Part shown: positions 1 through 64,000 of the stretch, one piece after another
Position numbering within the stretch: position 1 is the first letter of the stretch
Layout: each line of letters starts with the position of its first letter
Virus record (IMG/VR): IMGVR_UViG_2882674194_000007
Span: 32,001 to 96,000 of that record
From: a virus
Taxonomy: Duplodnaviria > Caudoviricetes
Reading direction: 5' to 3' (one strand)
Length of the DNA stretch: 64,000 nt
The notes under the pieces: model-generated
The model's database searches: none
Told to the model about the DNA's origin: nothing
What the model saw: the letters and a program-made list of their open reading frames with translations, nothing else
Program-made: the position numbers and the translations under genes

Positions 1-416
1 TCGTTGATACCCTCTAATTCTTCATTACCAATAGCAAACCAATCATGCTCTCCTAATGGCATACACTCATTATTCTGCATATCAATAAGTGCTTTACTAT
101 TTACATCTTCATGAAATAATACATAACCCTCTGTAGCTACATATTTTTGCTTTTCAGGAAGATAACATTTTTCTACATTAACGTGCCAATTATCAGATTC
201 CGCATCGTCGAATAATGATACAATATATTCTCTATCGTATTCTTCTTCATAATCAATATCGCAGCTATTGAGAATTACATTTTTATAATTGAGTAATTCA
301 ACCATGATATCAGTAATCATCTGCTTATTTGCAATTACAGATACAAGGTTATTCTCATTGCCTAAATTGGCAAACATGTGAGATACTAAATCTTCAATAT
401 TTTCAAAATTTAACAT
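1..416 (-). CDS. Hypothetical protein (runs off the window edge)
   Basis: ATG at 416 after GGTAGGTGAT RBS; acidic protein MLNFENIEDLVSHMF..., open to the edge. Confidence 0.65.
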   Translation of the reverse strand, partial: MLNFENIEDLVSHMFANLGNENNLVSVIANKQMITDIMVELLNYKNVILNSCDIDYEEEYDREYIVSLFDDAESDNWHVNVEKCYLPEKQKYVATEGYVLFHEDVNSKALIDMQNNECMPLGEHDWFAIGNEELEGIN

Positions 417-438
417 ATATATCACCTACCAATTCAGA

Positions 439-714
439 TTAAGCCTTTACAGCTTCCTTCAATGCTTTACCAGCCTTAAATTTGGGAGATTTAGATGCTG
501 CAATGGTAATTGCTTCCCCTGTAGCCGGATTTCGCCCCTGACGTTCTGCACGTTCTGTAACTTCAAATGTACCAAAACCTGTAATGGAAACTTTATCTCC
601 GTCAACCAATGTATCAGCAACGATATTAGTAAAGGTAGTCAGTGCCTTTTCTGCATCCTTTTTAGAAAGTTCTGCTTTCTCAGCCATAGCTGAGATCAAT
701 TCTGTTTTGTTCAT
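439..714 (-). CDS. hup: HU family DNA-binding protein
   Basis: MNKTELI...GFGTF...GRNPATGE...PKFKAGKALKEAV signature. Confidence 0.97.
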   Translation of the reverse strand: MNKTELISAMAEKAELSKKDAEKALTTFTNIVADTLVDGDKVSITGFGTFEVTERAERQGRNPATGEAITIAASKSPKFKAGKALKEAVKA

Positions 715-912
715 ATATTTTAATTTCCTTTCGTTTTCAATACTATTTTTAGTTAATGCGACATGGTAGTGACACCATATCGCTTCATCAAAACGGACTA
801 CTCAAAAGTAGAAGAGTAGTCCTGTTCTCCATAGTCACTTATGCACATATAAAATAGAAAAACTGTGTCACTCGTACACAGTCTACTTTGTCATGAAATT
901 AGTATTTTGTTG

Positions 913-2157
913 CTAATTCAAAATAAATTTGTATGTTTCTATGTGTCCGTATGTACTATCAAATCCATATATTTTAACAGCAGCTTTGCTACCTTTCATA
1001 ATAGAATCACTATAAGGATCGCTACCAACGAAAGAAGGACTTACCAATATTTCCGTATCATTACAACATCCTTCAAAACTAGGAATTTCCTTACCAGAAT
1101 GAAAATGTCCTAATAATAGATAATCAATAAAGCTTCGTCTCATCATACTTAAATCACGTATAGAATTTTCTATATTTTTTAACTGATGTCCATGCATAGC
1201 AATAATTTCATTTCCCATAATTGGAATTTCTATGTATTGTTTGCCTTCTTCAGCCAAATGAACAGAAATTCTTTTATTACCAATACATAAGTCTTTTATA
1301 TAATTTCCAATAAGATATTCTAAATCCTCATCTGCAATTTCACTTGCTTTAGTTCCTAATGGACGTAATTGACTATGATTTGCCGAAGGGGTATGATAGT
1401 ATTCAATTTTTGTATACACAGATAATTCTCTTAAAAATAATGCGATTAACCTACTAATCTCCACAGTAGATCTAACAATGGTAGAATCGTTAATTTTTAA
1501 ATCACTAACACGTAAAATTCCCTGTACCATATCGCCCAATGAAGCTATATGAAGTTTTGTTACTTTATGTTTTTGAATGAATTCAATAACATATCCAGAT
1601 AAATTTTCAAATCGTTCTTTTACGATTTCTGGTGAATATTCATTATTTTCACTTTTAAATTTTGCACCATAATGGATGTCTGCAAGAGACATGATATATC
1701 CTAATTCGTTTCCTGCTGAATCATAATATAGTGGCTGAAATTCTGGAAGTGGAAGAGCGGTACAAACATTACCAACATATTCATAATACATTTCTTGACG
1801 AGATTCATTTCTATCTACACGGTTCCGCTCTATATTGGCAGTCTGCAATTTCATACGTTCTTTTCGCATATCTGCAATTTTCTTATCTAATTCTTTCTCT
1901 CTTGAAAATTCTTCTGGATTGGTATAGATTTGATTTTTAAGATATTCTGTTCTAAACTGACCGCCAAAGATAGTAGAAGATGCCTTGCGAATTGTATCTG
2001 AATTGCAGGTAATATTATATTTTGCTTGGATCTCTGCCCAATCAAGATCGTTATTTCCTTCTAATTTATCAGAAATATCCTTACATACCTTTTCATATGT
2101 ATCAGTAGTTAATCCATACTTTGCTAATTCTTCATTAAAATTATACAGAGTAGTCAC
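913..2157 (-). CDS. Calcineurin-like metallophosphoesterase (SPbeta YonJ-like)
   Basis: DIHYG, LGD, NH, HGH and GHFH metal-binding motifs; N-terminal coiled coil. Confidence 0.8.
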   Translation of the reverse strand: MTTLYNFNEELAKYGLTTDTYEKVCKDISDKLEGNNDLDWAEIQAKYNITCNSDTIRKASSTIFGGQFRTEYLKNQIYTNPEEFSREKELDKKIADMRKERMKLQTANIERNRVDRNESRQEMYYEYVGNVCTALPLPEFQPLYYDSAGNELGYIMSLADIHYGAKFKSENNEYSPEIVKERFENLSGYVIEFIQKHKVTKLHIASLGDMVQGILRVSDLKINDSTIVRSTVEISRLIALFLRELSVYTKIEYYHTPSANHSQLRPLGTKASEIADEDLEYLIGNYIKDLCIGNKRISVHLAEEGKQYIEIPIMGNEIIAMHGHQLKNIENSIRDLSMMRRSFIDYLLLGHFHSGKEIPSFEGCCNDTEILVSPSFVGSDPYSDSIMKGSKAAVKIYGFDSTYGHIETYKFILN

Positions 2158-2164
2158 CTACTTT

Positions 2165-2377
2165 CTATTCTTCATCAAACATCGAACTAGAAATTGGAGC
2201 AGCTCCACCTAATTTAAGATCAATAGCCTGTCCAACATACTGTTTAAACATATTTACAATACTAATAGGAGCGTCAAATGCTTCCTCATTCACTAAAACT
2301 AATTCGCCATTGATTTCCTCAACTCTTGCACCTACAATATTTTCAATTGTTTGGTGTGTATTATCTAATTTTGCCAT
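2165..2377 (-). CDS. Small protein, possibly YonK-like
   Basis: RBS-preceded ORF directly upstream of the YonJ-like gene; synteny only. Confidence 0.5.
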   Translation of the reverse strand: MAKLDNTHQTIENIVGARVEEINGELVLVNEEAFDAPISIVNMFKQYVGQAIDLKLGGAAPISSSMFDEE

Positions 2378-2498
2378 TTGAAATCTTCCTTTCATTTATG
2401 CTTTTTTATTATCAATTTGTTATATGTTTACATATGGTGGGCTATTGACGATGAGCCTAGCAACGGAGGACTGTTTGTACTAAACAGACAAAATGAAT

Positions 2499-2579
2499 TG
2501 CTGAAAGCACAGGAGTCGAACCTGCTATCACAAAGGTTATGAGCCTTGTATGGTTTATATATCCGTTCCACTCGCCAGC
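2499..2579 (-). tRNA. Degenerate tRNA with CAT anticodon (Met/Ile2-like, possibly pseudo)
   Basis: AAGG-CTCATAA-CCTT anticodon arm and GCAGG-TTCGACT-CCTGT T arm; enlarged D loop and imperfect acceptor stem. Confidence 0.55.
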
Positions 2580-2581
2580 AG

Positions 2582-2656
2582 TTGGGAATCAGGGACTTGA
2601 ACCCTGGACAAACATGCTTTATAAGAACACCGCTCTACCAACTGAGCTAATTCCCA
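2582..2656 (-). tRNA. tRNA-Ile (anticodon TAT/UAU)
   Basis: TGGGAAT/ATTCCCA acceptor, GCTCAGTTGGTAGAGC D arm, GTGTT-CTTATAA-AGCAT anticodon arm, CAGGG-TTCAAGT-CCCTG T arm. Confidence 0.85.
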
Positions 2657-3247
2657 AAAGAACAAATGACGATACTGCTAGAATAGCAGCACCGCCACCT
2701 GTGACAGAAATGAGAAATAAAATTATGAAATAAAGAATTCTCAAATATCAGATGCTTAAAACAGAACTGGAATATCTTCTGTAATCTCAATCAATTTGTT
2801 ATCAGTAAAATACTGATATGAATTAAATCTATAATTTGAAATTATATTGTTCAAAAATTTTCTTTTACCACTAAAGAAATAATATTTTCAGCTTTCTACT
2901 CATTTAAGAGATAAAGAATTTTCAGTTCTAATAAAATTAGCATACAAAAACTCCGATTTAATGCCACTACAGGGCAAACTTAGTATGCTGGCATTTGTGC
3001 GATGCAATATACACACCCTTATGCATTCTTATTTACACAAACAAGTTTTTTACCACAGCCTCATGTGTGTAATTATTATTGGCTGAGGCTTATGACGAAG
3101 TAATTGTGTGCAACAGGACAGTATTCTCAAATCCTGTAATTGACAAAATAGAATAGAAGATAAATTTTATTGACACATTACTTTGTTTTCCATACTTGAT
3201 ATATAACACCATAAAAATGTCTATAAATACTAAGATTACAATAAAAA

Positions 3248-4120
3248 CTAAGATTTTTTATTTTCTCGCTTCCTATCTTTATACTTTTTATCTGACTTTC
3301 TATTTGATTCTTTTTTAGATAGTTCTGCACATTTATCACAATATAATCGCTTATTTCCTGTTTTTTCTATTAAAGAGCCACATTGTTTACAACGAGAATA
3401 AATATTTCCATGTCCACGCCTTACACCATAGTATTCCTTTTGGTAATTTTTAAAGTAGTTCTCCAATGTTCTGCATATATATCCAACATAGAAGTGATCC
3501 TCAGTTAAAAAATCCAACATTGTATTTATCTTGGTCTTATCTTCATATTCTCCAATAAGTTTGCAATTATCAAAGCATCTCTTCAAAAATTCTTCAACAA
3601 CATTTTTATATTCATTCCAAGACAAAGACATTTTTTCTTTTTGCAACTTTATTTTAACTTTTTGAGCATTATCTATTGCATTATCTATAAGTTCTGTAAC
3701 AGTATAAGTATCCATATCAATTCCAGAAATCCATTGATAATACAATTTTTTTGGTGTCTTTAATAAATCCATATATTCTTTGCTTAAAATAACTTCTTTA
3801 TCAAAGTATCGAGTGTATATATTATTTATCTTTTGTCTGATAATAGAGCACCAATTTTCATCTTTTGTCATTGATTTATAATATGTATATTCAATATCTG
3901 ACCAAGCATCAAAAGCTTGTCCAAGTTCTGTTTGTAACAAATCTTTTCTAACATTAAACCTTATTGACTTTTTATATATTCTCCGTTTATTATCAGAAGA
4001 CCAGATAGAAGAGCAGAATGAGTGAAAAATCTCATTCTTTTCTTCTTCTGTTTTGGTTTCTTTATAATTTTCTATGATTTCATATAAAAATGAATCATCA
4101 CATTCGTATATATGTATCAC
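3248..4120 (-). CDS. Hypothetical protein with C-terminal zinc finger, overlapping the end of the RNAP gene
   Basis: 290 aa; CKQCG...YCDKC. Confidence 0.75.
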   Translation of the reverse strand: MIHIYECDDSFLYEIIENYKETKTEEEKNEIFHSFCSSIWSSDNKRRIYKKSIRFNVRKDLLQTELGQAFDAWSDIEYTYYKSMTKDENWCSIIRQKINNIYTRYFDKEVILSKEYMDLLKTPKKLYYQWISGIDMDTYTVTELIDNAIDNAQKVKIKLQKEKMSLSWNEYKNVVEEFLKRCFDNCKLIGEYEDKTKINTMLDFLTEDHFYVGYICRTLENYFKNYQKEYYGVRRGHGNIYSRCKQCGSLIEKTGNKRLYCDKCAELSKKESNRKSDKKYKDRKRENKKS

Positions 4121-6788
4121 CTACCTCAAATTCATAATATTTACCAAGATATTCATAAGAATCATTGGTTTTATATGGAACCTCTTGTATTGAAACATTT
4201 CTTTTTGGATTTGTATTAATCCTTAAATTATCAATGATATAATCACCATAACCAGCCCATGCGAAGGATTTACTGATAGAAATAGAAGAGTACGAAACTT
4301 TAATTACATAGTTTGCAATCAATTCTTCATCTATTTGTAATTCATTTAATATACGCTTTCTATATTCTGTAACAATAGCATTCATATTAAACTTATGATT
4401 CTCATCATCTGACTTTTCTCTACGAAGCTTTATGTGCCTTCTAATTTCATCAGCATATTGATTAATATATCTTCTACATATCTTCATTATTTTTTTATCA
4501 GATAAATCCAGATCATTATTGATAATCAAGCATCGGGTATCAACCAAGTTATTTACATCATTATCCCAAAGAATATTTTTCTTCTCCCATGTGCAAATAT
4601 AGTCACATAATTCATTCATAGGAGAGGGAGAGTGATAAGCATTTAATTTTACTTTATCCTCTTTATTCTCTGTCTGCTTATTTTTTTCTAATAAAGTCTT
4701 ATATGTTTTAAGCTTTGAAGGATAATTGTAAAGCAAAAAATATGGAAGTTGCTTTAAATGTTTTCTCAATCCGCTGTTCATGTGCCAACGAAATCCCGTT
4801 TTTAAAAAGTCGATTTCTTTTCCTTGGTAGCATCTAAGTAATGAAGCATAGTTAGAATACAAAGTCTTTATCTCTTCATTGGTTGTATATCTGTTTTCAA
4901 TACTTGTCGCTACATTAGTAATTTCTCCGATCCTGTTATCTCTTGTCATAACCTCATATTCTATAATATTTTCTTTTGTGTATGGTTTTGATTGTGCTGT
5001 TACTTTATCCTCTATATCAAGAATGATATGTTTTTCAATCTTAGATTCAATAATTATGGGTTCATCACATAATAAAAATATATCTCCGTCACAGTCGGCT
5101 CCTCCTTGTTGTGGAAGAGATACATCATACATATTGAACATCACAATATCCTGATCTTTGAAATATCCAAACCATCTGTTGATAATATCATTCTTGACAA
5201 TTTTAACTTTGTTTACCTCTGAAGGATCTACTAATGGGGAGCGAAGTGAAATAATATCTCCACAATCAAAATTACCACTATATATTTCTCTTTCACCCAA
5301 ACAACCAACAGGTTTCATATCAACGGCATATTGTAAATATCCAATCATATCGCCAACACCTGTGTGATAAAATCCTGAACAATAAATTTTCCCGACTTTT
5401 GCCTCGTCAATGGATTTCTTCAGCTTTCGATATATAAACTGTTTTACTGCTGGATCTTTTAACATGACATCATTGATTAAGGCAGCTTCAAGATATTTAC
5501 TTTCTGGCTCATAACCATAAGTATCCATAATTCCCATGAACTTATAAGTATAAAATTTATCCCCTTTTATTATTTTTTCAAATAGAGAAGTAGTATACTT
5601 TGCTAAAGTCACAATTTTACCATCATTATTACTGTCAAGGATATCATAGTTGCCCACAGATTTATTTTCATAAGCATCAATGTACTTTTGATTCCATAAA
5701 TCCAAGCATTGTAAATACTGGAAATTCATCCTTGTATATTTGTTTAGATGTTTTACATGATGACTATATTTGCTGATCCCCAATTTAAACTTATATTTCC
5801 TAACGGTATTCATATATTCAACCCAAGCATTATCACCATACTTTTCTTTAAAAATCTTGTGACCTTTGAACATAGAAATATTCCAAATACAATCAACCAT
5901 ACTGATATGGTGCTTTGTACCATAAATATCTGTAATGTATTCGTATCCCCATTCTTTAAGAATCTGCCTAAATGGAACATAAACAGAATACCCTTTAACA
6001 AATGGTAAACGTACCTGTGTCCCGATAACATTATAATCAAGCCCTAATTGTGCGCTGACATTTTCCATAAAACCATGCTCATGACAACCACACCCGTCAA
6101 AAGGAGAAATTTTTAAATCTTTATATCCTTCTTCGATTTCTCTTGACTTATATTTTTTTGTTTTGCCAGTTTCCTTATCTACAAATTCTTTTTCCCTTTC
6201 GACAACATACTTGATTAATTGGTTCTGAAGAGTTTTCTCGTACTCTCTAATAATTACGATATTTGGCATATAATCTCTGATAAGAGTACAGGAGCTAAAT
6301 GGTAAACATCTTTGTGCTTCATACTTTGAGATTACACACTCATCAATTTCGATATCCATCTGTGTAATCATATATAATTCATCAAAAATTGAATCACATA
6401 CAAAAGCAGTAATTCCATCTTTACCTTGTGAAGCTGATTTTCCAAAACGAGTATAATGAATACCGTTATATGTAAAACCTTTATCTAAAATATGTCTCAA
6501 ATCTTTTTCTTGCTTTGGATTTTTCTTAGCTACAACAAGAATAATTTCGTCTATATGTGAAGAAAATTTTCCACGCAATCTCTCAATTTGATCAAATAAA
6601 GGGGAAGCACCTTGAGCGATAAGATATTCTTCTTTTATTTCTTTTTCTCTGCTGACAATTGCACTAAAGTTTTGCTTGATAAGTTCCCTGATTGGAATTT
6701 TTACAAGTGTATATTGAGTTGTTTCTATCTCACGTTCCTCCTCACTAAACATATTTAATTGCTTCATTATAAAAGTCTTTTGCGACAT
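4098..6788 (-). CDS. YonO-like single-subunit DNA-dependent RNA polymerase (double-psi-barrel, RdRP-like family)
   Basis: 896 aa; QVRLPFVKG, LRSP, catalytic GGADCDGD (DxDGD), IGEITN; SPbeta-like context. Confidence 0.88.
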   Translation of the reverse strand: MSQKTFIMKQLNMFSEEEREIETTQYTLVKIPIRELIKQNFSAIVSREKEIKEEYLIAQGASPLFDQIERLRGKFSSHIDEIILVVAKKNPKQEKDLRHILDKGFTYNGIHYTRFGKSASQGKDGITAFVCDSIFDELYMITQMDIEIDECVISKYEAQRCLPFSSCTLIRDYMPNIVIIREYEKTLQNQLIKYVVEREKEFVDKETGKTKKYKSREIEEGYKDLKISPFDGCGCHEHGFMENVSAQLGLDYNVIGTQVRLPFVKGYSVYVPFRQILKEWGYEYITDIYGTKHHISMVDCIWNISMFKGHKIFKEKYGDNAWVEYMNTVRKYKFKLGISKYSHHVKHLNKYTRMNFQYLQCLDLWNQKYIDAYENKSVGNYDILDSNNDGKIVTLAKYTTSLFEKIIKGDKFYTYKFMGIMDTYGYEPESKYLEAALINDVMLKDPAVKQFIYRKLKKSIDEAKVGKIYCSGFYHTGVGDMIGYLQYAVDMKPVGCLGEREIYSGNFDCGDIISLRSPLVDPSEVNKVKIVKNDIINRWFGYFKDQDIVMFNMYDVSLPQQGGADCDGDIFLLCDEPIIIESKIEKHIILDIEDKVTAQSKPYTKENIIEYEVMTRDNRIGEITNVATSIENRYTTNEEIKTLYSNYASLLRCYQGKEIDFLKTGFRWHMNSGLRKHLKQLPYFLLYNYPSKLKTYKTLLEKNKQTENKEDKVKLNAYHSPSPMNELCDYICTWEKKNILWDNDVNNLVDTRCLIINNDLDLSDKKIMKICRRYINQYADEIRRHIKLRREKSDDENHKFNMNAIVTEYRKRILNELQIDEELIANYVIKVSYSSISISKSFAWAGYGDYIIDNLRINTNPKRNVSIQEVPYKTNDSYEYLGKYYEFEVGDTYIRM

Positions 6789-7197
6789 TTCTTAGTGCTT
6801 TTGTTGATATTTCATTTCTAATCCAATTCCAGATATTCATTAGTAAATCATCAAAACATGCATCCATAGACGGATTGGTTATATATTTAACTTGTTTTTT
6901 ACCAAACCAGTAATCGAAGATGTTTGTAAACCATAATATTACTAAGAAACATTCATCATCATATGATGATCCTTCAAGTGTAACAACTTTACCAGAAGAC
7001 TCTTCTGGATATTTCATATCAATTTCAGAATTTCTAATTTTCATCATATTTAACACGTTGTTAACATCTCTATCGCTATTGACATTCCATAATGTATATC
7101 CGTGTGGAATAGGTGGTAATCCTCTAACAATACCACTAATAGACCGCATTTCTGTATTTAACAAATAGTTTCCAAATATTCCATACATACTAAACAT
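6745..7197 (-). CDS. Hypothetical protein
   Basis: 150-aa ORF with AAGGAGA RBS. Confidence 0.7.
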   Translation of the reverse strand: MFSMYGIFGNYLLNTEMRSISGIVRGLPPIPHGYTLWNVNSDRDVNNVLNMMKIRNSEIDMKYPEESSGKVVTLEGSSYDDECFLVILWFTNIFDYWFGKKQVKYITNPSMDACFDDLLMNIWNWIRNEISTKALRNVAKDFYNEAIKYV

Positions 7198-7356
7198 ATT
7201 ATCATCTCCTTCTCTCCAATGAAATTTCTATTCTATCTAATTCGACAATTCCAATCGTTCTTATCAATAAACCACTCGCTATTCCACCAACATATATAAA
7301 TACATTGTGGTAGATTATGTATTATTGGAATAATCCATTTTGGTTTCATCATGACT

Positions 7357-7557
7357 TTATTCTCCCATAGTCTTAATATCAAATCCTAGCCACTCCAATA
7401 AATCCCTCATACCATGAAAACATTCATAGTGACGATACTCACCGTCCAAGTTTTTAATATATTCTTCTCCATCGTAAATTCCATCACCACAAGAAGCGCA
7501 GTAGTGTAATGTTTTTCTAGGTGTGTAATTTGGGCACATGGAATGACAAGGATTCAT
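7357..7557 (-). CDS. Small Cys-rich (zinc-binding) protein
   Basis: CASCGDGI...HYEC pattern. Confidence 0.65.
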   Translation of the reverse strand: MNPCHSMCPNYTPRKTLHYCASCGDGIYDGEEYIKNLDGEYRHYECFHGMRDLLEWLGFDIKTMGE

Positions 7558-7574
7558 TTTACATATCTCACAGA

Positions 7575-8009
7575 TTAAGCAACACCTCCAACACCATATT
7601 TCTCTATTCGTTCATGTACATATCCGTCATTGGTTGTATAGTAAATATCTTTAATTCCTAAATCTTTTATAGCTGCCATGCAAGAAGGACATGGACGAGA
7701 TAGTCCAAACGGTTGATCCTTGCGAATCCTATATATGTATAACTTGACTTTTGAAAAGTTAATATTCAAATGTCTGATAGAATTTATACAGTTAATTTCT
7801 GCGTGTAACTTTGGTAACATATTTTCCGATGGCTTTCGATACTTATTATATTTTTTCTGTATTGGATGAGTCTTATTACAGTTGCAACCGATGCCAATGA
7901 TATTGCCTTGATAAACGGCCACACATCCAATGTGGGTTTTATAATAATCAGATATACTGGCAGTTTGTCTTGCCTTGTCAAAATATCTATAATCACTTTT
8001 GGTCAACAT
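7575..8009 (-). CDS. Zinc-dependent cytidine/dCMP-type deaminase
   Basis: HAE...PCPSC deaminase motif. Confidence 0.85.
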   Translation of the reverse strand: MLTKSDYRYFDKARQTASISDYYKTHIGCVAVYQGNIIGIGCNCNKTHPIQKKYNKYRKPSENMLPKLHAEINCINSIRHLNINFSKVKLYIYRIRKDQPFGLSRPCPSCMAAIKDLGIKDIYYTTNDGYVHERIEKYGVGGVA

Positions 8010-8411
8010 TTATCCTGCCAGTCTTTCCTGTTCAAATAACTCATTACCACGTTCAAAACACGCAAGTTCATATTCGTATCTTTCTACAAAGTAATCAAAA
8101 TATTTTTTGCCGTTTCCCTTATTAGTGACAGTGGCACAATGATGTACAATTCGGCAGATATTCTCTGTAATGGACTCTCTAGTTCCTGATATGTATTGTG
8201 TATCAACCTTCTTAGAAGATAACTTCATCCGATCCTCCAAATCGGTACGATTTAACCACATAGAAAGAGCATATTTATCTTCATGTTTATCAAAGTGATA
8301 CGCACATTCAACAATATAGTTCTCATATCCAAAATTAGATAATTCAATCGTAATTGTGTTGCCTTTAAATTGGGGTTGCATCAGTTCTTTTAAGCTTCTC
8401 TTCATTAACAT
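8010..8411 (-). CDS. Hypothetical protein
   Basis: GGAGGA RBS before ATG 8411; abuts the deaminase. Confidence 0.7.
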   Translation of the reverse strand: MLMKRSLKELMQPQFKGNTITIELSNFGYENYIVECAYHFDKHEDKYALSMWLNRTDLEDRMKLSSKKVDTQYISGTRESITENICRIVHHCATVTNKGNGKKYFDYFVERYEYELACFERGNELFEQERLAG

Positions 8412-8548
8412 TTTTAAACATCCTCCATATTTTAAGTTGTACATTAGATTTTTAGTATAAAATTTCACAGTCGATAACTTTATCAACAAGTGTGTTAGAA
8501 TTTTCTACGCTAATGTACACCATTTGATTCCTGACAAATAACGGTATC

Positions 8549-8926
8549 TCAGTTGTGTTTACTTGCCTGATATTTTCTCATACGTTCACCAGCAGCAATT
8601 TTCTGTTCTTCAGATAGTTCTCTTTTCTTTGCTCTGAAACTGATCAGAGTCTTATCTTCAACACGATACGTTTTCCCTCTACCAGTATCAGCGATGAGAG
8701 AGTACATATCTGGACTTGTTTTACATAATTTATCTAATTTAGTCATATATGTAGTATCTGAGGTATAGATTGTGGCATAATCTTCATCTCTCATAAAATT
8801 GATACATACTTCTTGCTCTGAAACGGATACTGAATTTGATAGTTTTGGTTCTTCAATAGTTATTTCTTCATTTTCATCAATGTTTATGTATCCAGATTTA
8901 CTTGCCATAATTTTTATTCCTTTCAA
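8549..8926 (-). CDS. Hypothetical phage protein
   Basis: 125-aa ORF in the minus-strand operon. Confidence 0.7.
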   Translation of the reverse strand: MKGIKIMASKSGYINIDENEEITIEEPKLSNSVSVSEQEVCINFMRDEDYATIYTSDTTYMTKLDKLCKTSPDMYSLIADTGRGKTYRVEDKTLISFRAKKRELSEEQKIAAGERMRKYQASKHN

Positions 8927-9116
8927 TACCTTCTCGATTTTTCTTCCAAAGTTTTTCTTCTCTTTGCTTATCTGCTTCTATACGACTTGCTATCTGAGAT
9001 CCGTTTGTATTATCTTTCCCTCGATAATCTGTATTGAAATCTGATGGAAAAATTAATCCTCCGAATTTTGTGTGATCTACTTCATAAATTCCATATCTGT
9101 TAGTTTTGTGTGTCAT
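8898..9116 (-). CDS. Hypothetical protein
   Basis: AAGGAG RBS; co-oriented. Confidence 0.6.
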   Translation of the reverse strand: MTHKTNRYGIYEVDHTKFGGLIFPSDFNTDYRGKDNTNGSQIASRIEADKQREEKLWKKNREGIERNKNYGK

Positions 9117-9274
9117 TAGTTACTGTAAATTCTCCTTTTCTGTTTGATAAAATTTTGGTTGTTAATGTTGTCTTCTTTGTCGTCATGGTTTTCGATTCTC
9201 CTTTTTTGGTGGTATGATAGTGGTGATGATGGATATTGATTCATGTTTACAATACTTATTTCTGTGTTTTGGAA

Positions 9275-10129
9275 TTAATTTTGATAGAATTTTTTACTTA
9301 CATAATTCTGATTTCTCAAAAATAAAATCCCATATTCTAATTCCTTCTCATAGTTATATTCTTCTTTTGTACATTGAACTATTTGATTATTTCTCCATAT
9401 ATACCGATAAGGACAGATATAAATAATATCATCAGTGTGCCAATTATCATTGGAATCTTTATATCTTGGCATCCTATGGGTTTTTATTAAACCAAGTTGT
9501 TCTAATACTTCTGTTGCTTTTGCAATCATTTTTCTATCACTACCTATAAAAGCAGCTATAGACTGAAACTGTGAATAAAATATTTCTGGTTTATTCTTCT
9601 TAGATTTTTCAGAATGTCCAGATGATTCATTCGTTCTGATCCAAGTAAATGCCTTTATATAAGATAACAGAAGATATAGTATACTTTTATTTAATGGTTT
9701 GTATGGTGACTGATACTTATTGATTGTTTCTACTTCAAAGTCATATAAAATACCAAAATTGTTTTTTGGATTCATTTTTTCCATATTAATCAATGATGAC
9801 TGAAAGGTATTCTGTATATATTTCTCTTTATCAAAGTCAATGATGTATCCATTTTCAAAGAACCAATCCATGCAATCTCTAAACTTGGTAAAAATATTTT
9901 TTTCAGTACCCCTATGCCAGTTTGGTTTATACTTACACCACTGAATCATATAAATAGGAGAGTAGTGAACAACGTTTTCCCATGTTTGGTTATAATTTAA
10001 ATAGAGCAAAGCCGATAATCTGTGTTCTGGTAAAGTATTTGCCAAAATTACTTCTTTTGGAATCTTTACAAAACGATTTACTGTATCTGGTAATTCTAAT
10101 GTAGCTGTTGGTGATTTATTATTCTCTAT
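9275..10129 (-). CDS. Winged-helix DNA-binding protein, possible replication initiator
   Basis: SIAAFIGSDRKMIAKATEVLEQLGLI wHTH pattern; frame open back to ATA at 10129 behind AAGGAGG. Confidence 0.6.
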   Translation of the reverse strand: MENNKSPTATLELPDTVNRFVKIPKEVILANTLPEHRLSALLYLNYNQTWENVVHYSPIYMIQWCKYKPNWHRGTEKNIFTKFRDCMDWFFENGYIIDFDKEKYIQNTFQSSLINMEKMNPKNNFGILYDFEVETINKYQSPYKPLNKSILYLLLSYIKAFTWIRTNESSGHSEKSKKNKPEIFYSQFQSIAAFIGSDRKMIAKATEVLEQLGLIKTHRMPRYKDSNDNWHTDDIIYICPYRYIWRNNQIVQCTKEEYNYEKELEYGILFLRNQNYVSKKFYQN

Positions 10130-10148
10130 GTAAAAAACGCCTCCTTTC

Positions 10149-11000
10149 TTATACCCACTTAGTTTTTCTGTTTTTTACACGATCATACTCTGTTTGTAAT
10201 ATTTGTTTTCTCTCTTCGTATGAGTAAATTTCCTGAGAAATAATTAACTGTGCATCATATCGTTCTAATCTTTCTACATCATCTAATTGATCTTCAGAAA
10301 AATAATTTCGTATCTGTTCATTAGAAGATATATTATGTTCTTTGCGATACTGTGTTGCAGACATTCCAAGTATTACAGTATTTAGTAATGAAAACTCAAT
10401 AGAGTATAAATTGCCATTAGTAATCCATTCAGGAACACCATTAAGTAATTCTTCTCTTTTTGTGATTAAAGCACCACGCAATTCTTTGCAATTAATTAAG
10501 GTGTTTTTGCGGTTTGTATTCCAGTTTGTACGATTTTTAAATGCTTTTTCTATAGCGATAAAATATTTTCTCACTAACTTGGACATTTTCTTTAGCTCTT
10601 CGGATGTACGTCCACCTTTAGAACCGGCAAGCATTGCAATTTCCTTTGCATCGCTGAGCTTTAACTGATAATCAACTAATCCACTCCCCTTTAAAGGTGA
10701 ATCAATAAAATAATCTATGTTTTTAACTAGTTCCAAATCTTCAATTTGTTGTTTGATCCAAGTTGAAAAATCTCGACTAACTTTTAATTGATTATGTAGT
10801 TCTTTTGCGCTAATTGTATTATTTTCATTTTCTTGTAAAATAGGCAAAAGTGACTGATATTCAAGGATTGTGGCTATTTCATTATCAGATAGTCCATATT
10901 GTTTTAATTCTTCTTCAGTAAATTGACCATCTTTGAATGACTCGCTTTCATATACTTTTTCTTTTCTTGGTTTTGTGGTATTTTTGTTTGTAATTCTCAT
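10149..11000 (-). CDS. AntA/AntB family antirepressor
   Basis: ISAKELHNQLKVSRDFSTWIK...DY...AKEIAM...VRKYFIAIEK. Confidence 0.85.
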   Translation of the reverse strand: MRITNKNTTKPRKEKVYESESFKDGQFTEEELKQYGLSDNEIATILEYQSLLPILQENENNTISAKELHNQLKVSRDFSTWIKQQIEDLELVKNIDYFIDSPLKGSGLVDYQLKLSDAKEIAMLAGSKGGRTSEELKKMSKLVRKYFIAIEKAFKNRTNWNTNRKNTLINCKELRGALITKREELLNGVPEWITNGNLYSIEFSLLNTVILGMSATQYRKEHNISSNEQIRNYFSEDQLDDVERLERYDAQLIISQEIYSYEERKQILQTEYDRVKNRKTKWV

Positions 11001-12428
11001 GATTTTATTCCTTTCTTTTATCTTAATTTTTAATGTATATCACATCAGAGTGTGACATACTTGAAGAAAAAATGACAAAGTATATCACACCACAGTGTGC
11101 AGAATCAGCCGTCTTTTTATAAATAAAGACTAATTATATAAATAAAGACTACTATCGTAATGAATTATTCGCATACGCTTCATAATTCATTACTCTCTTA
11201 AAAACTTTTTGATTGTTGATGGTTGGTGATGTTTGGTAGTTACAGGTGGTATAAATTACAAGTTGTAAGATAGAGTAGCAGTGTCTATTTACATATTCTC
11301 TTTCTTTGGATATAAAATTCCTTGTATGTATTAGATCTACAATAGAAAATGCCTTGGATAAAATTAATCAAAGTATTCAAGGACTTCAGCAAAAATAGCT
11401 GTTAAGTCCTTTTTAATTTCTGCTTTGTTAGCTTTAAAGGCATCTATATCTATGGTTAAAATGTAAATTTTTGAGGTATTATTTTAGGGTTTGTCATAGT
11501 TCATGTCTCCTTTATGTAAAATTTTGTATTTACTATTTGTTATTTCTACATTCTGATTTTGATAATGTTATAAATTTTAAATCTGTATTTTGAGCCAATA
11601 GGAGAGTATATGGACAGTAAATAATAAAATATGTAAAATATACCCCCTATGTATATATGGATTAGATTTTTGATTGATATGTTGGATATTTAATATTTCT
11701 CTATTTGAAATGATAATTACGATGAAATATATGGTGTATATTTTATGAGTTCGGTGATGAAGTAATTCTGATATAGCAATGGAATGTAAAAGTACTGATT
11801 TTACTGGATATTTTAAGATTCTTGTGAATGATTTTTAAATGTGATTTTATATATGATTTCTTTTCTTGAGTGCAATTTTAGAGTTAATTCGGGATAATGC
11901 TTATTTTTCAAGGGGTTTAGAAGTTTTTTTGGTTGTATTTTTGTGGTTTGGTAATAGATTTGAATTGTCAGAAAATTTATATTGTATTGATTTATAAGGA
12001 TTTTTGAGAAATGACACCGAATAGGATTCCGAATTGTTTTTACGAATTGTTTGTGTTTCGGACACAATTTTTAAAGGTGATGTGTGAATAGAACAGATAG
12101 GGGCTTTCTGGTAATTACTGATCAATTTCAAAATGTAAACATACCCCTGTATAGTGTTATTGCATATTTTAAGTTACACTTTGCCCATTTTTGCAACCGA
12201 ATGAAAATATATATTCTGTCAAGTAAAAATACTTTACAATGATATTATCCGGCATTTGTCAAGTAATTTTGCTTGACATGTTCGATGTATAAAGCAAAAT
12301 ATATCAAAATGCTATTTTTATATACCATAATACTACATCTATATTATCCAGCAACATCATAATATCACAACTCAAAATATATCATAATGCTATCTAATAT
12401 ACCAAAATGCCACATAACCATCCTTCTA

Positions 12429-12635
12429 TCAATCCTCTTTCCCCTGAATATATCCATCTCTTTCCAACTTTTCCACAATAGCGGTAGTAGTCCATCTATT
12501 CCGGTTCATTCCACTATCAGCCATAGCTTTTTCAACTTCCCGATATATCTCAATAGGGTATTTTACACTGTATTGTTTCATGTTCTCAGCGTCATATTTT
12601 GCTTGATATTCGCTCTGTTTTTTTCTATCTGACAT
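12429..12635 (-). CDS. Ribbon-helix-helix DNA-binding protein
   Basis: QYSVKYPIEIYREVEKAMADSGMNRNRWTTTAIVEKL strand-helix-helix pattern; own promoter. Confidence 0.7.
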   Translation of the reverse strand: MSDRKKQSEYQAKYDAENMKQYSVKYPIEIYREVEKAMADSGMNRNRWTTTAIVEKLERDGYIQGKED

Positions 12636-12671
12636 TTTATACCATCCTTTTTAAAAACCATCTTAAATTGC

Positions 12672-12700
12672 ATTTTAACACGTATTACCTAAGTTGTCAA
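12672..12700 (-). promoter_or_regulatory. Leftward sigma-A promoter for the RHH gene
   Basis: TTGACA-acttaggtaatacgtgt(17)-TAAAAT on the minus strand. Confidence 0.8.
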
Positions 12701-12783
12701 TCAATTAGCAAACTGCACAAAAATAACTAGGTAATACCTAAAATAATTATGTATTATTTTGCTATAAAAAACTAGGTATTACG

Positions 12784-12812
12784 TTGACAATCTAGGTATT
12801 ACGTGTTATAAT
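12784..12812 (+). promoter_or_regulatory. Rightward sigma-A promoter with operator in the spacer
   Basis: TTGACA-atctaggtattacgtgt(17)-TATAAT, extended -10. Confidence 0.9.
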
Positions 12813-12908
12813 CTATACATAAGTTAAAGATAAAGTGTCACACCAAAACAAAGAAGTATATAGCAACAACTACACACAAACAACCACAATGAAAGACAGG
12901 TACACAAT

Positions 12909-13133
12909 ATGAGAATACATTTAAACAATGCAACAGTTAGAGTATCAGGTTTTGAAAACAAAGAAACATTTAATCACACATATCACAATGTTACTTGTAT
13001 TGAAGAAGTAACAGCAAAAGAGATTGAAAAAGAATGTGGCGAAAAAATAGGTGCTTGCATTAGATTACATTTTGAAGATGGTAAAACAGCTACGTTTTCT
13101 AAAAAGTCAAAATTAGATTATGAAGTATTATAA
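12909..13133 (+). CDS. Hypothetical protein
   Basis: First ORF after the rightward promoter. Confidence 0.7.
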   Translation: MRIHLNNATVRVSGFENKETFNHTYHNVTCIEEVTAKEIEKECGEKIGACIRLHFEDGKTATFSKKSKLDYEVL

Positions 13134-13192
13134 ATCCCCTGATGAGCAACGGTGAGAGCCGGCGAAACTACCCAAACAAGGGTAGTCGGGAT
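13134..13192 (+). ncRNA. Type I hammerhead ribozyme
   Basis: Stem I ATCCC/GGGAT, CTGATGA core, stem II GC-aa-CGG..CCG-GC, GAAA, stem III CTACCC/GGGTAG, GTC cleavage triplet at 13185-13187. Confidence 0.92.
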
Positions 13193-13314
13193 ATCAACAC
13201 AACCCAAATAAGCACCACAAAGCACTTTGATAATTGAATAGACTTTGCATCTAAGTTGTGATATACTAACAGTATCAGCCATACATACAATCACAACAAA
13301 AAGGCGGTGATCAT

Positions 13315-13545
13315 ATGACAGATAGTGAAAAACTTGATCTGATTCTTGAAAAAGTAATAACACTTGACAGGAAAGTGACAGACATTGAAAAAGATATGAT
13401 TGATGTTAAGGCCGATTTAAAACAAACTGAACGTGTCTTAAAAAATGAGATACGGAAAGAATGCGGATTAGTGCTCGATGAGATTGAAAGAGTACACGAT
13501 ATCTTAGATAAGCACAAAGAAGATAAAGCAGCACATACAGCATAA
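13315..13545 (+). CDS. Coiled-coil hypothetical protein
   Basis: AAGGCGGTGA RBS; heptad pattern. Confidence 0.7.
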   Translation: MTDSEKLDLILEKVITLDRKVTDIEKDMIDVKADLKQTERVLKNEIRKECGLVLDEIERVHDILDKHKEDKAAHTA

Positions 13546-13573
13546 GCAACAACATACATATATCACATACCAC

Positions 13574-13613
13574 GGTGTAAAGTCTATTGAATTATTAAGG
13601 CTTTACACCTTTT
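13574..13613. terminator. Intrinsic terminator between convergent genes
   Basis: GGTGTAAAGTCT...AGGCTTTACACC followed by a T run. Confidence 0.75.
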
Positions 13614-13623
13614 TAATTTTGTT

Positions 13624-13884
13624 CTAAGGTCTTGTATATGAAGGGCAATTTTGTCCTTTGCAAAGGGCTCCATTGTTTAAAGAAAAAGGACTTTTACAAG
13701 TGCCTACATTATTACAATATTTACATTTTTTATATTTTCTTGATTTGTTATATTCGTAAATATAACCTTTACTATGTATTATATTTGAACCATCGTTATG
13801 GTTAATATCATGGTTCAATCTAGTGTTATAATCTTTTATAATATTTTCAGCCGATTTATTTTTCTTTTTGCTCATAAATATCAC
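13624..13884 (-). CDS. Small Cys-containing hypothetical protein
   Basis: 86-aa ORF with CKYC...C...C...C; converges on the terminator. Confidence 0.55.
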   Translation of the reverse strand: MIFMSKKKNKSAENIIKDYNTRLNHDINHNDGSNIIHSKGYIYEYNKSRKYKKCKYCNNVGTCKSPFSLNNGALCKGQNCPSYTRP

Positions 13885-13951
13885 AACCTTTTACTTTTTA
13901 TTGTAGAATAAATGTGATAGAATATCAATAGTAAAGGAAGGTGAATATTTA

Positions 13952-14152
13952 ATGATTGCTTATTATAAGTTATTAGATATGCTTAATAAAAGAGATATGA
14001 CAAAAGAGCAATTAAGATTAAAAGCTGGACTTGCTTCTGGCACAATGACAAAAATTTCAAAAGGTGAACCTGTAAATTTAAAAACGATTGATCTTATTTG
14101 TAAAGCATTACAAGTACAACCTGGAGATATTCTTGAATATATAGAAAAATAA
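13952..14152 (+). CDS. XRE/Cro-C1 family HTH regulator
   Basis: LRLKAGLASGTMTKISKGEPVNLKTIDLICKALQVQPGDILEY. Confidence 0.92.
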   Translation: MIAYYKLLDMLNKRDMTKEQLRLKAGLASGTMTKISKGEPVNLKTIDLICKALQVQPGDILEYIEK

Positions 14153-14188
14153 AATCTCACGAAAATAGAAAAAATCTCTAATAAAGTG

Positions 14189-14217
14189 TTGACAAGTAAA
14201 ACGCAATATGCTATTAT
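14189..14217 (+). promoter_or_regulatory. Sigma-A promoter for the long non-coding leader and early operon
   Basis: TTGACA-17-TATTAT with extended TG. Confidence 0.8.
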
Positions 14218-14223
14218 ATACTT

Positions 14224-15655
14224 GTAAGGAACACAAGGGAATATAAATCGGTATCACGGCAGTGTCAATAAGACCTGATACATTCTCAACATGGCAGCGT
14301 CAATAAGTCCAGGAGCGATAAAAAGAAAAATCCCAGTTCCAAACGAAACCGGGAAATTTCAAGTAAGTGTGTAAAACTCTTACCCTAAGCAAGTAGAGTA
14401 TAACACAATTCTTGATAATCTGTCAATCGGCAGAAATTTCCCAAAACAAAGTAACTATTAACGTCCTGTCAAGTGGAGTGCTAACAGGATCGTAACTAAG
14501 GCAAAGCAACAAGAGATTGCAAACGAGGTTAGAGAAAAGATAATTGATTCATTAAATTTCCGCAACCTAACGGGAAAACGTGACAGATAGCAGCGTAAAA
14601 ATGTTATCCGTGTTGACTGGACACGCTGACTACATCGGAGACGTGATAGTTCATATCATATCAGACGTAGCAGGGAATACCATCCCAAACCAGAAAATCT
14701 ATGAATATGTGTGAATGCGAGTAGGCAGAAACAAGAGTTTTGCGGTGACTGATTCTGAAACCGTGACCTGTGGGGTGTGGTAGCCGTAACGGGAACGAGA
14801 GACAATCTACTATAATATAGATGGCTCTTTTGATGATAATTTATCGCTGTAGAGGATGGACGGGGAGAAAACACAAAACGATAGACTATATAAAATGGTA
14901 GTTGTAAACCGTGGTTATGGAAGGCTGAGAAATACGTCTTCCAACCGCTAATAAGCGGTATATAAATATACATAAGAACCTTTAGAGAGTGTCAAGAACC
15001 TTTGGCACTCTCTTTTATATTAAAAGCGGTCAACTGCTTTTCAAAAGAAATGTGATGTTCAAGCGAGAAGGAAAAGAGAAATAAGTATTACATCCTGTAA
15101 GGGCTGCCCATGTGGTCATAAGTGCATATATCAGGCACAAGGAAAAGTGATAACCCGTGACACAAGCTTTTTTACATTTGAAAGATTGCACGTATAAAGA
15201 AGGAAGTAAAAATGTAGCGCAAGATAAGGGCGTTAAACTTTCAATCGCTCAAGATCGGCAATGCGATTAATAAATTGTGCCGGCATTGTGTGAAAGCAGG
15301 TATCACACTTACAATGATTACCGCCACAAAGATTTGAGTGTAATAAAATCTGAAAAGTCAGTAAAAGGCGTGGGACTACTGGAGAAGATAATAAACACGA
15401 CAGGCGAACCCCTGAAAAGGAAGAAGGTTATACTATAACTGTAAACTTAAAAAGCTGCTGTCTGGATGCCTGACATATACGGCATATTACATAATTTTAT
15501 TATTTATCATGCCCATAAAAACAGAATCAAACGTGAGGCGGTGCGGAAAGCTGGTGAACCACTCAATACAATGAGGACATAGCCATAAAGCCGGATGCAT
15601 TTAGCCATATCCTTTGAAAAGTCTCTTTTGTGGGCATGGATAAGTAATAAAAGAT
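14224..15655 (+). ncRNA. Putative large structured ncRNA or leader region
   Basis: About 1.4 kb with no sense ORF, GC-richer than neighbours, many stems (GGGAAATTTC 14351/GAAATTTCCC 14433; TCAGGCA/TGCCTGA; long stem 15496-15652). Confidence 0.6.
14984..15017 (+). terminator. Terminator-like hairpin within the leader
   Basis: AGAGAGTGTCAA...TTGGCACTCTCT followed by TTT. Confidence 0.7.
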
Positions 15656-15683
15656 ATGATAATATAGATGTGGAGGAAAAAAT

Positions 15684-16310
15684 ATGAAATCATATGTAAA
15701 ATATGTTGAATGTGCAGATTGTGGAAGAAAAATTCCTATTTGCAACGCCCATTACATCAACGGAAAACCTTATGGATATGGTTGCTATAAAAAGCAGGTT
15801 GCATTACTCTATAAGCGATGGGAAGACGAAAAAAACGCCGAATATTCTGTAAAATGTTTCGCTGCTATGCAAGTGTTTCAAGATAAAAAAAGTAATTCCT
15901 TTCATGATTCTATATGTAAGCAATGGAACGAGTGCAAAAAACTAACTGCTAAACAGTTAAATTGCATCATAAACGGATTTACTGATCAGGAAAATATAAA
16001 TTTCTGGATAATATGGCAACAACTTACAAATGACGAATGCTTAAAATGGAGTATTCCGTTATGGGTAGAAAACACCATTTATAAAAATAAAAAAGGTTTT
16101 GCTGATTATATGGAAAATGAGGCGGTTATAAATTGTTTGCTTTATGATCGCACATATAATAAACAAGGTTTTTATTTTTCCCATGATTTAGAAATTGATC
16201 CAGAAAGAGTTTGTATAATGAAAAATGGTAAAAATAATATTTATCTTCAGGAAGATATAGAAGATGAATATATAGAAGTATTAAAAGTAGTTGAGGGCAT
16301 ACGGAAATAA
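15684..16310 (+). CDS. Hypothetical protein with N-terminal CxxC
   Basis: GGAGGA RBS, 208 aa. Confidence 0.75.
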   Translation: MKSYVKYVECADCGRKIPICNAHYINGKPYGYGCYKKQVALLYKRWEDEKNAEYSVKCFAAMQVFQDKKSNSFHDSICKQWNECKKLTAKQLNCIINGFTDQENINFWIIWQQLTNDECLKWSIPLWVENTIYKNKKGFADYMENEAVINCLLYDRTYNKQGFYFSHDLEIDPERVCIMKNGKNNIYLQEDIEDEYIEVLKVVEGIRK

Positions 16311-16988
16311 TGTATGTCCTCTTTAAATGGAGGTAGATATTATATGGAAACAATATGGATTGAGCACGACAATGGGATCAAGGGGCAACATGGATTTTCC
16401 GAAGAAGAAATTTCCTCTGAAGTTGAAATTGATGCTTTGATCAAAAGCTATGAGGATTGCGGGATTGTGGTTTATGGATGGATATATTAAGCAATGAAAC
16501 AATTATTTGAAGGGAGAAAACTATGATCGAATTATGTTATGCAATATCTGATAAAAAGACAGGTGAAGAAGTTCATAGGAATTATGGGAAATTTGATTCC
16601 TTAGATGAATTTTATTCGTATATGAAGTTTAGATTCGGCTACACAAGTAGAAATTATAGCTTTTTGCTTAGTGGAATAGAAATCCAGTAATCCAGTAAAA
16701 AATATTCTGTCACCACAATAATACTAATATACGGGAAGAGACGAGCTACGCGCCGTCTCTTTTTGTATGGGTTGAGTATGACAGAAGATGAGGAGGACAA
16801 CACTTAAAATGAAACGAATTACCACATATGCAGAATTTCAGGCATTAAAAGCCATTTACAAAGAAGCAAAAGTTGTAAGCGTATCAGATTATGGCGCACT
16901 TATTTTTATAAGAAAATAAAACAGAATGGAGAAGTAGTTATTGATACTGATACATAGACAATCAAAGAAAGGTTAAACGGTGGAAATT

Positions 16989-18662
16989 ATGTCAAATTAT
17001 TATGATTATAGAGAAGTAAAGGTTATGATCGCTCACAAACTTATGTCTATGGAAGGCTGGAAAGTATACGGCTATAAAGAAGACAGAAGCGACAGTATGA
17101 CCGATTATTATGATCCTGCTAATTGGGACGGAGTAGCAGAAAAGAACGGCTATATTTTATGCGTAGATGTTTACGGCGCAGCAGAACCGCAGGAAATCAG
17201 AAAATATAATTACTCTGGTTTTACATATGATCGCAGCATAGCGGAAAAAATCAAAAAGTTGGAAGCTATGACCGTTGAACGTGGAGCTTCTGAAGCAGAG
17301 GAAGCAAGCGCAAAATTATCTATTGAACGTTTGCAGAAAAAAGCAGAAGAAGCAACGGAAAACGCAAATAAATATATTGTTGTTGGTACAGTTCCCGGAC
17401 ATATGGCACACCCTCCAAAAATGAATTGGCATATTGAAAAAGATGGGATCATCATTGCAAAGGGTAACGGCATTTTGAAATTTGCCCATATCTGGAAATA
17501 TTACAATTATAACCGTGATATGGAATGGTTAAACGAATATAAGAAGGACAAAAAAGCATATACCGATAAGCACACACAAGACCTTGTAAACCGTGGATAT
17601 TATGACAGTAAGGAAGACGCAAGAAAGAATACAGAAAGACATATTGAGGATTTAGAGGAAGATATTAAGCTGATAGATAAGTTTGAGACATTCATCAATA
17701 AAATTGATACTTCTTGTGGCGGTTTAATTGGAGAAGGTGACGGCACTATCTACGAAAAAGTTACCGTTACAGAATACAAAAAAGAAAATAAAGTTGTAGA
17801 AGATACGACTGGAAGCATTAAAGAGGGTCAGCTTTTCATTCTGAAATCTAATTTTAATTATGGATGTTATAAAGGGCTTGTATATCGTATCCATGAAACA
17901 GAGAGAAACGGACAGAAACATTTTCATGCTTATAAACTAAATGGAAAACTTACAAAGGAATGTACAGGAAACGCAAGCCGTAATAACTATTGGTTTGTTG
18001 GTAGTGGTGATTCTGAATGCCTCACAAAATGGATTGAAAAGGGTTCTATTGCATGGTGTCATATTGAAGAGGTAAAAACGCCATATGAGGTGGAAAAGGT
18101 TGTAAAAAAGACTATTAAAGCAGAAAAGAAAAATACGACATCTACCACAACGGAAACGGCACAAACAGAGGAAACAGACGTAAACGCCTATGCATATGAA
18201 GTATCAGAAGACACGGACACACGTACAGGAGAAAAAATATATCTTGTGAAGGTTGCGGAAAAATTGAGCCGTGAAGAGTATATAACCGTAAACAAGTATA
18301 TTAAATCTTTGGGCGGTTATTACTCGAAATTTAAACACGCCTTCTTATTTAAGGAAAATCCGGCAGAAAAGTTGAACACAACTATAGTGGAAACTACACA
18401 GACGGCAGAACCGGCACAGGAAGCACAAAGCACAAGGGAAGAACCAGAAGCGAAAAAAGAAAGTATTTCCTATACAATTATAGAAGATCAGCACACGCAA
18501 ACACACGCGAAAATCTGGATTGTAAAGCCTGAAAAGGAATTAAACAAGACGGATTTTGCAGAGGTTAAGCGGAAACTTGCAACGCTACAAGGCTACTATA
18601 GCACATTCAAACACGGATTTATTTTTAAATATAATCCAAAGGAAGTATTACAGACTGGATAA
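16989..18662 (+). CDS. Large multidomain early protein (DUF2786-like helix and duplicated C-terminal domain)
   Basis: EKIKKLEAM...GASEAEEASA; two copies of a GYYS(K/T)FKH(A/G)F(L/I)FK domain. Confidence 0.7.
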   Translation: MSNYYDYREVKVMIAHKLMSMEGWKVYGYKEDRSDSMTDYYDPANWDGVAEKNGYILCVDVYGAAEPQEIRKYNYSGFTYDRSIAEKIKKLEAMTVERGASEAEEASAKLSIERLQKKAEEATENANKYIVVGTVPGHMAHPPKMNWHIEKDGIIIAKGNGILKFAHIWKYYNYNRDMEWLNEYKKDKKAYTDKHTQDLVNRGYYDSKEDARKNTERHIEDLEEDIKLIDKFETFINKIDTSCGGLIGEGDGTIYEKVTVTEYKKENKVVEDTTGSIKEGQLFILKSNFNYGCYKGLVYRIHETERNGQKHFHAYKLNGKLTKECTGNASRNNYWFVGSGDSECLTKWIEKGSIAWCHIEEVKTPYEVEKVVKKTIKAEKKNTTSTTTETAQTEETDVNAYAYEVSEDTDTRTGEKIYLVKVAEKLSREEYITVNKYIKSLGGYYSKFKHAFLFKENPAEKLNTTIVETTQTAEPAQEAQSTREEPEAKKESISYTIIEDQHTQTHAKIWIVKPEKELNKTDFAEVKRKLATLQGYYSTFKHGFIFKYNPKEVLQTG

Positions 18663-18716
18663 TATAAAGGCGGTTGAAATATACCGACTTGCATAATGAA
18701 AGGAATGATTTTTTAT

Positions 18717-20357
18717 ATGTTTACAGGTAATAAAGACTTTTACCCTACACCACAAAATATTATTGACAAGATGCTTTTTGATTTAGATTTTACAATGATA
18801 AAAAGTATTTTGGAACCATCGGCGGGTAAGGGGGATATAGTTGAGACATTAAAGAAGAAAGAAGGAAACCATAATAAATATTATGGCAAACAATACTATC
18901 AGTTTGATATTGATTGTATAGAAGCTGATCAGAATCTGCAGCATATTCTTAAAGGGAAAAATTTCCGTGTTGTTTATAATGATTTTCTTACATATAACAC
19001 GATGAAGGAATACGATCTAATTATTATGAATCCGCCTTTTTCTAACGGTTGCAAACATCTTTTAAAGGCTTTAGAAATGCAACAAAGAAATGGCGGTGCG
19101 GTTGTGTGTCTTCTCAATGCGGAAACTTTAAAAAATCTATGTACAAATGATAGGCAGTATTTACAGCGTAAACTCACAGAATATAACGCAAAAATTGAGT
19201 TTATACAAAATGCTTTTCTGGATGCGGAACGGAAAACGGCGGTTGAAATTGCGCTTGTAAAGGTTCAGCTTCCAGAGGTGCAAAGAGAATCTTTTATATT
19301 GGAAAGATTAAGAAAAGCAAAAGATCAAAAAGAATTTCAGGCAGAGGAAAGCACAAAACTAATTGATAGTGATTTTTTCAAGGCTATTGTAAAACAATAT
19401 CAGTTAGAAGTGGAAGCAGGAATAAAATTGATTAAAGAATATTATGCAATGCAGCCGTTTATTTTGTCACAGTTTGGAAAAGACGAAAAGACAGGGGAAA
19501 CGATACAAAAAGGCGGCTGTATTATCTCCATGACTTGTAGTAAAAATGGGCTTTCTGTTAATGAATATATAAAAATGGTGCGGAGTAAATATTGGAATGC
19601 ACTTTTTGAAAATAAAAGATTTATAGGGCAGCTTACAAATAATCTGCAAAGAGATTTTTATAATAAAGTGGAAGAATTAAGTAACTATGATTTTTCACTT
19701 TATAATATCTACCAGTTAAAAATTGATATACAGAAAAAAGTTGTTAAAGGAATAGAGGATACCATAATAGATCTTTTTGATGAATTAAGTTATAAATACC
19801 ATTGGCTTGATGAAACGTCAAAAAACATTCACTATTACAATGGATGGAAAACAAACAAGGGATGGATAATCAATAAAAAAGTGATTATTCCTTTAAATGG
19901 TTTTTATGACCTTAATTATTCATGGGGAGGATTCAGACCGTCAAGGCATGATGTTGTAAGTAAATTACAGGATATAGAAAAATGTTTTAACTATCTTGAT
20001 GGAGGGCTAACAGAAGCGGTTGATCTGGAAGAATCCCTAAAGTTTGCAGAGGAATACGGAGAGACAAAGAATATACAGTTAAAGTATTTTACTGTCACAT
20101 TCTACAAAAAAGGTACATGTCATATTGTATTTAACAATGACGAGTTACTGAAAAAATTTAATATATTTGGTTCTCAGCACAAAGGATGGTTGCCACCTTC
20201 CTACGGAAAGAAGGATTATAAAAATATGACAGCAGAAGAAAAAGCAGTTGTAAATGAGTTTGAAGGAGAAAAAGAGTATAGCAAAGTTATTTCTAATAAA
20301 GAGTATTACTTGTTTGATGGAAATAATCTGAATTTACTGGAAGAGAAAACGGCATAA
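18717..20357 (+). CDS. N6-adenine DNA methyltransferase, DUF4942-type
   Basis: FYPTP, ILEPSAGKG, IIMNPPF motifs; YKKGTCHI C-terminal domain. Confidence 0.85.
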   Translation: MFTGNKDFYPTPQNIIDKMLFDLDFTMIKSILEPSAGKGDIVETLKKKEGNHNKYYGKQYYQFDIDCIEADQNLQHILKGKNFRVVYNDFLTYNTMKEYDLIIMNPPFSNGCKHLLKALEMQQRNGGAVVCLLNAETLKNLCTNDRQYLQRKLTEYNAKIEFIQNAFLDAERKTAVEIALVKVQLPEVQRESFILERLRKAKDQKEFQAEESTKLIDSDFFKAIVKQYQLEVEAGIKLIKEYYAMQPFILSQFGKDEKTGETIQKGGCIISMTCSKNGLSVNEYIKMVRSKYWNALFENKRFIGQLTNNLQRDFYNKVEELSNYDFSLYNIYQLKIDIQKKVVKGIEDTIIDLFDELSYKYHWLDETSKNIHYYNGWKTNKGWIINKKVIIPLNGFYDLNYSWGGFRPSRHDVVSKLQDIEKCFNYLDGGLTEAVDLEESLKFAEEYGETKNIQLKYFTVTFYKKGTCHIVFNNDELLKKFNIFGSQHKGWLPPSYGKKDYKNMTAEEKAVVNEFEGEKEYSKVISNKEYYLFDGNNLNLLEEKTA

Positions 20358-20391
20358 AGCCGATGAAATTGTAATTTGAAGGGAAAAACAC

Positions 20392-20595
20392 ATGAACACA
20401 ATACCACGATATATGAAAGAGTATGCTAATGCGCAGCGCAAAAGCTATATGAACAATGAATTAATGCAGAAAAAGTACAAAGATGCAGCCGTGGAAATTA
20501 TAGAACGTATTTTAAAAAATGTGGAGCATGGATTCATTACAATAGATGAGGGGATGAAAGCGTTATGTGATCCGCTTGATGGAATAGTTTTGTAG
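20392..20595 (+). CDS. Hypothetical protein
   Basis: RBS; co-oriented. Confidence 0.7.
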   Translation: MNTIPRYMKEYANAQRKSYMNNELMQKKYKDAAVEIIERILKNVEHGFITIDEGMKALCDPLDGIVL

Positions 20596-20680
20596 GCAGT
20601 TAGAACGGCTATTGAGAATATAAGGATATAGCCGTTTTATAGTGCTTATAAATTTCATAATAAGTAGAGAGGAAAACACT

Positions 20681-21103
20681 ATGAAGAAAATAACTAAGAC
20701 TATTTTAAAAATTGCAGTTATCGGAACCATGCTTGCTAGTGCTTATCTGTTAGGCACTACACGCACAGAGACTGTCATAGAGACACAGAAAGTCATTGAG
20801 ATGGTGGAAGTTATACCAGATGGTTATATCGGCTTAAATGAGGCTATACCACTGGAAGATGTGGCTTGCTGGTTCATGGATGGATATGACTACCCATGTT
20901 TTGAACTGAAAGACGTGGCTACACAGTACAACGCAGATAATACGCGATCATATGCGGATATTCTGGAAACATTACCAGACCATACAGCCGAATTTCAAGA
21001 AAATTTCATTGATATGCGAATGGTGGATGACTTTGTAGCCACGGAAAACGGCTTACACCTCTATTTTGAGGATGGAACAGGCCACTACATAGAAATAGAT
21101 TAA
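20681..21103 (+). CDS. Membrane-anchored or secreted hypothetical protein
   Basis: MKKITK followed by a hydrophobic stretch. Confidence 0.7.
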   Translation: MKKITKTILKIAVIGTMLASAYLLGTTRTETVIETQKVIEMVEVIPDGYIGLNEAIPLEDVACWFMDGYDYPCFELKDVATQYNADNTRSYADILETLPDHTAEFQENFIDMRMVDDFVATENGLHLYFEDGTGHYIEID

Positions 21104-21134
21104 GAAAGTACATAGAGGAGGGCAAAAAAGGGAA

Positions 21135-21368
21135 ATGATGGCACAATTCAAATATACAGAAATTACAACGCGATCTGGTAATACGAAAGTATGTGTCTTT
21201 CGGAAAGTAAAAACAATGTCACCGTATAAAAAACGATGGCTTATACAGAAAATCCTAGGCGCTGTGCTGATTGTTGCTTGTGTAGCCGGATGTTGTAACA
21301 TGCCAGAAGATTGCGGAGGTTTTATTGTAGGTGGATTAATGGGGATAGTAAGGGTTGTTTGTGATTAA
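21135..21368 (+). CDS. Small membrane protein
   Basis: Two hydrophobic segments. Confidence 0.6.
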   Translation: MMAQFKYTEITTRSGNTKVCVFRKVKTMSPYKKRWLIQKILGAVLIVACVAGCCNMPEDCGGFIVGGLMGIVRVVCD

Positions 21369-21394
21369 CAATAGTAGAAGGGAGATTTTGAACT

Positions 21395-21637
21395 ATGACT
21401 AAAATAGAATATAGTAAATGTGTGAAACTTATGGAAGAAGCCATCTGGAAAGCCAATAATTCTAATGAGGATTATAGGGCATATGAGCGTTTGAAAAAAG
21501 AAGGGAAAAGTGTTGATGCAGAATGTAAGTTACGTGTAGCAGATCAAGAAATTGGATATGCAGAAGGAATAAATCAGGCACTTGCTACACTTGGCTTTAA
21601 ACATGACAGAATGAAGGAATTATCTGAGTTGCTGTAA
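21395..21637 (+). CDS. Hypothetical protein
   Basis: RBS; stop overlaps the palindromic motif. Confidence 0.7.
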   Translation: MTKIEYSKCVKLMEEAIWKANNSNEDYRAYERLKKEGKSVDAECKLRVADQEIGYAEGINQALATLGFKHDRMKELSELL

Positions 21638-21650
21638 ATCGTGTATTTCA

Positions 21651-21935
21651 TTGGAGGGAATAAAGGTGGAAAGGGTTTTAATTTTTAAATATCCGATTGA
21701 ATTTTCGGATAAAGTAAAGCAAATAAAAGAAGCATTTAAAATTCATAACATAGAGTTTATATGTTATGAATCAAACGGATATTATGATCATGAATTTATG
21801 GTCAGAAAGTCAGGTAAAAGATGGAATGATATATATACTATTATTAATTCTGTTAGACCAGCAAAGTATGAGTTTAAGAAGACTTGTATTGAAGTGATAA
21901 ATGGAGAATTAAAAGAGATAGTATATTGTCAATGA
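21651..21935 (+). CDS. Hypothetical protein
   Basis: Bounded by motif copies at 21635 and 21933. Confidence 0.65.
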   Translation: MEGIKVERVLIFKYPIEFSDKVKQIKEAFKIHNIEFICYESNGYYDHEFMVRKSGKRWNDIYTIINSVRPAKYEFKKTCIEVINGELKEIVYCQ

Positions 21936-22334
21936 AACTACTGATTCAACCATAGAAGGGATAAAGCATGAAAAAATATGGATTCAAAAAATTAAATAAT
22001 GGATGGCGTTTCAAAATCGGTGGAACGTCTGGAGAAGCGTTTGGAATTACACTAAGATATTTTAATAAATGTGGCTTTCGGCTTCTAATAAATTTTAATA
22101 CGGATTTTCTTATAAATCTTTTTGGATTCAATCAAAAGATTATTGGTGTTTGAAAGCTCCTACAAGTCCATTTAAAGCCTTAAATCAGCGCATATGCAAA
22201 TATGTATGTGCGTTGCATTAAGTCCTTAAATAAGGCAAATAAACAGTATAGAAAGAGAAGTATAGAGCAAGTGACAAGTGGAAATGTTGCTTGCTTTTAT
22301 TATTGGAAAATCAAATAGAATGGAGGAAATTTTT

Positions 22335-22979
22335 ATGCGTACAGTAACAGAAACTTACAATGTGTATACTTATCCTGAGTTGTCGGAGGAAGCAAAAGAA
22401 AAAGTTAATCAGTGGTATCTTGATGATCCGTGCAGAAATGACGAATTTTCGGAAATTTACACAGAGGATTTACACAATCTTTTCCCGGGAAGTGATTTAA
22501 AGATGCAATATTCATTATCATATTGTCAGGGAGACGGTTTAAATATTTACGGAGAACTTGACTTGATGGATGTATTTAAGGCAATCCGGAACAAGTTATA
22601 TTGTGGTGAAACATTCAAGGATTTTTGGGATTATATGACGGAACATGAGCAGAAGACCATAGAGGCATATATGGAAGTTTGTGGAAGAACTGTTACATTG
22701 CCTTATAATGACGGACATTATAATTATTGCGTATCTGATAAGACGGATTTTGCTGAAGGTTGGATATATGATCTTGAATATCAGCAGTATAAAAATATTC
22801 AGGTTGACACAATCCGAAAAATGGAAAAATTAGTTGCTGATATGTTTGTAATGCTTTCTAAACAATATGAAGAATACGGCTATAAATATTTTTATGAAGC
22901 GGATGAAGAAGAAGTAACAGAAACTTGTGAAGCTAATGGATGGGAATTTTTAGAAGATGGAACATTCTATGCAGCATAA
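22335..22979 (+). CDS. Acidic early phage protein
   Basis: YPELSEEAKEKV...CEANGWEFLEDG pattern recalled from early/anti-defence regions. Confidence 0.65.
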   Translation: MRTVTETYNVYTYPELSEEAKEKVNQWYLDDPCRNDEFSEIYTEDLHNLFPGSDLKMQYSLSYCQGDGLNIYGELDLMDVFKAIRNKLYCGETFKDFWDYMTEHEQKTIEAYMEVCGRTVTLPYNDGHYNYCVSDKTDFAEGWIYDLEYQQYKNIQVDTIRKMEKLVADMFVMLSKQYEEYGYKYFYEADEEEVTETCEANGWEFLEDGTFYAA

Positions 22980-22991
22980 GGAGGGCAAGAC

Positions 22992-23222
22992 ATGAGCACA
23001 AACGACTACATAAGGCAATCAGCAAATAAATACCATTGGCACAAATATTATTCTGTTATGCGTCCTGTAAGTATCGGAACGCATCCTAAAAATGGAATGA
23101 TGGATTTTATCAACTATGATTGCAGAACGGAAGTAAATGGGCGTATGGTATGGGCTGAGTTGTACTATAACCGGGAATTGACACAGAATGAAATGGAAGA
23201 ATTTGAGATGATCAGAGGATAG
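22992..23222 (+). CDS. DarA C-terminal-domain-like anti-restriction protein
   Basis: YYSVMRPVSIGTHPK...YNRELT...EFEM. Confidence 0.65.
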   Translation: MSTNDYIRQSANKYHWHKYYSVMRPVSIGTHPKNGMMDFINYDCRTEVNGRMVWAELYYNRELTQNEMEEFEMIRG

Positions 23223-23234
23223 GGAGGAGATAAC

Positions 23235-23456
23235 ATGAAACATAAAGAACTTTATGATGCTATTACAGATTTTCGGATAAAATATGGTAGCCGGAAATTT
23301 AATGATGATGAAAATATGACAGCATATAGAAATCTTGTTGATATGTCTATTAAGTGTGGAATTATACCAGAATGTAATAGGAAAGAATATTCTACACATG
23401 GGAGATTAATGGCAGCTATCACATATGAAGGTAATAGAATAGCATTTTGCCAATGA
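23235..23456 (+). CDS. Hypothetical protein
   Basis: GGAGGAG RBS; stop overlaps motif. Confidence 0.7.
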   Translation: MKHKELYDAITDFRIKYGSRKFNDDENMTAYRNLVDMSIKCGIIPECNRKEYSTHGRLMAAITYEGNRIAFCQ

Positions 23457-23483
23457 AAGAATCGTTTGAACGGAGGAAAATTT

Positions 23484-23729
23484 ATGAGTAAAACAACAGA
23501 ATGTAAATTAGTGAGCGTAATTACGGAATATTGGTTTAAATGCATTTCGAAAGAAGATGACAGACAAGCAGATAGAGATATAAATAATTTGCTTGAAATT
23601 TTTGTAAGAGATTGTAATGTGTCATATTATTATGATGATTTAGATAGAACGATTTTTAATCTTACAAATTCACAGAAGCGCAAATTATATAAGAATATGT
23701 TAAATAGTGGTATTCTTGAAAGACAATAA
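23484..23729 (+). CDS. Hypothetical protein
   Basis: GGAGG RBS. Confidence 0.7.
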   Translation: MSKTTECKLVSVITEYWFKCISKEDDRQADRDINNLLEIFVRDCNVSYYYDDLDRTIFNLTNSQKRKLYKNMLNSGILERQ

Positions 23730-23844
23730 ATTGTATTTATAACCAGTTAGAAGGCATTAGCGGAAATATTCGTTAGTGCCTTCTATAGTGGATATAAACA
23801 CAGAATAAATGGAGAAATAGAGAGTGGAAAGGATGGTTTTTACT

Positions 23845-24369
23845 ATGGGAAACAAAACATTATTAGAAAGATTTACAGAGCTTGCAAACAATAGAAAAGC
23901 GGAAATTATAGAATTACAAAATATGTACTTACTGAAACAGATTGAAAATGAAATGGTTCAGGAACGATTTAAGGAAGTAGATAATAAAGTATTAGCAGAG
24001 AATCCCTTTTACTCTAACCGTGATTGCGAACGGAGCGAAAGCGGAAATAAAATTTCTAAAGGTGATAGGATTCTTTCAAGTGACGATCAGTGGCTTATGA
24101 ATATAGAGGATTATGATAAATTTCTGGAAATTTGCAAAAAAGAGAATTATGTTGTTGGTCTTACTGATGAAGAAGGAAGATATACAGAGGAAACTAATAC
24201 GGAAAATCAGTTAAAAGATATTAAGGAAAAGCTGATCCGTTTGTCAGTGGAAATTTTACCAGAGGATTTTCCTAACAAAAAGTTGTTAGAGGATGCTATT
24301 GAGTATAAGGGATGTCAGTCTTATAAAACACGAGAAACACTTTTTGAATTTGTTATGAAATTGAGATAA
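23845..24369 (+). CDS. Hypothetical protein
   Basis: AAGGA RBS, 174 aa. Confidence 0.75.
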   Translation: MGNKTLLERFTELANNRKAEIIELQNMYLLKQIENEMVQERFKEVDNKVLAENPFYSNRDCERSESGNKISKGDRILSSDDQWLMNIEDYDKFLEICKKENYVVGLTDEEGRYTEETNTENQLKDIKEKLIRLSVEILPEDFPNKKLLEDAIEYKGCQSYKTRETLFEFVMKLR

Positions 24370-24565
24370 ACGGATGAATCAATGGATTCATGGAAGGAGA
24401 AGTTATGAGAGGGATCAAGAATCCGAATGTGGATATTAAAACAGACGGAAATGATATTATTGTAACAGATGGAAAGACGGAATATTTTCGGAAACCAAAA
24501 ACGAAACAGACAGTTGCTATTGCACATGATATTTATTTTGCAGAAAAGTATATGGATTTGGAGGA

Positions 24566-24817
24566 ATGATCATGAAAAAATATTCATATGCGGTGGAAAA
24601 CCATTTCCAAAACGTCATTAAAAAATCGTGGAGTTGGGGAAAATTGACAAAGGAAGAACGCCAACGATTTATTGATATGAATGTATTTGACAAGATAAAA
24701 GGAAACGATCAGACAAGAATAGAGTGGTTAAATACTATATATCAATCTTTCTTGGCTGCATTGGATTTTAAACCTATCGGATGGAGAGAAGAGGAAAAAG
24801 ATATTCCTCAATTTTAA
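24566..24817 (+). CDS. Hypothetical protein
   Basis: GGAGG RBS. Confidence 0.7.
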   Translation: MIMKKYSYAVENHFQNVIKKSWSWGKLTKEERQRFIDMNVFDKIKGNDQTRIEWLNTIYQSFLAALDFKPIGWREEEKDIPQF

Positions 24818-24867
24818 GTAACAAAAGGCAAGGAAATAATGATTTTAAGTAGAAAGAGAGGAAAACT

Positions 24868-25392
24868 ATGAAAAACAGAGTTATGAATTATAAAGGATAT
24901 GTTATCAGTACAGAAGAAGGAATAGAAAAGGGATTATTTTTTAGGAATCCATTACAGGAAGCTAGTTTTGATGCTTATTATGATGAACCTAAAATGTCGG
25001 CATGGAAATATTTGTATGATATTAAAAATCCTTTTAGAAGGGTTTTTGAAATCCTGATCGGCAATGGAAACATTGTTAAAAATATCAAAGAATGGTCTAA
25101 TGATGCGGATTGGGGAGGATTTACAGGAAATATTTTGTGTTGCCCGATTTATTTCAAGAGAGAATACAGGCGGTTAAACGCCGTATCAAGTGGAAGTGAC
25201 AACATTCAGGAAATTAATTCTTATGGATATGAGGGCGAATTTGAAATTTGTGCTGGGCATTGTAAGACGGAAAAAACTGTCATTAAAATGAAGAATGGAA
25301 AGAAGATCAGAATTAAAAGAGGTAAATCATATCATTTCACATATGAACATTTTGTAAAAGAAATTATTGATACGGGTGTTATCAGCGAATAA
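24868..25392 (+). CDS. Hypothetical protein
   Basis: Bounded by motif copies at 24832 and 25400. Confidence 0.75.
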   Translation: MKNRVMNYKGYVISTEEGIEKGLFFRNPLQEASFDAYYDEPKMSAWKYLYDIKNPFRRVFEILIGNGNIVKNIKEWSNDADWGGFTGNILCCPIYFKREYRRLNAVSSGSDNIQEINSYGYEGEFEICAGHCKTEKTVIKMKNGKKIRIKRGKSYHFTYEHFVKEIIDTGVISE

Positions 25393-25426
25393 AAGTCAAT
25401 AAAAACACAATTTTGAGGAGGAATAT

Positions 25427-25597
25427 ATGATTAAGGCTGGGATAATTAGATAATTTGATGATCTTGGAAGAATTGTAATTCCTAGATCGGTAAGACAGGA
25501 AGTTTTTGGAACAAGTAAAAATGAAGGGAAATCAATGAAAATTTTTTATGAAAAAGATGGAACAATTATACTTAAACCAATAAAAGTGGAGGGATAA
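25427..25597 (+). pseudogene. AbrB/SpoVT-family regulator with premature stop
   Basis: MIKAGIIR*FDDLGRIVIP; TAA at 25451. Confidence 0.75.
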
Positions 25598-25601
25598 TAA
25601 T

Positions 25602-25844
25602 ATGGCTCAATATGGAATAAGTGTAAGGGAAATTTTGAAGAGAACTGTTATTGTAGAAGCGGAAAGTCTTGAGGAAGCAATACAGAAAGTAGAAGATGCT
25701 GTGGAACGTGAGGAAATCATTCTGGATGTAGATGATTATGACGATCGGGAAATTGTACCGTCTGAATATTTTGGTAACGGCTCAGGAGAAGTTCCTGAAG
25801 GGGAAGATGTTAGTTCCTATTGGCACATTGGAGAAGATAATTGA
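25602..25844 (+). CDS. DpnD/PcfM family protein
   Basis: VREILKRTVIVEAESLEEAIQKVEDA...IILD. Confidence 0.75.
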   Translation: MAQYGISVREILKRTVIVEAESLEEAIQKVEDAVEREEIILDVDDYDDREIVPSEYFGNGSGEVPEGEDVSSYWHIGEDN

Positions 25845-25878
25845 GTACTTAGATTCAGGATTTTGTGAGGGAATAAAT

Positions 25879-26157
25879 ATGTGTAAATATTGTGAAAGAG
25901 AAATATGTGAATCATGTACAACGAATAGAGGATCTACTAATTGTTTACATTGCGAGCAACATGACGAGTATACATTCAAATGGAATTATTGTCCTATGTG
26001 TGGCGAATTATATAGAACTTGGGAAAATGGGCATGAATATGTAAGAAATCATTATTTAGATTTGGATAAAATTCGTGCGTATGAATCAAAAACAGCACCA
26101 CATAAAGTACATATTCTTTTGATTGATGAAAATGGGAATAAAGAATTTACTTTTTAA
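25879..26157 (+). CDS. Cys-rich zinc-binding protein
   Basis: Multiple CxxC, YCPMCG. Confidence 0.7.
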   Translation: MCKYCEREICESCTTNRGSTNCLHCEQHDEYTFKWNYCPMCGELYRTWENGHEYVRNHYLDLDKIRAYESKTAPHKVHILLIDENGNKEFTF

Positions 26158-26209
26158 TGTTTTGAAATCGGAATTTCAATGGCAAATAAAGAAAAGAGAG
26201 GATATTAAA

Positions 26210-26938
26210 ATGAAAGAATTTAGAGTAGCAAAGTGTTTAGGAAATGACGGTGTACAGGAATATGCGATTTTTGCGGACGGATCAAGAAAGAAGCGCATTT
26301 ATATTGACGAACAGTACGGAAAGTATTTTGAGGTTGACAATGAACTCAATACGGATTGTAAAACGTGTTTAAAATATAGCTTTTCTGGAAGAATCAAAGA
26401 TGCTATTGACACAATTAAAAGTGGGAATGGTGATTGCATCAAGCAGATTAATTTTTTCGGAAAACATGATAAAGTTTTATACTTCATTGATCGGAAGGTT
26501 GGAGAAGAACTGAGACAAAAGTCACTTGAAGGATGGAAAGATACAAAGTTTGCATGGGCAGTAGAATGTGGGAATAAGAATAGTTTTTCTGGATATGCTC
26601 CAATTAATTTAAAAGGAGAAAGAATTTCAATGTTTGATGAAGAAAGAACTGTTAAAACATTTGACACAAAAGATAAGGCAGAAGAGTATGTTAAAGGTTT
26701 GTTGGAAAAAGCTGCTTTCTATGCAAAGAGACTGGCAAATAGATATCACGAAGCTGAAGAAGATGAAAAAGAAAATGTAATTGATCAGACAATTAAAGAT
26801 ATAAATGAATTTGCTGGAACTCAGTTTAGTGTTTTGAGTGACTTTGTATTCGATATGCTTACAGGAGATTGCGAACTTAAATCTTTTGAGTGTACGCTTG
26901 ATGAATATGGATATAAGATTATTCAGTGCATTGCATAA
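26210..26938 (+). CDS. Hypothetical protein
   Basis: GAGGA RBS before ATG 26210. Confidence 0.75.
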   Translation: MKEFRVAKCLGNDGVQEYAIFADGSRKKRIYIDEQYGKYFEVDNELNTDCKTCLKYSFSGRIKDAIDTIKSGNGDCIKQINFFGKHDKVLYFIDRKVGEELRQKSLEGWKDTKFAWAVECGNKNSFSGYAPINLKGERISMFDEERTVKTFDTKDKAEEYVKGLLEKAAFYAKRLANRYHEAEEDEKENVIDQTIKDINEFAGTQFSVLSDFVFDMLTGDCELKSFECTLDEYGYKIIQCIA

Positions 26939-26964
26939 TAGGCAACGAAAGGAAGGTAAATAGT

Positions 26965-27165
26965 GTGAAATATATTAAAGGTAAAGGAATATTAGTTGGA
27001 ACATATAATGAAAATGATTTGAAAAATGGTAAAGATAAAATCGATGTATTGAATATATCTAAAGAAACAGGATTTAACTATACAAATAATGAGTTTGTAA
27101 AAAGAAATGGAAAAATTGTTGGAATTAAAATTTATGTTTGTAAAATAGAAGATTTTAAAATATAG
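26965..27165 (+). CDS. Hypothetical protein apparently inserted at the start of a DpnD-like gene
   Basis: AAATATA direct repeats at 26968 and 27158. Confidence 0.65.
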   Translation: MKYIKGKGILVGTYNENDLKNGKDKIDVLNISKETGFNYTNNEFVKRNGKIVGIKIYVCKIEDFKI

Positions 27166-27343
27166 GGTAGAAATCGTGGAAACATATAGAAGATATGTGG
27201 AAGTGGAAGCACAGGACGAAGATGCAGCTTATCAGGATATAGATGATAAGATTGCAGAAGGTGAGATTGATCTTTCTTGTGATGGAGAAGATTATAAGTA
27301 TGATAGAGAATTGTTTGTGTTGGAAGTTAAAGAAAATGAGTGA
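27158..27343 (+). pseudogene. DpnD/PcfM-like gene separated from its start codon
   Basis: KYRVEIVETYRRYVEVEAQDEDAAY...; start restored if 190 bp is removed. Confidence 0.65.
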
Positions 27344-27357
27344 TTGGAGGAAATAAA

Positions 27358-27633
27358 ATGAAGATAACAGAAGATATGGTAACGGTTTTTAATCAAACTT
27401 TGGAAAATTTGAATTGTGGATTCAGATTAAAGTTTGAAAATGGAATGTGCGGGAATGGGCAGTGTGTAGTTGTTCCCTCAAATGATATGTTTATTCAAAG
27501 TTCAATCATTAATCTTACAGAGGAATTTTACACGGTTTTGGAAGAGTTCTTTAGCAAAAGAGGTATAGAACTGTCTTACAATAATGATGGTTCTATATTT
27601 TGGAGTAAAGATGGCTGGAAAGACGTTGTGTAA
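27358..27633 (+). CDS. Hypothetical protein
   Basis: GGAGG RBS. Confidence 0.7.
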   Translation: MKITEDMVTVFNQTLENLNCGFRLKFENGMCGNGQCVVVPSNDMFIQSSIINLTEEFYTVLEEFFSKRGIELSYNNDGSIFWSKDGWKDVV

Positions 27634-27679
27634 AACATACAATGAATTTCGCATTTCAAAGCTAAAATGGGAGGTTATT

Positions 27680-28636
27680 ATGACACAAAAGGAATATATG
27701 CTTACAAGAGACATGGGAAATTGGTTATTCTATGCGATGTATACGCTTGGGATGAAAGCAAATGAAGCCACTCTCATGTGGAATAATAAAAACAATGTTG
27801 GTAAAAAACTGATTTGTGAGTGTATAGGTGAAGAAAACAATAAACCAGGAACACGACTTTTTATTCGCAATGTAACAAATATTTTTGTAGATGCTCATAA
27901 GAAAAACGGATGGTGGAATACATTTACTCTTTCTAAAGAAAAAGTTGAGAAGGGTTTATGGCTTGCTGAAGTTATTAGTTATCGCCTTGATAGAAATGGA
28001 TATCTTAATTCAGAAGTAAAAGTTATTATGCCAGTAAATGATATTGCCTTCCATACATTGTTTTCTGAGAAAAAAGGTACTTGGAATAGTAGCGCATGGT
28101 GGCTTATGATGGTAGTTTCTAATGCATTTTTGAGAGAATATGATTTCTCGACACATAGAATAAATCATAAACCAAATTTTGGTGAATTGAAAAAGAGATT
28201 CCCTATATTTGATGGACTATCTGCAAAAGAAATTGGAGAAAAAGCACTCTATATGTATCTCAATAGTAAAATTACTATAGAGGAAATCGAAGATTGTTTA
28301 GACACTCCTAATGATTGGGAAAAACTTATTTCAAATGTATCTTCTGCTGTATTGCGTGGCGATGCCGAAAGGTTATATGGGGATAAATATCCTCTATTCG
28401 CAAAAAAGGTATCTCATAATGTAGAAGATGGATATTCTGATTTTACAGAATGCAATACGGAAAATTATATCAGAAGGCAGATGGATTATTATGATGAACT
28501 GCTGAAAGATGGAAAAATAGAACCAATTGTTGGAGATGTGCTTGATATTGTGGAAACTGCACTTGCTTATAGAAAGTCATTGAAAGATGCTGAAAAAGCA
28601 GAAAAGAAGAGTCAAAAGAAAAATAAAGCAGTTTGA
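27680..28636 (+). CDS. Hypothetical protein
   Basis: GGAGG RBS; bounded by motifs at 27643 and 28644. Confidence 0.8.
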   Translation: MTQKEYMLTRDMGNWLFYAMYTLGMKANEATLMWNNKNNVGKKLICECIGEENNKPGTRLFIRNVTNIFVDAHKKNGWWNTFTLSKEKVEKGLWLAEVISYRLDRNGYLNSEVKVIMPVNDIAFHTLFSEKKGTWNSSAWWLMMVVSNAFLREYDFSTHRINHKPNFGELKKRFPIFDGLSAKEIGEKALYMYLNSKITIEEIEDCLDTPNDWEKLISNVSSAVLRGDAERLYGDKYPLFAKKVSHNVEDGYSDFTECNTENYIRRQMDYYDELLKDGKIEPIVGDVLDIVETALAYRKSLKDAEKAEKKSQKKNKAV

Positions 28637-28747
28637 TAGGCAATGAAATGTACCTTTTTAGTCCTTTTAATCGGACACATATAATAGTATAATGGAAACA
28701 TAAACGAACAGATCAAAGTCCTACATAGTAGGCAGAAAGGAAAATAT

Positions 28748-28951
28748 ATGGAAACTTTAATTGGATTGGCTGTTATCTTTTGTGTATGCTTTTTACCTGG
28801 AATCATCACAAATATTAAATTTGATAATCGGATGCCACCGGCAGGATATAAAACAGATTACGGTACAATGAGCCATGATTTAGCAATGGGAAAATCTAAG
28901 AATGAAGTGATGAGTAAAGCTAATCGGGGCGGTTATGATGTTAAAAAGTAA
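28748..28951 (+). CDS. Small membrane protein
   Basis: N-terminal hydrophobic helix; TATAAT upstream. Confidence 0.65.
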   Translation: METLIGLAVIFCVCFLPGIITNIKFDNRMPPAGYKTDYGTMSHDLAMGKSKNEVMSKANRGGYDVKK

Positions 28952-29251
28952 ATATGGAAGCGAATAGAAAGCCACTGGAAAATAATCTGGTGGCTTTTAT
29001 AGTGGAGAAAATAAGGAAAGAAGGACAAAATAGAATGGATAAGAATACATACACACTTGGAAAGAAATTTGAATGTTGCGGAAAGACTATGGTAACTGTT
29101 ATAATTAAAGGCAGAGCAGCTTGTGTAATGACAGAGTTGGAATATAACAGGATTATTGAGACAGAGAGGAAATATTTACGGAATAATAGATTAAGAAGAT
29201 CAGCATAGACAGAAAAGGATTATTTCATTGAGAAAATTGGAGGGTTAAAAT

Positions 29252-29578
29252 ATGAGATATACAGAAAGCATTGAAGTTTGTGATGTATGTGGAAAAAGAT
29301 TTTTTGGTTCATCAATAAATATTCATGGTTCATATGATTATATTAATCATACAAATTTTTCAAATAATATAGGAACATTATTTGCTTGGACTAAAGAACT
29401 TTCTGGAAGTGAAAGAGTAGATGCAATCGTAGAAGAATTTTTTAATGACGATGAGCAAATTAGTAAGGAGGATGCTATTGAATTTTTAGAATGCTTTAAA
29501 CACTATAATTATCCTGATAGACAGTTATTAAATGAAGTGTTTAAGAAAATACAAGATAGAATTGATAATATGGATTGA
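29252..29578 (+). CDS. Hypothetical protein
   Basis: Bounded by motifs at 29212 and 29576. Confidence 0.7.
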   Translation: MRYTESIEVCDVCGKRFFGSSINIHGSYDYINHTNFSNNIGTLFAWTKELSGSERVDAIVEEFFNDDEQISKEDAIEFLECFKHYNYPDRQLLNEVFKKIQDRIDNMD

Positions 29579-29644
29579 AATGATTGTTCTATTTGGAAGT
29601 TGATAAAAATATATAATATGAAAAATGGGAAAGAAGGGAAAATA

Positions 29645-30193
29645 ATGGTTGAAGTTATTCAGAATCCAGGCGCAGAAAAGAGTTTTGGGAGTATAGAATT
29701 GGCAGAAAATAATATTAAAAAATTTATTGAAGATTCAGGAATTTATTTTGAATATGAATATAGTGGTCAGAGATTAAACGGAAGATTTGTATTTAATCTT
29801 ATTCATAAAAATATATCCTATGAAATAGGAATGGTGGGAGAAAATATTGAGTCTGTAAGATATATTGATGGGTATACACAAAATATTTGGGATTATCCTA
29901 GATTATATGTCAATGGAAATTCTTATGTATGGTTGTATGCCTTGAAAAATGTTACAGGAGAAACAGAAAAAGAATTATTATTTAGGCTTGGAGTCAATTA
30001 TGATAGAGTATGCAAATTCCAGAAAGTATTGCAAATTGCAAAAGAATGTGGTGCTTGTCCTAAAAGTAAAATGAGTTTTAATGAAATAAAGAAAAAAGTA
30101 GTGGCAGATGAACAAGCGTTGTATAATTATTGTGTTTCAGAATTTCCATGTGAATCCAATAAGTGTGAAATGGATCTTTATTTATTAAAATAA
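29645..30193 (+). CDS. Hypothetical protein
   Basis: Long co-oriented ORF. Confidence 0.7.
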   Translation: MVEVIQNPGAEKSFGSIELAENNIKKFIEDSGIYFEYEYSGQRLNGRFVFNLIHKNISYEIGMVGENIESVRYIDGYTQNIWDYPRLYVNGNSYVWLYALKNVTGETEKELLFRLGVNYDRVCKFQKVLQIAKECGACPKSKMSFNEIKKKVVADEQALYNYCVSEFPCESNKCEMDLYLLK

Positions 30194-30274
30194 AATATTC
30201 ATATAATAGTAATTTGTGTGTGGTTAGAAGGCATTAGTTATAGGAATTAATGCCTTTTATAGTACACACAGATA

Positions 30275-30292
30275 GCAACTATTTATAGTTGC
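30275..30292. promoter_or_regulatory. Palindromic operator upstream of hicAB
   Basis: GCAACTAT-TT-ATAGTTGC. Confidence 0.6.
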
Positions 30293-30337
30293 ATATTTTC
30301 TCGCAGAGTGGTATATTATATCTAAAGGAGAAATGTC

Positions 30338-30589
30338 ATGAGTAAGAAAGATAAATTGATAGATAGATTACTGAAGAAACCGAAAGACTTTACTTTTGAT
30401 GAAATGGAATCCTTGCTGTCATATTTTGGGTATGAATTAAAACAGGGTGGAACTGGGTCGGGAGTAAAATTTATAAAAGATGGAAGTAATGAAGCAATAA
30501 ACTTCCATAAACCGCATCCAAGTGGAATATTAAAGAGGTATGTGTTGGATCAGGTAATAGAGAAATTAAGAAAGGATGGTTCGCTATGA
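30338..30589 (+). CDS. hicA: HicA toxin
   Basis: GTGSGVKF...FHKPHP...LKRY. Confidence 0.88.
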   Translation: MSKKDKLIDRLLKKPKDFTFDEMESLLSYFGYELKQGGTGSGVKFIKDGSNEAINFHKPHPSGILKRYVLDQVIEKLRKDGSL

Positions 30590-30921
30590 GTAATTTGTTA
30601 TCATATAAGAATTACAACGGTACAGTAGAGTATTCAAAAGAAGATAGTTGCCTTTTCGGAAAGGTAGTTGGAATAAAATCTTTATTGTCTTATGAAGGAA
30701 ATTCTGTACAGGAATTAGAACAAGATTTTCAGAATGTGATTGATGAATACTTAGAGGACTGTAAGGAACGGAATGTAGAGCCTGAACAGCCTTACAAGGG
30801 AACATTTAATGTCAGGATCAGTCCAGAACTTCATCGGAATATTGCCGTATATGCTATTGAACACGGTAAGAGTCTAAATGCTGCTGTTGAGGAAGCTATT
30901 GGAAATATGGTTAGAGCGTAG
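30586..30921 (+). CDS. hicB: HicB antitoxin
   Basis: YKNYNGTVEYS...YKGTFNVRISPELHR...SLN. Confidence 0.92.
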   Translation: MSNLLSYKNYNGTVEYSKEDSCLFGKVVGIKSLLSYEGNSVQELEQDFQNVIDEYLEDCKERNVEPEQPYKGTFNVRISPELHRNIAVYAIEHGKSLNAAVEEAIGNMVRA

Positions 30922-30932
30922 GGAGGTTCTTT

Positions 30933-31229
30933 ATGGAACAATATGAATATGATGATGTATTTTGTGTTGATTGTAATGGATATAGAAGACAAATATTAGC
31001 TGGGGAAAACATATATGATGGAATGTTGAGATACATTTGTACAGAATGTGGATGTGAAAACAACGTAGAAGATAAAGAATATAAAAATATGATTGATACC
31101 TTGAAAAATATTGGAGAAAAAGGTATGTCAGAAAGCAATATTTCTTTAACAGAATATTCTGAAATGCTAAAAGTGTTATGTAATAAATATGGAGAGGAAA
31201 AAGTTAAAAAAGATTTAGGAATGAAATAA
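30933..31229 (+). CDS. Zinc-ribbon hypothetical protein
   Basis: CVDC...CTECG. Confidence 0.7.
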   Translation: MEQYEYDDVFCVDCNGYRRQILAGENIYDGMLRYICTECGCENNVEDKEYKNMIDTLKNIGEKGMSESNISLTEYSEMLKVLCNKYGEEKVKKDLGMK

Positions 31230-31304
31230 TAGTTTTAACTGATGAAACGTATATTTAGTTGCAAAATGGATATATCTATGGTAAAGTGTAAAAGAGGTGA
31301 TATT

Positions 31305-31775
31305 ATGGCAGAAAAAATGTTTAAAATAGAAAATAACCAAAAGGTTTGGAATTTCTTCTTTGAAAGTGCAATGGAGGAATGGGATGCTGAGAATAAAGAA
31401 AAACTAGAAGCAATTATTTGGACAGACAAAGAAAAAGAGTTATATAGTCAGAAGACACATGGAGATATATCTCCACAAAATATTACTCCTTATAGATATG
31501 AAAGTAAAAAGAGAAGAATGTGCCTACAACAATATAAACCTATTGTTTTGGAATTTGAGGAATTTGTTAATAAATCTTTTGATGAAATTACGGCAGATGA
31601 TATTGATAAATTTTCTGGTGTTACAAGTAAGAAAAATAAACTCAATCATCTTAATGCATTCTTGTTAAGTGGAATTAAAAGTGGGATAATAAAGAATACA
31701 AATAAAGATTTTTTGATTAGTTTGTTACCAGATCTATATAGAGAAATTGGAAGAAAAATAGCAGAAATTGAATAG
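31305..31775 (+). CDS. Hypothetical protein, possibly a stand-alone integrase core-binding (SAM-like) domain
   Basis: EFEEFVNKSFDEITADDIDKF...KNKLNHLNAFL resembles integrase N-terminal domains. Confidence 0.45.
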   Translation: MAEKMFKIENNQKVWNFFFESAMEEWDAENKEKLEAIIWTDKEKELYSQKTHGDISPQNITPYRYESKKRRMCLQQYKPIVLEFEEFVNKSFDEITADDIDKFSGVTSKKNKLNHLNAFLLSGIKSGIIKNTNKDFLISLLPDLYREIGRKIAEIE

Positions 31776-31783
31776 AGGACAGG

Positions 31784-32176
31784 ATGGAAAAGAGAAATAT
31801 TATAAGAGATAAATGGATGGGGAAACATACAAAAGAGTTTTATAAAACATATTGGGTAGATAGAGGAAAATATCAAGAGAATAATAATAGAATCAAGAAA
31901 CTTCTTAAAGGGTCTTCTTCTGGATATAGTGAAAACAAATATATAAATCTATTTATTGCAACATGGAAAGTTTATTATTATATCCACAATACCTATGCTT
32001 ATGGCAGAAAACCTGTTGATAATGGTGAATTTAGTAATGAATTTGAAATGTTTAATAATTTACGTATAGAATTTGATTTCAAAGAAGCAGTTCAATCTTT
32101 TGTATATTTGGAAAATTTTATGGATAGAGTAATTGAGTTTCTTATGGATAAAGATTTGGATTGCGAAGCCAATTAA
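31784..32176 (+). CDS. Hypothetical protein
   Basis: RBS; stop overlaps motif. Confidence 0.7.
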   Translation: MEKRNIIRDKWMGKHTKEFYKTYWVDRGKYQENNNRIKKLLKGSSSGYSENKYINLFIATWKVYYYIHNTYAYGRKPVDNGEFSNEFEMFNNLRIEFDFKEAVQSFVYLENFMDRVIEFLMDKDLDCEAN

Positions 32177-32208
32177 ATCTAAGTTTTAAGTTATATGGAG
32201 GATGCAGA

Positions 32209-32736
32209 ATGAAATATTATTTGTTTAATTATGATGATGTGAGTATGATGTATCATGATCGCGTTGTCCCTAAAGAAGAGATTATATGTGAATTTGAATT
32301 TAATGGATTTACTTATTTTTTAAGCGATAAAGAAATTATTAATGTGAGTGCTACTCAACGGAGAAAATGCATTGAACAATTTTCAAAATGGATAAGACAA
32401 TTTAATTTGAATAGAAAATATATTTTAAGATATAGTGATATTTGGCTATATGAGAGAGATTGTTATGAATTATTATCAGATTATTTAACTTGGGAAGCGA
32501 ATAAGAATGGGGAGACTTATGCTGAAGTTATTTGCAAATCGGATAATTTGAAGGAAACTATTAATGAAATAATAAAATCTTTAGCAAAAGAGCGATTAGA
32601 TGTACAGAGTAGGGATTTAATTATTGAAATAGAAAAAGGAATGAATGAAGATAAACTTGATGTTGAAAAAATAAGGGAAGAGGTACAGGAAGTAACCCAA
32701 AAAATTTATAATAAAACTTTTGAATGGATTGATTAG
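32209..32736 (+). CDS. Hypothetical protein
   Basis: GGAGG RBS; between motifs at 32173 and 32741. Confidence 0.7.
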   Translation: MKYYLFNYDDVSMMYHDRVVPKEEIICEFEFNGFTYFLSDKEIINVSATQRRKCIEQFSKWIRQFNLNRKYILRYSDIWLYERDCYELLSDYLTWEANKNGETYAEVICKSDNLKETINEIIKSLAKERLDVQSRDLIIEIEKGMNEDKLDVEKIREEVQEVTQKIYNKTFEWID

Positions 32737-32774
32737 GCAATAAAATTAGATATTTAAGGAAGGGATGAGGATAA

Positions 32775-33119
32775 ATGGATAAAGAACAATTTATCAAATG
32801 GAGAGAAAATGGTGGGAAAATTTATAAATATGTATATGAGGTCGAAGCAGGAAAAGAAGATTTAAGAAAAAGCGAATGTGAAGTAGACGCAGTTTATGAA
32901 GACGGGTTTAAAACGTTCGGCTTTGGATATCATATCCCATTTGATTGCTTTGAAAAATGGAGAATGCAACATTGGAGTTCAAATTCATATGAATATTTTA
33001 TCTTCTTGACTAATGAACAGAACATATATGATTATTTGGGAGAAATAAAAAAATGTATTGCTGAAGGACTTCAAAAAGAAATAAGGGATTTGCAAAAATC
33101 ATTGGCATTAGTTGTATAA
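32775..33119 (+). CDS. Hypothetical protein
   Basis: RBS; co-oriented. Confidence 0.7.
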   Translation: MDKEQFIKWRENGGKIYKYVYEVEAGKEDLRKSECEVDAVYEDGFKTFGFGYHIPFDCFEKWRMQHWSSNSYEYFIFLTNEQNIYDYLGEIKKCIAEGLQKEIRDLQKSLALVV

Positions 33120-33232
33120 TCAGCACGACAATGTGATATTTAACTAAATACATTAAGGTAGTAAAGCATTTGGAATTAAAATCCAGATGCTTTTTATTAT
33201 ATAAAAAATTACATATTTAAGGAGGTTTTAGT

Positions 33233-34162
33233 ATGAGCGCAGTAGTAGCAATGAATGAGGAAACAAGGAGGATGGAACAATTTAATGACATAGTGGCAAA
33301 TATCAAGCCACTTATGACTGTTGGAAAAGGTAAGAATCAAAGAGTGATTACAGGTAGTGCTGTAGTTCCTTTGTCTCTATGCTTTGTGGACGCCAGATAT
33401 CAAGGGATGAGGACACATAAACATTTAAACAGATTGAGAAACAAATGGGATGAGAGGAAACTAACACCGATAATTCTTGTATGGCATCTGGAGGAACATA
33501 GATTTGCTATTGTGGATGGACAGGGAAGATTCATTATTGCAGGAGAAAAAGGAATAGATAGATTAAATGCAATTATTCTTATGGATGCTCCTGAAGATCC
33601 AGATGAACGTCTAAAATTTGAAGCTGAATACTTTATCGGACAGGATTCGGAAGTGGAAAATGTCAAACCACTTGAAAAGCATCTTTCAAGAGTGATTATT
33701 GGAGACAGTGCTGCCGTTTCTCTGGATAAACTTTTAAACAAATATGGAATCAAATTTGTGGCAACAAAGGGAAACAGAGAGGAATCTGTACTTGGAAGTT
33801 ATACAGATACATATTCAATTGTAATAGTCCATGGAGAAAAATGCCTGGACTTTATTTTTTCTATTATCGACAACGCTGGATGGAATAAGGAAACAAACGG
33901 ATATGCAACCTTTGTAATGAGAGCGTTGAGAGAAGTATGGATTGCTCATCCAAATGATAGGAAAGAAATACATAGGTTTTTATCAAAGGAATTGAGACAG
34001 ATTGATCCTGCCTTATTCAGTGCAGAAGCAAAATCGAAATATCCAAAACGTGATCATAGAGTGTCCTGTGTTCTCTATGTGGAAGATTTGGTATGTGATG
34101 GACTTGGAATAGAGAAGAAGATATATGTAGAGAACGGGAAGAAAGTTAAAATCTCAGAATGA
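33233..34162 (+). CDS. ParB/Srx-fold protein (DUF6551-like)
   Basis: VDARYQ...PIILV...FAIVDGQGR. Confidence 0.75.
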   Translation: MSAVVAMNEETRRMEQFNDIVANIKPLMTVGKGKNQRVITGSAVVPLSLCFVDARYQGMRTHKHLNRLRNKWDERKLTPIILVWHLEEHRFAIVDGQGRFIIAGEKGIDRLNAIILMDAPEDPDERLKFEAEYFIGQDSEVENVKPLEKHLSRVIIGDSAAVSLDKLLNKYGIKFVATKGNREESVLGSYTDTYSIVIVHGEKCLDFIFSIIDNAGWNKETNGYATFVMRALREVWIAHPNDRKEIHRFLSKELRQIDPALFSAEAKSKYPKRDHRVSCVLYVEDLVCDGLGIEKKIYVENGKKVKISE

Positions 34163-34185
34163 TTTGATGAAATGGAGGAAATGTC

Positions 34186-35223
34186 ATGAAGATTATTAAA
34201 GGTGCGGATCGTGGAAGAACAGAGTGGACGGCACGGAAACTTGTTGAATTAGTGGAAGATGGAACAGTAAATTTCAACATTGATATTCAAAGGGGTTATG
34301 TGTGGAAAGATAATGACAAGAGATCTGCTTTGATTCGCTCTTTGATATTGGATAGACATGTTCCTCCTCTGTATTTCAATAAAGTAGAAGATGTTTACGA
34401 GGGAGAAGATGGCAAGCAGAGAACCTTAACTATCATCAAATTCTTAAAAGATGAATTTGAATTGAGCGGACTTGAGGAATTTACAGTAATAAATGATGAA
34501 GGGGAAACAGAAGAAATTGACATCAACGGGTACAAGTTTAGTGATCTTCCTGAATGTTTCCAGAACGCTATTAAGGAGTATTCATTCACAATTTGCTATA
34601 CGGACAATGCGGATCAGGAAGAACAGGCGGATACATTCTATAATCTGAATAATGGTCAGGCATTAAACGCTGCTACGATGAACCGTGTAAAGGCGAAATC
34701 AAAGGAACAGATTATCAATCTTGGGAAGCATAAGCTGTTTGCTGATGCTTTAAGTCAGACAGCTTTAGATGGACATGTGAATGAAGATATGGTGGCCAAA
34801 GCACATGCAATTCTTAATGATAAGGAAGTTTCTACGGATGCCAAGTGGATTCGTCCATATATGAGAAAGGCAGATATTACAAAAGATGATGAACTTCTTT
34901 TAACAGAAGTATTTGATCGTATTTACAATATTCATACCATGATAGAGGATAAGAAAATTGCAAAAAGGATTTATGCCAGAACACATATGATTAGTATTGT
35001 GCCGATTGTTGCAGAGTCGCTTAATGAAGGATATTCAGACAAACAGATGATGGAGTGGTTTGTAAATTTCTTTAGTGGAAAGAAATCTGCCACAACTTCT
35101 AAGGCGTATAATGATGCTGCTGGACGTGGAACAGGGAAGAATTCTGCTGTTATGAAGAGGGTGGAGGAAATTAAGAAGGATTATGATAAATATTTTGGAA
35201 GTGTAAAGACTTTAGCAAGTTAA
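34186..35223 (+). CDS. DUF262 (ParB/GmrS-like) domain protein
   Basis: IQRGYVW, DGKQR, FYNLNNG. Confidence 0.85.
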   Translation: MKIIKGADRGRTEWTARKLVELVEDGTVNFNIDIQRGYVWKDNDKRSALIRSLILDRHVPPLYFNKVEDVYEGEDGKQRTLTIIKFLKDEFELSGLEEFTVINDEGETEEIDINGYKFSDLPECFQNAIKEYSFTICYTDNADQEEQADTFYNLNNGQALNAATMNRVKAKSKEQIINLGKHKLFADALSQTALDGHVNEDMVAKAHAILNDKEVSTDAKWIRPYMRKADITKDDELLLTEVFDRIYNIHTMIEDKKIAKRIYARTHMISIVPIVAESLNEGYSDKQMMEWFVNFFSGKKSATTSKAYNDAAGRGTGKNSAVMKRVEEIKKDYDKYFGSVKTLAS

Positions 35224-35318
35224 TTTGTATATTCCACGCTGTATATGTGTTGGATCGTGCTCTATACTTCTTCACGAAAAAGAGAAGTAGTTTATATAAA
35301 ATGATTGGAGGAAATAAA

Positions 35319-35636
35319 ATGAAACAGAAAAAGAAACAATATGTAATTAAAGAAGCATATACGGATAATTACCATGTTTTACAGTATATTGATGGAAAAT
35401 TGGAAGGACATAATATTGTATCCTATTATGAATTAGATGGATATATTGCCGCTTTGAAAAATATGGGGTATATTCGGGCATATTACGAAAGAGAATATCA
35501 TGTAAAAATGCTGAGAGCGAAGGAAGATTATGAGTTTGCTCTTGCAGATTATGAAAAGGCAAAAGAAAGTCCGTTGAACCTATCAGATGAAGAAATTGAG
35601 AGATATAGGCGAATTACACATAGTGATGATGAGTAA
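35319..35636 (+). CDS. Hypothetical protein
   Basis: GGAGG RBS. Confidence 0.7.
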   Translation: MKQKKKQYVIKEAYTDNYHVLQYIDGKLEGHNIVSYYELDGYIAALKNMGYIRAYYEREYHVKMLRAKEDYEFALADYEKAKESPLNLSDEEIERYRRITHSDDE

Positions 35637-35750
35637 TGTGTACTTGAAATCATCGTTTCAACTTGTGATACATAGTTGCACAGAATATTGTACAAAATAT
35701 TGACAAAACTATGAATATGACATATACTATATTCAAAGGAGAGTGATTGT

Positions 35751-36002
35751 ATGATAGCAACAAATTTTTCAAATGTAAGGAATAACTTCAAAGAAGTTTG
35801 CGATCGGGTTGTACATGATTCTGATATCGCAATAATTACGAGAAAAAACGATGAAAATGTTGTGCTTATGTCTCAGGCACAGTATGATAATCTGATGGAA
35901 AATCTTCATATAAGGGAAAGTAAAGCGAATTATGAGTGGTTGAAAGAGTCTATCAAGCAAGCTGAAGATGGAAAACTTGTAAATTTTGATGTGGAGGATT
36001 AG
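35751..36002 (+). CDS. yefM: YefM/Phd antitoxin
   Basis: NFSNVRNNFKEVCDRV...IITRKNDENVVLMS; TGTACA upstream. Confidence 0.92.
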   Translation: MIATNFSNVRNNFKEVCDRVVHDSDIAIITRKNDENVVLMSQAQYDNLMENLHIRESKANYEWLKESIKQAEDGKLVNFDVED

Positions 36003-36005
36003 TCT

Positions 36006-36260
36006 ATGAATGTATCTTTCACGGAAAATGCTTGGGATGATTATCTTTATTGGCAGAAGATGGACAAGAAAATTGTAAAAAGAATAAATGAATTGATTAA
36101 AGATATAAAGAGAAATCCATTTGATGGACTTGGAAAGCCAGAACCGCTAAAATATGATTTAGCTGGAAAGTGGAGTAGAAGAATAACGGATGAACATAGA
36201 TTAGTTTATCAGGTGGAAGGAAACAATTTAATAGTGTATACTTGCAGATATCATTATTGA
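36006..36260 (+). CDS. yoeB: Txe/YoeB toxin
   Basis: AWDDYLYWQ...GKPEPLKYDLAGKWSRRITDEHRLVY...CRYHY. Confidence 0.95.
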   Translation: MNVSFTENAWDDYLYWQKMDKKIVKRINELIKDIKRNPFDGLGKPEPLKYDLAGKWSRRITDEHRLVYQVEGNNLIVYTCRYHY

Positions 36261-36366
36261 TAATTTAGAGTGGTCTGAGAAGCATTGACGGGAATCGTTA
36301 GTGCTTTTCTGTTTTAAATGTAGAAATAATATGTAGAAGAAAAATTTGAAAGAAGGGATTTAAAAT

Positions 36367-37227
36367 ATGGGAAATAAAACAAAACAAACAGGTAAGACAG
36401 AGGTATATCCATTTTGGTATATGAAAGATATCAAAAATATGATGGATTATTTTAAAATGAAAGGGCAGTGGCACTGGTATTTAGTGTTTAATTTTGGCTT
36501 GCTTCTTGGAAGACGTATAAGCGATACACTTTATTTAAAATGGTCTGATTTTTATTATGAGAATGGAAGAATGAAGGATGAAACAGATATTGTTGAATGG
36601 AAAACAGGAAAGACTGTTAGATTGTATATTTGTCCAGCTTGTCAAGAAGCATTGAAATTATATATTGATAAAACCGGCACAGACCCGATGGATAATTATA
36701 ACGATTTTGTTTATGGAACTGCTCAAATGTCACAGTTGTTAGAAAATAAAGAAGAGTATCCTGAAGAAAATTGGAAGGAACTAATGATGAAAGCAATACA
36801 AAGTCATGCTGCAGCATTTAGAAAACAGTTTAAGTTAGCGGCAGATGCCTGTAATATACAATATGCGACTTCGACTCATAGTCTTAGGAAAAATTTTGGA
36901 TACTGGTCAGTTAAACTTCATCCATATGATGTGACAACTGTAGACAAATTGCAAGGGATATTTTCACATTCTGATCGCAATACAACTCTTCACTATATCG
37001 GAATTTCAAGAGAAGATGAAAAGAAATTATATTGTGATATGGGAGATTTTATTACTGATATTTCTAATGGGAAGAAACCGATAATCAAGAATAGCCCTGT
37101 AATCCCTTTAAAGGCAGAGGATTTCAGAGAAATTCTTAGTAAGTGTTGGGATATGGCGCAGAATGGAGAAGATAAGTTTGACGGGATTAATAATCTGATT
37201 GGTATGGCAGAAAAATGTATGGTATAA
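36367..37227 (+). CDS. Tyrosine recombinase (catalytic domain, short N-terminus)
   Basis: RISD, KTGK, HSLRK, FSHS, TLHYIG: full R-K-H-R-H-Y set. Confidence 0.9.
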   Translation: MGNKTKQTGKTEVYPFWYMKDIKNMMDYFKMKGQWHWYLVFNFGLLLGRRISDTLYLKWSDFYYENGRMKDETDIVEWKTGKTVRLYICPACQEALKLYIDKTGTDPMDNYNDFVYGTAQMSQLLENKEEYPEENWKELMMKAIQSHAAAFRKQFKLAADACNIQYATSTHSLRKNFGYWSVKLHPYDVTTVDKLQGIFSHSDRNTTLHYIGISREDEKKLYCDMGDFITDISNGKKPIIKNSPVIPLKAEDFREILSKCWDMAQNGEDKFDGINNLIGMAEKCMV

Positions 37228-37246
37228 TGTTGGAGGATAATTTGAC

Positions 37247-37810
37247 TTGTTAAGAGCAATAGAATTTACGGATAAACGTTTTAAAAAGGAAGAGGATTAT
37301 AATTTATTTAGTCCAATATCAAACAATTGTATTATTTTATGCAATAACTATAAATTGATGGATTCTCTTGCAAAAGAAATATTAGATACAGTCAATGGGA
37401 ATGCAGAGTATAATGTTTATGATTGTGATGATAAGGATATTGGAAATGCAAAAATGTGGTTGTCTTTCGGATTACAGAGAGTGATTGATATAAATGGTCA
37501 GAGAATTACATTATCGCTGGAACCGGCAATCATATATAAAGCTAATGATATAGAAGATATATGGTTGTTTTGCTATAGCGGAACAGATGAAATTGAAACA
37601 TTACCACCATATCAAGAATATATTTATCCTGTGTGCATCTTTAAAGGAAGTCGGAAGGTATGGGAAGATGGTAAAGATGAAGTTTATAAGATGATTTGTA
37701 ATGGAAGATATGGAACATATGATGGTAAATGGATTGATTTACATGGTGATCATTGGGAAGATGAAACTCATAATTGTATATCAAAAGTAAATATGCAATT
37801 AAATGATTGA
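37247..37810 (+). CDS. Hypothetical protein
   Basis: GGAGG RBS, 187 aa. Confidence 0.7.
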   Translation: MLRAIEFTDKRFKKEEDYNLFSPISNNCIILCNNYKLMDSLAKEILDTVNGNAEYNVYDCDDKDIGNAKMWLSFGLQRVIDINGQRITLSLEPAIIYKANDIEDIWLFCYSGTDEIETLPPYQEYIYPVCIFKGSRKVWEDGKDEVYKMICNGRYGTYDGKWIDLHGDHWEDETHNCISKVNMQLND

Positions 37811-37828
37811 TTTTATTAGAACGGAGGA

Positions 37829-38356
37829 TTGAATATGAAATTTACAGATATACCTCAATTACTTACAAATAAGGCAAACTATAAAGTTGATGTTGGATTT
37901 AAATATTTTAGCAAAACAATAAATCAGTATATAGAAGAATATGGTCTGATTTTGAATCCAGAATTCCAACGTGGACATGTATGGACAGAAGAACAACAGG
38001 AGAAGTACATAGAATATGTTTTAAAGGGTGGTACTTCTGGTAAGGAAATATTTTTCAATAAACCAAGCTGGCATTGTAAGGCAAAGACAGAATATGATGA
38101 TTTTGTCTGTGTTGATGGATTGCAGAGAATTACAGCAATTATGAAGTTTCAATCGAATGATTTGAAGGTATTTGGGATATATTATGATGAATTTGAAGGA
38201 GATCCAAGAGAAGTTACGACAAGAATATCGATACGGATTAATGATTTACAGTATGAGAAGGATGTGCTGCAATGGTATATTGAAATGAATGAGGGTGGTA
38301 CTCCGCATACAAAAGAAGAAATACAGAAGGTTAAAGATATGGTTTCTAAATTGTAA
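37829..38356 (+). CDS. Short DUF262 domain protein
   Basis: PEFQRGHVW, VDGLQR, MNEGGTPH. Confidence 0.85.
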   Translation: MNMKFTDIPQLLTNKANYKVDVGFKYFSKTINQYIEEYGLILNPEFQRGHVWTEEQQEKYIEYVLKGGTSGKEIFFNKPSWHCKAKTEYDDFVCVDGLQRITAIMKFQSNDLKVFGIYYDEFEGDPREVTTRISIRINDLQYEKDVLQWYIEMNEGGTPHTKEEIQKVKDMVSKL

Positions 38357-38386
38357 TTGATTGTGTCAAAGAAGGAGAGAAAATTT

Positions 38387-39061
38387 ATGGCAAATTTATT
38401 TGAAAACAAGGATAAACATGATAGTTATGGTATGTTACAGTTTAGTAGGTCTTCTGGTGGAGCAAAATCATTATTTGGAAGCTCCATTCAACATAGAGAT
38501 ACTATAACGATGTATTTAAGAGAAGGAGAAGTTTCCAGAGAACTTAATAGAGATTTTTATTTTGGTGGAGATAGGATTATTGAGTGCGAAATGAGTTATT
38601 CACAATTCGCAGAAGCAATTACATCTATGAATATGGGAACTGGCGTACCTGTTACAATCAAATATATTAAGGGTAAGGGACATATTGAAGAATGTCCATT
38701 TATTGATAAGAAAAAACAATATGAAGAAGAGTTTAAAAATATTCTTGACGAAACAAATAAACAGGCAAATGATTTATTAGAGTCAGTGAGGCAGATGTTT
38801 GAAGAGAAAAAGTCTTTTACTAAGAAGAATAAGGAAGAAATTTTAGAAAAATTAAATCATCTTAGTATGGAGATGAACGGAAACAGAGAGTTTATTTATA
38901 AGCAATTTAATGAGCAAATGGATAAGACAACGTTGGAAGCAAAAGGAGAGATTGAGGCATTTATGCAAAATAAAATCAATTCTGTTGCAAACGCAGCTTT
39001 AGTAGAACATCGAGATGATATTCTAAAGTTGGAAAACCCTGTTGATATAAAAACAGAATAA
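38387..39061 (+). CDS. Hypothetical phage protein (coiled-coil C-terminus)
   Basis: AAGGAG RBS, 224 aa. Confidence 0.75.
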   Translation: MANLFENKDKHDSYGMLQFSRSSGGAKSLFGSSIQHRDTITMYLREGEVSRELNRDFYFGGDRIIECEMSYSQFAEAITSMNMGTGVPVTIKYIKGKGHIEECPFIDKKKQYEEEFKNILDETNKQANDLLESVRQMFEEKKSFTKKNKEEILEKLNHLSMEMNGNREFIYKQFNEQMDKTTLEAKGEIEAFMQNKINSVANAALVEHRDDILKLENPVDIKTE

Positions 39062-39094
39062 ACAGTTGAATACTTGATTTTATTGGAGGTTTTA

Positions 39095-39544
39095 ATGGAA
39101 GATAATTATACTGGCGATATGATTCTGATAGATAGATTATCAGAATTTTATCCTGTTAATAGTTGGTCATGGAATGAAGGCGAGGTTGTAGAACTTGATG
39201 ACATTGCTTGTGCAATTCATGAAGGACATCCAGAGGAATCAGAGCCGTTTGGTGATACATGGAAACATCCTTGTATGGAGAATAAATCTACTGAGTGGCA
39301 TATAGGAAGGATTTTATATTTTATAAAACATCCAGAGGAAATTAGAGATATAGAGGTTGATAATCTATACAGTGGAGATTATATTTTCCCTGTACCTTCA
39401 ATCATTGATGGAAACCATAGATTCATGGCAGCTATGTGGTTACAGGATCAAGGAAAGATGGGAAAAGTTCATTGTAGATATGGTGGTAGAATGGATTTGT
39501 TGGATTATCTGGTTGGGAAAACGGATGTGTGTCCCGATGAATAA
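39095..39544 (+). CDS. ParB-like domain protein
   Basis: IEVDN...IIDGNHRFMAA. Confidence 0.65.
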   Translation: MEDNYTGDMILIDRLSEFYPVNSWSWNEGEVVELDDIACAIHEGHPEESEPFGDTWKHPCMENKSTEWHIGRILYFIKHPEEIRDIEVDNLYSGDYIFPVPSIIDGNHRFMAAMWLQDQGKMGKVHCRYGGRMDLLDYLVGKTDVCPDE

Positions 39545-39561
39545 ATAGGTAAGGTGATGAT

Positions 39562-39993
39562 ATGGGAAAATATTTGGATCAATGTTGTGATGACGCATGG
39601 GATGTTATTCGAGGAAGAAAGAAAATTATTGGGAATAAGATTGTAAGTATCAAAGATACAGAAGAAATTGGGAATAAAGACAAAGAAGTATATGGTTGGT
39701 TAGCTCCTGATGGTACATTTTATCCTGTGGAATTTGGAAATCATCAAGCATGGGCATCTGAATATCTCTTGAAGTTGTATCATGATGGAGAAATATCTGA
39801 TGAACAAGCTAGACCTAAAGATAACGGAGATGTAGGTGATTTATTGACTGATATGGGTTGGATTTTGATTCATAATCCGCATGGTTATGATTTTAAGATT
39901 ACACGAAACCTATCAAAGAGAGTCACGAATAAACAGAAAGATTATTTGCGTAGTATTGGGAAGATTGATTTATTAGAGAAGGAATTTGTATAG
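39562..39993 (+). CDS. Hypothetical protein
   Basis: GWLAPDGTFY...H...GWI pattern. Confidence 0.7.
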   Translation: MGKYLDQCCDDAWDVIRGRKKIIGNKIVSIKDTEEIGNKDKEVYGWLAPDGTFYPVEFGNHQAWASEYLLKLYHDGEISDEQARPKDNGDVGDLLTDMGWILIHNPHGYDFKITRNLSKRVTNKQKDYLRSIGKIDLLEKEFV

Positions 39994-40038
39994 TAGGCAA
40001 TAAATGTCTGATTTCAAGGAAGAATTGAGGTAAAATAT

Positions 40039-40284
40039 ATGAACTTAGTTGGAAAAGATGTTGCAATAATGCGTTTATGCATGGTAGGTAATACACCAAC
40101 AAAAGTAGATGAAGAATATATTGGAACAGCACTAAGAAAAGTGGTTAAAATTGTTCATGAATTTGATGATGGATTATTTTTGACTGATTTCTTTATGCCA
40201 GAACATATTGATAAGAAAAATGACTATTGTCATTATGGCTTTTTGGTGTTGGATCGACATAATTTTGAAACAATTAATTCTTAG
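40039..40284 (+). CDS. Hypothetical protein
   Basis: RBS after motif at 40001. Confidence 0.65.
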   Translation: MNLVGKDVAIMRLCMVGNTPTKVDEEYIGTALRKVVKIVHEFDDGLFLTDFFMPEHIDKKNDYCHYGFLVLDRHNFETINS

Positions 40285-40538
40285 AGAAGGTGGATAATAT
40301 GATTGAAATAAAAAGAAAAGCGAACTTAAAGGTGCAGAAAAGTATGGTGATTGTAATAGCTGCTCAAAAAGGAGTGGTGAAACGGATCTGTACCAGATAG
40401 AATTTCATTATGATGATTCTACAAAAAATCATACTGTCAATTTGTGCTTTAATTGTATGTGTGAATTAGGGAATATGATTTATGATATATATCAATCTGA
40501 AACGGAGAAAATATAAAAATATTTTGGAGGAAACGAAT

Positions 40539-40778
40539 ATGAAAAGGACAATAGAAGAATGTTTACAACGATGTGAAACAAAAGACTTTGATGAAACGAT
40601 GGTATCAGTTTGTGAATTGAGACGGGCTGTCGAGTGTATAAAAAAGTTGGACGTAATAAAGGAAAAAATAATTGAAATGATGGAAGATTTAGAAAATACC
40701 ACAAAAGAAAGACACATGAATGATTTAGAGTATGGAAGATATTCTGCTATGAGTGATGTTTTGAACTTGATTGATTAG
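40539..40778 (+). CDS. Hypothetical protein
   Basis: GGAGG RBS. Confidence 0.65.
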   Translation: MKRTIEECLQRCETKDFDETMVSVCELRRAVECIKKLDVIKEKIIEMMEDLENTTKERHMNDLEYGRYSAMSDVLNLID

Positions 40779-41027
40779 GCAAGGAAATTCGATTTTCATT
40801 GGGGAGGGAATGAAATGTTATACGGTGTATATGTAAAAAGTGGTGACGAAAACAGTAAGCCACAAATGAGGATGCGATCTTCAAGTGATGCAAATTTCCT
40901 TTTTCGTAAGGGATGTGAAGCAGTATTTTTAAGTGAGATAGATGCTTTTGGATATGGTTTTGAACAATCTAAAATGAGAAAAATAGATTTTGATAGAAAT
41001 ATTATTGATATAGATGAGGATTAATAT

Positions 41028-41327
41028 ATGGACATGAATTATAAACCTAAATTTTATGATTGTATATTAGATGGAATAAGGAAAGAGGGTAGTAAGAATT
41101 TATTTCATCTGACAGAAAAAGAAACAGAAGGAAGAAATCAAATGCAGATTGAGGTGGATCAGCCTTCAGAATTGATTTTAGAAAGAATGAAGGAATGCAT
41201 TCTTGGGAAAAGAAAAATACTATATTTAACCAATGGAATGAGAGATATTAATGTATCTTATCTTGGAGATAATAAATGGCAGTTATTTGATGAGTTTGAT
41301 ATTTTTGAGTTTGAGATGTCGGTATAA
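41028..41327 (+). CDS. Hypothetical protein
   Basis: RBS; co-oriented. Confidence 0.65.
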   Translation: MDMNYKPKFYDCILDGIRKEGSKNLFHLTEKETEGRNQMQIEVDQPSELILERMKECILGKRKILYLTNGMRDINVSYLGDNKWQLFDEFDIFEFEMSV

Positions 41328-41706
41328 GAGAAGTTAATGTTTTTTCGGAGGCAATTGTTGAAATGATTACTTGGAAATGTTTATATAAATTAGATGGTGA
41401 AGAACTGAGAGGAATAGTAAATGACATAAAAAATGGTGAAAGTTATACTGTTTCTGGATGGGAAGATACATATCCAACAGATAATGATATTTTGAAGTAT
41501 GCTGCCAGATGTGGTGTGAGGTGATTAGTGTGGGACAAGATAGAAAAATGAATAATCCTTCTTGGTGTTGTGAAAAGATAGAAGAATTACTACAAGAATA
41601 TAAAAATAAGCAAGAAGATTCTCATGATCCGGCAGAATATGAGACATATAAAGAAGTTATTGAAGATATAGAGAAGATTTTATATGAATGATTGGAGAAT
41701 GTGAGT

Positions 41707-42087
41707 ATGGAGAAGAAATTTAAACATGGTGATAGAGTTTATCATAAAAATTTAAAGCAGTATGGATTCTTTATCGGATATGCGTGGGAGTCCGAAGAAG
41801 AATGTGATGTGGACTTTGAAACAGAAGATGGAGAAATGGAACAGAAGCATGTCAGTGTGAAGTGGCTGGAACCAGCACAGAAAACATATAACAAGAAAGT
41901 CATGGAAGCTCTTAGGCAACGTAGAGGATTAGAACCTGGAGACGCGTCCAAGGATACAGATATTATGAGTATGACAAAACAGGATGCATTCAATGAATAT
42001 TGCCAGTGGGAAGGACTGATTGGTGGATACGGATACTCATTACTAAATGTTGTGGAAAATATTTATGGTATAAATTTGCAACAGTAA
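41707..42087 (+). CDS. Hypothetical protein (SH3-like N-terminus)
   Basis: KFKHGDRVYHK pattern. Confidence 0.65.
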   Translation: MEKKFKHGDRVYHKNLKQYGFFIGYAWESEEECDVDFETEDGEMEQKHVSVKWLEPAQKTYNKKVMEALRQRRGLEPGDASKDTDIMSMTKQDAFNEYCQWEGLIGGYGYSLLNVVENIYGINLQQ

Positions 42088-42096
42088 ATTTTTAGA

Positions 42097-42477
42097 TTGG
42101 AGGATATCATGCTTGATGTTGAGTTAGATAATGGTAAATATACTTCGTGTTTAAATTGTAACGAGAAGCAAGATGAATATAGAAAAATATATTCAATTAC
42201 TATAGGAAATTTGAATCCATTAAAAATAAATTTATGTACTGAATGCATGGGCGTGTTGGTTTCTAAAATGACATATGCGTTTAATATGGAATTTCCAAAT
42301 AATGATAAGACAGATTACGATACTGAATTGGAAATTGAAAGTAAATTAAGAATTTTACTTAATAAGAAAATTTCTGGAACTTGGAATGAAGATTGTCAAA
42401 AGGAATTAGATTCTCTTAACGAAGAAAAAATGTGCAATTCTCATAGATTGCTTTATAGAGATGTTTGTAATTGGTAA
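42097..42477 (+). CDS. Hypothetical zinc-binding protein
   Basis: CLNC...LCTEC. Confidence 0.65.
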   Translation: MEDIMLDVELDNGKYTSCLNCNEKQDEYRKIYSITIGNLNPLKINLCTECMGVLVSKMTYAFNMEFPNNDKTDYDTELEIESKLRILLNKKISGTWNEDCQKELDSLNEEKMCNSHRLLYRDVCNW

Positions 42478-42527
42478 ATGATAGTCTTGAAATCCGGTTT
42501 TCATAGCATGAATGGAGGAATAGGTAA

Positions 42528-42980
42528 ATGTCAATGAAGTATGAAATTGGTACAAAAGTTAGAATAAGAACTGACTTAGAGACAGATAAACTTTATAATG
42601 GAATTGATTTTAGTATAGATATGAAATCATACATGGGAAAAGAAGCGAAAATTGTAGACTGTAATGAAAATGCATATTTTCTTGATGTAGACAATAGATT
42701 CTGGTCTTGGGGAGAAACAATGTTGAAAGAGGTTTCTAATACACCAACATTAGATCGAATGTTAGAAATCCAAGAACAGTCAGAACTTTGTGGAGAATTT
42801 TTAGATTGGTTTTTACATAAATATGCAGTTTTTGAAAGAAGACAGAAAAGAGAATCACCATTTGTTAATCCAGATGGAGCCAGCGACTATATAAGTAAAG
42901 AGAGATTGCTTGCTGAATTTTTTGACATTGATTTGGATGAGGCTGAAAGAGAAAAAGAGTCTATCTTGAAATCTCTATAA
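42528..42980 (+). CDS. Hypothetical protein
   Basis: GGAGG RBS after motif at 42488. Confidence 0.7.
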   Translation: MSMKYEIGTKVRIRTDLETDKLYNGIDFSIDMKSYMGKEAKIVDCNENAYFLDVDNRFWSWGETMLKEVSNTPTLDRMLEIQEQSELCGEFLDWFLHKYAVFERRQKRESPFVNPDGASDYISKERLLAEFFDIDLDEAEREKESILKSL

Positions 42981-42991
42981 GAGAAAAGAGA

Positions 42992-43423
42992 GTGGCGATT
43001 ATGAAGATTATCTGCTATTCAGTAACAGCATTTGAACCACAGGAACAGACACATCTGGCAAAGAATATTCAGCATCATCTTTCTGGTGGATTTAACATAG
43101 AGGATTATCCTGAGTTTATGAGATGGCAGATTCAGCGTATCCATGAACAAAAGGTAGCTTTCTACAAAGAGCATTTAGAAGACTTGAAGCGTGGTATTTG
43201 GTGTTTTGTAGATGGACATAAGAGTAATCAATCACTAAATCATCTGAAGCATAAAGTTCCGTGTTGAGAAGCTGAGGTTCCTGATGATATAGAGTGTTAT
43301 GATTGTAATTGGGAAAAACTGATAACTATTTCTGATCCTGATGTGCTATGGGGAGGGTGTTATATTCCTGAGAGGGAAATGTGGAAAATCATGAATGTTA
43401 GGAGAAGAAGGAAAACTGCATAA
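42992..43423 (+). pseudogene. Hypothetical gene with in-frame TGA
   Basis: ...KVPC*EAEVPDDIECYDCNW... continues in frame past TGA 43265. Confidence 0.6.
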
Positions 43424-43857
43424 TTATAATATTGGAGGTTAATAACATGAAAACAATTTGGTATGCTGTAGTTGATTCAATAGAAGTTCCAGATGATATG
43501 AGTGATCATGAAATCGATAATAAAATCAATGAAATAGCTGATGGTAAGGAAGTTATGTGGTCAGAAAAAGACGATCTTATTGATATTCGTCAATGGGATT
43601 AAAAATGCCAATAGAATGTTGCTTTTAAGAGGAAATGTGAGGTGTGATATGATGACTATTTTTGAAGCAAATAGTAAATTAATTGAAATTGGAAATGTAA
43701 TGATTGAAGAACATGGTTTACAATATTATATTGTTCCAAGAACAACACTTAAAGAGTCTAATATAGAATTATATAAACAGTCCTATGATAATGTGGAGGC
43801 TGCTTATGAGGTTGCATTGCAGTTGCCATCAAATTTTGGAATGGAGAGCGTCTAAAT

Positions 43858-44178
43858 ATGTTAATATTAAAAGGAAATGTAGGAAAATCGGTAGTATTAC
43901 AATCGCTTATAGAGTCTTATCCAGATTCATATACAATTGTGTATGACAAGGAACCTATTGCTACTATACCAACTTATTATGTATCATCAAAGGAATTTAA
44001 CTTAGAAGATTTGTGTGAGAGTATAAAAAGAGAAATCGAAAGTGAATGTAGATCAAGGTCAATGATTATTGTCTATACAAACCTTCATGAAAGTGAAATC
44101 GGTTGTATTAAATCCTTAGTGGAAAAATTTGAATCGGATCACTTCTGTAGGTGGGGTGTTGTAATGTGTAAGGAATAA
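43858..44178 (+). CDS. Hypothetical protein with degenerate P-loop-like start
   Basis: LILKGNVGKS. Confidence 0.6.
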   Translation: MLILKGNVGKSVVLQSLIESYPDSYTIVYDKEPIATIPTYYVSSKEFNLEDLCESIKREIESECRSRSMIIVYTNLHESEIGCIKSLVEKFESDHFCRWGVVMCKE

Positions 44179-44784
44179 ATATAAGGAAAGTTGGTGATTC
44201 ATCTATGAATAAACTACCTAAAATTGGTGATTTATTATATGCTGAAAGTGGTTATTTAATTGTAAGGCATTTGAAAATCATAGCAATTGATAAAAAAGAA
44301 AATATCAGTGATAGTATTGTAACAGTAATTGGAAAATATGGAAGAAGATATAGTGAACCTTTATGGATGTTTGCTGGAATTGAGTAAATGAAATGCTGTT
44401 TTTAAGGAGCAGATTAATATGTTGGGAATATGGTTGTTAAGGAGACATGCAAAAAAATCAAAAGAAAAATTAAGGGATTATTTATCTATTGATGATTTTG
44501 CAATTTTGTTATCAGAATATGATGGTTACGCCAAAAGTTTACCAAGGTGGGTGTGGTGGTTTTAGGCAATGAAAGGCTGGTTTTAAGAAGGGGAGGAGAA
44601 AATGCAATATTGTAATACAAAAAAGAGTTGTAAATATAAACATGATTGTTATAATGAACAGACGGTTGTGGATGGAGATAAGTTATGTACATTTTCTGAT
44701 TGGTGTTTATATCAGGAAATAATTGAAGATGATAAAGATTAACTTCGAAATTCAAGTTTTAAGTAATGGACTGGTGGTGATATA

Positions 44785-45306
44785 ATGAAATGGGATGAGA
44801 TACCTAAATTTAAAGAATTTGGAATAGTCAATCCTGTAAATTATGGCTTTGCGTTATATGTGGAGTTTATAAATGAACAAATTGATAAATATGATTTGCA
44901 GCTTAATCCAGAGTTTCAGCGTGGTCATGTATGGGTAGAAGAACAGCAGATAAAATATATTGAATTTATTCTTCGTGGCGGAAAAACAGGAAGAGATTTT
45001 TATTTTAATTGGAACCAAAAAACCAATGAATATGTATGTGTTGATGGATTACAGCGTACTAAGGCATTTATGCGATTTATTACTGGTGAAATAATGGTAT
45101 TTGGACAATATTATGATGACTTTGGTTTTACTAAGAGAGTAGCGGGTTATAACCCATTACCAGAGTTTCGGATTAATGTATATATGAATCATTTGGAGAA
45201 TAAGAAAGAGATTTTAGAATGGTATGTAGATATGAATTCTGGTGGAACACCACATACAAATGCTGAGATTGAAAGAGTTAAGAAAATGATTTTGGAACTG
45301 GGATGA
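44785..45306 (+). CDS. Short DUF262 domain protein (paralog of 37829-38356)
   Basis: LNPEFQRGHVW, VCVDGLQR, MNSGGTPHT. Confidence 0.85.
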   Translation: MKWDEIPKFKEFGIVNPVNYGFALYVEFINEQIDKYDLQLNPEFQRGHVWVEEQQIKYIEFILRGGKTGRDFYFNWNQKTNEYVCVDGLQRTKAFMRFITGEIMVFGQYYDDFGFTKRVAGYNPLPEFRINVYMNHLENKKEILEWYVDMNSGGTPHTNAEIERVKKMILELG

Positions 45307-45331
45307 TTAAAATATATGTGAGGGTATAGAG

Positions 45332-46072
45332 ATGAATAGTCCTAAGAATAATGATATTTTAGATTTTCTTTTGGAAAGATTCAAAATAGAAAGAGAGAAG
45401 TTTGACAGATCTGGTGTGTATGCATATACGCAGCGTTTGTTTGCCTATAATTCAAATAAAATTGAGGGAAGTACGCTTACTGAGGAACAGACGGCATCTT
45501 TGTTTGACAATGGTACACTTCCAAAATCAGATGATTATTACAGAGCAAAGGATGTTGAGGAAATGAATGGGCATTTTCTCATGTTTAATAAGATGTTGGA
45601 CACGCTGGATGAGCCATTGACACAGGAACTAATAAAGAAATTTCATTATGAGTTGAAGTCTGGAGTATTTGAGGATCGTGCTAACGGATATGCAATCGGC
45701 GATTATAAGCAACGTCCTAATATGATCGGAATGTATCAGACTGTAAGACCAGAAGACGTTGAAAAAGAGATGAATGTTCTCATGGGATGGTATTTTAGAC
45801 AGAAAGTAAATATTTCTGTATTATCTGAGTTTCATGCAAGATACGAAAGTATTCATCCATTCCAGGACGGAAACGGTAGGACGGGAAGGTTGATTCTCTT
45901 TAGGGAGTGCCTAAAGAATGGTATTGTGCCGGTTGTGATTGAAGATGCAAATAGAAATGAGTATCTGGAGGCATTAAAAGAATATAGAGAAGAAAAAAGT
46001 CTGGATAAATTAATTACACTTTTTGAAAAAGAGCAGCAGTTTTATTTTGGGAAGTGCAAATATTTTATGTGA
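45332..46072 (+). CDS. Fic family protein
   Basis: SNKIEG and HPFQDGNGRTGR motifs. Confidence 0.95.
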   Translation: MNSPKNNDILDFLLERFKIEREKFDRSGVYAYTQRLFAYNSNKIEGSTLTEEQTASLFDNGTLPKSDDYYRAKDVEEMNGHFLMFNKMLDTLDEPLTQELIKKFHYELKSGVFEDRANGYAIGDYKQRPNMIGMYQTVRPEDVEKEMNVLMGWYFRQKVNISVLSEFHARYESIHPFQDGNGRTGRLILFRECLKNGIVPVVIEDANRNEYLEALKEYREEKSLDKLITLFEKEQQFYFGKCKYFM

Positions 46073-46305
46073 GAGGAAATCTATATGGCAAAGAAAAATT
46101 ATTATTGTATTAAAGCGAGTAAAGGAAATGCATGTGATACTATTTCTTTTGAGAAAGATGAAGATGATATGATTTGTATTTGCATGGAAGGTGAAGAATT
46201 AAGGTTTACTGTAAAAGAAGCAAAAGAAATTGCGGATAAACTGAGAAAATGTGCGAATGAATAGAAATGAATGTTCAGTTTTATGATATATAGGAGAAAA
46301 TTAAT

Positions 46306-46722
46306 TTGAAAACATTATATATGTGTGAAATTTGTGGAAGACAATCTGAAGATAAAGATGATATTGAAAAGTGTGAAAATGTAGGTGTACCAGCTCCGTT
46401 GGTAAATATAGGAGATATAATATATTTTAATGATTGCAAAGAAACGCCCATATTATTTGGAAATGAAAAACTTATTACAAAAATTTCTAATACAGGCAGT
46501 TTATATGATACCATGAGAAAAGCAAGAGTATTTTTAAATCAATTGTTGAGGTATAAAGTTCAAAATATTATCGTAGATGGTCATGAGATAGAATATAGAT
46601 TACAAGGTATAAAAGGTGAATCTATTAATTTTTCAGCATCAGATGATTTAAAAACTTTTTGGAGATATCCTGTTATTTATGGGAATGATTTTATGCAAGA
46701 AATATTAGATAAGTATAATTGA
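46306..46722 (+). CDS. Hypothetical protein
   Basis: YMCEICG...KCE; between motifs at 46268 and 46727. Confidence 0.7.
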   Translation: MKTLYMCEICGRQSEDKDDIEKCENVGVPAPLVNIGDIIYFNDCKETPILFGNEKLITKISNTGSLYDTMRKARVFLNQLLRYKVQNIIVDGHEIEYRLQGIKGESINFSASDDLKTFWRYPVIYGNDFMQEILDKYN

Positions 46723-46765
46723 CAGATAAAAGTGAAATTTTAAGGATAAATATAGAGGTAGAAAT

Positions 46766-46987
46766 ATGACAGGAGATAAGTATAGAGTAAAATGTGATTG
46801 TCAGATTAGCAGATTTAAGTTAAAGCAAGGTGATATATTGATTGAATTTGGTGCATATAACTTTGAAACAGAAGAATATGAAGATGGTGGCGAATACAAC
46901 GATCTTAGAAATAATAATTATGAATATATATGTGATGTTGGCAGTCAATTCTCAAAAGAGAATTTAGAGAAAATGGAAATAAAATAA
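46766..46987 (+). CDS. Hypothetical protein
   Basis: Between motifs at 46727 and 46980. Confidence 0.7.
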   Translation: MTGDKYRVKCDCQISRFKLKQGDILIEFGAYNFETEEYEDGGEYNDLRNNNYEYICDVGSQFSKENLEKMEIK

Positions 46988-47111
46988 CTATTTCAGGAGG
47001 AATGAGCATGTTCGAAATCATAAATGTAAGAGTCCACATATGTATCCTGTAAACATTTCCAGCCTTGATAGGTGTTTACAGGGTGCAAATAATATCAAGG
47101 AGGACTCTTCT

Positions 47112-47366
47112 ATGGAGAAAGAACAAAGAGGTACAGAATATCGGAGGTATATAAGAAGTAAGGCAATATTAAGAAAGAAGCGTATAAGTAACTCAGTATA
47201 TGGACTTGATTGGTATAAACATGATGGACAATATTCAAAGGGGAAAATACATTGTGGCTGCGGATTGTGTAAATTTGGCAAGAGATATGGATTGCCGACA
47301 ACTAGGGATATGCGAGAGAAATTAAGAGAGCGCATATTATTAGATGATTATAAAAAGACACAATGA
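47112..47366 (+). CDS. Basic hypothetical protein
   Basis: GKIHCGCGLC; AGGAGG RBS. Confidence 0.65.
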   Translation: MEKEQRGTEYRRYIRSKAILRKKRISNSVYGLDWYKHDGQYSKGKIHCGCGLCKFGKRYGLPTTRDMREKLRERILLDDYKKTQ

Positions 47367-47751
47367 AAAATTTTTTGCAAAGAACACTGAAAGCGATACA
47401 AATAAATGTATCGCTTTTATTAATATAGAAACCATAATTTTATCTTTTATAGTAGATAGTATAACATAGAAAAAGCCTTATTTCTACATTAAGAATATGG
47501 AAGTAATGGATAAAACTGTAATATGAACCGACACTCAAAAAATATAAAAGTGTGCAAAATAGGCACTTTCTCATACGGAAAACAAGATAAAATTATGGTT
47601 TCATTTTTTTAAAATATATGATTTCCTGAAAATGACGAAATGATGATTAAAATATGAAATAGGATATCAATAGTAAGATTTTTTGTAGAATAATTTGGTA
47701 GTGAAGTTTTAATTAAGAGTCCAGTTTAATGTACATGAAAAACGTTATTAT

Positions 47752-47994
47752 TTATTCAGTTGAATTGCCTTTATTTATAAAATGAATTGGATCAATAATG
47801 TTTTCGCTTTCGATAACTTCATTTACACTACATTCAAGTGCTGTACAAATTTTTTGCAAAACATCAAATTGAATAGCTGAAGTTTTACCATTACATAAAT
47901 TATTAATAGTAGATGCAGCAATTCCAGTTGTTTGAGCAAGCCAATATTGTGAATGTCCCTTTTGTTGTAAAGTATTATTTAAAGTAATTTGCAT
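47752..47994 (-). CDS. XRE family HTH repressor
   Basis: SQYWLAQTTGIAASTINNLCNG...LQKICTALEC. Confidence 0.9.
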   Translation of the reverse strand: MQITLNNTLQQKGHSQYWLAQTTGIAASTINNLCNGKTSAIQFDVLQKICTALECSVNEVIESENIIDPIHFINKGNSTE

Positions 47995-48049
47995 TAAAGA
48001 TATTCTCCTTATTATATAGAATTATATTAACAAAAATATTTGCTTTTTG

Positions 48050-48090
48050 CAATAATTAGTGTTGACAATAATTAGTGCATAAACTATAAT
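48050..48090 (+). promoter_or_regulatory. Sigma-A promoter with tandem operator repeats
   Basis: TTGACA(48062)-17-TATAAT(48085); CAATAATTAGTG at 48050 and 48066. Confidence 0.85.
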
Positions 48091-48146
48091 ATGAAGTATC
48101 AAGAGTAAATGTAGGACATACATAAAGCTATGAGAGGAGGAAAGCT

Positions 48147-48575
48147 ATGAGGATGTTTGATATTTTTTATGCTAATTTATCAAAAAATGCCGTACAATCT
48201 GAGCAAGGCGGCATTCGTCCAGTTATTGTCATCCAAAATGATGTTGGAAATAAATATAGTCCTACAGTGATTGTGCTTCCTATAACTTCGGAAATTAAAA
48301 AGGAGAATATGCCAACTCATTGTATATTACACAAAACTTATAGAAATGGATTAGAAGTGGATTCTATGGTGTTAGCTGAACAAATTCGGGTTATTGATAA
48401 AAGCAGATTGTTAAATAAAATTGGTTACTTAGACGATGCTAATGAGCAAAATGATGTTATAAACACATATCTTGCCAATATTACAGGAAAGAAGAGATAT
48501 ACATCTATGTGGTCTAAAGTAGTTAATATGATTTTCAAATTAGTTAAGGAGGGTGAGTATGGGAGAGCAGCTTAG
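48147..48575 (+). CDS. mazF: PemK/MazF family endoribonuclease
   Basis: SEQGGIRPVIVIQNDVGNKYSPTVIVLPITS...EQIRVIDKSRL. Confidence 0.92.
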   Translation: MRMFDIFYANLSKNAVQSEQGGIRPVIVIQNDVGNKYSPTVIVLPITSEIKKENMPTHCILHKTYRNGLEVDSMVLAEQIRVIDKSRLLNKIGYLDDANEQNDVINTYLANITGKKRYTSMWSKVVNMIFKLVKEGEYGRAA

Positions 48576-48852
48576 ATTTGTGAGCAAAGAAGAAGCACAT
48601 AAATTGATTGATGCAATGCCAGGCAATTGTGTATTAGTTATAAAATATAATAATATTATTGGAATGTCTGATAATGAAAAATATGTTAAGAAAAAGAGAG
48701 GTAAAAGATATGTAGATAAATCTGAGACGTTAGTATTAGTTGATAGTAGACCTATATTAACCTTGAATCTACATGATAAATTTATTAAGGATTTTTCAGA
48801 ATACAATAGAGAAAATATAGTAAGGAGTATAATGTTAGCAAAACTGGAATAA
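48553..48852 (+). CDS. Hypothetical protein
   Basis: Overlaps the mazF end; AAGGAGG RBS. Confidence 0.7.
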   Translation: MSMGEQLRFVSKEEAHKLIDAMPGNCVLVIKYNNIIGMSDNEKYVKKKRGKRYVDKSETLVLVDSRPILTLNLHDKFIKDFSEYNRENIVRSIMLAKLE

Positions 48853-48857
48853 AATAA

Positions 48858-48909
48858 CGAACGCTTGTTCGAGAAAATTATTGACAAATAAAAACACATG
48901 TTCTATACT
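48858..48909 (+). promoter_or_regulatory. LexA (SOS) box-controlled promoter
   Basis: CGAAC-GCTT-GTTCG at 48858; AAAAC-ACAT-GTTCT inside TTGACA(48881)-17-TATACT(48904). Confidence 0.8.
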
Positions 48910-49136
48910 TATGATTGTTAAAAGCAATTAAACATAAAAGACCCATCCTCAAGCGGTGCTACCAACACCATCGGATAGGTCTTCTACATACACACAAATT
49001 CGATGCCATAAGGCTAGAATTTGAAACGCAGAATGCGCTTAAAGTTATTTTACATATTTGAAAGATTAAAGTCAAGCAATTTCAAGCGATTCTGCAAAAA
49101 AATTCAAATTAGAAAATAACTAAATATTGTGTTTAA

Positions 49137-49208
49137 TGGGCTATTGCCAAGCGGCAAGGCACAGGACTTTGACTCCTGCATTCGCTGGTTCGAATCCAGC
49201 TAGCCCAG
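49137..49208 (+). tRNA. tRNA-Gln (TTG)
   Basis: TGGGCTA/TAGCCCA acceptor; CAGGA-CTTTGAC-TCCTG; GCTGG-TTCGAAT-CCAGC. Confidence 0.95.
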
Positions 49209-49212
49209 TTAT

Positions 49213-49286
49213 GGATCCTTATTTCAGTTGGTTAGAAATCTCGGCTCATAACCGAGCAGTCCTGGGTTCGAGTCCCAGAGGATCCA
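49213..49286 (+). tRNA. tRNA with CAT anticodon, probably Ile2 (or elongator Met)
   Basis: GGATCCT/AGGATCC; CTCGG-CTCATAA-CCGAG; CTGGG-TTCGAGT-CCCAG; paired 1-72 so not initiator. Confidence 0.9.
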
Positions 49287-49360
49287 TTAAATCAGTGTTT
49301 TAAGCACACTGTATTTTTTATACCCATTTTTAGGGAATCAATAAGAAAGGATGAAGAAAA

Positions 49361-49978
49361 ATGGACTATGTAATTAAAAATTATAAGAATCTGTACATTC
49401 GACTCAATAAAAACGGAACACCTGTTACATGTGCAGAACATGAAAAAACATTATTTGAGCAGTCAAAAGCAAAGAATATTTTTGATAGTTTGCCAAAAAC
49501 ATTGAAAAGATTAAATTTTAAGGTAGAACCTATTTTGGATGTTGGGCAAAATAAATTAAATTCATCCGAGGATAGAAAAACAATAAAAAATGAAAATTAC
49601 ATAATTCCTGATCAAATCACACAATGGATTGAGAAATTTGGAATATGTGATGACATATTGAAAGAAGCGCAAAAGAGAAAAGAAGAACTGGTCAGATTAT
49701 TATCTGATGCAGATAAAGAATTTAGTAATATGGTACATAAAGTTGAACTCGAAGAAAAAATAGATATGTACGGTGCTTGGGAAGAGAGAAATAAGTGGAG
49801 AAAGAATAGAAGAAAGAGAAGAGAAATAAAAGATGAGTTACTAATTATTTCAAATGTATTGAAAATGGATTTTAGAAATCTTGATAGAAGTACAATTGAT
49901 AAAGTTGTTAGAGGATTAGCAAAAAGAAAATTTACATACCGAGTAGTCGAAGAGGAGGAAACAGAAAATGTTGTGTAA
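49361..49978 (+). CDS. Hypothetical coiled-coil protein
   Basis: 205 aa with RBS. Confidence 0.75.
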   Translation: MDYVIKNYKNLYIRLNKNGTPVTCAEHEKTLFEQSKAKNIFDSLPKTLKRLNFKVEPILDVGQNKLNSSEDRKTIKNENYIIPDQITQWIEKFGICDDILKEAQKRKEELVRLLSDADKEFSNMVHKVELEEKIDMYGAWEERNKWRKNRRKRREIKDELLIISNVLKMDFRNLDRSTIDKVVRGLAKRKFTYRVVEEEETENVV

Positions 49979-50150
49979 AAGATGTATGACTGTAATGGCA
50001 ACTGGCACTACATACGAGCAAAGAAGAGATGGTAAATCTTCAGCAAGAAGGTTTCACGAATGTAAAAGGTGTCATGATAAGGTTTATACTAAAGAACCAA
50101 ATTTTCAGGAATGTATGAATAAGGCATCAAATAGATGTAGAAATAAATAA
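49968..50150 (+). CDS. Small zinc-ribbon protein
   Basis: CKRC...CKRC. Confidence 0.6.
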   Translation: MLCKRCMTVMATGTTYEQRRDGKSSARRFHECKRCHDKVYTKEPNFQECMNKASNRCRNK

Positions 50151-50179
50151 TACATAAAATCATAGAGAGGTGTATCATT

Positions 50180-50815
50180 ATGGATCAGATAATCATACCT
50201 GAATATATGGAGCCAATAGTAGTTTCATATTATCAGAATAATGCAAAGAAATTAAATAATGTGGTGGACAAAATTTTACTTAAACTTCATTTTGTTGATA
50301 TTGACAAGAATGACTTTTATTCTTTGGCAAATGAGGTTTTTATGTATACGGTTAGGGATTATGACAAATCACAATCATTTGATGGTTTTTTATATTCTTG
50401 CTTATATAAGAGATTTTGTACAGAAATGACAAGTAGAAAAAGAGATAAGAGGTGTACTAAAGTAAAAGTTAAAGAAAAAAATGAAAAAGGAGAAGTAATT
50501 GAGAAGATTGTAATTATACCTGATGTAAGTATATATTCACCAATTGGAGAAGATGAAAGTTCTACTATTGAAGATATGATAGCAGATGAAACCACTATTG
50601 AAAAAGAAGTTTTTGATAAAAATGAAGAAGGATATAGTAAGAAAATGCTTTTGTATTTGAACAGACTTTCAAATCTTCAGAAAGAGGTATTAAGGCTTAA
50701 TATAGCGGGCTATCTTCCAAATGAGATTAGAGAAGAATTACATATAAGTGAAAAACAATATGCAGATTGTTATGCTGCTATTCATTCATATAGAAATGTT
50801 TCAGTGTTGTTTTAA
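50180..50815 (+). CDS. Sigma-70 family sigma factor
   Basis: Region 2 YDKSQSFDGFLYSCL; region 4 LSNLQKEVLRL...EIREELHISEK. Confidence 0.8.
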   Translation: MDQIIIPEYMEPIVVSYYQNNAKKLNNVVDKILLKLHFVDIDKNDFYSLANEVFMYTVRDYDKSQSFDGFLYSCLYKRFCTEMTSRKRDKRCTKVKVKEKNEKGEVIEKIVIIPDVSIYSPIGEDESSTIEDMIADETTIEKEVFDKNEEGYSKKMLLYLNRLSNLQKEVLRLNIAGYLPNEIREELHISEKQYADCYAAIHSYRNVSVLF

Positions 50816-50849
50816 TTGATATAAAAGAGAATAATGGGAGGAATTTAAA

Positions 50850-52223
50850 ATGGCAAGACCTAGAAAACAAACCTATACTTTGGACATGTATCTAAAGAAG
50901 AACCGGAAGGGAGACATTGATAACAATGCAGATGTTCAGAGAAATTTTGTCTGGAATAATGAGCAGATCAATGAACTGATCGTCACCGTACTGACAGATG
51001 ACTATATTCCTCCCATTATTCTCGGAGAAGAATCTAATTCAAGATTACATATTGTGGATGGCGGTCAAAGGACAGCAGCGTTAATAAAATATAGATATGG
51101 AAATCATAAGATAACATCTTCTATAGAAAACTCTATTATACCTTACAAGAAAAAGACATTGGACAAAGATGGAAAAACAATATATGAGGATACTGTATTT
51201 GATATAAAAAACAAGACTTTTGAAAAACTTCCTGATGAATTAAAGGAAAAGTTTGATGAATATCAGATTGAAACAGTTATTCATGAATCTTGTGATAGCT
51301 TTATAATTTCCAGATATATCAAAAGATATAATAATCATGTAGCCATGAATACTGAACAGAAAGCTTTTACATACATTGATAAATTTGCAAGTCGAATCAG
51401 AGAAATCGTTAATAGTAAATTCTTTGTTGAGTGTAACAATTATTCTGAAAAGGATAAGACAAAGGGTGTTGTTGAGAGAATAGTTGTAGAATCTATGATG
51501 TGTATGAATCATTTCGACAATTGGAAAACGCAGCCAAAACCGGCCTTTAAATATCTTAACGACCATGCTGCTGAGGAAGAATTTGATATGTTTGCTGATA
51601 ATCTGCATAGGCTTGAAAATATCATAACCGTCGATATTAAGAACATATTTAATAAAAAAGATTCCTTTGTATTCCTTACGCTGTTTGATAAATTTACACG
51701 GCTTGAATTAGATGATGAGAAGTTTGTTGGGTTTCTAAGAGAGTTTCAATGCAAATTGCGTCCAGTCAAAAGAAATGATAAAGGGTTATTGTTTGATGAA
51801 ATTGATAAAGATGCAAGTACAAAGGATAAGCAGGTAATAACTGATAAATTGCATATGCTTGAGAATCTGATGTTGGATTTTTTGCATATTGATAACACTA
51901 ATTCCGCGCAAAGTAATATAGAGTCATTTATAGCTCAAAATCTTGATATGGATGTAGAAACTGTTCAAGTTGATATGGATTTTTATAATGAGTCATTGAA
52001 CGAATTATTAGATCATACAGTCAAGATTGATTCTAAATTGCGTAATGAAGCAAATAGACCTTCGTTGTTAGCAATGATGGTTTATTCATATAAAGAAGAT
52101 AAGGATTTAGATAAATGGATGACCGAATACGCAAGGCAGAATAATACATATTTTGTTGACCAGAAAAAGAATTTCTTACATATGAAAAATGATTTTGAAC
52201 ATTATCTTAAAAAATGTGCATAA
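50850..52223 (+). CDS. DUF262/ParB-like domain protein
   Basis: VQRNFVW, IPPIIL, IVDGGQRT. Confidence 0.85.
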   Translation: MARPRKQTYTLDMYLKKNRKGDIDNNADVQRNFVWNNEQINELIVTVLTDDYIPPIILGEESNSRLHIVDGGQRTAALIKYRYGNHKITSSIENSIIPYKKKTLDKDGKTIYEDTVFDIKNKTFEKLPDELKEKFDEYQIETVIHESCDSFIISRYIKRYNNHVAMNTEQKAFTYIDKFASRIREIVNSKFFVECNNYSEKDKTKGVVERIVVESMMCMNHFDNWKTQPKPAFKYLNDHAAEEEFDMFADNLHRLENIITVDIKNIFNKKDSFVFLTLFDKFTRLELDDEKFVGFLREFQCKLRPVKRNDKGLLFDEIDKDASTKDKQVITDKLHMLENLMLDFLHIDNTNSAQSNIESFIAQNLDMDVETVQVDMDFYNESLNELLDHTVKIDSKLRNEANRPSLLAMMVYSYKEDKDLDKWMTEYARQNNTYFVDQKKNFLHMKNDFEHYLKKCA

Positions 52224-52237
52224 AGGAGGCTAAAATT

Positions 52238-52492
52238 ATGTTGTATATGAGTAATGACAGAAAAGGTATTTTTAAAACTGAACAGGAATGTTATGAGTAT
52301 GAGCAACGGATCAAAAGAGAAAAAGAGAATGAAGAAAAATTGGAGAAGAAACGTCAGAGTAGATTGAATTCTATCAATAAAAAGTACGAAGATTTGCAGA
52401 AGGATATAGCTGAATATAAGAAAGATTATGGTACGAGGTTGGAAGGATATTTCACACCATTTCATGAACTTTTGAATATGCTGTATCGGTAA
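52238..52492 (+). CDS. Hypothetical protein
   Basis: AAGGAGG RBS. Confidence 0.7.
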   Translation: MLYMSNDRKGIFKTEQECYEYEQRIKREKENEEKLEKKRQSRLNSINKKYEDLQKDIAEYKKDYGTRLEGYFTPFHELLNMLYR

Positions 52493-52530
52493 GTTAAAAG
52501 CCGCATTTCATCGGGAAATATGGAGGAAAA

Positions 52531-52788
52531 ATGAAACAATACATAATTTATGAATGTGAAAATTGTGGTAAAAAATCCAAAGACAAAACTGAAATTATCA
52601 AGTGTGAAGCTGCTCATTTAAATCTTTCTGAAGATGAATATCAGAAATGGGAGGATTTGAAACAAAATGTTAGATATGCGTCCCATATTGTAAGTACCTG
52701 TAAGAATGAGCAGACTGATAAAGAATTTGACTATGCAATTGCTGAATTAATGAATTTTGAGAAGCTGCATAGGATAGAGGAGAATTAG
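52531..52788 (+). CDS. Hypothetical protein
   Basis: YECENCG...KCE..H. Confidence 0.7.
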   Translation: MKQYIIYECENCGKKSKDKTEIIKCEAAHLNLSEDEYQKWEDLKQNVRYASHIVSTCKNEQTDKEFDYAIAELMNFEKLHRIEEN

Positions 52789-52790
52789 TT

Positions 52791-53669
52791 ATGAGCGATA
52801 AGAAAATGAAAAGAGACGATTTGGGAAATCGTATGAAAACATTTTATGAGGAGATTCCTAAAACAAGGTTAATGAGACGTTGCCCAGTTATATGTCGGAT
52901 TGATGGCAAAGCATTTCATACGTTTACAGATAAATTTAAAAGACCATTTGATAATATTCTCATAAAAACTATGCAAGAGACAGCAAAATATCTTTGTGAG
53001 AATATCCAGGGATGTCAATTAGCGTATACACAATCAGATGAAATTTCCCTGTTATTGATTGATTATCAGCGATTTGAAACCTCAGCTTGGTTTGACTATG
53101 AAATTCAGAAAATGTGTAGTATTTCTGCAAGCATGGCAACTATGGCATTTAATAAATTCTTTGTTACAAATGTATCAAGTTTTATTTGTAAAATTCATTC
53201 AACGAGAGATGAAAAAGTCATTGCAGAAAATAAAGGATATATAAATGTGTTACAAGATTCTATTTTTAAGGGTGCTATGCTTGATGCCAGAGTCTTCAAT
53301 ATTCCCAAAGAAGAAATAACTAATTATTTCTACTGGCGGCAATTAGATGCCTCAAGAAATAGTATTCAGATGGTAGGACAAGCAAATTTCAGTCATAAGG
53401 AGTTACAGTTTAAATCTTGTAATGACATTCAGGATATGCTCATGACTCAGAAAGGTATTAATTGGAATGACTTTCCTATATATCAGAAGCGTGGGAGCTG
53501 TGTGGTTAGAAATCGAATTATTCTTGAATCAGATGGCGTAAAGGAAAAGTGTATATTGCGTGATCCGAAACAGGGTGAGAATAATTGGATTGTTGATTAT
53601 GATATTCCAATTTTCAAAGGTGATGGCAGAGAATATATTGAACGGTTGGTTAATGTAGGAGAGATGTAA
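52791..53669 (+). CDS. Thg1-like tRNA(His) guanylyltransferase / 3'-5' polymerase
   Basis: RIDGKAFHTFT, QSDEISL, DARVF, WRQLDASRNS. Confidence 0.92.
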   Translation: MSDKKMKRDDLGNRMKTFYEEIPKTRLMRRCPVICRIDGKAFHTFTDKFKRPFDNILIKTMQETAKYLCENIQGCQLAYTQSDEISLLLIDYQRFETSAWFDYEIQKMCSISASMATMAFNKFFVTNVSSFICKIHSTRDEKVIAENKGYINVLQDSIFKGAMLDARVFNIPKEEITNYFYWRQLDASRNSIQMVGQANFSHKELQFKSCNDIQDMLMTQKGINWNDFPIYQKRGSCVVRNRIILESDGVKEKCILRDPKQGENNWIVDYDIPIFKGDGREYIERLVNVGEM

Positions 53670-53850
53670 TATGAATGAGTTTGATAAGTGTTATTTCTGT
53701 ACATGTTATGATAAATATGAAGGTTGTGAATGTGGATGTAATAATAAGTCTGGTTTCGATCCAGACCATGACAAAATTATTGCAAAGGCAAAAGAGAAGC
53801 ATATATCGGTGGCAGATGTAATTGCTTTAATGAATATTTGAGGTGGAAGA

Positions 53851-54270
53851 GTGAAAAGTGGAGATATTGTTATATACAGAGACGATGTAGGAACTGTGGT
53901 TACAGATTTTGAAAATAGAAAGATATTAAGATTTTTGCCTTGTAATTATGGTGTATATTCTACTTCAAGACTCAAAGTAATAACTGAGAACGATGTTAGA
54001 GAAGCAACACATGAGGAAAAACTTGACCTAATAAAAAGAGAATACCATTGGGGAAAAGTCTTAGAGATTCATTGTATTGGTGAATATCAGATTGTTGAGG
54101 CTATTAAAGATGATGGAAAAGTTCATTATCACGGATATATCAATTACAAAGATACCAATACAAGTTATTGTTCGTTGGATTCTGCTTTGGTTGGATGTAT
54201 AGGAAGAAAACATGAGGGTGGAAATGGAAATGCGGCAATGTATTTTTGCAAAATGATAGGCATTGGATAG
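53851..54270 (+). CDS. Hypothetical protein
   Basis: GAGGTG RBS. Confidence 0.7.
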   Translation: MKSGDIVIYRDDVGTVVTDFENRKILRFLPCNYGVYSTSRLKVITENDVREATHEEKLDLIKREYHWGKVLEIHCIGEYQIVEAIKDDGKVHYHGYINYKDTNTSYCSLDSALVGCIGRKHEGGNGNAAMYFCKMIGIG

Positions 54271-54405
54271 TGATGAAACTAACATTTTAAGTTGGCGGCT
54301 GAAAGTTTGGTGTAAAGAGAAAGTTTTTAATGAAGAAGGTGTGGAATAGCCTAAAGTCATCCAGTTTTGAAAAATTAATTTCAACCGGAGAAAGGGATAT
54401 ATAGG

Positions 54406-54747
54406 ATGAAAAAATCAGAATTGAAATCTGGAATGATTATTCAAACAACGCATAACAGATTTGGTGTAATAGAGTTAGAAAATAATCGTATTGATATTTG
54501 TTATGACCCAGATTCTATAGATAAAGTTTTAGAAAAGATTTCATTGGATGATATTTTTGAATATGGGGATGGACAATTAGGTATTGGATGTATTTTAGAT
54601 AAAGAAACAAAAGAGAGTTATCCTAATATGTATCGTAATTATGAAGTTGGCGAAAAGGTTATTTTTTATGAAATTGTAGCAATCTATAATTTGCAACAAA
54701 TATATTATAATGGTGAGGGGATATACCCATCAATAAAATTGCAATAA
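54406..54747 (+). CDS. Hypothetical protein
   Basis: MKKSELKSGM; between motifs at 54368 and 54757. Confidence 0.7.
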   Translation: MKKSELKSGMIIQTTHNRFGVIELENNRIDICYDPDSIDKVLEKISLDDIFEYGDGQLGIGCILDKETKESYPNMYRNYEVGEKVIFYEIVAIYNLQQIYYNGEGIYPSIKLQ

Positions 54748-54789
54748 TTATAGGAATGAAAATTTGATTTTGTGGTGTGAGGTGATAAG

Positions 54790-55146
54790 ATGACAGAGAA
54801 TGAAGCAATCGCAAGAATGAGGTACAGGATAGATACAGCAACAGAAGTAATTGGAAAGGGTTCTGATGGTAAGGCTTATGAGGATATGGAAATGGCAATC
54901 AAAGCACTTGAAGAAATTCAACAGTACAGAGTAATTGGGACAGTTGAGGAATGTCGAGAGGCACGGGAAAGGCAGATTGGGAAGAACCCCATAATTTTAA
55001 GTGAGCAATCTGTAGAATCAGAGAGAAAATTATATATAGCAAAGTATTTCAAATGTCCTACTTGTGGAAACACATCTACATATTTCGGAGGACTACCTAA
55101 TAATTGTCATAATTGTGGTCAGAGGTTGGAGAGTGATACTACATGA
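54790..55146 (+). CDS. Phage protein with C-terminal zinc ribbon
   Basis: CPTCG...CHNCGQRL. Confidence 0.75.
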   Translation: MTENEAIARMRYRIDTATEVIGKGSDGKAYEDMEMAIKALEEIQQYRVIGTVEECREARERQIGKNPIILSEQSVESERKLYIAKYFKCPTCGNTSTYFGGLPNNCHNCGQRLESDTT

Positions 55147-55346
55147 TCTACCAAATAGCAGATCAAAAGCATCCATTTATGGGACTATACAACAAGGTTT
55201 GTAAAACCCCTGTTTATTGGTGTCGATTACATCAAGTCTGGTTGTCTGATGATGATGTAAAGAAGAAACAATGTAAATGTAAACAGACTTTTGACATGGT
55301 TGGTACATATTGTTGCGGAAATTTAGTCAAGAAATCAATAAAATGA
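55143..55346 (+). CDS. Small Cys-rich protein
   Basis: Overlaps previous stop; WCRLH. Confidence 0.65.
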   Translation: MIYQIADQKHPFMGLYNKVCKTPVYWCRLHQVWLSDDDVKKKQCKCKQTFDMVGTYCCGNLVKKSIK

Positions 55347-55409
55347 AACTTTTAAGAGGAGAAAAGAGAAATATTAAATTATAAAACAAAATGAAAAAGG
55401 AGAAAAATT

Positions 55410-56177
55410 ATGTGTAATTTTAAAAGCGGAATTATTTTAAAGAACAAAGTGGTTTTAGCACCAGAAGGAAATGAGAGTCATTCAGATTTATTGGAGAGTC
55501 TTGGTATTGAAGATAATCATATAAATGCAACAAAAACATTTGTAAGAGCAGAATTGATTCCAAAAAACAATGACAAAATGACGGATGTAAAAGAGTGGAG
55601 ATATAAAGTTGATCAGGATATTGTACCTGATTGGTATGAGAAAGATCCAGAGAGATATGAAAAGGAATTCAGAGATGCAGTTGAAAAGTATATGGAAGAT
55701 TGGAGGAAGAAATTCAAATATATTTGTGGGTATTATTGGACAAGTGTACAGGATGGAGATCGTACATATTATTTTATGAATAGTATCCTTAAAAAGTCTG
55801 AGTTTGGTAAGACAAATAATTACGCAGAATCTTATGTACGCAAGGAGCTTGTTAATAGTGAGTTAGCTGAATCTTTAAAGAAAGAATTTGGAGACAAATT
55901 ACTTCCTATTTCGCTGGATTTGACATCAATGGATGGATTTAAGGATTATGATATGGTAGAAGGCGACATTCTCGCGATTACTAATATTCAGTTGTTAATG
56001 AAATTCGGAGAAAGCATTCCATTGATTGATAATTGGTATTGGCTTGCTACACCTAATCAGACACCCAAAAGAGGAGATGCCCGCTGTGTTCAGTTTGTTA
56101 ACTCCTGTGGCTATGTGTGCTACAACGTCTGTGGCTATGACGGGGGCGTGCGTCCGTTTTTTATCCTTAAATCTTAA
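55410..56177 (+). CDS. DGR target protein with C-terminal CLec-like (DUF6273-like) domain
   Basis: WYWLATP...GGVRPFFIL C-terminus contains the VR. Confidence 0.9.
   Translation: MCNFKSGIILKNKVVLAPEGNESHSDLLESLGIEDNHINATKTFVRAELIPKNNDKMTDVKEWRYKVDQDIVPDWYEKDPERYEKEFRDAVEKYMEDWRKKFKYICGYYWTSVQDGDRTYYFMNSILKKSEFGKTNNYAESYVRKELVNSELAESLKKEFGDKLLPISLDLTSMDGFKDYDMVEGDILAITNIQLLMKFGESIPLIDNWYWLATPNQTPKRGDARCVQFVNSCGYVCYNVCGYDGGVRPFFILKS
56079..56158 (+). repeat. DGR variable repeat (VR)
   Basis: Ungapped match to TR; 16 mismatches, 14 at TR adenines. Confidence 0.95.
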
Positions 56178-56219
56178 ATCTTTGAATCTTGCGAGAATCT
56201 TTCGGATAGCCAGGAATTA

Positions 56220-56238
56220 GGCGCTGCGTAGCAGTGCC
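56220..56238 (+). other. Hairpin downstream of VR/IMH (candidate retrohoming structure)
   Basis: GGCGCTGC-GTA-GCAGTGCC. Confidence 0.55.
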
Positions 56239-56278
56239 GTGGCTTGTCGATGAGCGACTGAAAGGAGCGGAGTAGCCA

Positions 56279-56647
56279 GTGAGCGAAGCGAAACTGGATG
56301 TTATTGTAAAATCAATTAATCTTATGGAATATACCATGACAATTACATCAAACCGAAAGAGGTATCCAGTTAAGCATTTGACATTGGTAAAACGCATCCA
56401 AAATCGCTGTATGGATATATATGAATATTTGCTTGATGCGAATAGGCTGAAATTGGATACTTCAAAATTAGAACGTCAGGAATTACAAACAAAAGCAATT
56501 TCGTGTTGTGATAAATTGTCCTGTTATGTAGAACTTTCTATGAAGTTAAATTTGATTGGAAGTGATACAGTTGAATATTGGCAGAAACAAATAAATGATG
56601 TGAAATATATGAGCATTGCTTGGCGTTCAAAAGATAAAGAGAGATAA
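56279..56647 (+). CDS. avd: DGR accessory variability determinant (four-helix bundle)
   Basis: 122-aa helical protein (RYPVK...L...I...AN...W) between target and TR. Confidence 0.85.
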   Translation: MSEAKLDVIVKSINLMEYTMTITSNRKRYPVKHLTLVKRIQNRCMDIYEYLLDANRLKLDTSKLERQELQTKAISCCDKLSCYVELSMKLNLIGSDTVEYWQKQINDVKYMSIAWRSKDKER

Positions 56648-56668
56648 TTTTAGGTTGTTTGTTGTATA

Positions 56669-56748
56669 ACCCACTATGTTCAGTACGTTAACTCCAATGG
56701 CAATGTGAACTACAACGACTGTGACTATGACAAAGGTGTGCGTCCGTT
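56669..56748 (+). ncRNA. DGR template repeat (TR)
   Basis: AAC/AAT-rich copy of VR; flanks AGGTTGTTTGTT 56652 and AATAAACAACCT 56810 can pair. Confidence 0.95.
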
Positions 56749-56867
56749 CTGGATCGGAAGACGAAAGAAAGTAAGAGAAACACTGAAATTAGAGTCCCGA
56801 TATCAAAAGAATAAACAACCTTTCCTAGCTCAAAAATGTCAGGATAAATACAAAGGAACAAAATTTT

Positions 56868-57905
56868 ATGATAGAAGATAAATCAGATTTTGAAAAAGTA
56901 GTAGATTTCGGTAATTTGTATCAAGCATATTTAAAATCTAAATCAGGCAAAGGGTTTTCAAAAAGCAGTCAGAAATTTCAAGTGGCAACTCTTGATGGTA
57001 TCCATCAGATAAAGAGAAGATTAGAAACAAAAACATATCAAGTATCAAAATACAATGAATTTACAATATACGAACCGAAAGAAAGAGTCATTAAAGCATG
57101 TTCGTTTGTAGATAAAATTGTACAACATAGTTTGTGTGATAATGTACTTATTCCCAAATTGAGTAAAGAGTTTATTCAAACAAATTATGCTGGGCAGATT
57201 GATAAAGGTACATTATATGGTTTGGATTGTCTGAAATCACAAATGTATTTAGCATATCAGAAATATGGATATGATTGTTGGATTGTAAAAGCTGATATAA
57301 GTAAATTCTTTTATAATATTGACCACAATATTTTGAAGGATATTGTTGGTTATTTTATAGAAGATAAGGATGTGTATTGGTTGTGTGAGAAATTCATTGA
57401 TAGTACAGAAGGGTTAGGGCTTCCTCTGGGGAATCAGATTAGCCAAGTGTATGCGCTTTTATATTTATCAGGTTTGGATCATTTTATTACTGGTGAACTT
57501 GGAGTGAAATACTATGGAAGGTACATGGATGATTTTTATTTGATTGTCCAATGTAAAGAATATGCAAAATGGTGTTTATCTGCGATTTATGAATTTGTAT
57601 ATACATTAGGACTTGAATTAAATGATAAGACACAAATTATTCCGTTTAAGAATGGAATTAAGTTTTGCGGATTTCATACATATGTCACTTTAGATGGCAA
57701 AGTTATCCGAAAGCTGAAGAACGAAAATAAGCGTGTTGCTAAAAAGAAATTTAAGAAAATGGTTGGATTAGTGAGGTGTGGTAAACTTAGCAAAGATAAA
57801 TTTTATGAGAGTTACAATGCTTGGAAAAATCATATATCACATGGCAATTGTGTGAAATTAGGATATGAGATGGATAGATATGTAGAAGAGTTATTTGGAA
57901 AATAA
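56868..57905 (+). CDS. DGR reverse transcriptase
   Basis: KADISKFF, GLPLGNQISQ, YGRYMDD. Confidence 0.96.
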   Translation: MIEDKSDFEKVVDFGNLYQAYLKSKSGKGFSKSSQKFQVATLDGIHQIKRRLETKTYQVSKYNEFTIYEPKERVIKACSFVDKIVQHSLCDNVLIPKLSKEFIQTNYAGQIDKGTLYGLDCLKSQMYLAYQKYGYDCWIVKADISKFFYNIDHNILKDIVGYFIEDKDVYWLCEKFIDSTEGLGLPLGNQISQVYALLYLSGLDHFITGELGVKYYGRYMDDFYLIVQCKEYAKWCLSAIYEFVYTLGLELNDKTQIIPFKNGIKFCGFHTYVTLDGKVIRKLKNENKRVAKKKFKKMVGLVRCGKLSKDKFYESYNAWKNHISHGNCVKLGYEMDRYVEELFGK

Positions 57906-57919
57906 AAGAGAGGTTCATT

Positions 57920-58204
57920 ATGAATTACGAGGTAGAAGATCAGTATAACGTTTTTATCAAAGATGTAGAAACAGGTTTACTTTCTCACGAATTATATTTA
58001 AGAGAAGACGAGTACGAAGATGAATATTCTCACAGTGTGATTGATAGAGGACATGTATTATTATCTGAAAGAATTAGAAAATATCTACATGATAAATTAC
58101 CCAATCAGTATTGTGTATTTGTAGATTGGTGTGTTCGTGTTATGTCAGTAGAGATGGCAGAAAAGAAAAATATTAGCAATTATAAAAACTATATTGTTAA
58201 GTAG
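57920..58204 (+). CDS. Hypothetical protein
   Basis: GAGG RBS. Confidence 0.7.
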   Translation: MNYEVEDQYNVFIKDVETGLLSHELYLREDEYEDEYSHSVIDRGHVLLSERIRKYLHDKLPNQYCVFVDWCVRVMSVEMAEKKNISNYKNYIVK

Positions 58205-58244
58205 TTGAAACACGAGTTTCATAGATGAGGAGTGAGAAAGATAA

Positions 58245-58736
58245 ATGTTAAAGCCAGCACAATTATATAAAGATGAATTGCAGAAGAGAAACATTGAAAC
58301 ATGGTATGACCAGAGATATATGTATTATCACAGCGGAACAGGCGCATATGATATTCAGTTTGCGGATAATAATTGCGATAAGCACCAGTTTGTGTCTGTA
58401 GACAAAGATGATAATGTACTTGGTTATATATCTTACAAAATTGATTGGTGCGCTTTAAATGCTGACAACTTTGGAATTATAAGCTATGACATGGGAAATG
58501 TTGAATTTGCAAAAGACTGTTATAAAGTGGTATGTGATTTATTTGAAAAGTATCACATGAATAGAGTTGGATGGTTTGCTTTTGCTGATAATCCTGCAAT
58601 TAGAGGGTATAGAAGTTTTATAAAGAAACATGGAGGTAGGGAATGTGCTTATTTGCGGCAGATTTCTAAACTTACAGACGGAAATTTACATGACGCTGTT
58701 GAATTTGAAATATTGGCAGAGGAATTTATTCGATAA
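58245..58736 (+). CDS. GNAT (RimJ/RimL-like) acetyltransferase
   Basis: VLGYISY...NPAIRGYRSFIKKHGG...DGNLHD..FEI. Confidence 0.6.
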   Translation: MLKPAQLYKDELQKRNIETWYDQRYMYYHSGTGAYDIQFADNNCDKHQFVSVDKDDNVLGYISYKIDWCALNADNFGIISYDMGNVEFAKDCYKVVCDLFEKYHMNRVGWFAFADNPAIRGYRSFIKKHGGRECAYLRQISKLTDGNLHDAVEFEILAEEFIR

Positions 58737-58759
58737 ATCGAAGGTTTCAAGGAAGGAGC

Positions 58760-58996
58760 GTGAGTAATATTAAAGAAAATATGATTAAAACGCAAATAGG
58801 TAAAAATATATTTCATGAATATGATTCAAATTCACTTTTTGATCGAAATATAGAAGAATTTCATAATATGACAAAAGACCATACTGAAATTTTAGGTCAA
58901 TTTCTTGATTTTACAGCAATGAGTATAGAACAACTTAAAGAGTGTTTGTTAAGTGGTTATATACACATGGATAGAGGTAAGTTTATTAGCAGATGA
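58760..58996 (+). CDS. Hypothetical protein
   Basis: Between motifs at 58734 and 58994. Confidence 0.65.
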   Translation: MSNIKENMIKTQIGKNIFHEYDSNSLFDRNIEEFHNMTKDHTEILGQFLDFTAMSIEQLKECLLSGYIHMDRGKFISR

Positions 58997-59027
58997 ATGA
59001 AACATTTCAACTGAGGAGGTAGATAAA

Positions 59028-59219
59028 GTGAAGCCTTGGGGAGGCAATGAACTTGATTATCGTGGATGTAAAATAAAGAATAATAAAAGAGAAAAATGCC
59101 TTTATATTTATGATAGTAAAGGAAATTTTCTCTTTAAAGTAGATAATTATAATCATGGAGCCATATCAAGTGCTAAAGAGTCTATTGATATTTTGATTAA
59201 AAGATATGAACAATTATAG
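59028..59219 (+). CDS. Hypothetical protein
   Basis: GGAGGT RBS. Confidence 0.65.
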   Translation: MKPWGGNELDYRGCKIKNNKREKCLYIYDSKGNFLFKVDNYNHGAISSAKESIDILIKRYEQL

Positions 59220-59369
59220 AATAGTAAAATAAGCACTCTGATAACTTTGGCGAGCTGCAGAGTGCTTATCCAACACAAAACGGTAATCCGTCTTGATGAA
59301 TCTTATTATAACAATTCTAAAAGACTTATTCAAGTCGGTTTTCACTACAAAAATAAAACGGAGGATAAT

Positions 59370-59684
59370 TTGAAATTAGAAAGACGTAAAAGTGTATGTG
59401 AGGAATACAGATGTGATTTGACTAAAGAATTAGATGATATGTCTGGTATCTCAAAACAACATTATTATGATATGTTCCATCATTATATATTAGCAGATGA
59501 ATGGTGTAAAAAAGAAAAATGTCTTGCTATCAGGGTTCCAGGAGGAACAGTTGGTGGTATTCATTTTAATGATAACAATACTATTACCAAAATAGTAATT
59601 GATATAGATTATGTTGTAAAAACATATCCATCTAATGTAAATGATCTAATTCAAAAGTATATTGGAGAAGTAATAGAGTGGTAA
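59370..59684 (+). CDS. Hypothetical protein
   Basis: GGAGG RBS before TTG 59370. Confidence 0.7.
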   Translation: MKLERRKSVCEEYRCDLTKELDDMSGISKQHYYDMFHHYILADEWCKKEKCLAIRVPGGTVGGIHFNDNNTITKIVIDIDYVVKTYPSNVNDLIQKYIGEVIEW

Positions 59685-59791
59685 GCGGTTGAAATAAATC
59701 TTTCAAAGAAATAGAAATAGTAACTATAAAAACGAAAGGAGTAAGAGGTTTGCTGGCCAGCATGAAAGACTGTCTTTACTCCAAAATGTAA

Positions 59792-61414
59792 TTGAGAGAA
59801 AGAGTAAAATTAACAGCAAATATTTTGTTCTCTGGTATTGGATGCCAGGAACGTGGCTTTAGAGATTCAGGATTATTTGATATAGAAGTGCTAAATACAT
59901 CAGATATAAACAAAGAATCAGTCTTGTCATATGCAGCCATTCATTGTGGAATGACAAATGAAATGGTTGATACATATACAGATTATCCTTCAAGAGAGGA
60001 AATGGCGCAGTATTTAACTGATATCAATTTAGGATATAAACCAGAAAAGGATAAATATTTTGATTGGTTTAAGCTAATAGAGAGAAAGAAAAATGATTTA
60101 GAGAAGTATTGGTTAGCTTGCAAATTGACACATAATCTTGGAGATATTACTAAAATTGAAGATTTACCATATGCAGATTTTTGTACTGTTAGCTTTCCTT
60201 GCCAGTCGATTTCTGTTGCCGGCAAAATGAAAGGGTTAAAACCAGATAGCGGAACAAGAAGCAGCTTGTTGTGGGATAATATTAGACTTCTAAGCAAAGC
60301 AAAAGAAAATAATAAACTTCCACAATACATAATGTTTGAGAATGTAAAAAATCTTGTAAGCAAGAAATTTATTGCTGATTTTAATGATCTACTGGATGTA
60401 TTAGATGAGTTGGGATTTAATTCTTATTGGTCTGTGATAAACGGAAAAGATTGTGGAATTCCTCAATCAAGAGAAAGAGTATTTGTAATTTCAATCAGAA
60501 AAGACATTGATAAAGGTAAGTATGAGTTTCCTGTTCCGTTTGATACTGGTATTCGTTTGAAAGATGTTTTAGAGAATCAGGTTGACGAAAAATATTATTT
60601 ACCAGATGAAAAAGTTCAGGAATTTCTTAAAACTATTGATTTATCACAGTTTCGTAAAGAAGATAATAAACTTCATCAACTTGGATATATAAATGATTAC
60701 AATGGAGATGCGAACAGAATATATTCGGATAATGTGGCTAGGACTTTGAAATCTGAAGCTGGTGGAGGGGCAAAAACAGGATGGTATGCAACAAAAAATG
60801 AAATTTTAAAAGTTGGAAAAATTAGTTCGTCTCAGGATGGAATTGTTGCATCGCCAGAGGGAGTATCAAAGACACATACCGCAGGACATAATAATATGCC
60901 CAAAATTATTTGTGGAATAGATAAGTCGATTAATGATCCGCAGATACTTGAAAGTGCAAATTGTATAACTTCGAGAGAAGATAGGGGAGTAAGCAATAGA
61001 AAAGCTGAAGGAACGGCAATACTTGAATATAATACCAATAAAATTCTAGCAATTGGTCAGGTGTCAAATGAAGGATCTCAAGCAGGAAAAGTATATAGTA
61101 TGGAAGGAGTCAGTCAAACTATTTGTGCATGTACACATGGATATGCAATAGGAAATATATTTGATTATACCAGAATTCGTAAATTAACTCCAAGGGAGTG
61201 TTATAGACTTATGGGACTTACATTTGAAGATTGTGACAAAGCTACAGAATTAGGTGTTGTTGATACTCATTTGTATAAGCAAGCTGGCAATGGTATAATT
61301 ACAAATTCCTGCGCATTGTTGGCTGAACATTTATATAAGGCACAATATGATGATACATATATCTGTACAGATGAGAGGTTACAAGGAAATTTTACCAAAC
61401 CACAAGCGGAGTGA
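59792..61414 (+). CDS. DNA (cytosine-5) methyltransferase, probably multispecific
   Basis: LFSGIG, FPCQ, ENVKNL, QSRERVF, several TRD-like modules, RKLTPREC, YKQAGN. Confidence 0.93.
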   Translation: MRERVKLTANILFSGIGCQERGFRDSGLFDIEVLNTSDINKESVLSYAAIHCGMTNEMVDTYTDYPSREEMAQYLTDINLGYKPEKDKYFDWFKLIERKKNDLEKYWLACKLTHNLGDITKIEDLPYADFCTVSFPCQSISVAGKMKGLKPDSGTRSSLLWDNIRLLSKAKENNKLPQYIMFENVKNLVSKKFIADFNDLLDVLDELGFNSYWSVINGKDCGIPQSRERVFVISIRKDIDKGKYEFPVPFDTGIRLKDVLENQVDEKYYLPDEKVQEFLKTIDLSQFRKEDNKLHQLGYINDYNGDANRIYSDNVARTLKSEAGGGAKTGWYATKNEILKVGKISSSQDGIVASPEGVSKTHTAGHNNMPKIICGIDKSINDPQILESANCITSREDRGVSNRKAEGTAILEYNTNKILAIGQVSNEGSQAGKVYSMEGVSQTICACTHGYAIGNIFDYTRIRKLTPRECYRLMGLTFEDCDKATELGVVDTHLYKQAGNGIITNSCALLAEHLYKAQYDDTYICTDERLQGNFTKPQAE

Positions 61415-61923
61415 ATTCTGCTTGTGGTGAAGAAGATATATTGCTGGCAGCACTTAAATATCAACGCACAGAATACGCAAAGAAAATCAGAAAGGACTAT
61501 GAAGCAGGTAGAATTCAGGAACGTAGATGTAACATGAGAGAATATACTCTTAGGACAGATGGGCTTTGCAATACGATAACTACTGTTACGAAAGACAATT
61601 ATATAGCTGTTGGTGCTGCTATGCGTGGTAGATATAATTCTGATGGAAAAATAGAACAGCAGATAGAAGTAAGAGAAGATGAATTGTCTAATGCTATTAC
61701 AACTGTTCAGAAGGATAGTTTGGTTGTAGAGAAGAAGTCATGACTTGAAAAGAAATATGCAGAATTTTATGAAAAGCATGGTTATATTCCTGAGTATTTT
61801 GTTCCTTACAATGGAACTGAATGTACAGATTATGCACCAACTTTAACTGCAAATTCTAATACAAGTCCAACACATTCTGGAACAGTTTTGATTATGGAGA
61901 TTGGCAAAGAAAACAAGTCTTAA
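61411..61923 (+). pseudogene. Stand-alone TRD-like repeat protein with in-frame TGA at 61741
   Basis: CNTITTVTKDN, SNAITTVQKDS, and after TGA APTLTAN; frame ends at TAA 61921. Confidence 0.6.
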
Positions 61924-61956
61924 AACCCACGATTCAAGGATGGAGGAGGAAAGAAA

Positions 61957-62280
61957 TTGAAAAAACTTGTTACAACACCGCTCCCTAATACGATTTGGTG
62001 GGCGAATGTAAATGAAGAAAAAGGAATTATAACTGGTGATAAAAAAGATGTTACTGATAATGCTATTGATGCTGTTTTTCAGCACTTAATAGGACAAGAA
62101 AAATTCAAGGAAACTGGATTTACTGGTTATCAAATACCCAAAAAGAATAGTGAAGAATATATAACTATGGCAGTTTTTAAGAGTAATACTCATGTGTGTC
62201 TCACAAAAGAAGTGTATGAGGAACTGAAGAATTATATGAGAATGTATGATGAATTGGTGACAAAAACAGGAATTACATAA
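61957..62280 (+). CDS. Hypothetical protein
   Basis: TGDKKDVTDNAIDAVFQH; between motifs at 61921 and 62288. Confidence 0.7.
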   Translation: MKKLVTTPLPNTIWWANVNEEKGIITGDKKDVTDNAIDAVFQHLIGQEKFKETGFTGYQIPKKNSEEYITMAVFKSNTHVCLTKEVYEELKNYMRMYDELVTKTGIT

Positions 62281-62328
62281 ATAGTCTTGAAATCTGCGAT
62301 TTATCGTGTGTGGAGGTGAATTTAGTGG

Positions 62329-62622
62329 ATGGACATTACAGAACATGCAGAACAAAGACTGAAAGAAAGATGTGGATTTGTCAAAAAATCACGAGATAGA
62401 ATGGCAGAGAAAGCGTTTAATGAAGGAATAACTCACAGTCAAACAAAAGGGAGACTAAACAAGTGGATCACAAGTTTATATTTTAAAAACTGTGCTGCAA
62501 ACAACATTAGAATTTATGGAGACAATGCGTACATATTTTGTGGAGAAACACTTGTAACGATTATTCCTGTACCTGTCAGTTTGAAAAAAGATATGAACAA
62601 GATGATTAAGGTGAAGGGATAG
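62329..62622 (+). CDS. Hypothetical protein, possible BECR/DUF4258-like RNase fold
   Basis: ITEHAEQRLKER...LVTI. Confidence 0.55.
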   Translation: MDITEHAEQRLKERCGFVKKSRDRMAEKAFNEGITHSQTKGRLNKWITSLYFKNCAANNIRIYGDNAYIFCGETLVTIIPVPVSLKKDMNKMIKVKG

Positions 62623-62629
62623 ATAAACA

Positions 62630-63271
62630 ATGAAGAAATTAAAAAATAAAACACTACAAGCATTTTTAGATAATCTTGTAGAAGCATTAAAAGACGAAAA
62701 TGAAAATAGGGGATGGGATAATAAAAATGAAGAAAATAAGGAATCAATTTTTGATATTCCATTTTTAGTATCTTCTTTGTGGCAAGCATTTAGAGAAAAA
62801 CTAGATACATATACAGATTTTATTAAATGTTTAAATCATACATTCTACCAAATTCATATTGTAAAATCGGATGATAATTATTATGGAATCTGTAAAGCCA
62901 TAGTAACTTTTTATGATTCAAAAGAAACTAAAGATTTTCAGTATGAAATAGATTTTTTGTACAATCAGAGAGATTGGGGATATTGTCAATGTACTCCTGA
63001 CATGAAAGATTATCGTGAAGACAAGCATTGTTGCGGTCATGGTTGTGACTGGTGGGCACCATCTTTTGAAATTAGGAAAAGCTATCGCATTAACATTCAA
63101 TCATGGGATGGTGATGAACACGATTATTGGGATTTTGAAGATGAATTTTATTTGAGCGATAAGGAACTTGCTGAGAAAAAGGAGAATGAAGATAGAGAAA
63201 GAGAGATTTGGGAATTAAAGAGTAGAATTGAAGCGGATCAGAAACGATTGGCTGAGTTGGAGAATAAATAA
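62630..63271 (+). CDS. Hypothetical protein
   Basis: 213 aa; Cys/His cluster. Confidence 0.75.
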   Translation: MKKLKNKTLQAFLDNLVEALKDENENRGWDNKNEENKESIFDIPFLVSSLWQAFREKLDTYTDFIKCLNHTFYQIHIVKSDDNYYGICKAIVTFYDSKETKDFQYEIDFLYNQRDWGYCQCTPDMKDYREDKHCCGHGCDWWAPSFEIRKSYRINIQSWDGDEHDYWDFEDEFYLSDKELAEKKENEDREREIWELKSRIEADQKRLAELENK

Positions 63272-63699
63272 TGCGCAGAAGAATAACGGGAAATATTTGT
63301 ACTGGTCTTGGTAATCCATCACCAGTAATTTTTGACAACGGATGGACAGGTAATGAAAAGTTCAATGAGACTGCGAAGCTATTTTTTGAAGACGCTCTAA
63401 ATTCATTAAAAGACGAAACTGTCAATGATGTTGGCGGTTTCGATTTTAAAATAGAATTAGAAGATAACAGATTTAGAATCTTATTTGGTATTGAACCATC
63501 ATATATGTATGATCCGTATATTTGTTATTACTTCGATAGCCAAAAAGAGAAAAGTTATATACATAAGGGACAGGCACTTGGATATTATGGTGCTGACATC
63601 AAAATTAAATCGAAGAAAAATTATAAAAAATGTGACAAAGAATTTAAAGAATGTATAGATGAGCATTGGGATAATTTGATGAGGTGTTTAAGTGAATAA
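63271..63699 (+). CDS. Hypothetical protein
   Basis: Coupled stop/start. Confidence 0.7.
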   Translation: MRRRITGNICTGLGNPSPVIFDNGWTGNEKFNETAKLFFEDALNSLKDETVNDVGGFDFKIELEDNRFRILFGIEPSYMYDPYICYYFDSQKEKSYIHKGQALGYYGADIKIKSKKNYKKCDKEFKECIDEHWDNLMRCLSE

Positions 63700-63925
63700 T
63701 GGAATATTTGCAAATTATACAGGGATTCCAATAATAGTTGTTCCTGATAGCAAAAAGCAAAATAGAACGCATAAGAAAAAGAGAATAAATAAGAAGTGGG
63801 CCAAGAGATATGGTTATACAGTATACAATTCAATTGAAGATGAAAAGGTGATTACGATGAATGGAAGCATGTATGTAAATCCGAGAACTTATTATAAGCT
63901 AAAATCTCTTGAATTATATACTTAG
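63692..63925 (+). CDS. Hypothetical protein
   Basis: RTHKKKRINKKWAKRYG motif. Confidence 0.7.
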   Translation: MNNGIFANYTGIPIIVVPDSKKQNRTHKKKRINKKWAKRYGYTVYNSIEDEKVITMNGSMYVNPRTYYKLKSLELYT

Positions 63926-64000
63926 AAATTCATTCTGTGTGGGAGGTGAATAATGAACTCAAAATATGAAAATATGTCTTTAAAAGAAATTATTAGACAG

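What the first reader, a model, noticed from the sequence alone, without database searches (positions are those of the whole stretch)
14224..15655. 1.4-kb structured non-coding region heading the early operon: possible large ncRNA or antitermination leader
Seen: a consensus promoter (14189) followed by about 1.4 kb with no sense ORF in an otherwise gene-dense genome. It splits into roughly three parts. The first, 14224-15017, has many hairpins and ends in a terminator. The second, about 15120-15480, is closed by TCAGGCA/TGCCTGA. The third, 15496-15652, is closed by a long G-U-containing stem (TTTTATTATTTATC-ATGCCCATAAAA / TTTTGTGGGCAT-G-GATAAGTAATAAAA). Known: Firmicute phages encode large ornate RNAs (GOLLD, ROOL), and RNA-based antiterminators exist (HK022 put, EAR). 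Inference: the downstream operon of over 30 kb has many terminator-like hairpins and would need read-through. I cannot assign a family.
Basis: partly seen in the sequence, partly recalled or inferred. Interest (0 to 1): 0.78.

Follow-up and report, generated by a model that had tools for sequence, protein, structure and literature searches.

The report
Modular structured RNA leader, phage operon
The 1.4-kb gene-free stretch is real and consists of several conserved folded-RNA modules, one carrying a small antisense RNA gene, placed between a strong promoter and a long, apparently promoter-poor prophage operon; it matches no catalogued RNA family and its function is still untested.

Summary
Window 14224-15655 has no sense ORF under code 11 or any single stop reassignment. 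It is G+C-enriched, follows an 11/12 sigma-70 promoter, and matches no Rfam 15 family.

It is not one RNA. It is a chain of five modules that recombine among about 35 related loci, from 143-159 kb IMG/VR viral contigs, Lachnospiraceae genomes (several from mouse gut) and unlabelled metagenome contigs:
- M1a: a 5' cassette holding a conserved ~70-nt antisense sRNA gene.
- M1b: a ~500-nt body with an 87-nt nearly invariant double stem-loop.
- T: a terminator module.
- M2: a closed 16-helix domain of ~370 nt.
- M3: a 158-nt long hairpin.

Covariation supports M1a, M2, M3 and an alternative 'type B' body found in relatives. Support for the window's own body is modest.

The next 20 kb has no strong promoter, so transcripts of the operon probably pass through this leader.

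Best reading (0.42): a leader gated by an antisense RNA and a terminator, like pCF10 prgQ/Anti-Q or lambda PR'-tR', with portable structured RNA cassettes attached. Put-like antitermination is possible but untested. All function is inferred; no expression data could be obtained.

The parts
14189..14217 (+). Sense promoter, TTGACA-17-TATTAT with TG; transcription start near 14224
   Evidence: 11/12. Conserved, and 12/12, in relatives L006, L007 and L016. A 7-bp inverted repeat ACAAGTA/TACTTGT at 14192-14198 and 14219-14225 brackets it.
14224..14450 (+). M1a: 5' domain of the leader, the target of the antisense RNA. It includes two GGCAGYGTCAATAAG repeats whose copy number varies.
   Evidence: 92-95% identical in G187, L007 and L046. 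Consensus fold against column shuffles gives z = -5.9. The repeats are absent in L037 and fused into one in L016.
14320..14426 (-). Antisense sRNA gene. Promoter TTGACA-18-TATACT at 14426->14397, transcript about 14390->14320 (~70 nt), variable stem-loop 1, terminator 14354->14331 followed by a U-run.
   Evidence: The fourth terminator pair is G.U, U.G or A-U on the minus strand but A.C or C.A on the plus strand. Stem-loop 1 has at least four variants with compensating changes. L024 has a sequence-unrelated cassette and L026 a minus-strand promoter at the same place.
14451..14950 (+). M1b: 'type A' non-coding body, with an 87-nt near-invariant double stem-loop at 14461-14547
   Evidence: The core has 1-2 differences to L006/L016, whose flanks are 54-66% identical, and 7 differences to L009. 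For roughly 14430-14700, consensus fold z = -3.0 with 8 compensated pairs against a maximum of 6 in 100 shuffles. The 3' half is not significant.
14951..15093 (+). T module: CCGCU/AGCGG hairpin, terminator hairpin 14984-15013, second hairpin 15022-15041, and a conserved single-stranded stretch GGAATGTGATGTTCAAGCGAGAA
   Evidence: (z = -7.1). Present in nearly all related loci. The U-tract is weaker in most relatives.
15113..15490 (+). M2: closed structured domain of ~370 nt with 16 helices
   Evidence: 90 pairs, 93.7% of cells paired; 16 pairs changed on both sides (0 of 500 shuffles reach this; slid controls give 1-5). The plus strand gives 16 compensated pairs, the minus strand 7. Absent from G187, L006, L016 and L024; lies between two ORFs in L049 and L031.
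15495..15652 (+). M3: long hairpin with a 26-bp A/U-rich outer stem, a rod-like interior and an invariant 3' arm
   Evidence: 49 pairs, 97.5% paired; 8 pairs changed on both sides (6 of 500 shuffles). 20 loci match the model. L010 keeps only a 57-nt outer-stem hairpin with three G.U pairs on the plus strand. Stands alone between ORFs in L022.
15672..15686 (+). Ribosome-binding site GGAGGA and ATG of the first gene of the operon (208 aa)
   Evidence: No promoter better than 9/12 lies between T and this gene.

Best explanation
This is the non-coding leader of the main rightward operon of a temperate phage of at least 150 kb that infects Lachnospiraceae. I read it as working at the RNA level, as a gate with attached cassettes.

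Proposed sequence of events:
1. The near-consensus promoter at 14189 starts a transcript whose first ~170 nt are fully complementary to a ~70-nt antisense sRNA. That sRNA is made from a convergent promoter inside the leader.
2. After a ~500-nt structured body, most transcripts meet the intrinsic terminator at 14984-15013.
3. Only transcripts that pass it continue through the two further folded domains, M2 and M3, into the methyltransferase-rich operon, which has no strong promoter of its own for at least 20 kb.
4. The antisense RNA and the terminator together set how much transcription enters the operon. The antisense could act through attenuation, RNase III cleavage of the duplex, or promoter interference.
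5. The 26-bp stem of M3, just upstream of the first ribosome-binding site, probably serves as a processing or stabilising site that separates leader from mRNA.

Shown here: the absence of coding, the promoters, the terminators, the module boundaries, and the conserved, co-varying structures.

Inferred only: transcription itself, the regulatory outcome, and the roles of M1b, M2 and M3.
For: Architecture:
- Sense promoter 11/12, antisense promoter 11/12, antisense terminator and sense terminator are all found.
- No promoter above 10/12 lies in 15650-35600.

Antisense gene:
- It is conserved in 8 sequences.
- Its stem-loop 1 shows compensating changes.
- Its terminator pairs only on the minus strand.
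- L024 carries a sequence-unrelated cassette at the same position. L026 has an 11/12 minus-strand promoter there, and I read a hairpin with a U-run on its minus strand from the sequence.

Structure:
- M1a z = -5.9 and T z = -7.1.
- M2 has 16 compensated pairs, reached by 0 of 500 shuffles.
- M3 has 8, reached by 6 of 500.
- The alternative type B body has z = -5.4 with 15 compensated pairs, against a maximum of 9 in shuffles.
- One-sided changes in M2 and M3 are almost all wobble-compatible on the plus strand.

Context:
- A Cro-type HTH gene lies immediately upstream.
- Genes for a DNA methyltransferase with DUF4942 and a related large protein lie downstream.
- The element is a 32% G+C prophage in a 47.6% G+C host.
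Against:
- The antisense target is about 600 nt from the terminator. No alternative terminator/antiterminator pairing was found, so classical attenuation is not demonstrated.
- The terminator's U-tract is poor in most relatives, so it may be only a stable hairpin there.
- Some relatives replace the body with small ORFs, or nearly delete it (L021, L030). The body is therefore dispensable for the gate.
- M2 and M3 occur away from any leader, so they may have nothing to do with gating.
- The alignments have few independent lineages, 2-5 per module, and the structures were predicted from the same alignments on which pairs were counted.
Confidence: 0.42

Rival explanations
1. The modules are stand-alone, trans-acting structured RNAs. 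The ~790-nt promoter-to-terminator RNA and the M2 domain would have a job of their own, for example an RNA-only assembly in the manner of ROOL or GOLLD, or a decoy against a host defence. Their position ahead of the operon would be incidental.
For: - Module 1 is a discrete promoter-to-terminator unit.
- Two sequence-unrelated but structured bodies, types A and B, occupy the same slot.
- M2 is a closed 16-helix domain that is present or absent as a block and occurs in other intergenic places.
- The 87-nt block is nearly invariant.
Against: - No match to any Rfam family.
- Narrow distribution: not found in 150 other sampled genomes of the family.
- No complementarity of 15 nt or more to other parts of the window.
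- Some relatives lack the body altogether.
Confidence: 0.2
2. This is a cis-acting processive antitermination RNA of the HK022 put or B. subtilis EAR kind. The invariant double stem-loop at 14461-14547 would fold in the nascent transcript and make RNA polymerase resistant to the terminator at 14984 and to later ones.
For: - Two directly adjacent stem-loops are conserved almost to the base, while the flanks diverge to 54-66% identity.
- The element lies downstream of a Cro-like gene and upstream of the first terminator.
- The downstream operon is long and lacks strong promoters.
Against: - Type B loci, and loci with a small ORF in the slot, keep the same terminator module but lack this core.
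- The invariant stems give no covariation.
- Downstream terminator-like hairpins are not clearly above chance.
Confidence: 0.12
3. M3, and perhaps M2, are RNA-processing cassettes. They would be either RNase III sites or self-cleaving ribozymes of an undescribed class, doing the same job as the twister and pistol ribozymes found in the same operon of sister phages.
For: - A type-P1 twister ribozyme lies in L006 and a pistol ribozyme in L009, in intergenic positions of the same operon.
- M3 lies 20-30 nt upstream of ribosome-binding sites, sometimes directly after a stop codon.
- Its conserved nucleotides flank internal loops.
- A minimal 57-nt version keeps only the long duplex.
Against: - No ribozyme model matches the window even at E = 10.
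- The invariant 3' arm also occurs without its partner arm. That fits a sequence-specific site better than a fold.
- In several loci a sigma-70 promoter directly follows M3.
Confidence: 0.14
4. The feature acts at the DNA level or is a relic: conserved linker sequences that promote module exchange, a replication origin with an RNA primer, or decayed genes.
For: - Module boundaries coincide with recombination junctions.
- An 8-nt direct repeat TATTACAT flanks M2.
- The M3 outer stem scores on both strands.
- A long sense RNA with an antisense RNA over its 5' part also recalls ColE1 RNA II and RNA I.
Against: - Compensating and wobble-only changes are specific to one strand.
- There is no conserved frame and no codon-position bias.
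- No iterons or replication genes were seen nearby.
Confidence: 0.06

Closest known systems
pCF10 prgQ / Anti-Q (Enterococcus), and the related countertranscript attenuation of pIP501 and pT181 (my own knowledge of these systems)
   Same: A strong promoter, a leader of several hundred nt and an intrinsic terminator gate a very long operon. A small antisense RNA with its own terminator is made from a convergent promoter inside the 5' part of the leader.
   Different: There is no leader-encoded peptide and no PrgX-like partner was identified. The target and the terminator are about 600 nt apart. No alternative fold linking the two was found. This leader carries large extra structured domains.
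Lambda PR'-6S RNA-tR' with Q, and lambda nutR-tR1 with N (my own knowledge)
   Same: A constitutive-looking promoter, a terminated short RNA, then tens of kb of genes that need read-through. The element follows a cro-like gene.
   Different: No Q- or N-like protein was identified. The leader is four times longer, structurally conserved, and regulated by an antisense RNA.
HK022 put and B. subtilis EAR (RNA-only antitermination; my own knowledge)
   Same: A folded element in the nascent early transcript lies upstream of terminators. The invariant core forms two adjacent stem-loops.
   Different: There is no sequence or model match. The core is absent from sister loci that keep the terminator. 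Function is untested.
P22 sar and lambda OOP antisense RNAs (my own knowledge)
   Same: A cis-encoded antisense RNA of about 70 nt, with a hairpin plus terminator, opposes an early phage transcript.
   Different: Those RNAs overlap a coding region or a ribosome-binding site. Here the target is non-coding.
GOLLD and ROOL large ornate RNAs (Rfam; PMC12286853, PMC5737381)
   Same: Large, many-helix, prophage-borne RNAs of unknown function in Firmicutes.
   Different: No covariance-model match. This region is modular rather than a single fold, it heads an operon, and its distribution is very narrow.
RNase III processing hairpins of the early transcripts of phages T7 and SP82 (my own knowledge)
   Same: A long, nearly perfect duplex lies between cistrons of an early operon, just upstream of a ribosome-binding site (M3).
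   Different: M3 has a ~100-nt co-varying interior and an invariant 3' arm that also occurs alone. Cleavage is untested.

Membership tests
GOLLD / ROOL / any Rfam 15 family | Match to the family covariance model | tested here: not met
   The gathering-threshold scan of the window found only three tRNAs. E-value scans of 14100-15750, 15085-15670 and 14440-14960 gave only chance-level hits, all far below gathering scores.
Self-cleaving ribozymes (twister, pistol, hammerhead, hatchet and others) | Match to a ribozyme covariance model | tested here: not met
   No match in window 12500-17300 at E <= 1 or in the finding at E <= 10. Relatives do carry a twister-P1 (L006) and a pistol (L009) elsewhere in the operon.
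Countertranscript-gated leader (pCF10 prgQ/Anti-Q type) | Convergent sense and antisense promoters with overlapping transcripts | tested here: met
   Sense promoter at 14189-14217 and antisense promoter at 14426-14397, both 11/12 and both conserved in relatives.
Countertranscript-gated leader (pCF10 prgQ/Anti-Q type) | Small antisense RNA with its own terminator, complementary to the 5' part of the leader | tested here: met
   The terminator pairs only on the minus strand, and stem-loop 1 co-varies.
Countertranscript-gated leader (pCF10 prgQ/Anti-Q type) | Intrinsic terminator downstream of the target, ahead of a long operon without its own promoter | tested here: met
   Terminator at 14984-15013. 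No site above 10/12 in the next 20 kb. Caveat: the U-tract is weak in most relatives.
Countertranscript-gated leader (pCF10 prgQ/Anti-Q type) | Antisense binding switches the leader between antiterminator and terminator folds | tested here: inconclusive
   No convincing alternative pairing between the target region and the terminator was seen on reading the sequence (my inspection, not a dedicated search). The two are about 600 nt apart.
Countertranscript-gated leader (pCF10 prgQ/Anti-Q type) | Leader encodes a signalling peptide | tested here: not met
   No conserved ORF. The ATG at 14291 opens 27 codons in the window, and the frame shifts in L007.
HK022 put / EAR antitermination RNA | Conserved folded element in the nascent RNA between the promoter and the first terminator | tested here: inconclusive
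   An 87-nt near-invariant double stem-loop is present, but it offers no covariation and is absent from type B loci.
HK022 put / EAR antitermination RNA | Confers terminator read-through in cis | not testable with these tools
   Needs in vitro transcription or reporter assays.
ColE1-type RNA II primer / RNA I | Leader ends at an origin; replication functions nearby | not tested
   No iterons were found among repeats of 11000-22000, and the neighbouring proteins scanned are not replication proteins. No specific search for an origin was made.
Type I toxin-antitoxin | Small conserved toxin ORF opposite the antisense RNA | tested here: not met
   The sense-strand frames opposite the sRNA differ between close relatives, and no ribosome-binding site precedes them.

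The most novel reading that the evidence does not exclude
The leader is a cluster of at least three undescribed families of large structured RNA: the type A and type B bodies, the 16-helix M2 domain, and M3. These would behave as portable cassettes in the early operons of temperate phages of about 150 kb in gut Lachnospiraceae, in the same slots where sister phages carry twister and pistol ribozymes. At least one of them would be a new ribozyme or an RNA machine acting in trans, not merely a regulatory leader.
Probability: 0.22. Interest if true: 0.82.

Novelty: new variant of a known kind. Interest (0 to 1): 0.6.

Why it matters
If the gate model holds, the whole early programme of a very large temperate gut phage hangs on one RNA-controlled checkpoint. 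That programme includes the methyltransferase genes that probably protect incoming DNA. The antisense stem-loop varies between close relatives in the way specificity determinants of plasmid copy control and phage immunity do.

Independently of function, the region yields several candidate RNA families that are new to Rfam and show covariation, among them a 370-nt closed domain. They sit in a neighbourhood that in sister phages holds known self-cleaving ribozymes. Neighbourhoods of that kind are where earlier searches found new ribozyme classes (my recollection of the literature, not checked here).

The limits are a narrow host range, few independent sequences, and no expression data.

Tried and rejected
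- Alternative genetic codes (TGA, TAG or TAA read through): no long frame opens.
- The 105-aa antisense ORF: no family match, not conserved, no codon bias.
- Rfam at gathering and at permissive thresholds: nothing.
- Phage GenBank blastn of the whole leader: no match.
- Two exact-word scans of viral contigs with words from M3 and M1a found nothing. The 208-aa downstream protein gave no viral relatives.
- Testing the global minimum-energy fold of module 1 against substitutions in L006/L016: no better than slid controls. The single big fold is therefore rejected in favour of local helices.
- The 3' half of the type A body: consensus fold not significant.
- Search for trans targets (shared words of 12 nt or more elsewhere in the window): chance level.
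- The M3 3' arm as a repeated phage promoter: only one copy in the 177-kb contig.
- The M3 model in 150 other genomes of the family: not found in those searched.
- Each module is single-copy in the host genome.
- Literature searches found no description.
- M2 as a group I intron or MITE was considered because of the flanking 8-nt repeat. It was dropped: no model match, single copy, and no terminal inverted repeats.

Full report
**Observation**

- A TTGACA-17-TATTAT promoter with an upstream TG lies at 14189-14217.
- The longest sense frame in 14150-15700 is 57 codons. Reading TGA, TAG or TAA as sense does not open a long frame.
- The only sizeable antisense ORF (105 aa) has no Pfam or PHROG match. 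In relatives it is broken by stops and a 38-nt insertion, and its substitutions show no codon-position bias.
- G+C rises to 0.36-0.44 from about 0.25-0.30 in the upstream flank.
- The terminator at 14984-15013, the TCAGGCA/TGCCTGA closure and the long stem at 15495-15652 are all present.
- No Rfam 15 family matches, at gathering or at permissive thresholds.

**Context**

- The window lies in a 177-kb contig. Its first ~150 kb have about 32% G+C, against 47.6% for the genome, so this is an integrated prophage of at least 150 kb.
- Related IMG/VR contigs are 143-159 kb.
- The genome records that share the element are all titled Lachnospiraceae or Acetatifactor muris; several of them are from mouse gut.
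- Immediately upstream lies a 66-aa Cro/C1-type HTH gene.
- Downstream lie a 208-aa protein with no family match, then a 560-aa protein that matches stretches of very large phage proteins annotated as methyltransferases, then a 553-aa DNA methyltransferase with DUF4942.
- In the 20 kb after the leader no sigma-70-like site exceeds 10/12, which is no more than shuffles give.
- Transcription of this operon therefore most likely comes from the 14189 promoter and the 12/12 promoter at 12784, and it has to cross the leader.

**It is a mosaic, not one RNA**

About 35 related loci were gathered in three ways:
- through the 560-aa protein;
- through an invariant 22-mer of module 3;
- through a hairpin of the terminator module.

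They carry the parts in different combinations. I distinguish five modules:

| Module | Window coordinates | Content |
|---|---|---|
| M1a | 14224-14450 | 5' domain, target of the antisense RNA |
| M1b | 14451-14950 | non-coding body |
| T | 14951-15093 | terminator module |
| M2 | 15113-15490 | closed structured domain |
| M3 | 15495-15652 | long hairpin |

- T is nearly universal.
- M2 is missing in G187, L006, L016 and L024.
- The body exists in at least two sequence-unrelated versions: type A (the window, L007, L047; diverged in L006, L016, L009) and type B (G187, L046, L024, L039).
- In other loci the body is replaced by small ORFs of 45-63 aa.
- In L049 and L031, part of T together with M2 and M3 follows the stop codon of a protein gene. 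In L022, M3 alone does so.
- M2 and M3 are therefore portable intergenic cassettes.

**An antisense sRNA gene in the 5' domain**

An earlier first-stage note on this genome pointed me to this feature.
- On the minus strand, TTGACA-18-TATACT (14426->14397) is followed about 45 nt later by a 10-pair hairpin and a U-run (14354->14320).
- Eight distinct homologues keep the promoter and the terminator.
- The first stem-loop changes on both sides and stays paired, in at least four variants.
- The fourth pair of the terminator stem is G.U, U.G or A-U on the minus strand. It would be A.C or C.A on the plus strand. Selection has therefore acted on the minus-strand RNA.
- L024 has a different hairpin and a different 13-pair terminator at the same place.
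- L026 has an 11/12 minus-strand promoter. I also read a hairpin with a U-run on the minus strand there, from the sequence.
- No conserved small ORF lies opposite the sRNA, which argues against a type I toxin-antitoxin pair.

**Evidence for structure, module by module**

The test compared RNAalifold consensus energy with column-shuffled alignments.

| Module | z (plus / minus strand) | Compensated pairs |
|---|---|---|
| M1a | -5.9 / -5.2 | - |
| T | -7.1 / - | - |
| M2 | -3.9 / - | 16 on plus (0 of 100 shuffles reach it); 7 on minus (22 of 100) |
| M3 | -6.2 / -4.5 | - |
| Type B body | -5.4 / -2.3 | 15, against a maximum of 9 |
| Type A body, roughly 14430-14700 | -3.0 / - | 8, against a maximum of 6 |
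| Type A body, rest | about -0.5 to -1.2 | not significant |

The pair-counting tool gave:
- M2: 90 pairs in 16 helices, 93.7% of cells paired, 16 pairs changed on both sides (shuffle mean 7.4, 0 of 500 reach it; slid controls 1-5).
- M3: 49 pairs, 97.5% paired, 8 pairs changed on both sides (6 of 500; slid controls 1-2).

Further observations:
- One-sided changes in M2 and M3 are almost all G-C/G-U or A-U/G-U exchanges on the plus strand.
- A 57-nt minimal M3 in L010 has three G.U pairs that would be C.A on the other strand.
- The global minimum-energy fold of module 1 is not supported by substitutions in L006/L016. Only local helices should be trusted.

Caveats: each module has only 2-5 independent lineages, and the structures were derived from the same alignments on which pairs were counted.

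**Two features point to sequence-specific recognition rather than folding alone**

1. An 87-nt block of the type A body (14461-14547) folds as two directly adjacent stem-loops. It differs at only 1-2 positions from L006/L016, whose flanking sequence is 54-66% identical.
2. The 3' arm of M3 is invariant and also occurs without its partner arm, after stop codons and just upstream of ribosome-binding sites or of sigma-70 promoters. It is single-copy in this prophage, so it is not a repeated phage promoter.

**Mechanism**

The architecture is: strong promoter, convergent antisense RNA gene, long leader, intrinsic terminator, then a long operon without a strong promoter. To my knowledge this is the arrangement of pCF10 prgQ/Anti-Q. 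Without the antisense RNA, it is also that of lambda PR'-tR'.

I therefore favour a gate controlled by an antisense RNA and a terminator (0.42). In this reading M3 is a probable processing or stabilising hairpin.

Points against:
- The distance between antisense target and terminator is about 600 nt.
- No alternative fold linking the two was found.
- The U-tract is weak in most relatives.
- The body is dispensable in some relatives.

Rivals:
- Stand-alone trans-acting RNAs (0.20).
- RNA-processing cassettes or undescribed ribozymes (0.14). This is prompted by a twister-P1 in L006 and a pistol in L009 within the same operon.
- Put/EAR-like antitermination by the invariant core (0.12).
- DNA-level or relic explanations (0.06).

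**Novelty**

- No Rfam family matches and no description was found in the literature.
- The kind of regulation proposed is known. The large co-varying cassettes are new candidate families.
- Distribution is narrow. The M3 model was not found in 150 other sampled genomes of the family, and the DNA matched in only two of 200 (one of these, G182, is only a 29-nt match at E = 1.6e-4).
- All functional statements are inference.

Noticed in passing
L006:2702-2771 (+) and L009:1099-1169 (+): Sister phages carry a type-P1 twister ribozyme (67.9 bits, just upstream of the 560-aa gene) and a pistol ribozyme (69 bits) in intergenic positions of the same early operon. The window has neither.
   Followed up: partly
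window 13134-13192: An earlier first-stage note called this a hammerhead ribozyme. No Rfam hammerhead model matched in 12500-17300 at E <= 1, nor in the whole window at gathering threshold.
   Followed up: partly
G000 contig C133 (window = 32153-96152): The contig is 177 kb. About 150 kb have ~32% G+C, followed by host DNA at ~50% G+C. So this is an integrated prophage of at least 150 kb whose left end runs off the contig. The junction is near contig position 150,000.
   Followed up: partly
window 14192-14198 and 14219-14225: A 7-bp inverted repeat ACAAGTA / TACTTGT brackets the sense promoter from the -35 box to the start site. It is conserved in L007. It may be an operator for the adjacent HTH protein.
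   Followed up: no
window 15085-15092 and 15483-15490: An 8-nt direct repeat TATTACAT flanks M2 at exactly the boundaries where relatives lack the module. It suggests deletion or insertion by recombination at a short repeat.
   Followed up: partly
window 14258-14275, 14293-14310, 14421-14434: The GGCAG and GTCAAT motifs recur three times. On the minus strand each reads as a TTGAC(A/G) -35-like box, and one (14268->14240) scores 11/12 as a promoter facing the sense promoter. Copy number varies from 0 to 2 in relatives.
   Followed up: partly
L002 (G187) about 1745-1925 (-), and L021/L030: In some relatives a 58-63-aa ORF (MTEE(E)VKQNLIDRYVMLLQIK...) lies between the sense promoter and the leader body or the T module. 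The slot can therefore hold protein cargo as well as RNA.
   Followed up: no
window 52791-53669, 56868-57905, 49137-49287: The same long operon encodes a Thg1-like tRNA-His guanylyltransferase and a reverse transcriptase (PHROG E = 3.5e-103), and holds tRNA-Gln and tRNA-Met genes. No Rfam RNA partner for the reverse transcriptase was seen at gathering threshold.
   Followed up: no
L017, L024, L026 downstream of M3: In these loci M3 is followed by a TTGATT-17-TATCAT promoter and a different first gene (MYTVEFYEDKNGVSEVRDYF...). From memory this looks like a Gp49/HigB-type toxin; that was not tested. The cargo behind the leader is exchangeable.
   Followed up: no

Follow-up and report, generated by a model that had tools for sequence, protein, structure and literature searches.

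What separates the small genes in the early arm of a large temperate phage, and do these boundaries mark the units in which genes are gained, lost or reordered? The question is raised by a window of 64,000 nucleotides that is part of an SPbeta-like prophage of ~150 kb, which encodes a YonO-type RNA polymerase and comes from a mouse-gut bacterium. The initial annotation had listed 42 palindromic sites in this DNA, and a site is present at all 42 positions (Table 1). Its title form, TGAAA-N6-TTTCA, describes them only in part, being exact in 7 of the 42 while the rest fit a degenerate consensus; scored against TRAAW-N6-WTTYA, 26 sites match at 10/10 positions, 15 at 9/10 and 1 at 8/10. The flanking repeats it had pointed out are also there, with TAGGCAA ahead of several sites and the same 14-mer at 42481 and 62281.

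The N6 spacing is strongly over-represented, as the enrichment check proposed for the sites required. The window holds 8 copies of the exact TGAAA-N6-TTTCA form where 0.55 would be expected, and when spacings from N0 to N14 were scanned, the degenerate form was found 38 times at N6 in the 16-64 kb region against 6-13 times at other spacings, and 66 against 15-23 times over the early arm as a whole (contig C133, 47-150 kb). The element also ranks first among the palindromes of SPbeta, with exact TAAAA-N6-TTTTA present 27 times against 0-2, and of phi3T, with 23 copies against no more than 3, as it does in nine IMG/VR proviruses. An AT-rich genome might yield a similar pattern from the A-rich context of stop codons and the U-rich stretch before a ribosome-binding site (RBS), and the first bases of the left arm are indeed TGA or TAA, while the right arm often directly adjoins the RBS. 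Such a compositional artefact is already refuted by the spacing scans: N6 occurs at 3-5 times the level of every other spacing, the exact form stands at 13 against 0.1, the arms remain paired beside the stop even where the RBS is distant, and no N6 peak was found in the late arm or in the remaining 4.65 Mb of the genome.

Table 1. Junction sites and associated genes in the window (9/10, matches to the ten consensus positions).
Feature	Positions	Strand	Remarks
YonO-type single-chain RNA polymerase	4098..6788	-	head of late arm; late arm without motif
Junction site, 9/10	16495..16510		address common to relatives
DUF4942/Dam-like methyltransferase	18696..20357	+	
Junction site behind DUF4942 methyltransferase gene	20364..20379		address in L024, L025, L027, L032, L034, L039
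Junction site	21635..21650		left arm is stop codon; shared address
Junction site	21933..21948		left arm is stop codon; shared address; L039 block start
Junction site	23454..23469		left arm is stop codon; shared address
Junction site	24375..24390		shared address
Junction site, 9/10	24832..24847		
Junction site, 9/10	25400..25415		shared address
Junction site, 9/10	25842..25857		left arm is stop codon; address shared with L027
Exact site	26163..26178		left edge of 94.5% block common to G187
Junction site	27643..27658		right edge of block common to G187
Junction site, 9/10	28644..28659		G187 block start
Junction site, 9/10	29212..29227		address in L024, L034, L047, G187
Junction site, 9/10	29576..29591		left arm is stop codon; shared address
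Junction site	31222..31237		
Junction site, 9/10	32173..32188		left edge of one-gene cassette occurring as unit in L024 and run X14
Junction site	32741..32756		right edge of one-gene cassette starting at 32173; shared address
Exact site	35645..35660		8 nt past stop, 114-nt gap; edge of several metagenome joints
Site ahead of recombinase gene	36347..36362		
Tyrosine recombinase, 286 aa	36367..37227	+	catalytic domain only; R-K-HxxR-H-Y complete; accessory gene
Junction site	37800..37815		contig piece end
Junction site	39067..39082		end of G187 block and X8 piece
Junction site	40001..40016		address in G187, L043
Junction site, 9/10	40783..40798		in G187 joined to unit here upstream of 44746
Exact site	42488..42503		address in G187, L058
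Junction site, 9/10	43612..43627		shared address
Junction site	44389..44404		left flank retained with site in X14, right flank in X6
Junction site absent from initial annotation	44570..44585		left edge of 2.4-kb replacement in X6
Junction site, 9/10	44746..44761		G187 block end
Junction site	46268..46283		edge of X8 joint
Junction site	46727..46742		address in G187, L031
Junction site	46980..46995		right edge of X6 replacement
Junction site	52495..52510		
Junction site	54274..54289		3 nt past stop, 135-nt gap; address in G187
Exact site	54368..54383		
Junction site, 9/10	54757..54772		address in G187
Junction site ahead of DGR unit	55339..55354		G187 block start
Exact site behind DGR unit	58206..58221		
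Junction site	58734..58749		left arm is stop codon
Junction site	58994..59009		left arm is stop codon
Exact site	59690..59705		5 nt past stop, long gap
Junction site	61921..61936		
Junction site	62288..62303		

The element lies 0-12 nt past stop codons; about a third of the early genes have the palindrome behind their stop codon, and 74 of 196 plus-strand gene junctions hold a site. Where the site is absent, the junction is in nearly all cases tightly coupled (<23 nt), whereas nearly every uncoupled junction of 23-57 nt has a site and contains only these 16 bp and an RBS. In long intergenic regions the strong sites hug the upstream stop, at -3 to +8 nt, and the element is therefore assigned to the gene end rather than to the RBS that follows. 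This distribution would suit an mRNA element, be it a hairpin or a bipartite A-rich/U-rich signal, that acts in processing, ribosome release or re-initiation at uncoupled junctions, and the YonO phage TR-TP1, whose early genes nearly all overlap and which lacks the element, agrees with it.

The base frequencies of the motif are mirror-symmetric, spacer edges and flanks included, with the symmetry of the logo extending to positions 0/17 and perhaps -2/19 and the centre fixed at 6 bp. Among 57 sites, no covariation was seen at any of eight mirrored pairs, nor any Watson-Crick excess; at positions 2:15, 26 pairs are Watson-Crick where 26.9 would be expected, and A:C (11) falls little short of G:T (16). 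Mirror symmetry without covariation points to a double-stranded DNA site for a dimer rather than to a hairpin or an attC site. It makes a role in mRNA very improbable, as pairing is unselected and A:C mismatches are not depleted; five A-U-rich pairs would also form too weak a stem for stability, no Rfam family matches the element, and the site-specific centres kept between genomes would be left unexplained.

In integrons, the attC site stands at the 3' end of a gene cassette, sometimes including the stop codon, and works as a folded single strand of 57-141 nt with paired R and L boxes. The phage site shares the position at the gene end and the occasional inclusion of the stop codon, but it is only 16 bp long and lacks covariation. 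The attC analogy drawn in the initial annotation fails because no hairpin is selected: the selected core-site pairing of an imperfect hairpin was not found in the 57 sites. No attI-like head of the array was seen, and the 286-aa recombinase, at 17 bits, falls far below the 265-435-bit cut-offs of the integron integrase models, outside the IntI type. The parallel with the arm-6-bp-arm architecture of tyrosine-recombinase sites fares better, as the layout has the two inverted arms and the 6-8-bp overlap region of a core site, and the missing hairpin covariation also fits a double-stranded core.

The spacer had been called unconserved, which is right within one genome, where the centre is different at every junction, and wrong between relatives. 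The DUF4942/Dam-like methyltransferase gene was used as an anchor to retrieve 80 related loci. Among the sites of relatives, 67 of 141 have a 6/6 centre identical to one in this phage, and a reversed control gave 0 of 141; only one centre matches as reverse complement, orientation is kept, and 51 of 54 steps preserve the colinear order. Sites with the same centre are without blastn or tblastx homology on both flanks (400 nt each side) in 37 of 66 cases. A centre particular to one junction within a genome thus recurs at the colinear position of another genome although the flanks there are unrelated, as would be expected of an overlap region that is free in sequence but has to be identical in recombining partners. 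Where one flank alone is homologous, the centre goes with it in about 30 of 34 junctions (hand count). Degenerate arm positions are identical in only 67-81% of same-centre pairs, and centres matching at 5/6 show no enrichment, so that constraint is stronger on the centre than on the arms, the opposite of an ordinary operator. The spacer is a conserved, position-specific address, and this sequence framework, which marks where accessory genes get replaced, is better conserved than the genes in between. Because centres and order are kept while the intervening genes are unrelated, the sites have the look of ready-made joints through which genes could be exchanged one slot at a time.

Each gene unit might instead be transposon-like, with the arms as 5-bp terminal inverted repeats and the centres as 6-bp target duplications. 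Adjacent centres are indeed slightly more alike than random pairs, both in this phage (7 vs 2.6, P = 0.016) and across de-duplicated loci (25 vs 15.3, P = 0.009), but a similar signal came from one of four control hexamers (P = 0.02). The centres on either side of one unit are almost never identical, and random transposition would destroy the address order and orientation that are conserved here; we regard this origin as a long shot.

The claim that the sites bound units of gain and loss is supported in that they mark the borders of exchangeable units: homology blocks end on sites far beyond chance in genome G187, in IMG/VR relatives and in metagenome contigs. Between SPbeta and phi3T, 14 motif junctions are broken and 8 continuous, against 4 and 36 of the others (OR 15.8, P = 1.7e-5), and in this phage borders are enriched at motif junctions (OR 3.7, P = 0.009); it is weak once the comparison is limited to non-motif junctions with spacers of at least 23 nt (P = 0.07 in this phage, 0.023 in SPbeta). 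The yefM-yoeB unit between sites 35645 and 36347 is skipped in one X8 contig. Shuffling and reordering, which had also been proposed, are not the main mode: given the colinear addresses, exchange appears to be mostly in place.

From these sequence comparisons, we put at about even the chance that the sites are crossover sites for in-place cassette exchange, requiring identical centres as tyrosine recombinases require identical overlap regions. A dimeric phage protein would read the two arms of ~5-8 bp that flank the 6-bp centre, with one site at the end of every early-arm gene unit that is translated independently. Two phage genomes would cross over at sites with identical centres, a single crossover swapping all that lies downstream and two crossovers swapping one slot, which would amount to natural cassette exchange between heterospecific sites, and the unlike centres within a genome would prevent self-deletion and inversion. 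Catalysis would fall to a recombinase, probably one of the tyrosine recombinases present in every early arm examined. Somewhat short of even odds is the wider proposal that SPbeta-like prophages of Bacilli and gut Clostridia possess natural cassette exchange with 60-100 heterospecific sites, common palindromic arms and unique 6-bp addresses, where a phage recombinase crosses like addresses only. Several observations count against exchange by address: about two thirds of unique block ends lie off sites, at non-motif junctions or within genes; L024 has one translocated block; neither recombination products nor circles nor empty sites were observed; and TR-TP1 is without the motif though it has a tyrosine recombinase. 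The conserved arms are also short for a tyrosine-recombinase core site, which speaks against crossover there.

The recombinase at 36367, put forward earlier as a possible cassette enzyme, is not the specific enzyme. It is one of the accessory cassettes, unevenly covered across metagenome variants and missing from the relatives G301 and G302 (92% and 100% complete), both of which have arrays. Predicted tyrosine recombinase genes with intact catalytic residues occur in this phage and in each of the five relatives checked, always inside the early arm; they belong to at least two unrelated types, with no single family conserved with the array, and YopP of SPbeta has HxxK where HxxR is expected.

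A regulatory or architectural site, akin to a stoperator or to the SPBRE of SPbeta, is an unlikely though serious alternative, in which a phage dimer would sit between cistrons and, for example, block early-arm read-through in the lysogen. Exchange would then be a by-product, the site being the only sequence common to unrelated units and general recombination (Sak4-type annealing protein, RecJ-like nuclease) using the 16-18 identical bases of same-address sites. In L024, a clear joint at a 13/15-nt match inside genes indicates that general short-homology recombination works in these phages and could use 16 identical bases, and when phi3Ts and SPbeta were crossed in the laboratory, long homologous regions held 15 of the 16 recombination sites (bioRxiv 10.1101/2020.05.06.055103). 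Dyad symmetry without covariation suits a DNA-binding dimer, and cluster A mycobacteriophages have 20-30 non-promoter repressor sites that halt elongation (PMC6550527). Restriction to the early arm is shared with the SPBRE boxes bound by MrpR (5-7-5 dyads, often directly 5' of an RBS), but MrpR ChAP-seq gave ten peaks, all SPBRE, and none was reported at TAAAA-type sites (PMC10516654). An operator predicts constrained arms and a free spacer, yet here the centre is most conserved between genomes; the sites follow stop codons, not promoters, and arms and centres would require two separate explanations.

Crossover at like addresses has its closest parallels among tyrosine-recombinase core sites (dif, lox, pdif), which have inverted arms around an overlap; pdif sites bracket small gene modules, and heterospecific lox and FRT sites serve recombinase-mediated cassette exchange. 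The phage sites resemble lox, FRT, dif and pdif in the inverted arms around a 6-bp centre that is free in sequence and would have to match between partners, and, as with lox and FRT, many mutually incompatible sites per molecule would permit ordered exchange without self-deletion. They differ in having arms of only about 5-8 bp and 60-100 sites per genome. To our knowledge, no natural system of this heterospecific kind has been described. Phage mosaicism is usually ascribed to rare illegitimate joins and selection, or to recombination in shared genes. If true, exchange by address would be a natural counterpart of engineered cassette exchange, in which co-infecting or resident relatives exchange accessory genes (defence, toxin-antitoxin, DGR, methylases) one slot at a time with their own genome neither scrambled nor deleted, and it would explain the fast turnover of defence and counter-defence cargo in very large temperate phages that keep their gene order. 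The question can be tested directly, because SPbeta and phi3T, both amenable to genetics in Bacillus subtilis, are rich in the element.

The element is not described in the literature consulted on SPbeta (a review), MrpR, SPbeta relatives (a preprint) and prophage recombination (a preprint). The promoter-early stem-loops (PeSLs) of T4-type phages, composite promoter-terminator elements of ~50-70 nt that recombine by ordinary homology (PMC2839356, PMC4122927), are likewise repeated boundaries between small early genes, in hyperplastic regions with insertions, deletions and replacements between related phages. The present element, in contrast, is 16 bp long with dyad arms and a position-specific centre; it contains neither promoter nor terminator, where a PeSL unites an early promoter and a stem-loop terminator in one repeat, and a stable stem is impossible. 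Stoperators of cluster A mycobacteriophages resemble it as tens of protein-binding sites in short intergenic gaps throughout temperate-phage transcription units, but they are 13 bp, asymmetric, oriented with transcription, present in both arms and without a site-specific centre (PMC6550527), whereas the arms here are symmetric. The SPBRE, bound by MrpR (YopR), the recombinase-fold master repressor of SPbeta (PMC10516654), has in common with the element the phage lineage, the early arm, a dyad with 5-bp arms (around a 7-bp centre), a frequent position directly 5' of an RBS and, prospectively, recognition by a protein of tyrosine-recombinase fold. It differs as ATACA-N7-TGTAT with about ten promoter-linked copies and a conserved A/T centre, and the sites here depart from this SPbeta-derived consensus and follow stop codons. 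In SPbeta, SPBRE and the palindromic element can be seen side by side, for example upstream of aimR.

The window (C133:32153-96152 of the host assembly G000) lies on a contig in which about 150 kb at 31–33% GC is joined to 27 kb of host DNA at 50% GC, the whole host genome standing at 47.6%. The low-GC part is a two-armed prophage, with a late arm on the − strand, headed by a YonO-type RNA polymerase gene that YonN- and YonJ-like genes adjoin, and an early arm of about 100 kb on the + strand with a strong skew of G over C. On the + strand of window 16001–64000, C makes up only about 11% of the bases versus 21% for G (GC skew 0.25–0.46), a composition by which the early-arm mRNAs are very C-poor. 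Among named relatives, phages of Thomasclavelia and Enterocloster are the closest, SPbeta being more distant, and mouse-gut metagenomes were the sequencing runs that contained the stretch. Megablast of window 30–50 kb against phage records gave one tRNA match only, and a family-wide DNA search of 300 genomes returned mostly tRNA matches, with a close relative in genome G187 only.

Features of the prophage and its relatives referred to in the text (window coordinates unless a contig, phage or locus is named)
Feature	Position	Detail
YonO-type RNA polymerase gene	4098-6788	PF05183; − strand
tRNA gene Ile-TAT	2581-2656	late arm
tRNA genes Gln-TTG and Met-CAT	49137-49287	early arm
Early-arm head region	14224-15655	~1.4 kb without a sense ORF
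309-aa gene	33233-34162	no Pfam match; directly upstream of a GmrSD gene
GmrSD N-terminal domain genes	34186-35223; 50850-52223	
Stretch skipped by one metagenome contig (run X14)	33208-35238	
246-aa gene	45332-46072	between sites 44746 and 46268
DGR VR/TR	56080-56158; 56670-56748	81% identity; unit bracketed by sites 55339 and 58206
Sites added to the initial annotation	36347; 44570	
YopP-like 317-aa gene	C133 30838-31788	− strand; just left of the window
Tandem of TAAAA-type site and SPBRE box	SPbeta 76171-76230; 99498-99620	upstream of aimR and yorE
Gene fusion	L024:21140-21240	5' part of gene at 33233, 3' part of yoeB
Shared stretch at the fusion	33492-33505 / 36188-36202	13 of 15 nt

The palindrome TRAAW-N6-WTTYA was present at all 42 coordinates listed in the initial annotation. 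The exact 16-mer TGAAA-N6-TTTCA occurs in 8 copies where 0.55 are expected, and a scan of spacer lengths is the cleaner control: the degenerate arms occur 38 times at a spacing of 6 between 16 and 64 kb, versus 6–13 times at every other spacing, and 66 times versus 15–23 over the whole early arm. Neither the late arm nor the host part shows such a peak, and nor does the remaining genome. When all 5-mer palindromes were scanned at all spacings without bias, TGAAA-N6 ranked first (13 versus 0.1). The gene calls made here comprise 197 + strand genes, and sites occupy 74 of the 196 junctions between them; the site-free junctions are almost all shorter than 23 nt, that is, translationally coupled. 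The site starts on the upstream stop codon in 18 cases and 4–12 nt past it in about 40. Since it adjoins the stop even in long gaps, where the next start may be 90–1200 nt away, it is a gene-end element and not part of the ribosome-binding region. A sigma-type promoter was rejected, there being no room for a −10 element ahead of the ribosome-binding site, as was a promoter or terminator for YonO, because the late arm is without the motif and YonO transcribes the late operon from a single promoter.

A logo of 57 sites has mirror-symmetric base frequencies, including the R/Y and W positions and the W flanks, and the symmetry extends to the spacer edges, where position 6 avoids A and position 11 avoids T. 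No covariation was found between mirrored pairs in these sites: positions 2 and 15 form 26 Watson-Crick pairs where 26.9 would be expected, A:C (11) occurs almost as often as G:T (16), and positions 5:12 and 6:11 behave likewise. Two independent, equivalent half-sites at a fixed spacing are characteristic of double-stranded DNA read by a dimer. The lack of covariation rules out an RNA or single-strand hairpin and, with a selected hairpin excluded, an attC-like mechanism too, so that the likeness to integron attC sites first proposed for the element falls away.

Other phages have the element as well. Here its arms take the TGAAA form, and the host lies outside the Bacilli. The early arm of SPbeta holds 27 exact copies of TAAAA-N6-TTTTA versus 0–2 at other spacings, the TAA of many being an annotated stop (e.g., yorS, yorT, mtbP, yorZ, yosC, yosF and yosR), and phi3T holds 23 versus at most 3. 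Among 80 IMG/VR loci retrieved with a DUF4942 methyltransferase as the anchor, the TGAAA-type form ranks first among palindromes in L028, L034, L035 and L047 and the TAAAA-type form in L030, L051, L052, L054 and L068, while the element ranks second in L043 and L053; it is absent from the GC-rich relatives in this set and from TR-TP1, a YonO phage in which almost all early genes overlap. SPBRE, the repeat already known in SPbeta, is a distinct dyad (5-7-5) that adjoins a TAAAA-type element upstream of aimR; the order there and at yorE is gene end, site, SPBRE and promoter.

The main result concerns the 6-bp centres which, judged from comparison across genomes, are addresses. When 141 gene-end sites from 13 related loci were compared with those of this phage, 67 had a centre identical to one found here, versus 0 in a reversed-sequence control, and matches at 5 of 6 positions were not enriched (22 versus 44 in the control). 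Only one centre matched as its reverse complement, so the orientation of an address is fixed. Shared centres are colinear with this phage in 51 of 54 steps (10/10 in L034, 7/7 in L039, and 6/6 and 5/5 on two G187 contigs), with variable spacing between the same two addresses, and 37 of 66 shared-address cases have no blastn or tblastx similarity in either 400-nt flank. Among pairs of sites with a common address, the degenerate positions of the arms match in only 67–81%, and the flanks are near random. Between genomes the centre is thus conserved better than any other part of the site, and within one genome less than any; the spacer, at first called unconserved, deserves that description only inside a single genome. 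SPbeta and phi3T have 11 addresses in common, all colinear and four with one or both flanks unrelated, and of the 33 sites between 16 and 58 kb of the window, 25 have an address that recurs in one or more relatives. A search for target duplication at neighbouring centres gave a weak signal, with one control hexamer alike, and was dropped.

The sites are preferred mosaic borders, but not the sole ones. The relative in G187, at 92–95% identity, aligns in pieces, with block ends on a site in 7 of about 23 cases, and at one G187 junction a single site joins the unit that in this phage lies upstream of 44746 to the one that in this phage lies downstream of 40783. In metagenome contigs from four studies compared with window 30–50 kb, roughly half of the joint ends (30 listed) are no more than about 10 nt from a site; cover was patchy over the four runs, and uncovered parts carry no weight. 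Examples are a 2.4-kb replacement bordered by 44570–85 and 46980, a contig from which yefM-yoeB, the unit flanked by 35645 and 36347, is missing, and the one-gene unit 32173–32741 present as such. Between SPbeta and phi3T, motif junctions are broken in 14 cases and continuous in 8, versus 4 and 36 for the others (P = 1.7e-5), or 4 and 13 when the control is limited to motif-free junctions of at least 23 nt (P = 0.023). When this phage is compared with 15 IMG/VR loci and G187, borders fall at 17 of 35 motif junctions versus 11 of 54 others (P = 0.009), although 35 of the 54 unique block ends are at other places. At junctions with homology on one side alone, the centre travels with the homologous flank in about 30 of 34, a count read by eye that is consistent with centres as addresses.

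In tyrosine-recombinase sites, the 6–8-bp overlap region must be identical between crossover partners. A centre dispensable for protein binding, yet identical at corresponding sites, is the pattern expected from such a need, and we give roughly even weight to a reading by analogy in which these are addressed, tyrosine-recombinase-like crossover sites. Crossover would then take place between genomes at sites with identical centres, while differing centres inside one genome would prevent self-deletion or inversion. If this is true, one mechanism would cover the common dyad arms, the fixed length and within-genome diversity of the centre, the constancy of order and orientation, and slots whose genes are unrelated from phage to phage. 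On this reading the mode would be exchange in place and not the shuffling originally suggested, with which the colinearity of shared addresses does not agree; one translocated block in L024 is the exception. Alternatively, short-homology recombination could act on the 16–18 bases that are the same in two sites with one address and would need no enzyme of its own; the arms would then have a separate purpose, as an SPBRE-like operator or a block to transcription of the stoperator type (PMC6550527). That such recombination works in these phages is seen in L024, where a short-homology joint lies inside genes and off the motif, and in laboratory crosses of phi3Ts with SPbeta recombination was mostly in long homologous regions (bioRxiv 10.1101/2020.05.06.055103). 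These two observations, together with the short arms, the many off-site borders and the putative nature of binding and catalysis, keep the crossover-site reading at even weight.

The recombinase encoded at 36367, proposed earlier as the enzyme, has 286 aa and a catalytic domain only, with all six catalytic residues present. It has a 98% identical copy in the L024 record and a distant 29% relative in that of L058, and is absent from the array-bearing relatives G301 (92% complete), G302 (100%) and G303 (71%); it is therefore not the enzyme of the system. It had no match in a PDB sequence search, and an apparent likeness of its C-terminal tail to YopP was dropped, as BLASTP against YopP of SPbeta and phi3T gave nothing significant. 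A cognate recombinase conserved with the array was sought among the relatives and not found. Each of five related records has at least one Phage_integrase-family gene, and the four aligned (G301, G302, G303 and G306), in or near the early arm with intact HxxR, H and Y motifs, are of at least two unrelated types. YopP, a core gene of SPbeta-like phages that is expressed in lysogens, has the motif HSLR in phi3T and HSFK in SPbeta; the YopP-like gene of this prophage has clear orthologues in G302 and G304 only.

A search for duplicated cassettes within the genome returned only one 238-bp repeat and the DGR TR/VR pair; apart from this pair, the window has no sizeable internal repeat. The early-arm head region is partly conserved (72–96%) in L025, L026, L027, L034 and G187, and matched no Rfam family at its gathering score. 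The 246-aa gene, with relatives at 65–85% DNA identity in many host-family genomes, including host contig C100, has the appearance of a host-type gene captured recently. A second low-GC contig of the host assembly, C91 (27.6 kb, GC 0.354), has a weak excess of the N6 motif (9 versus about 4) and might belong to a related element.
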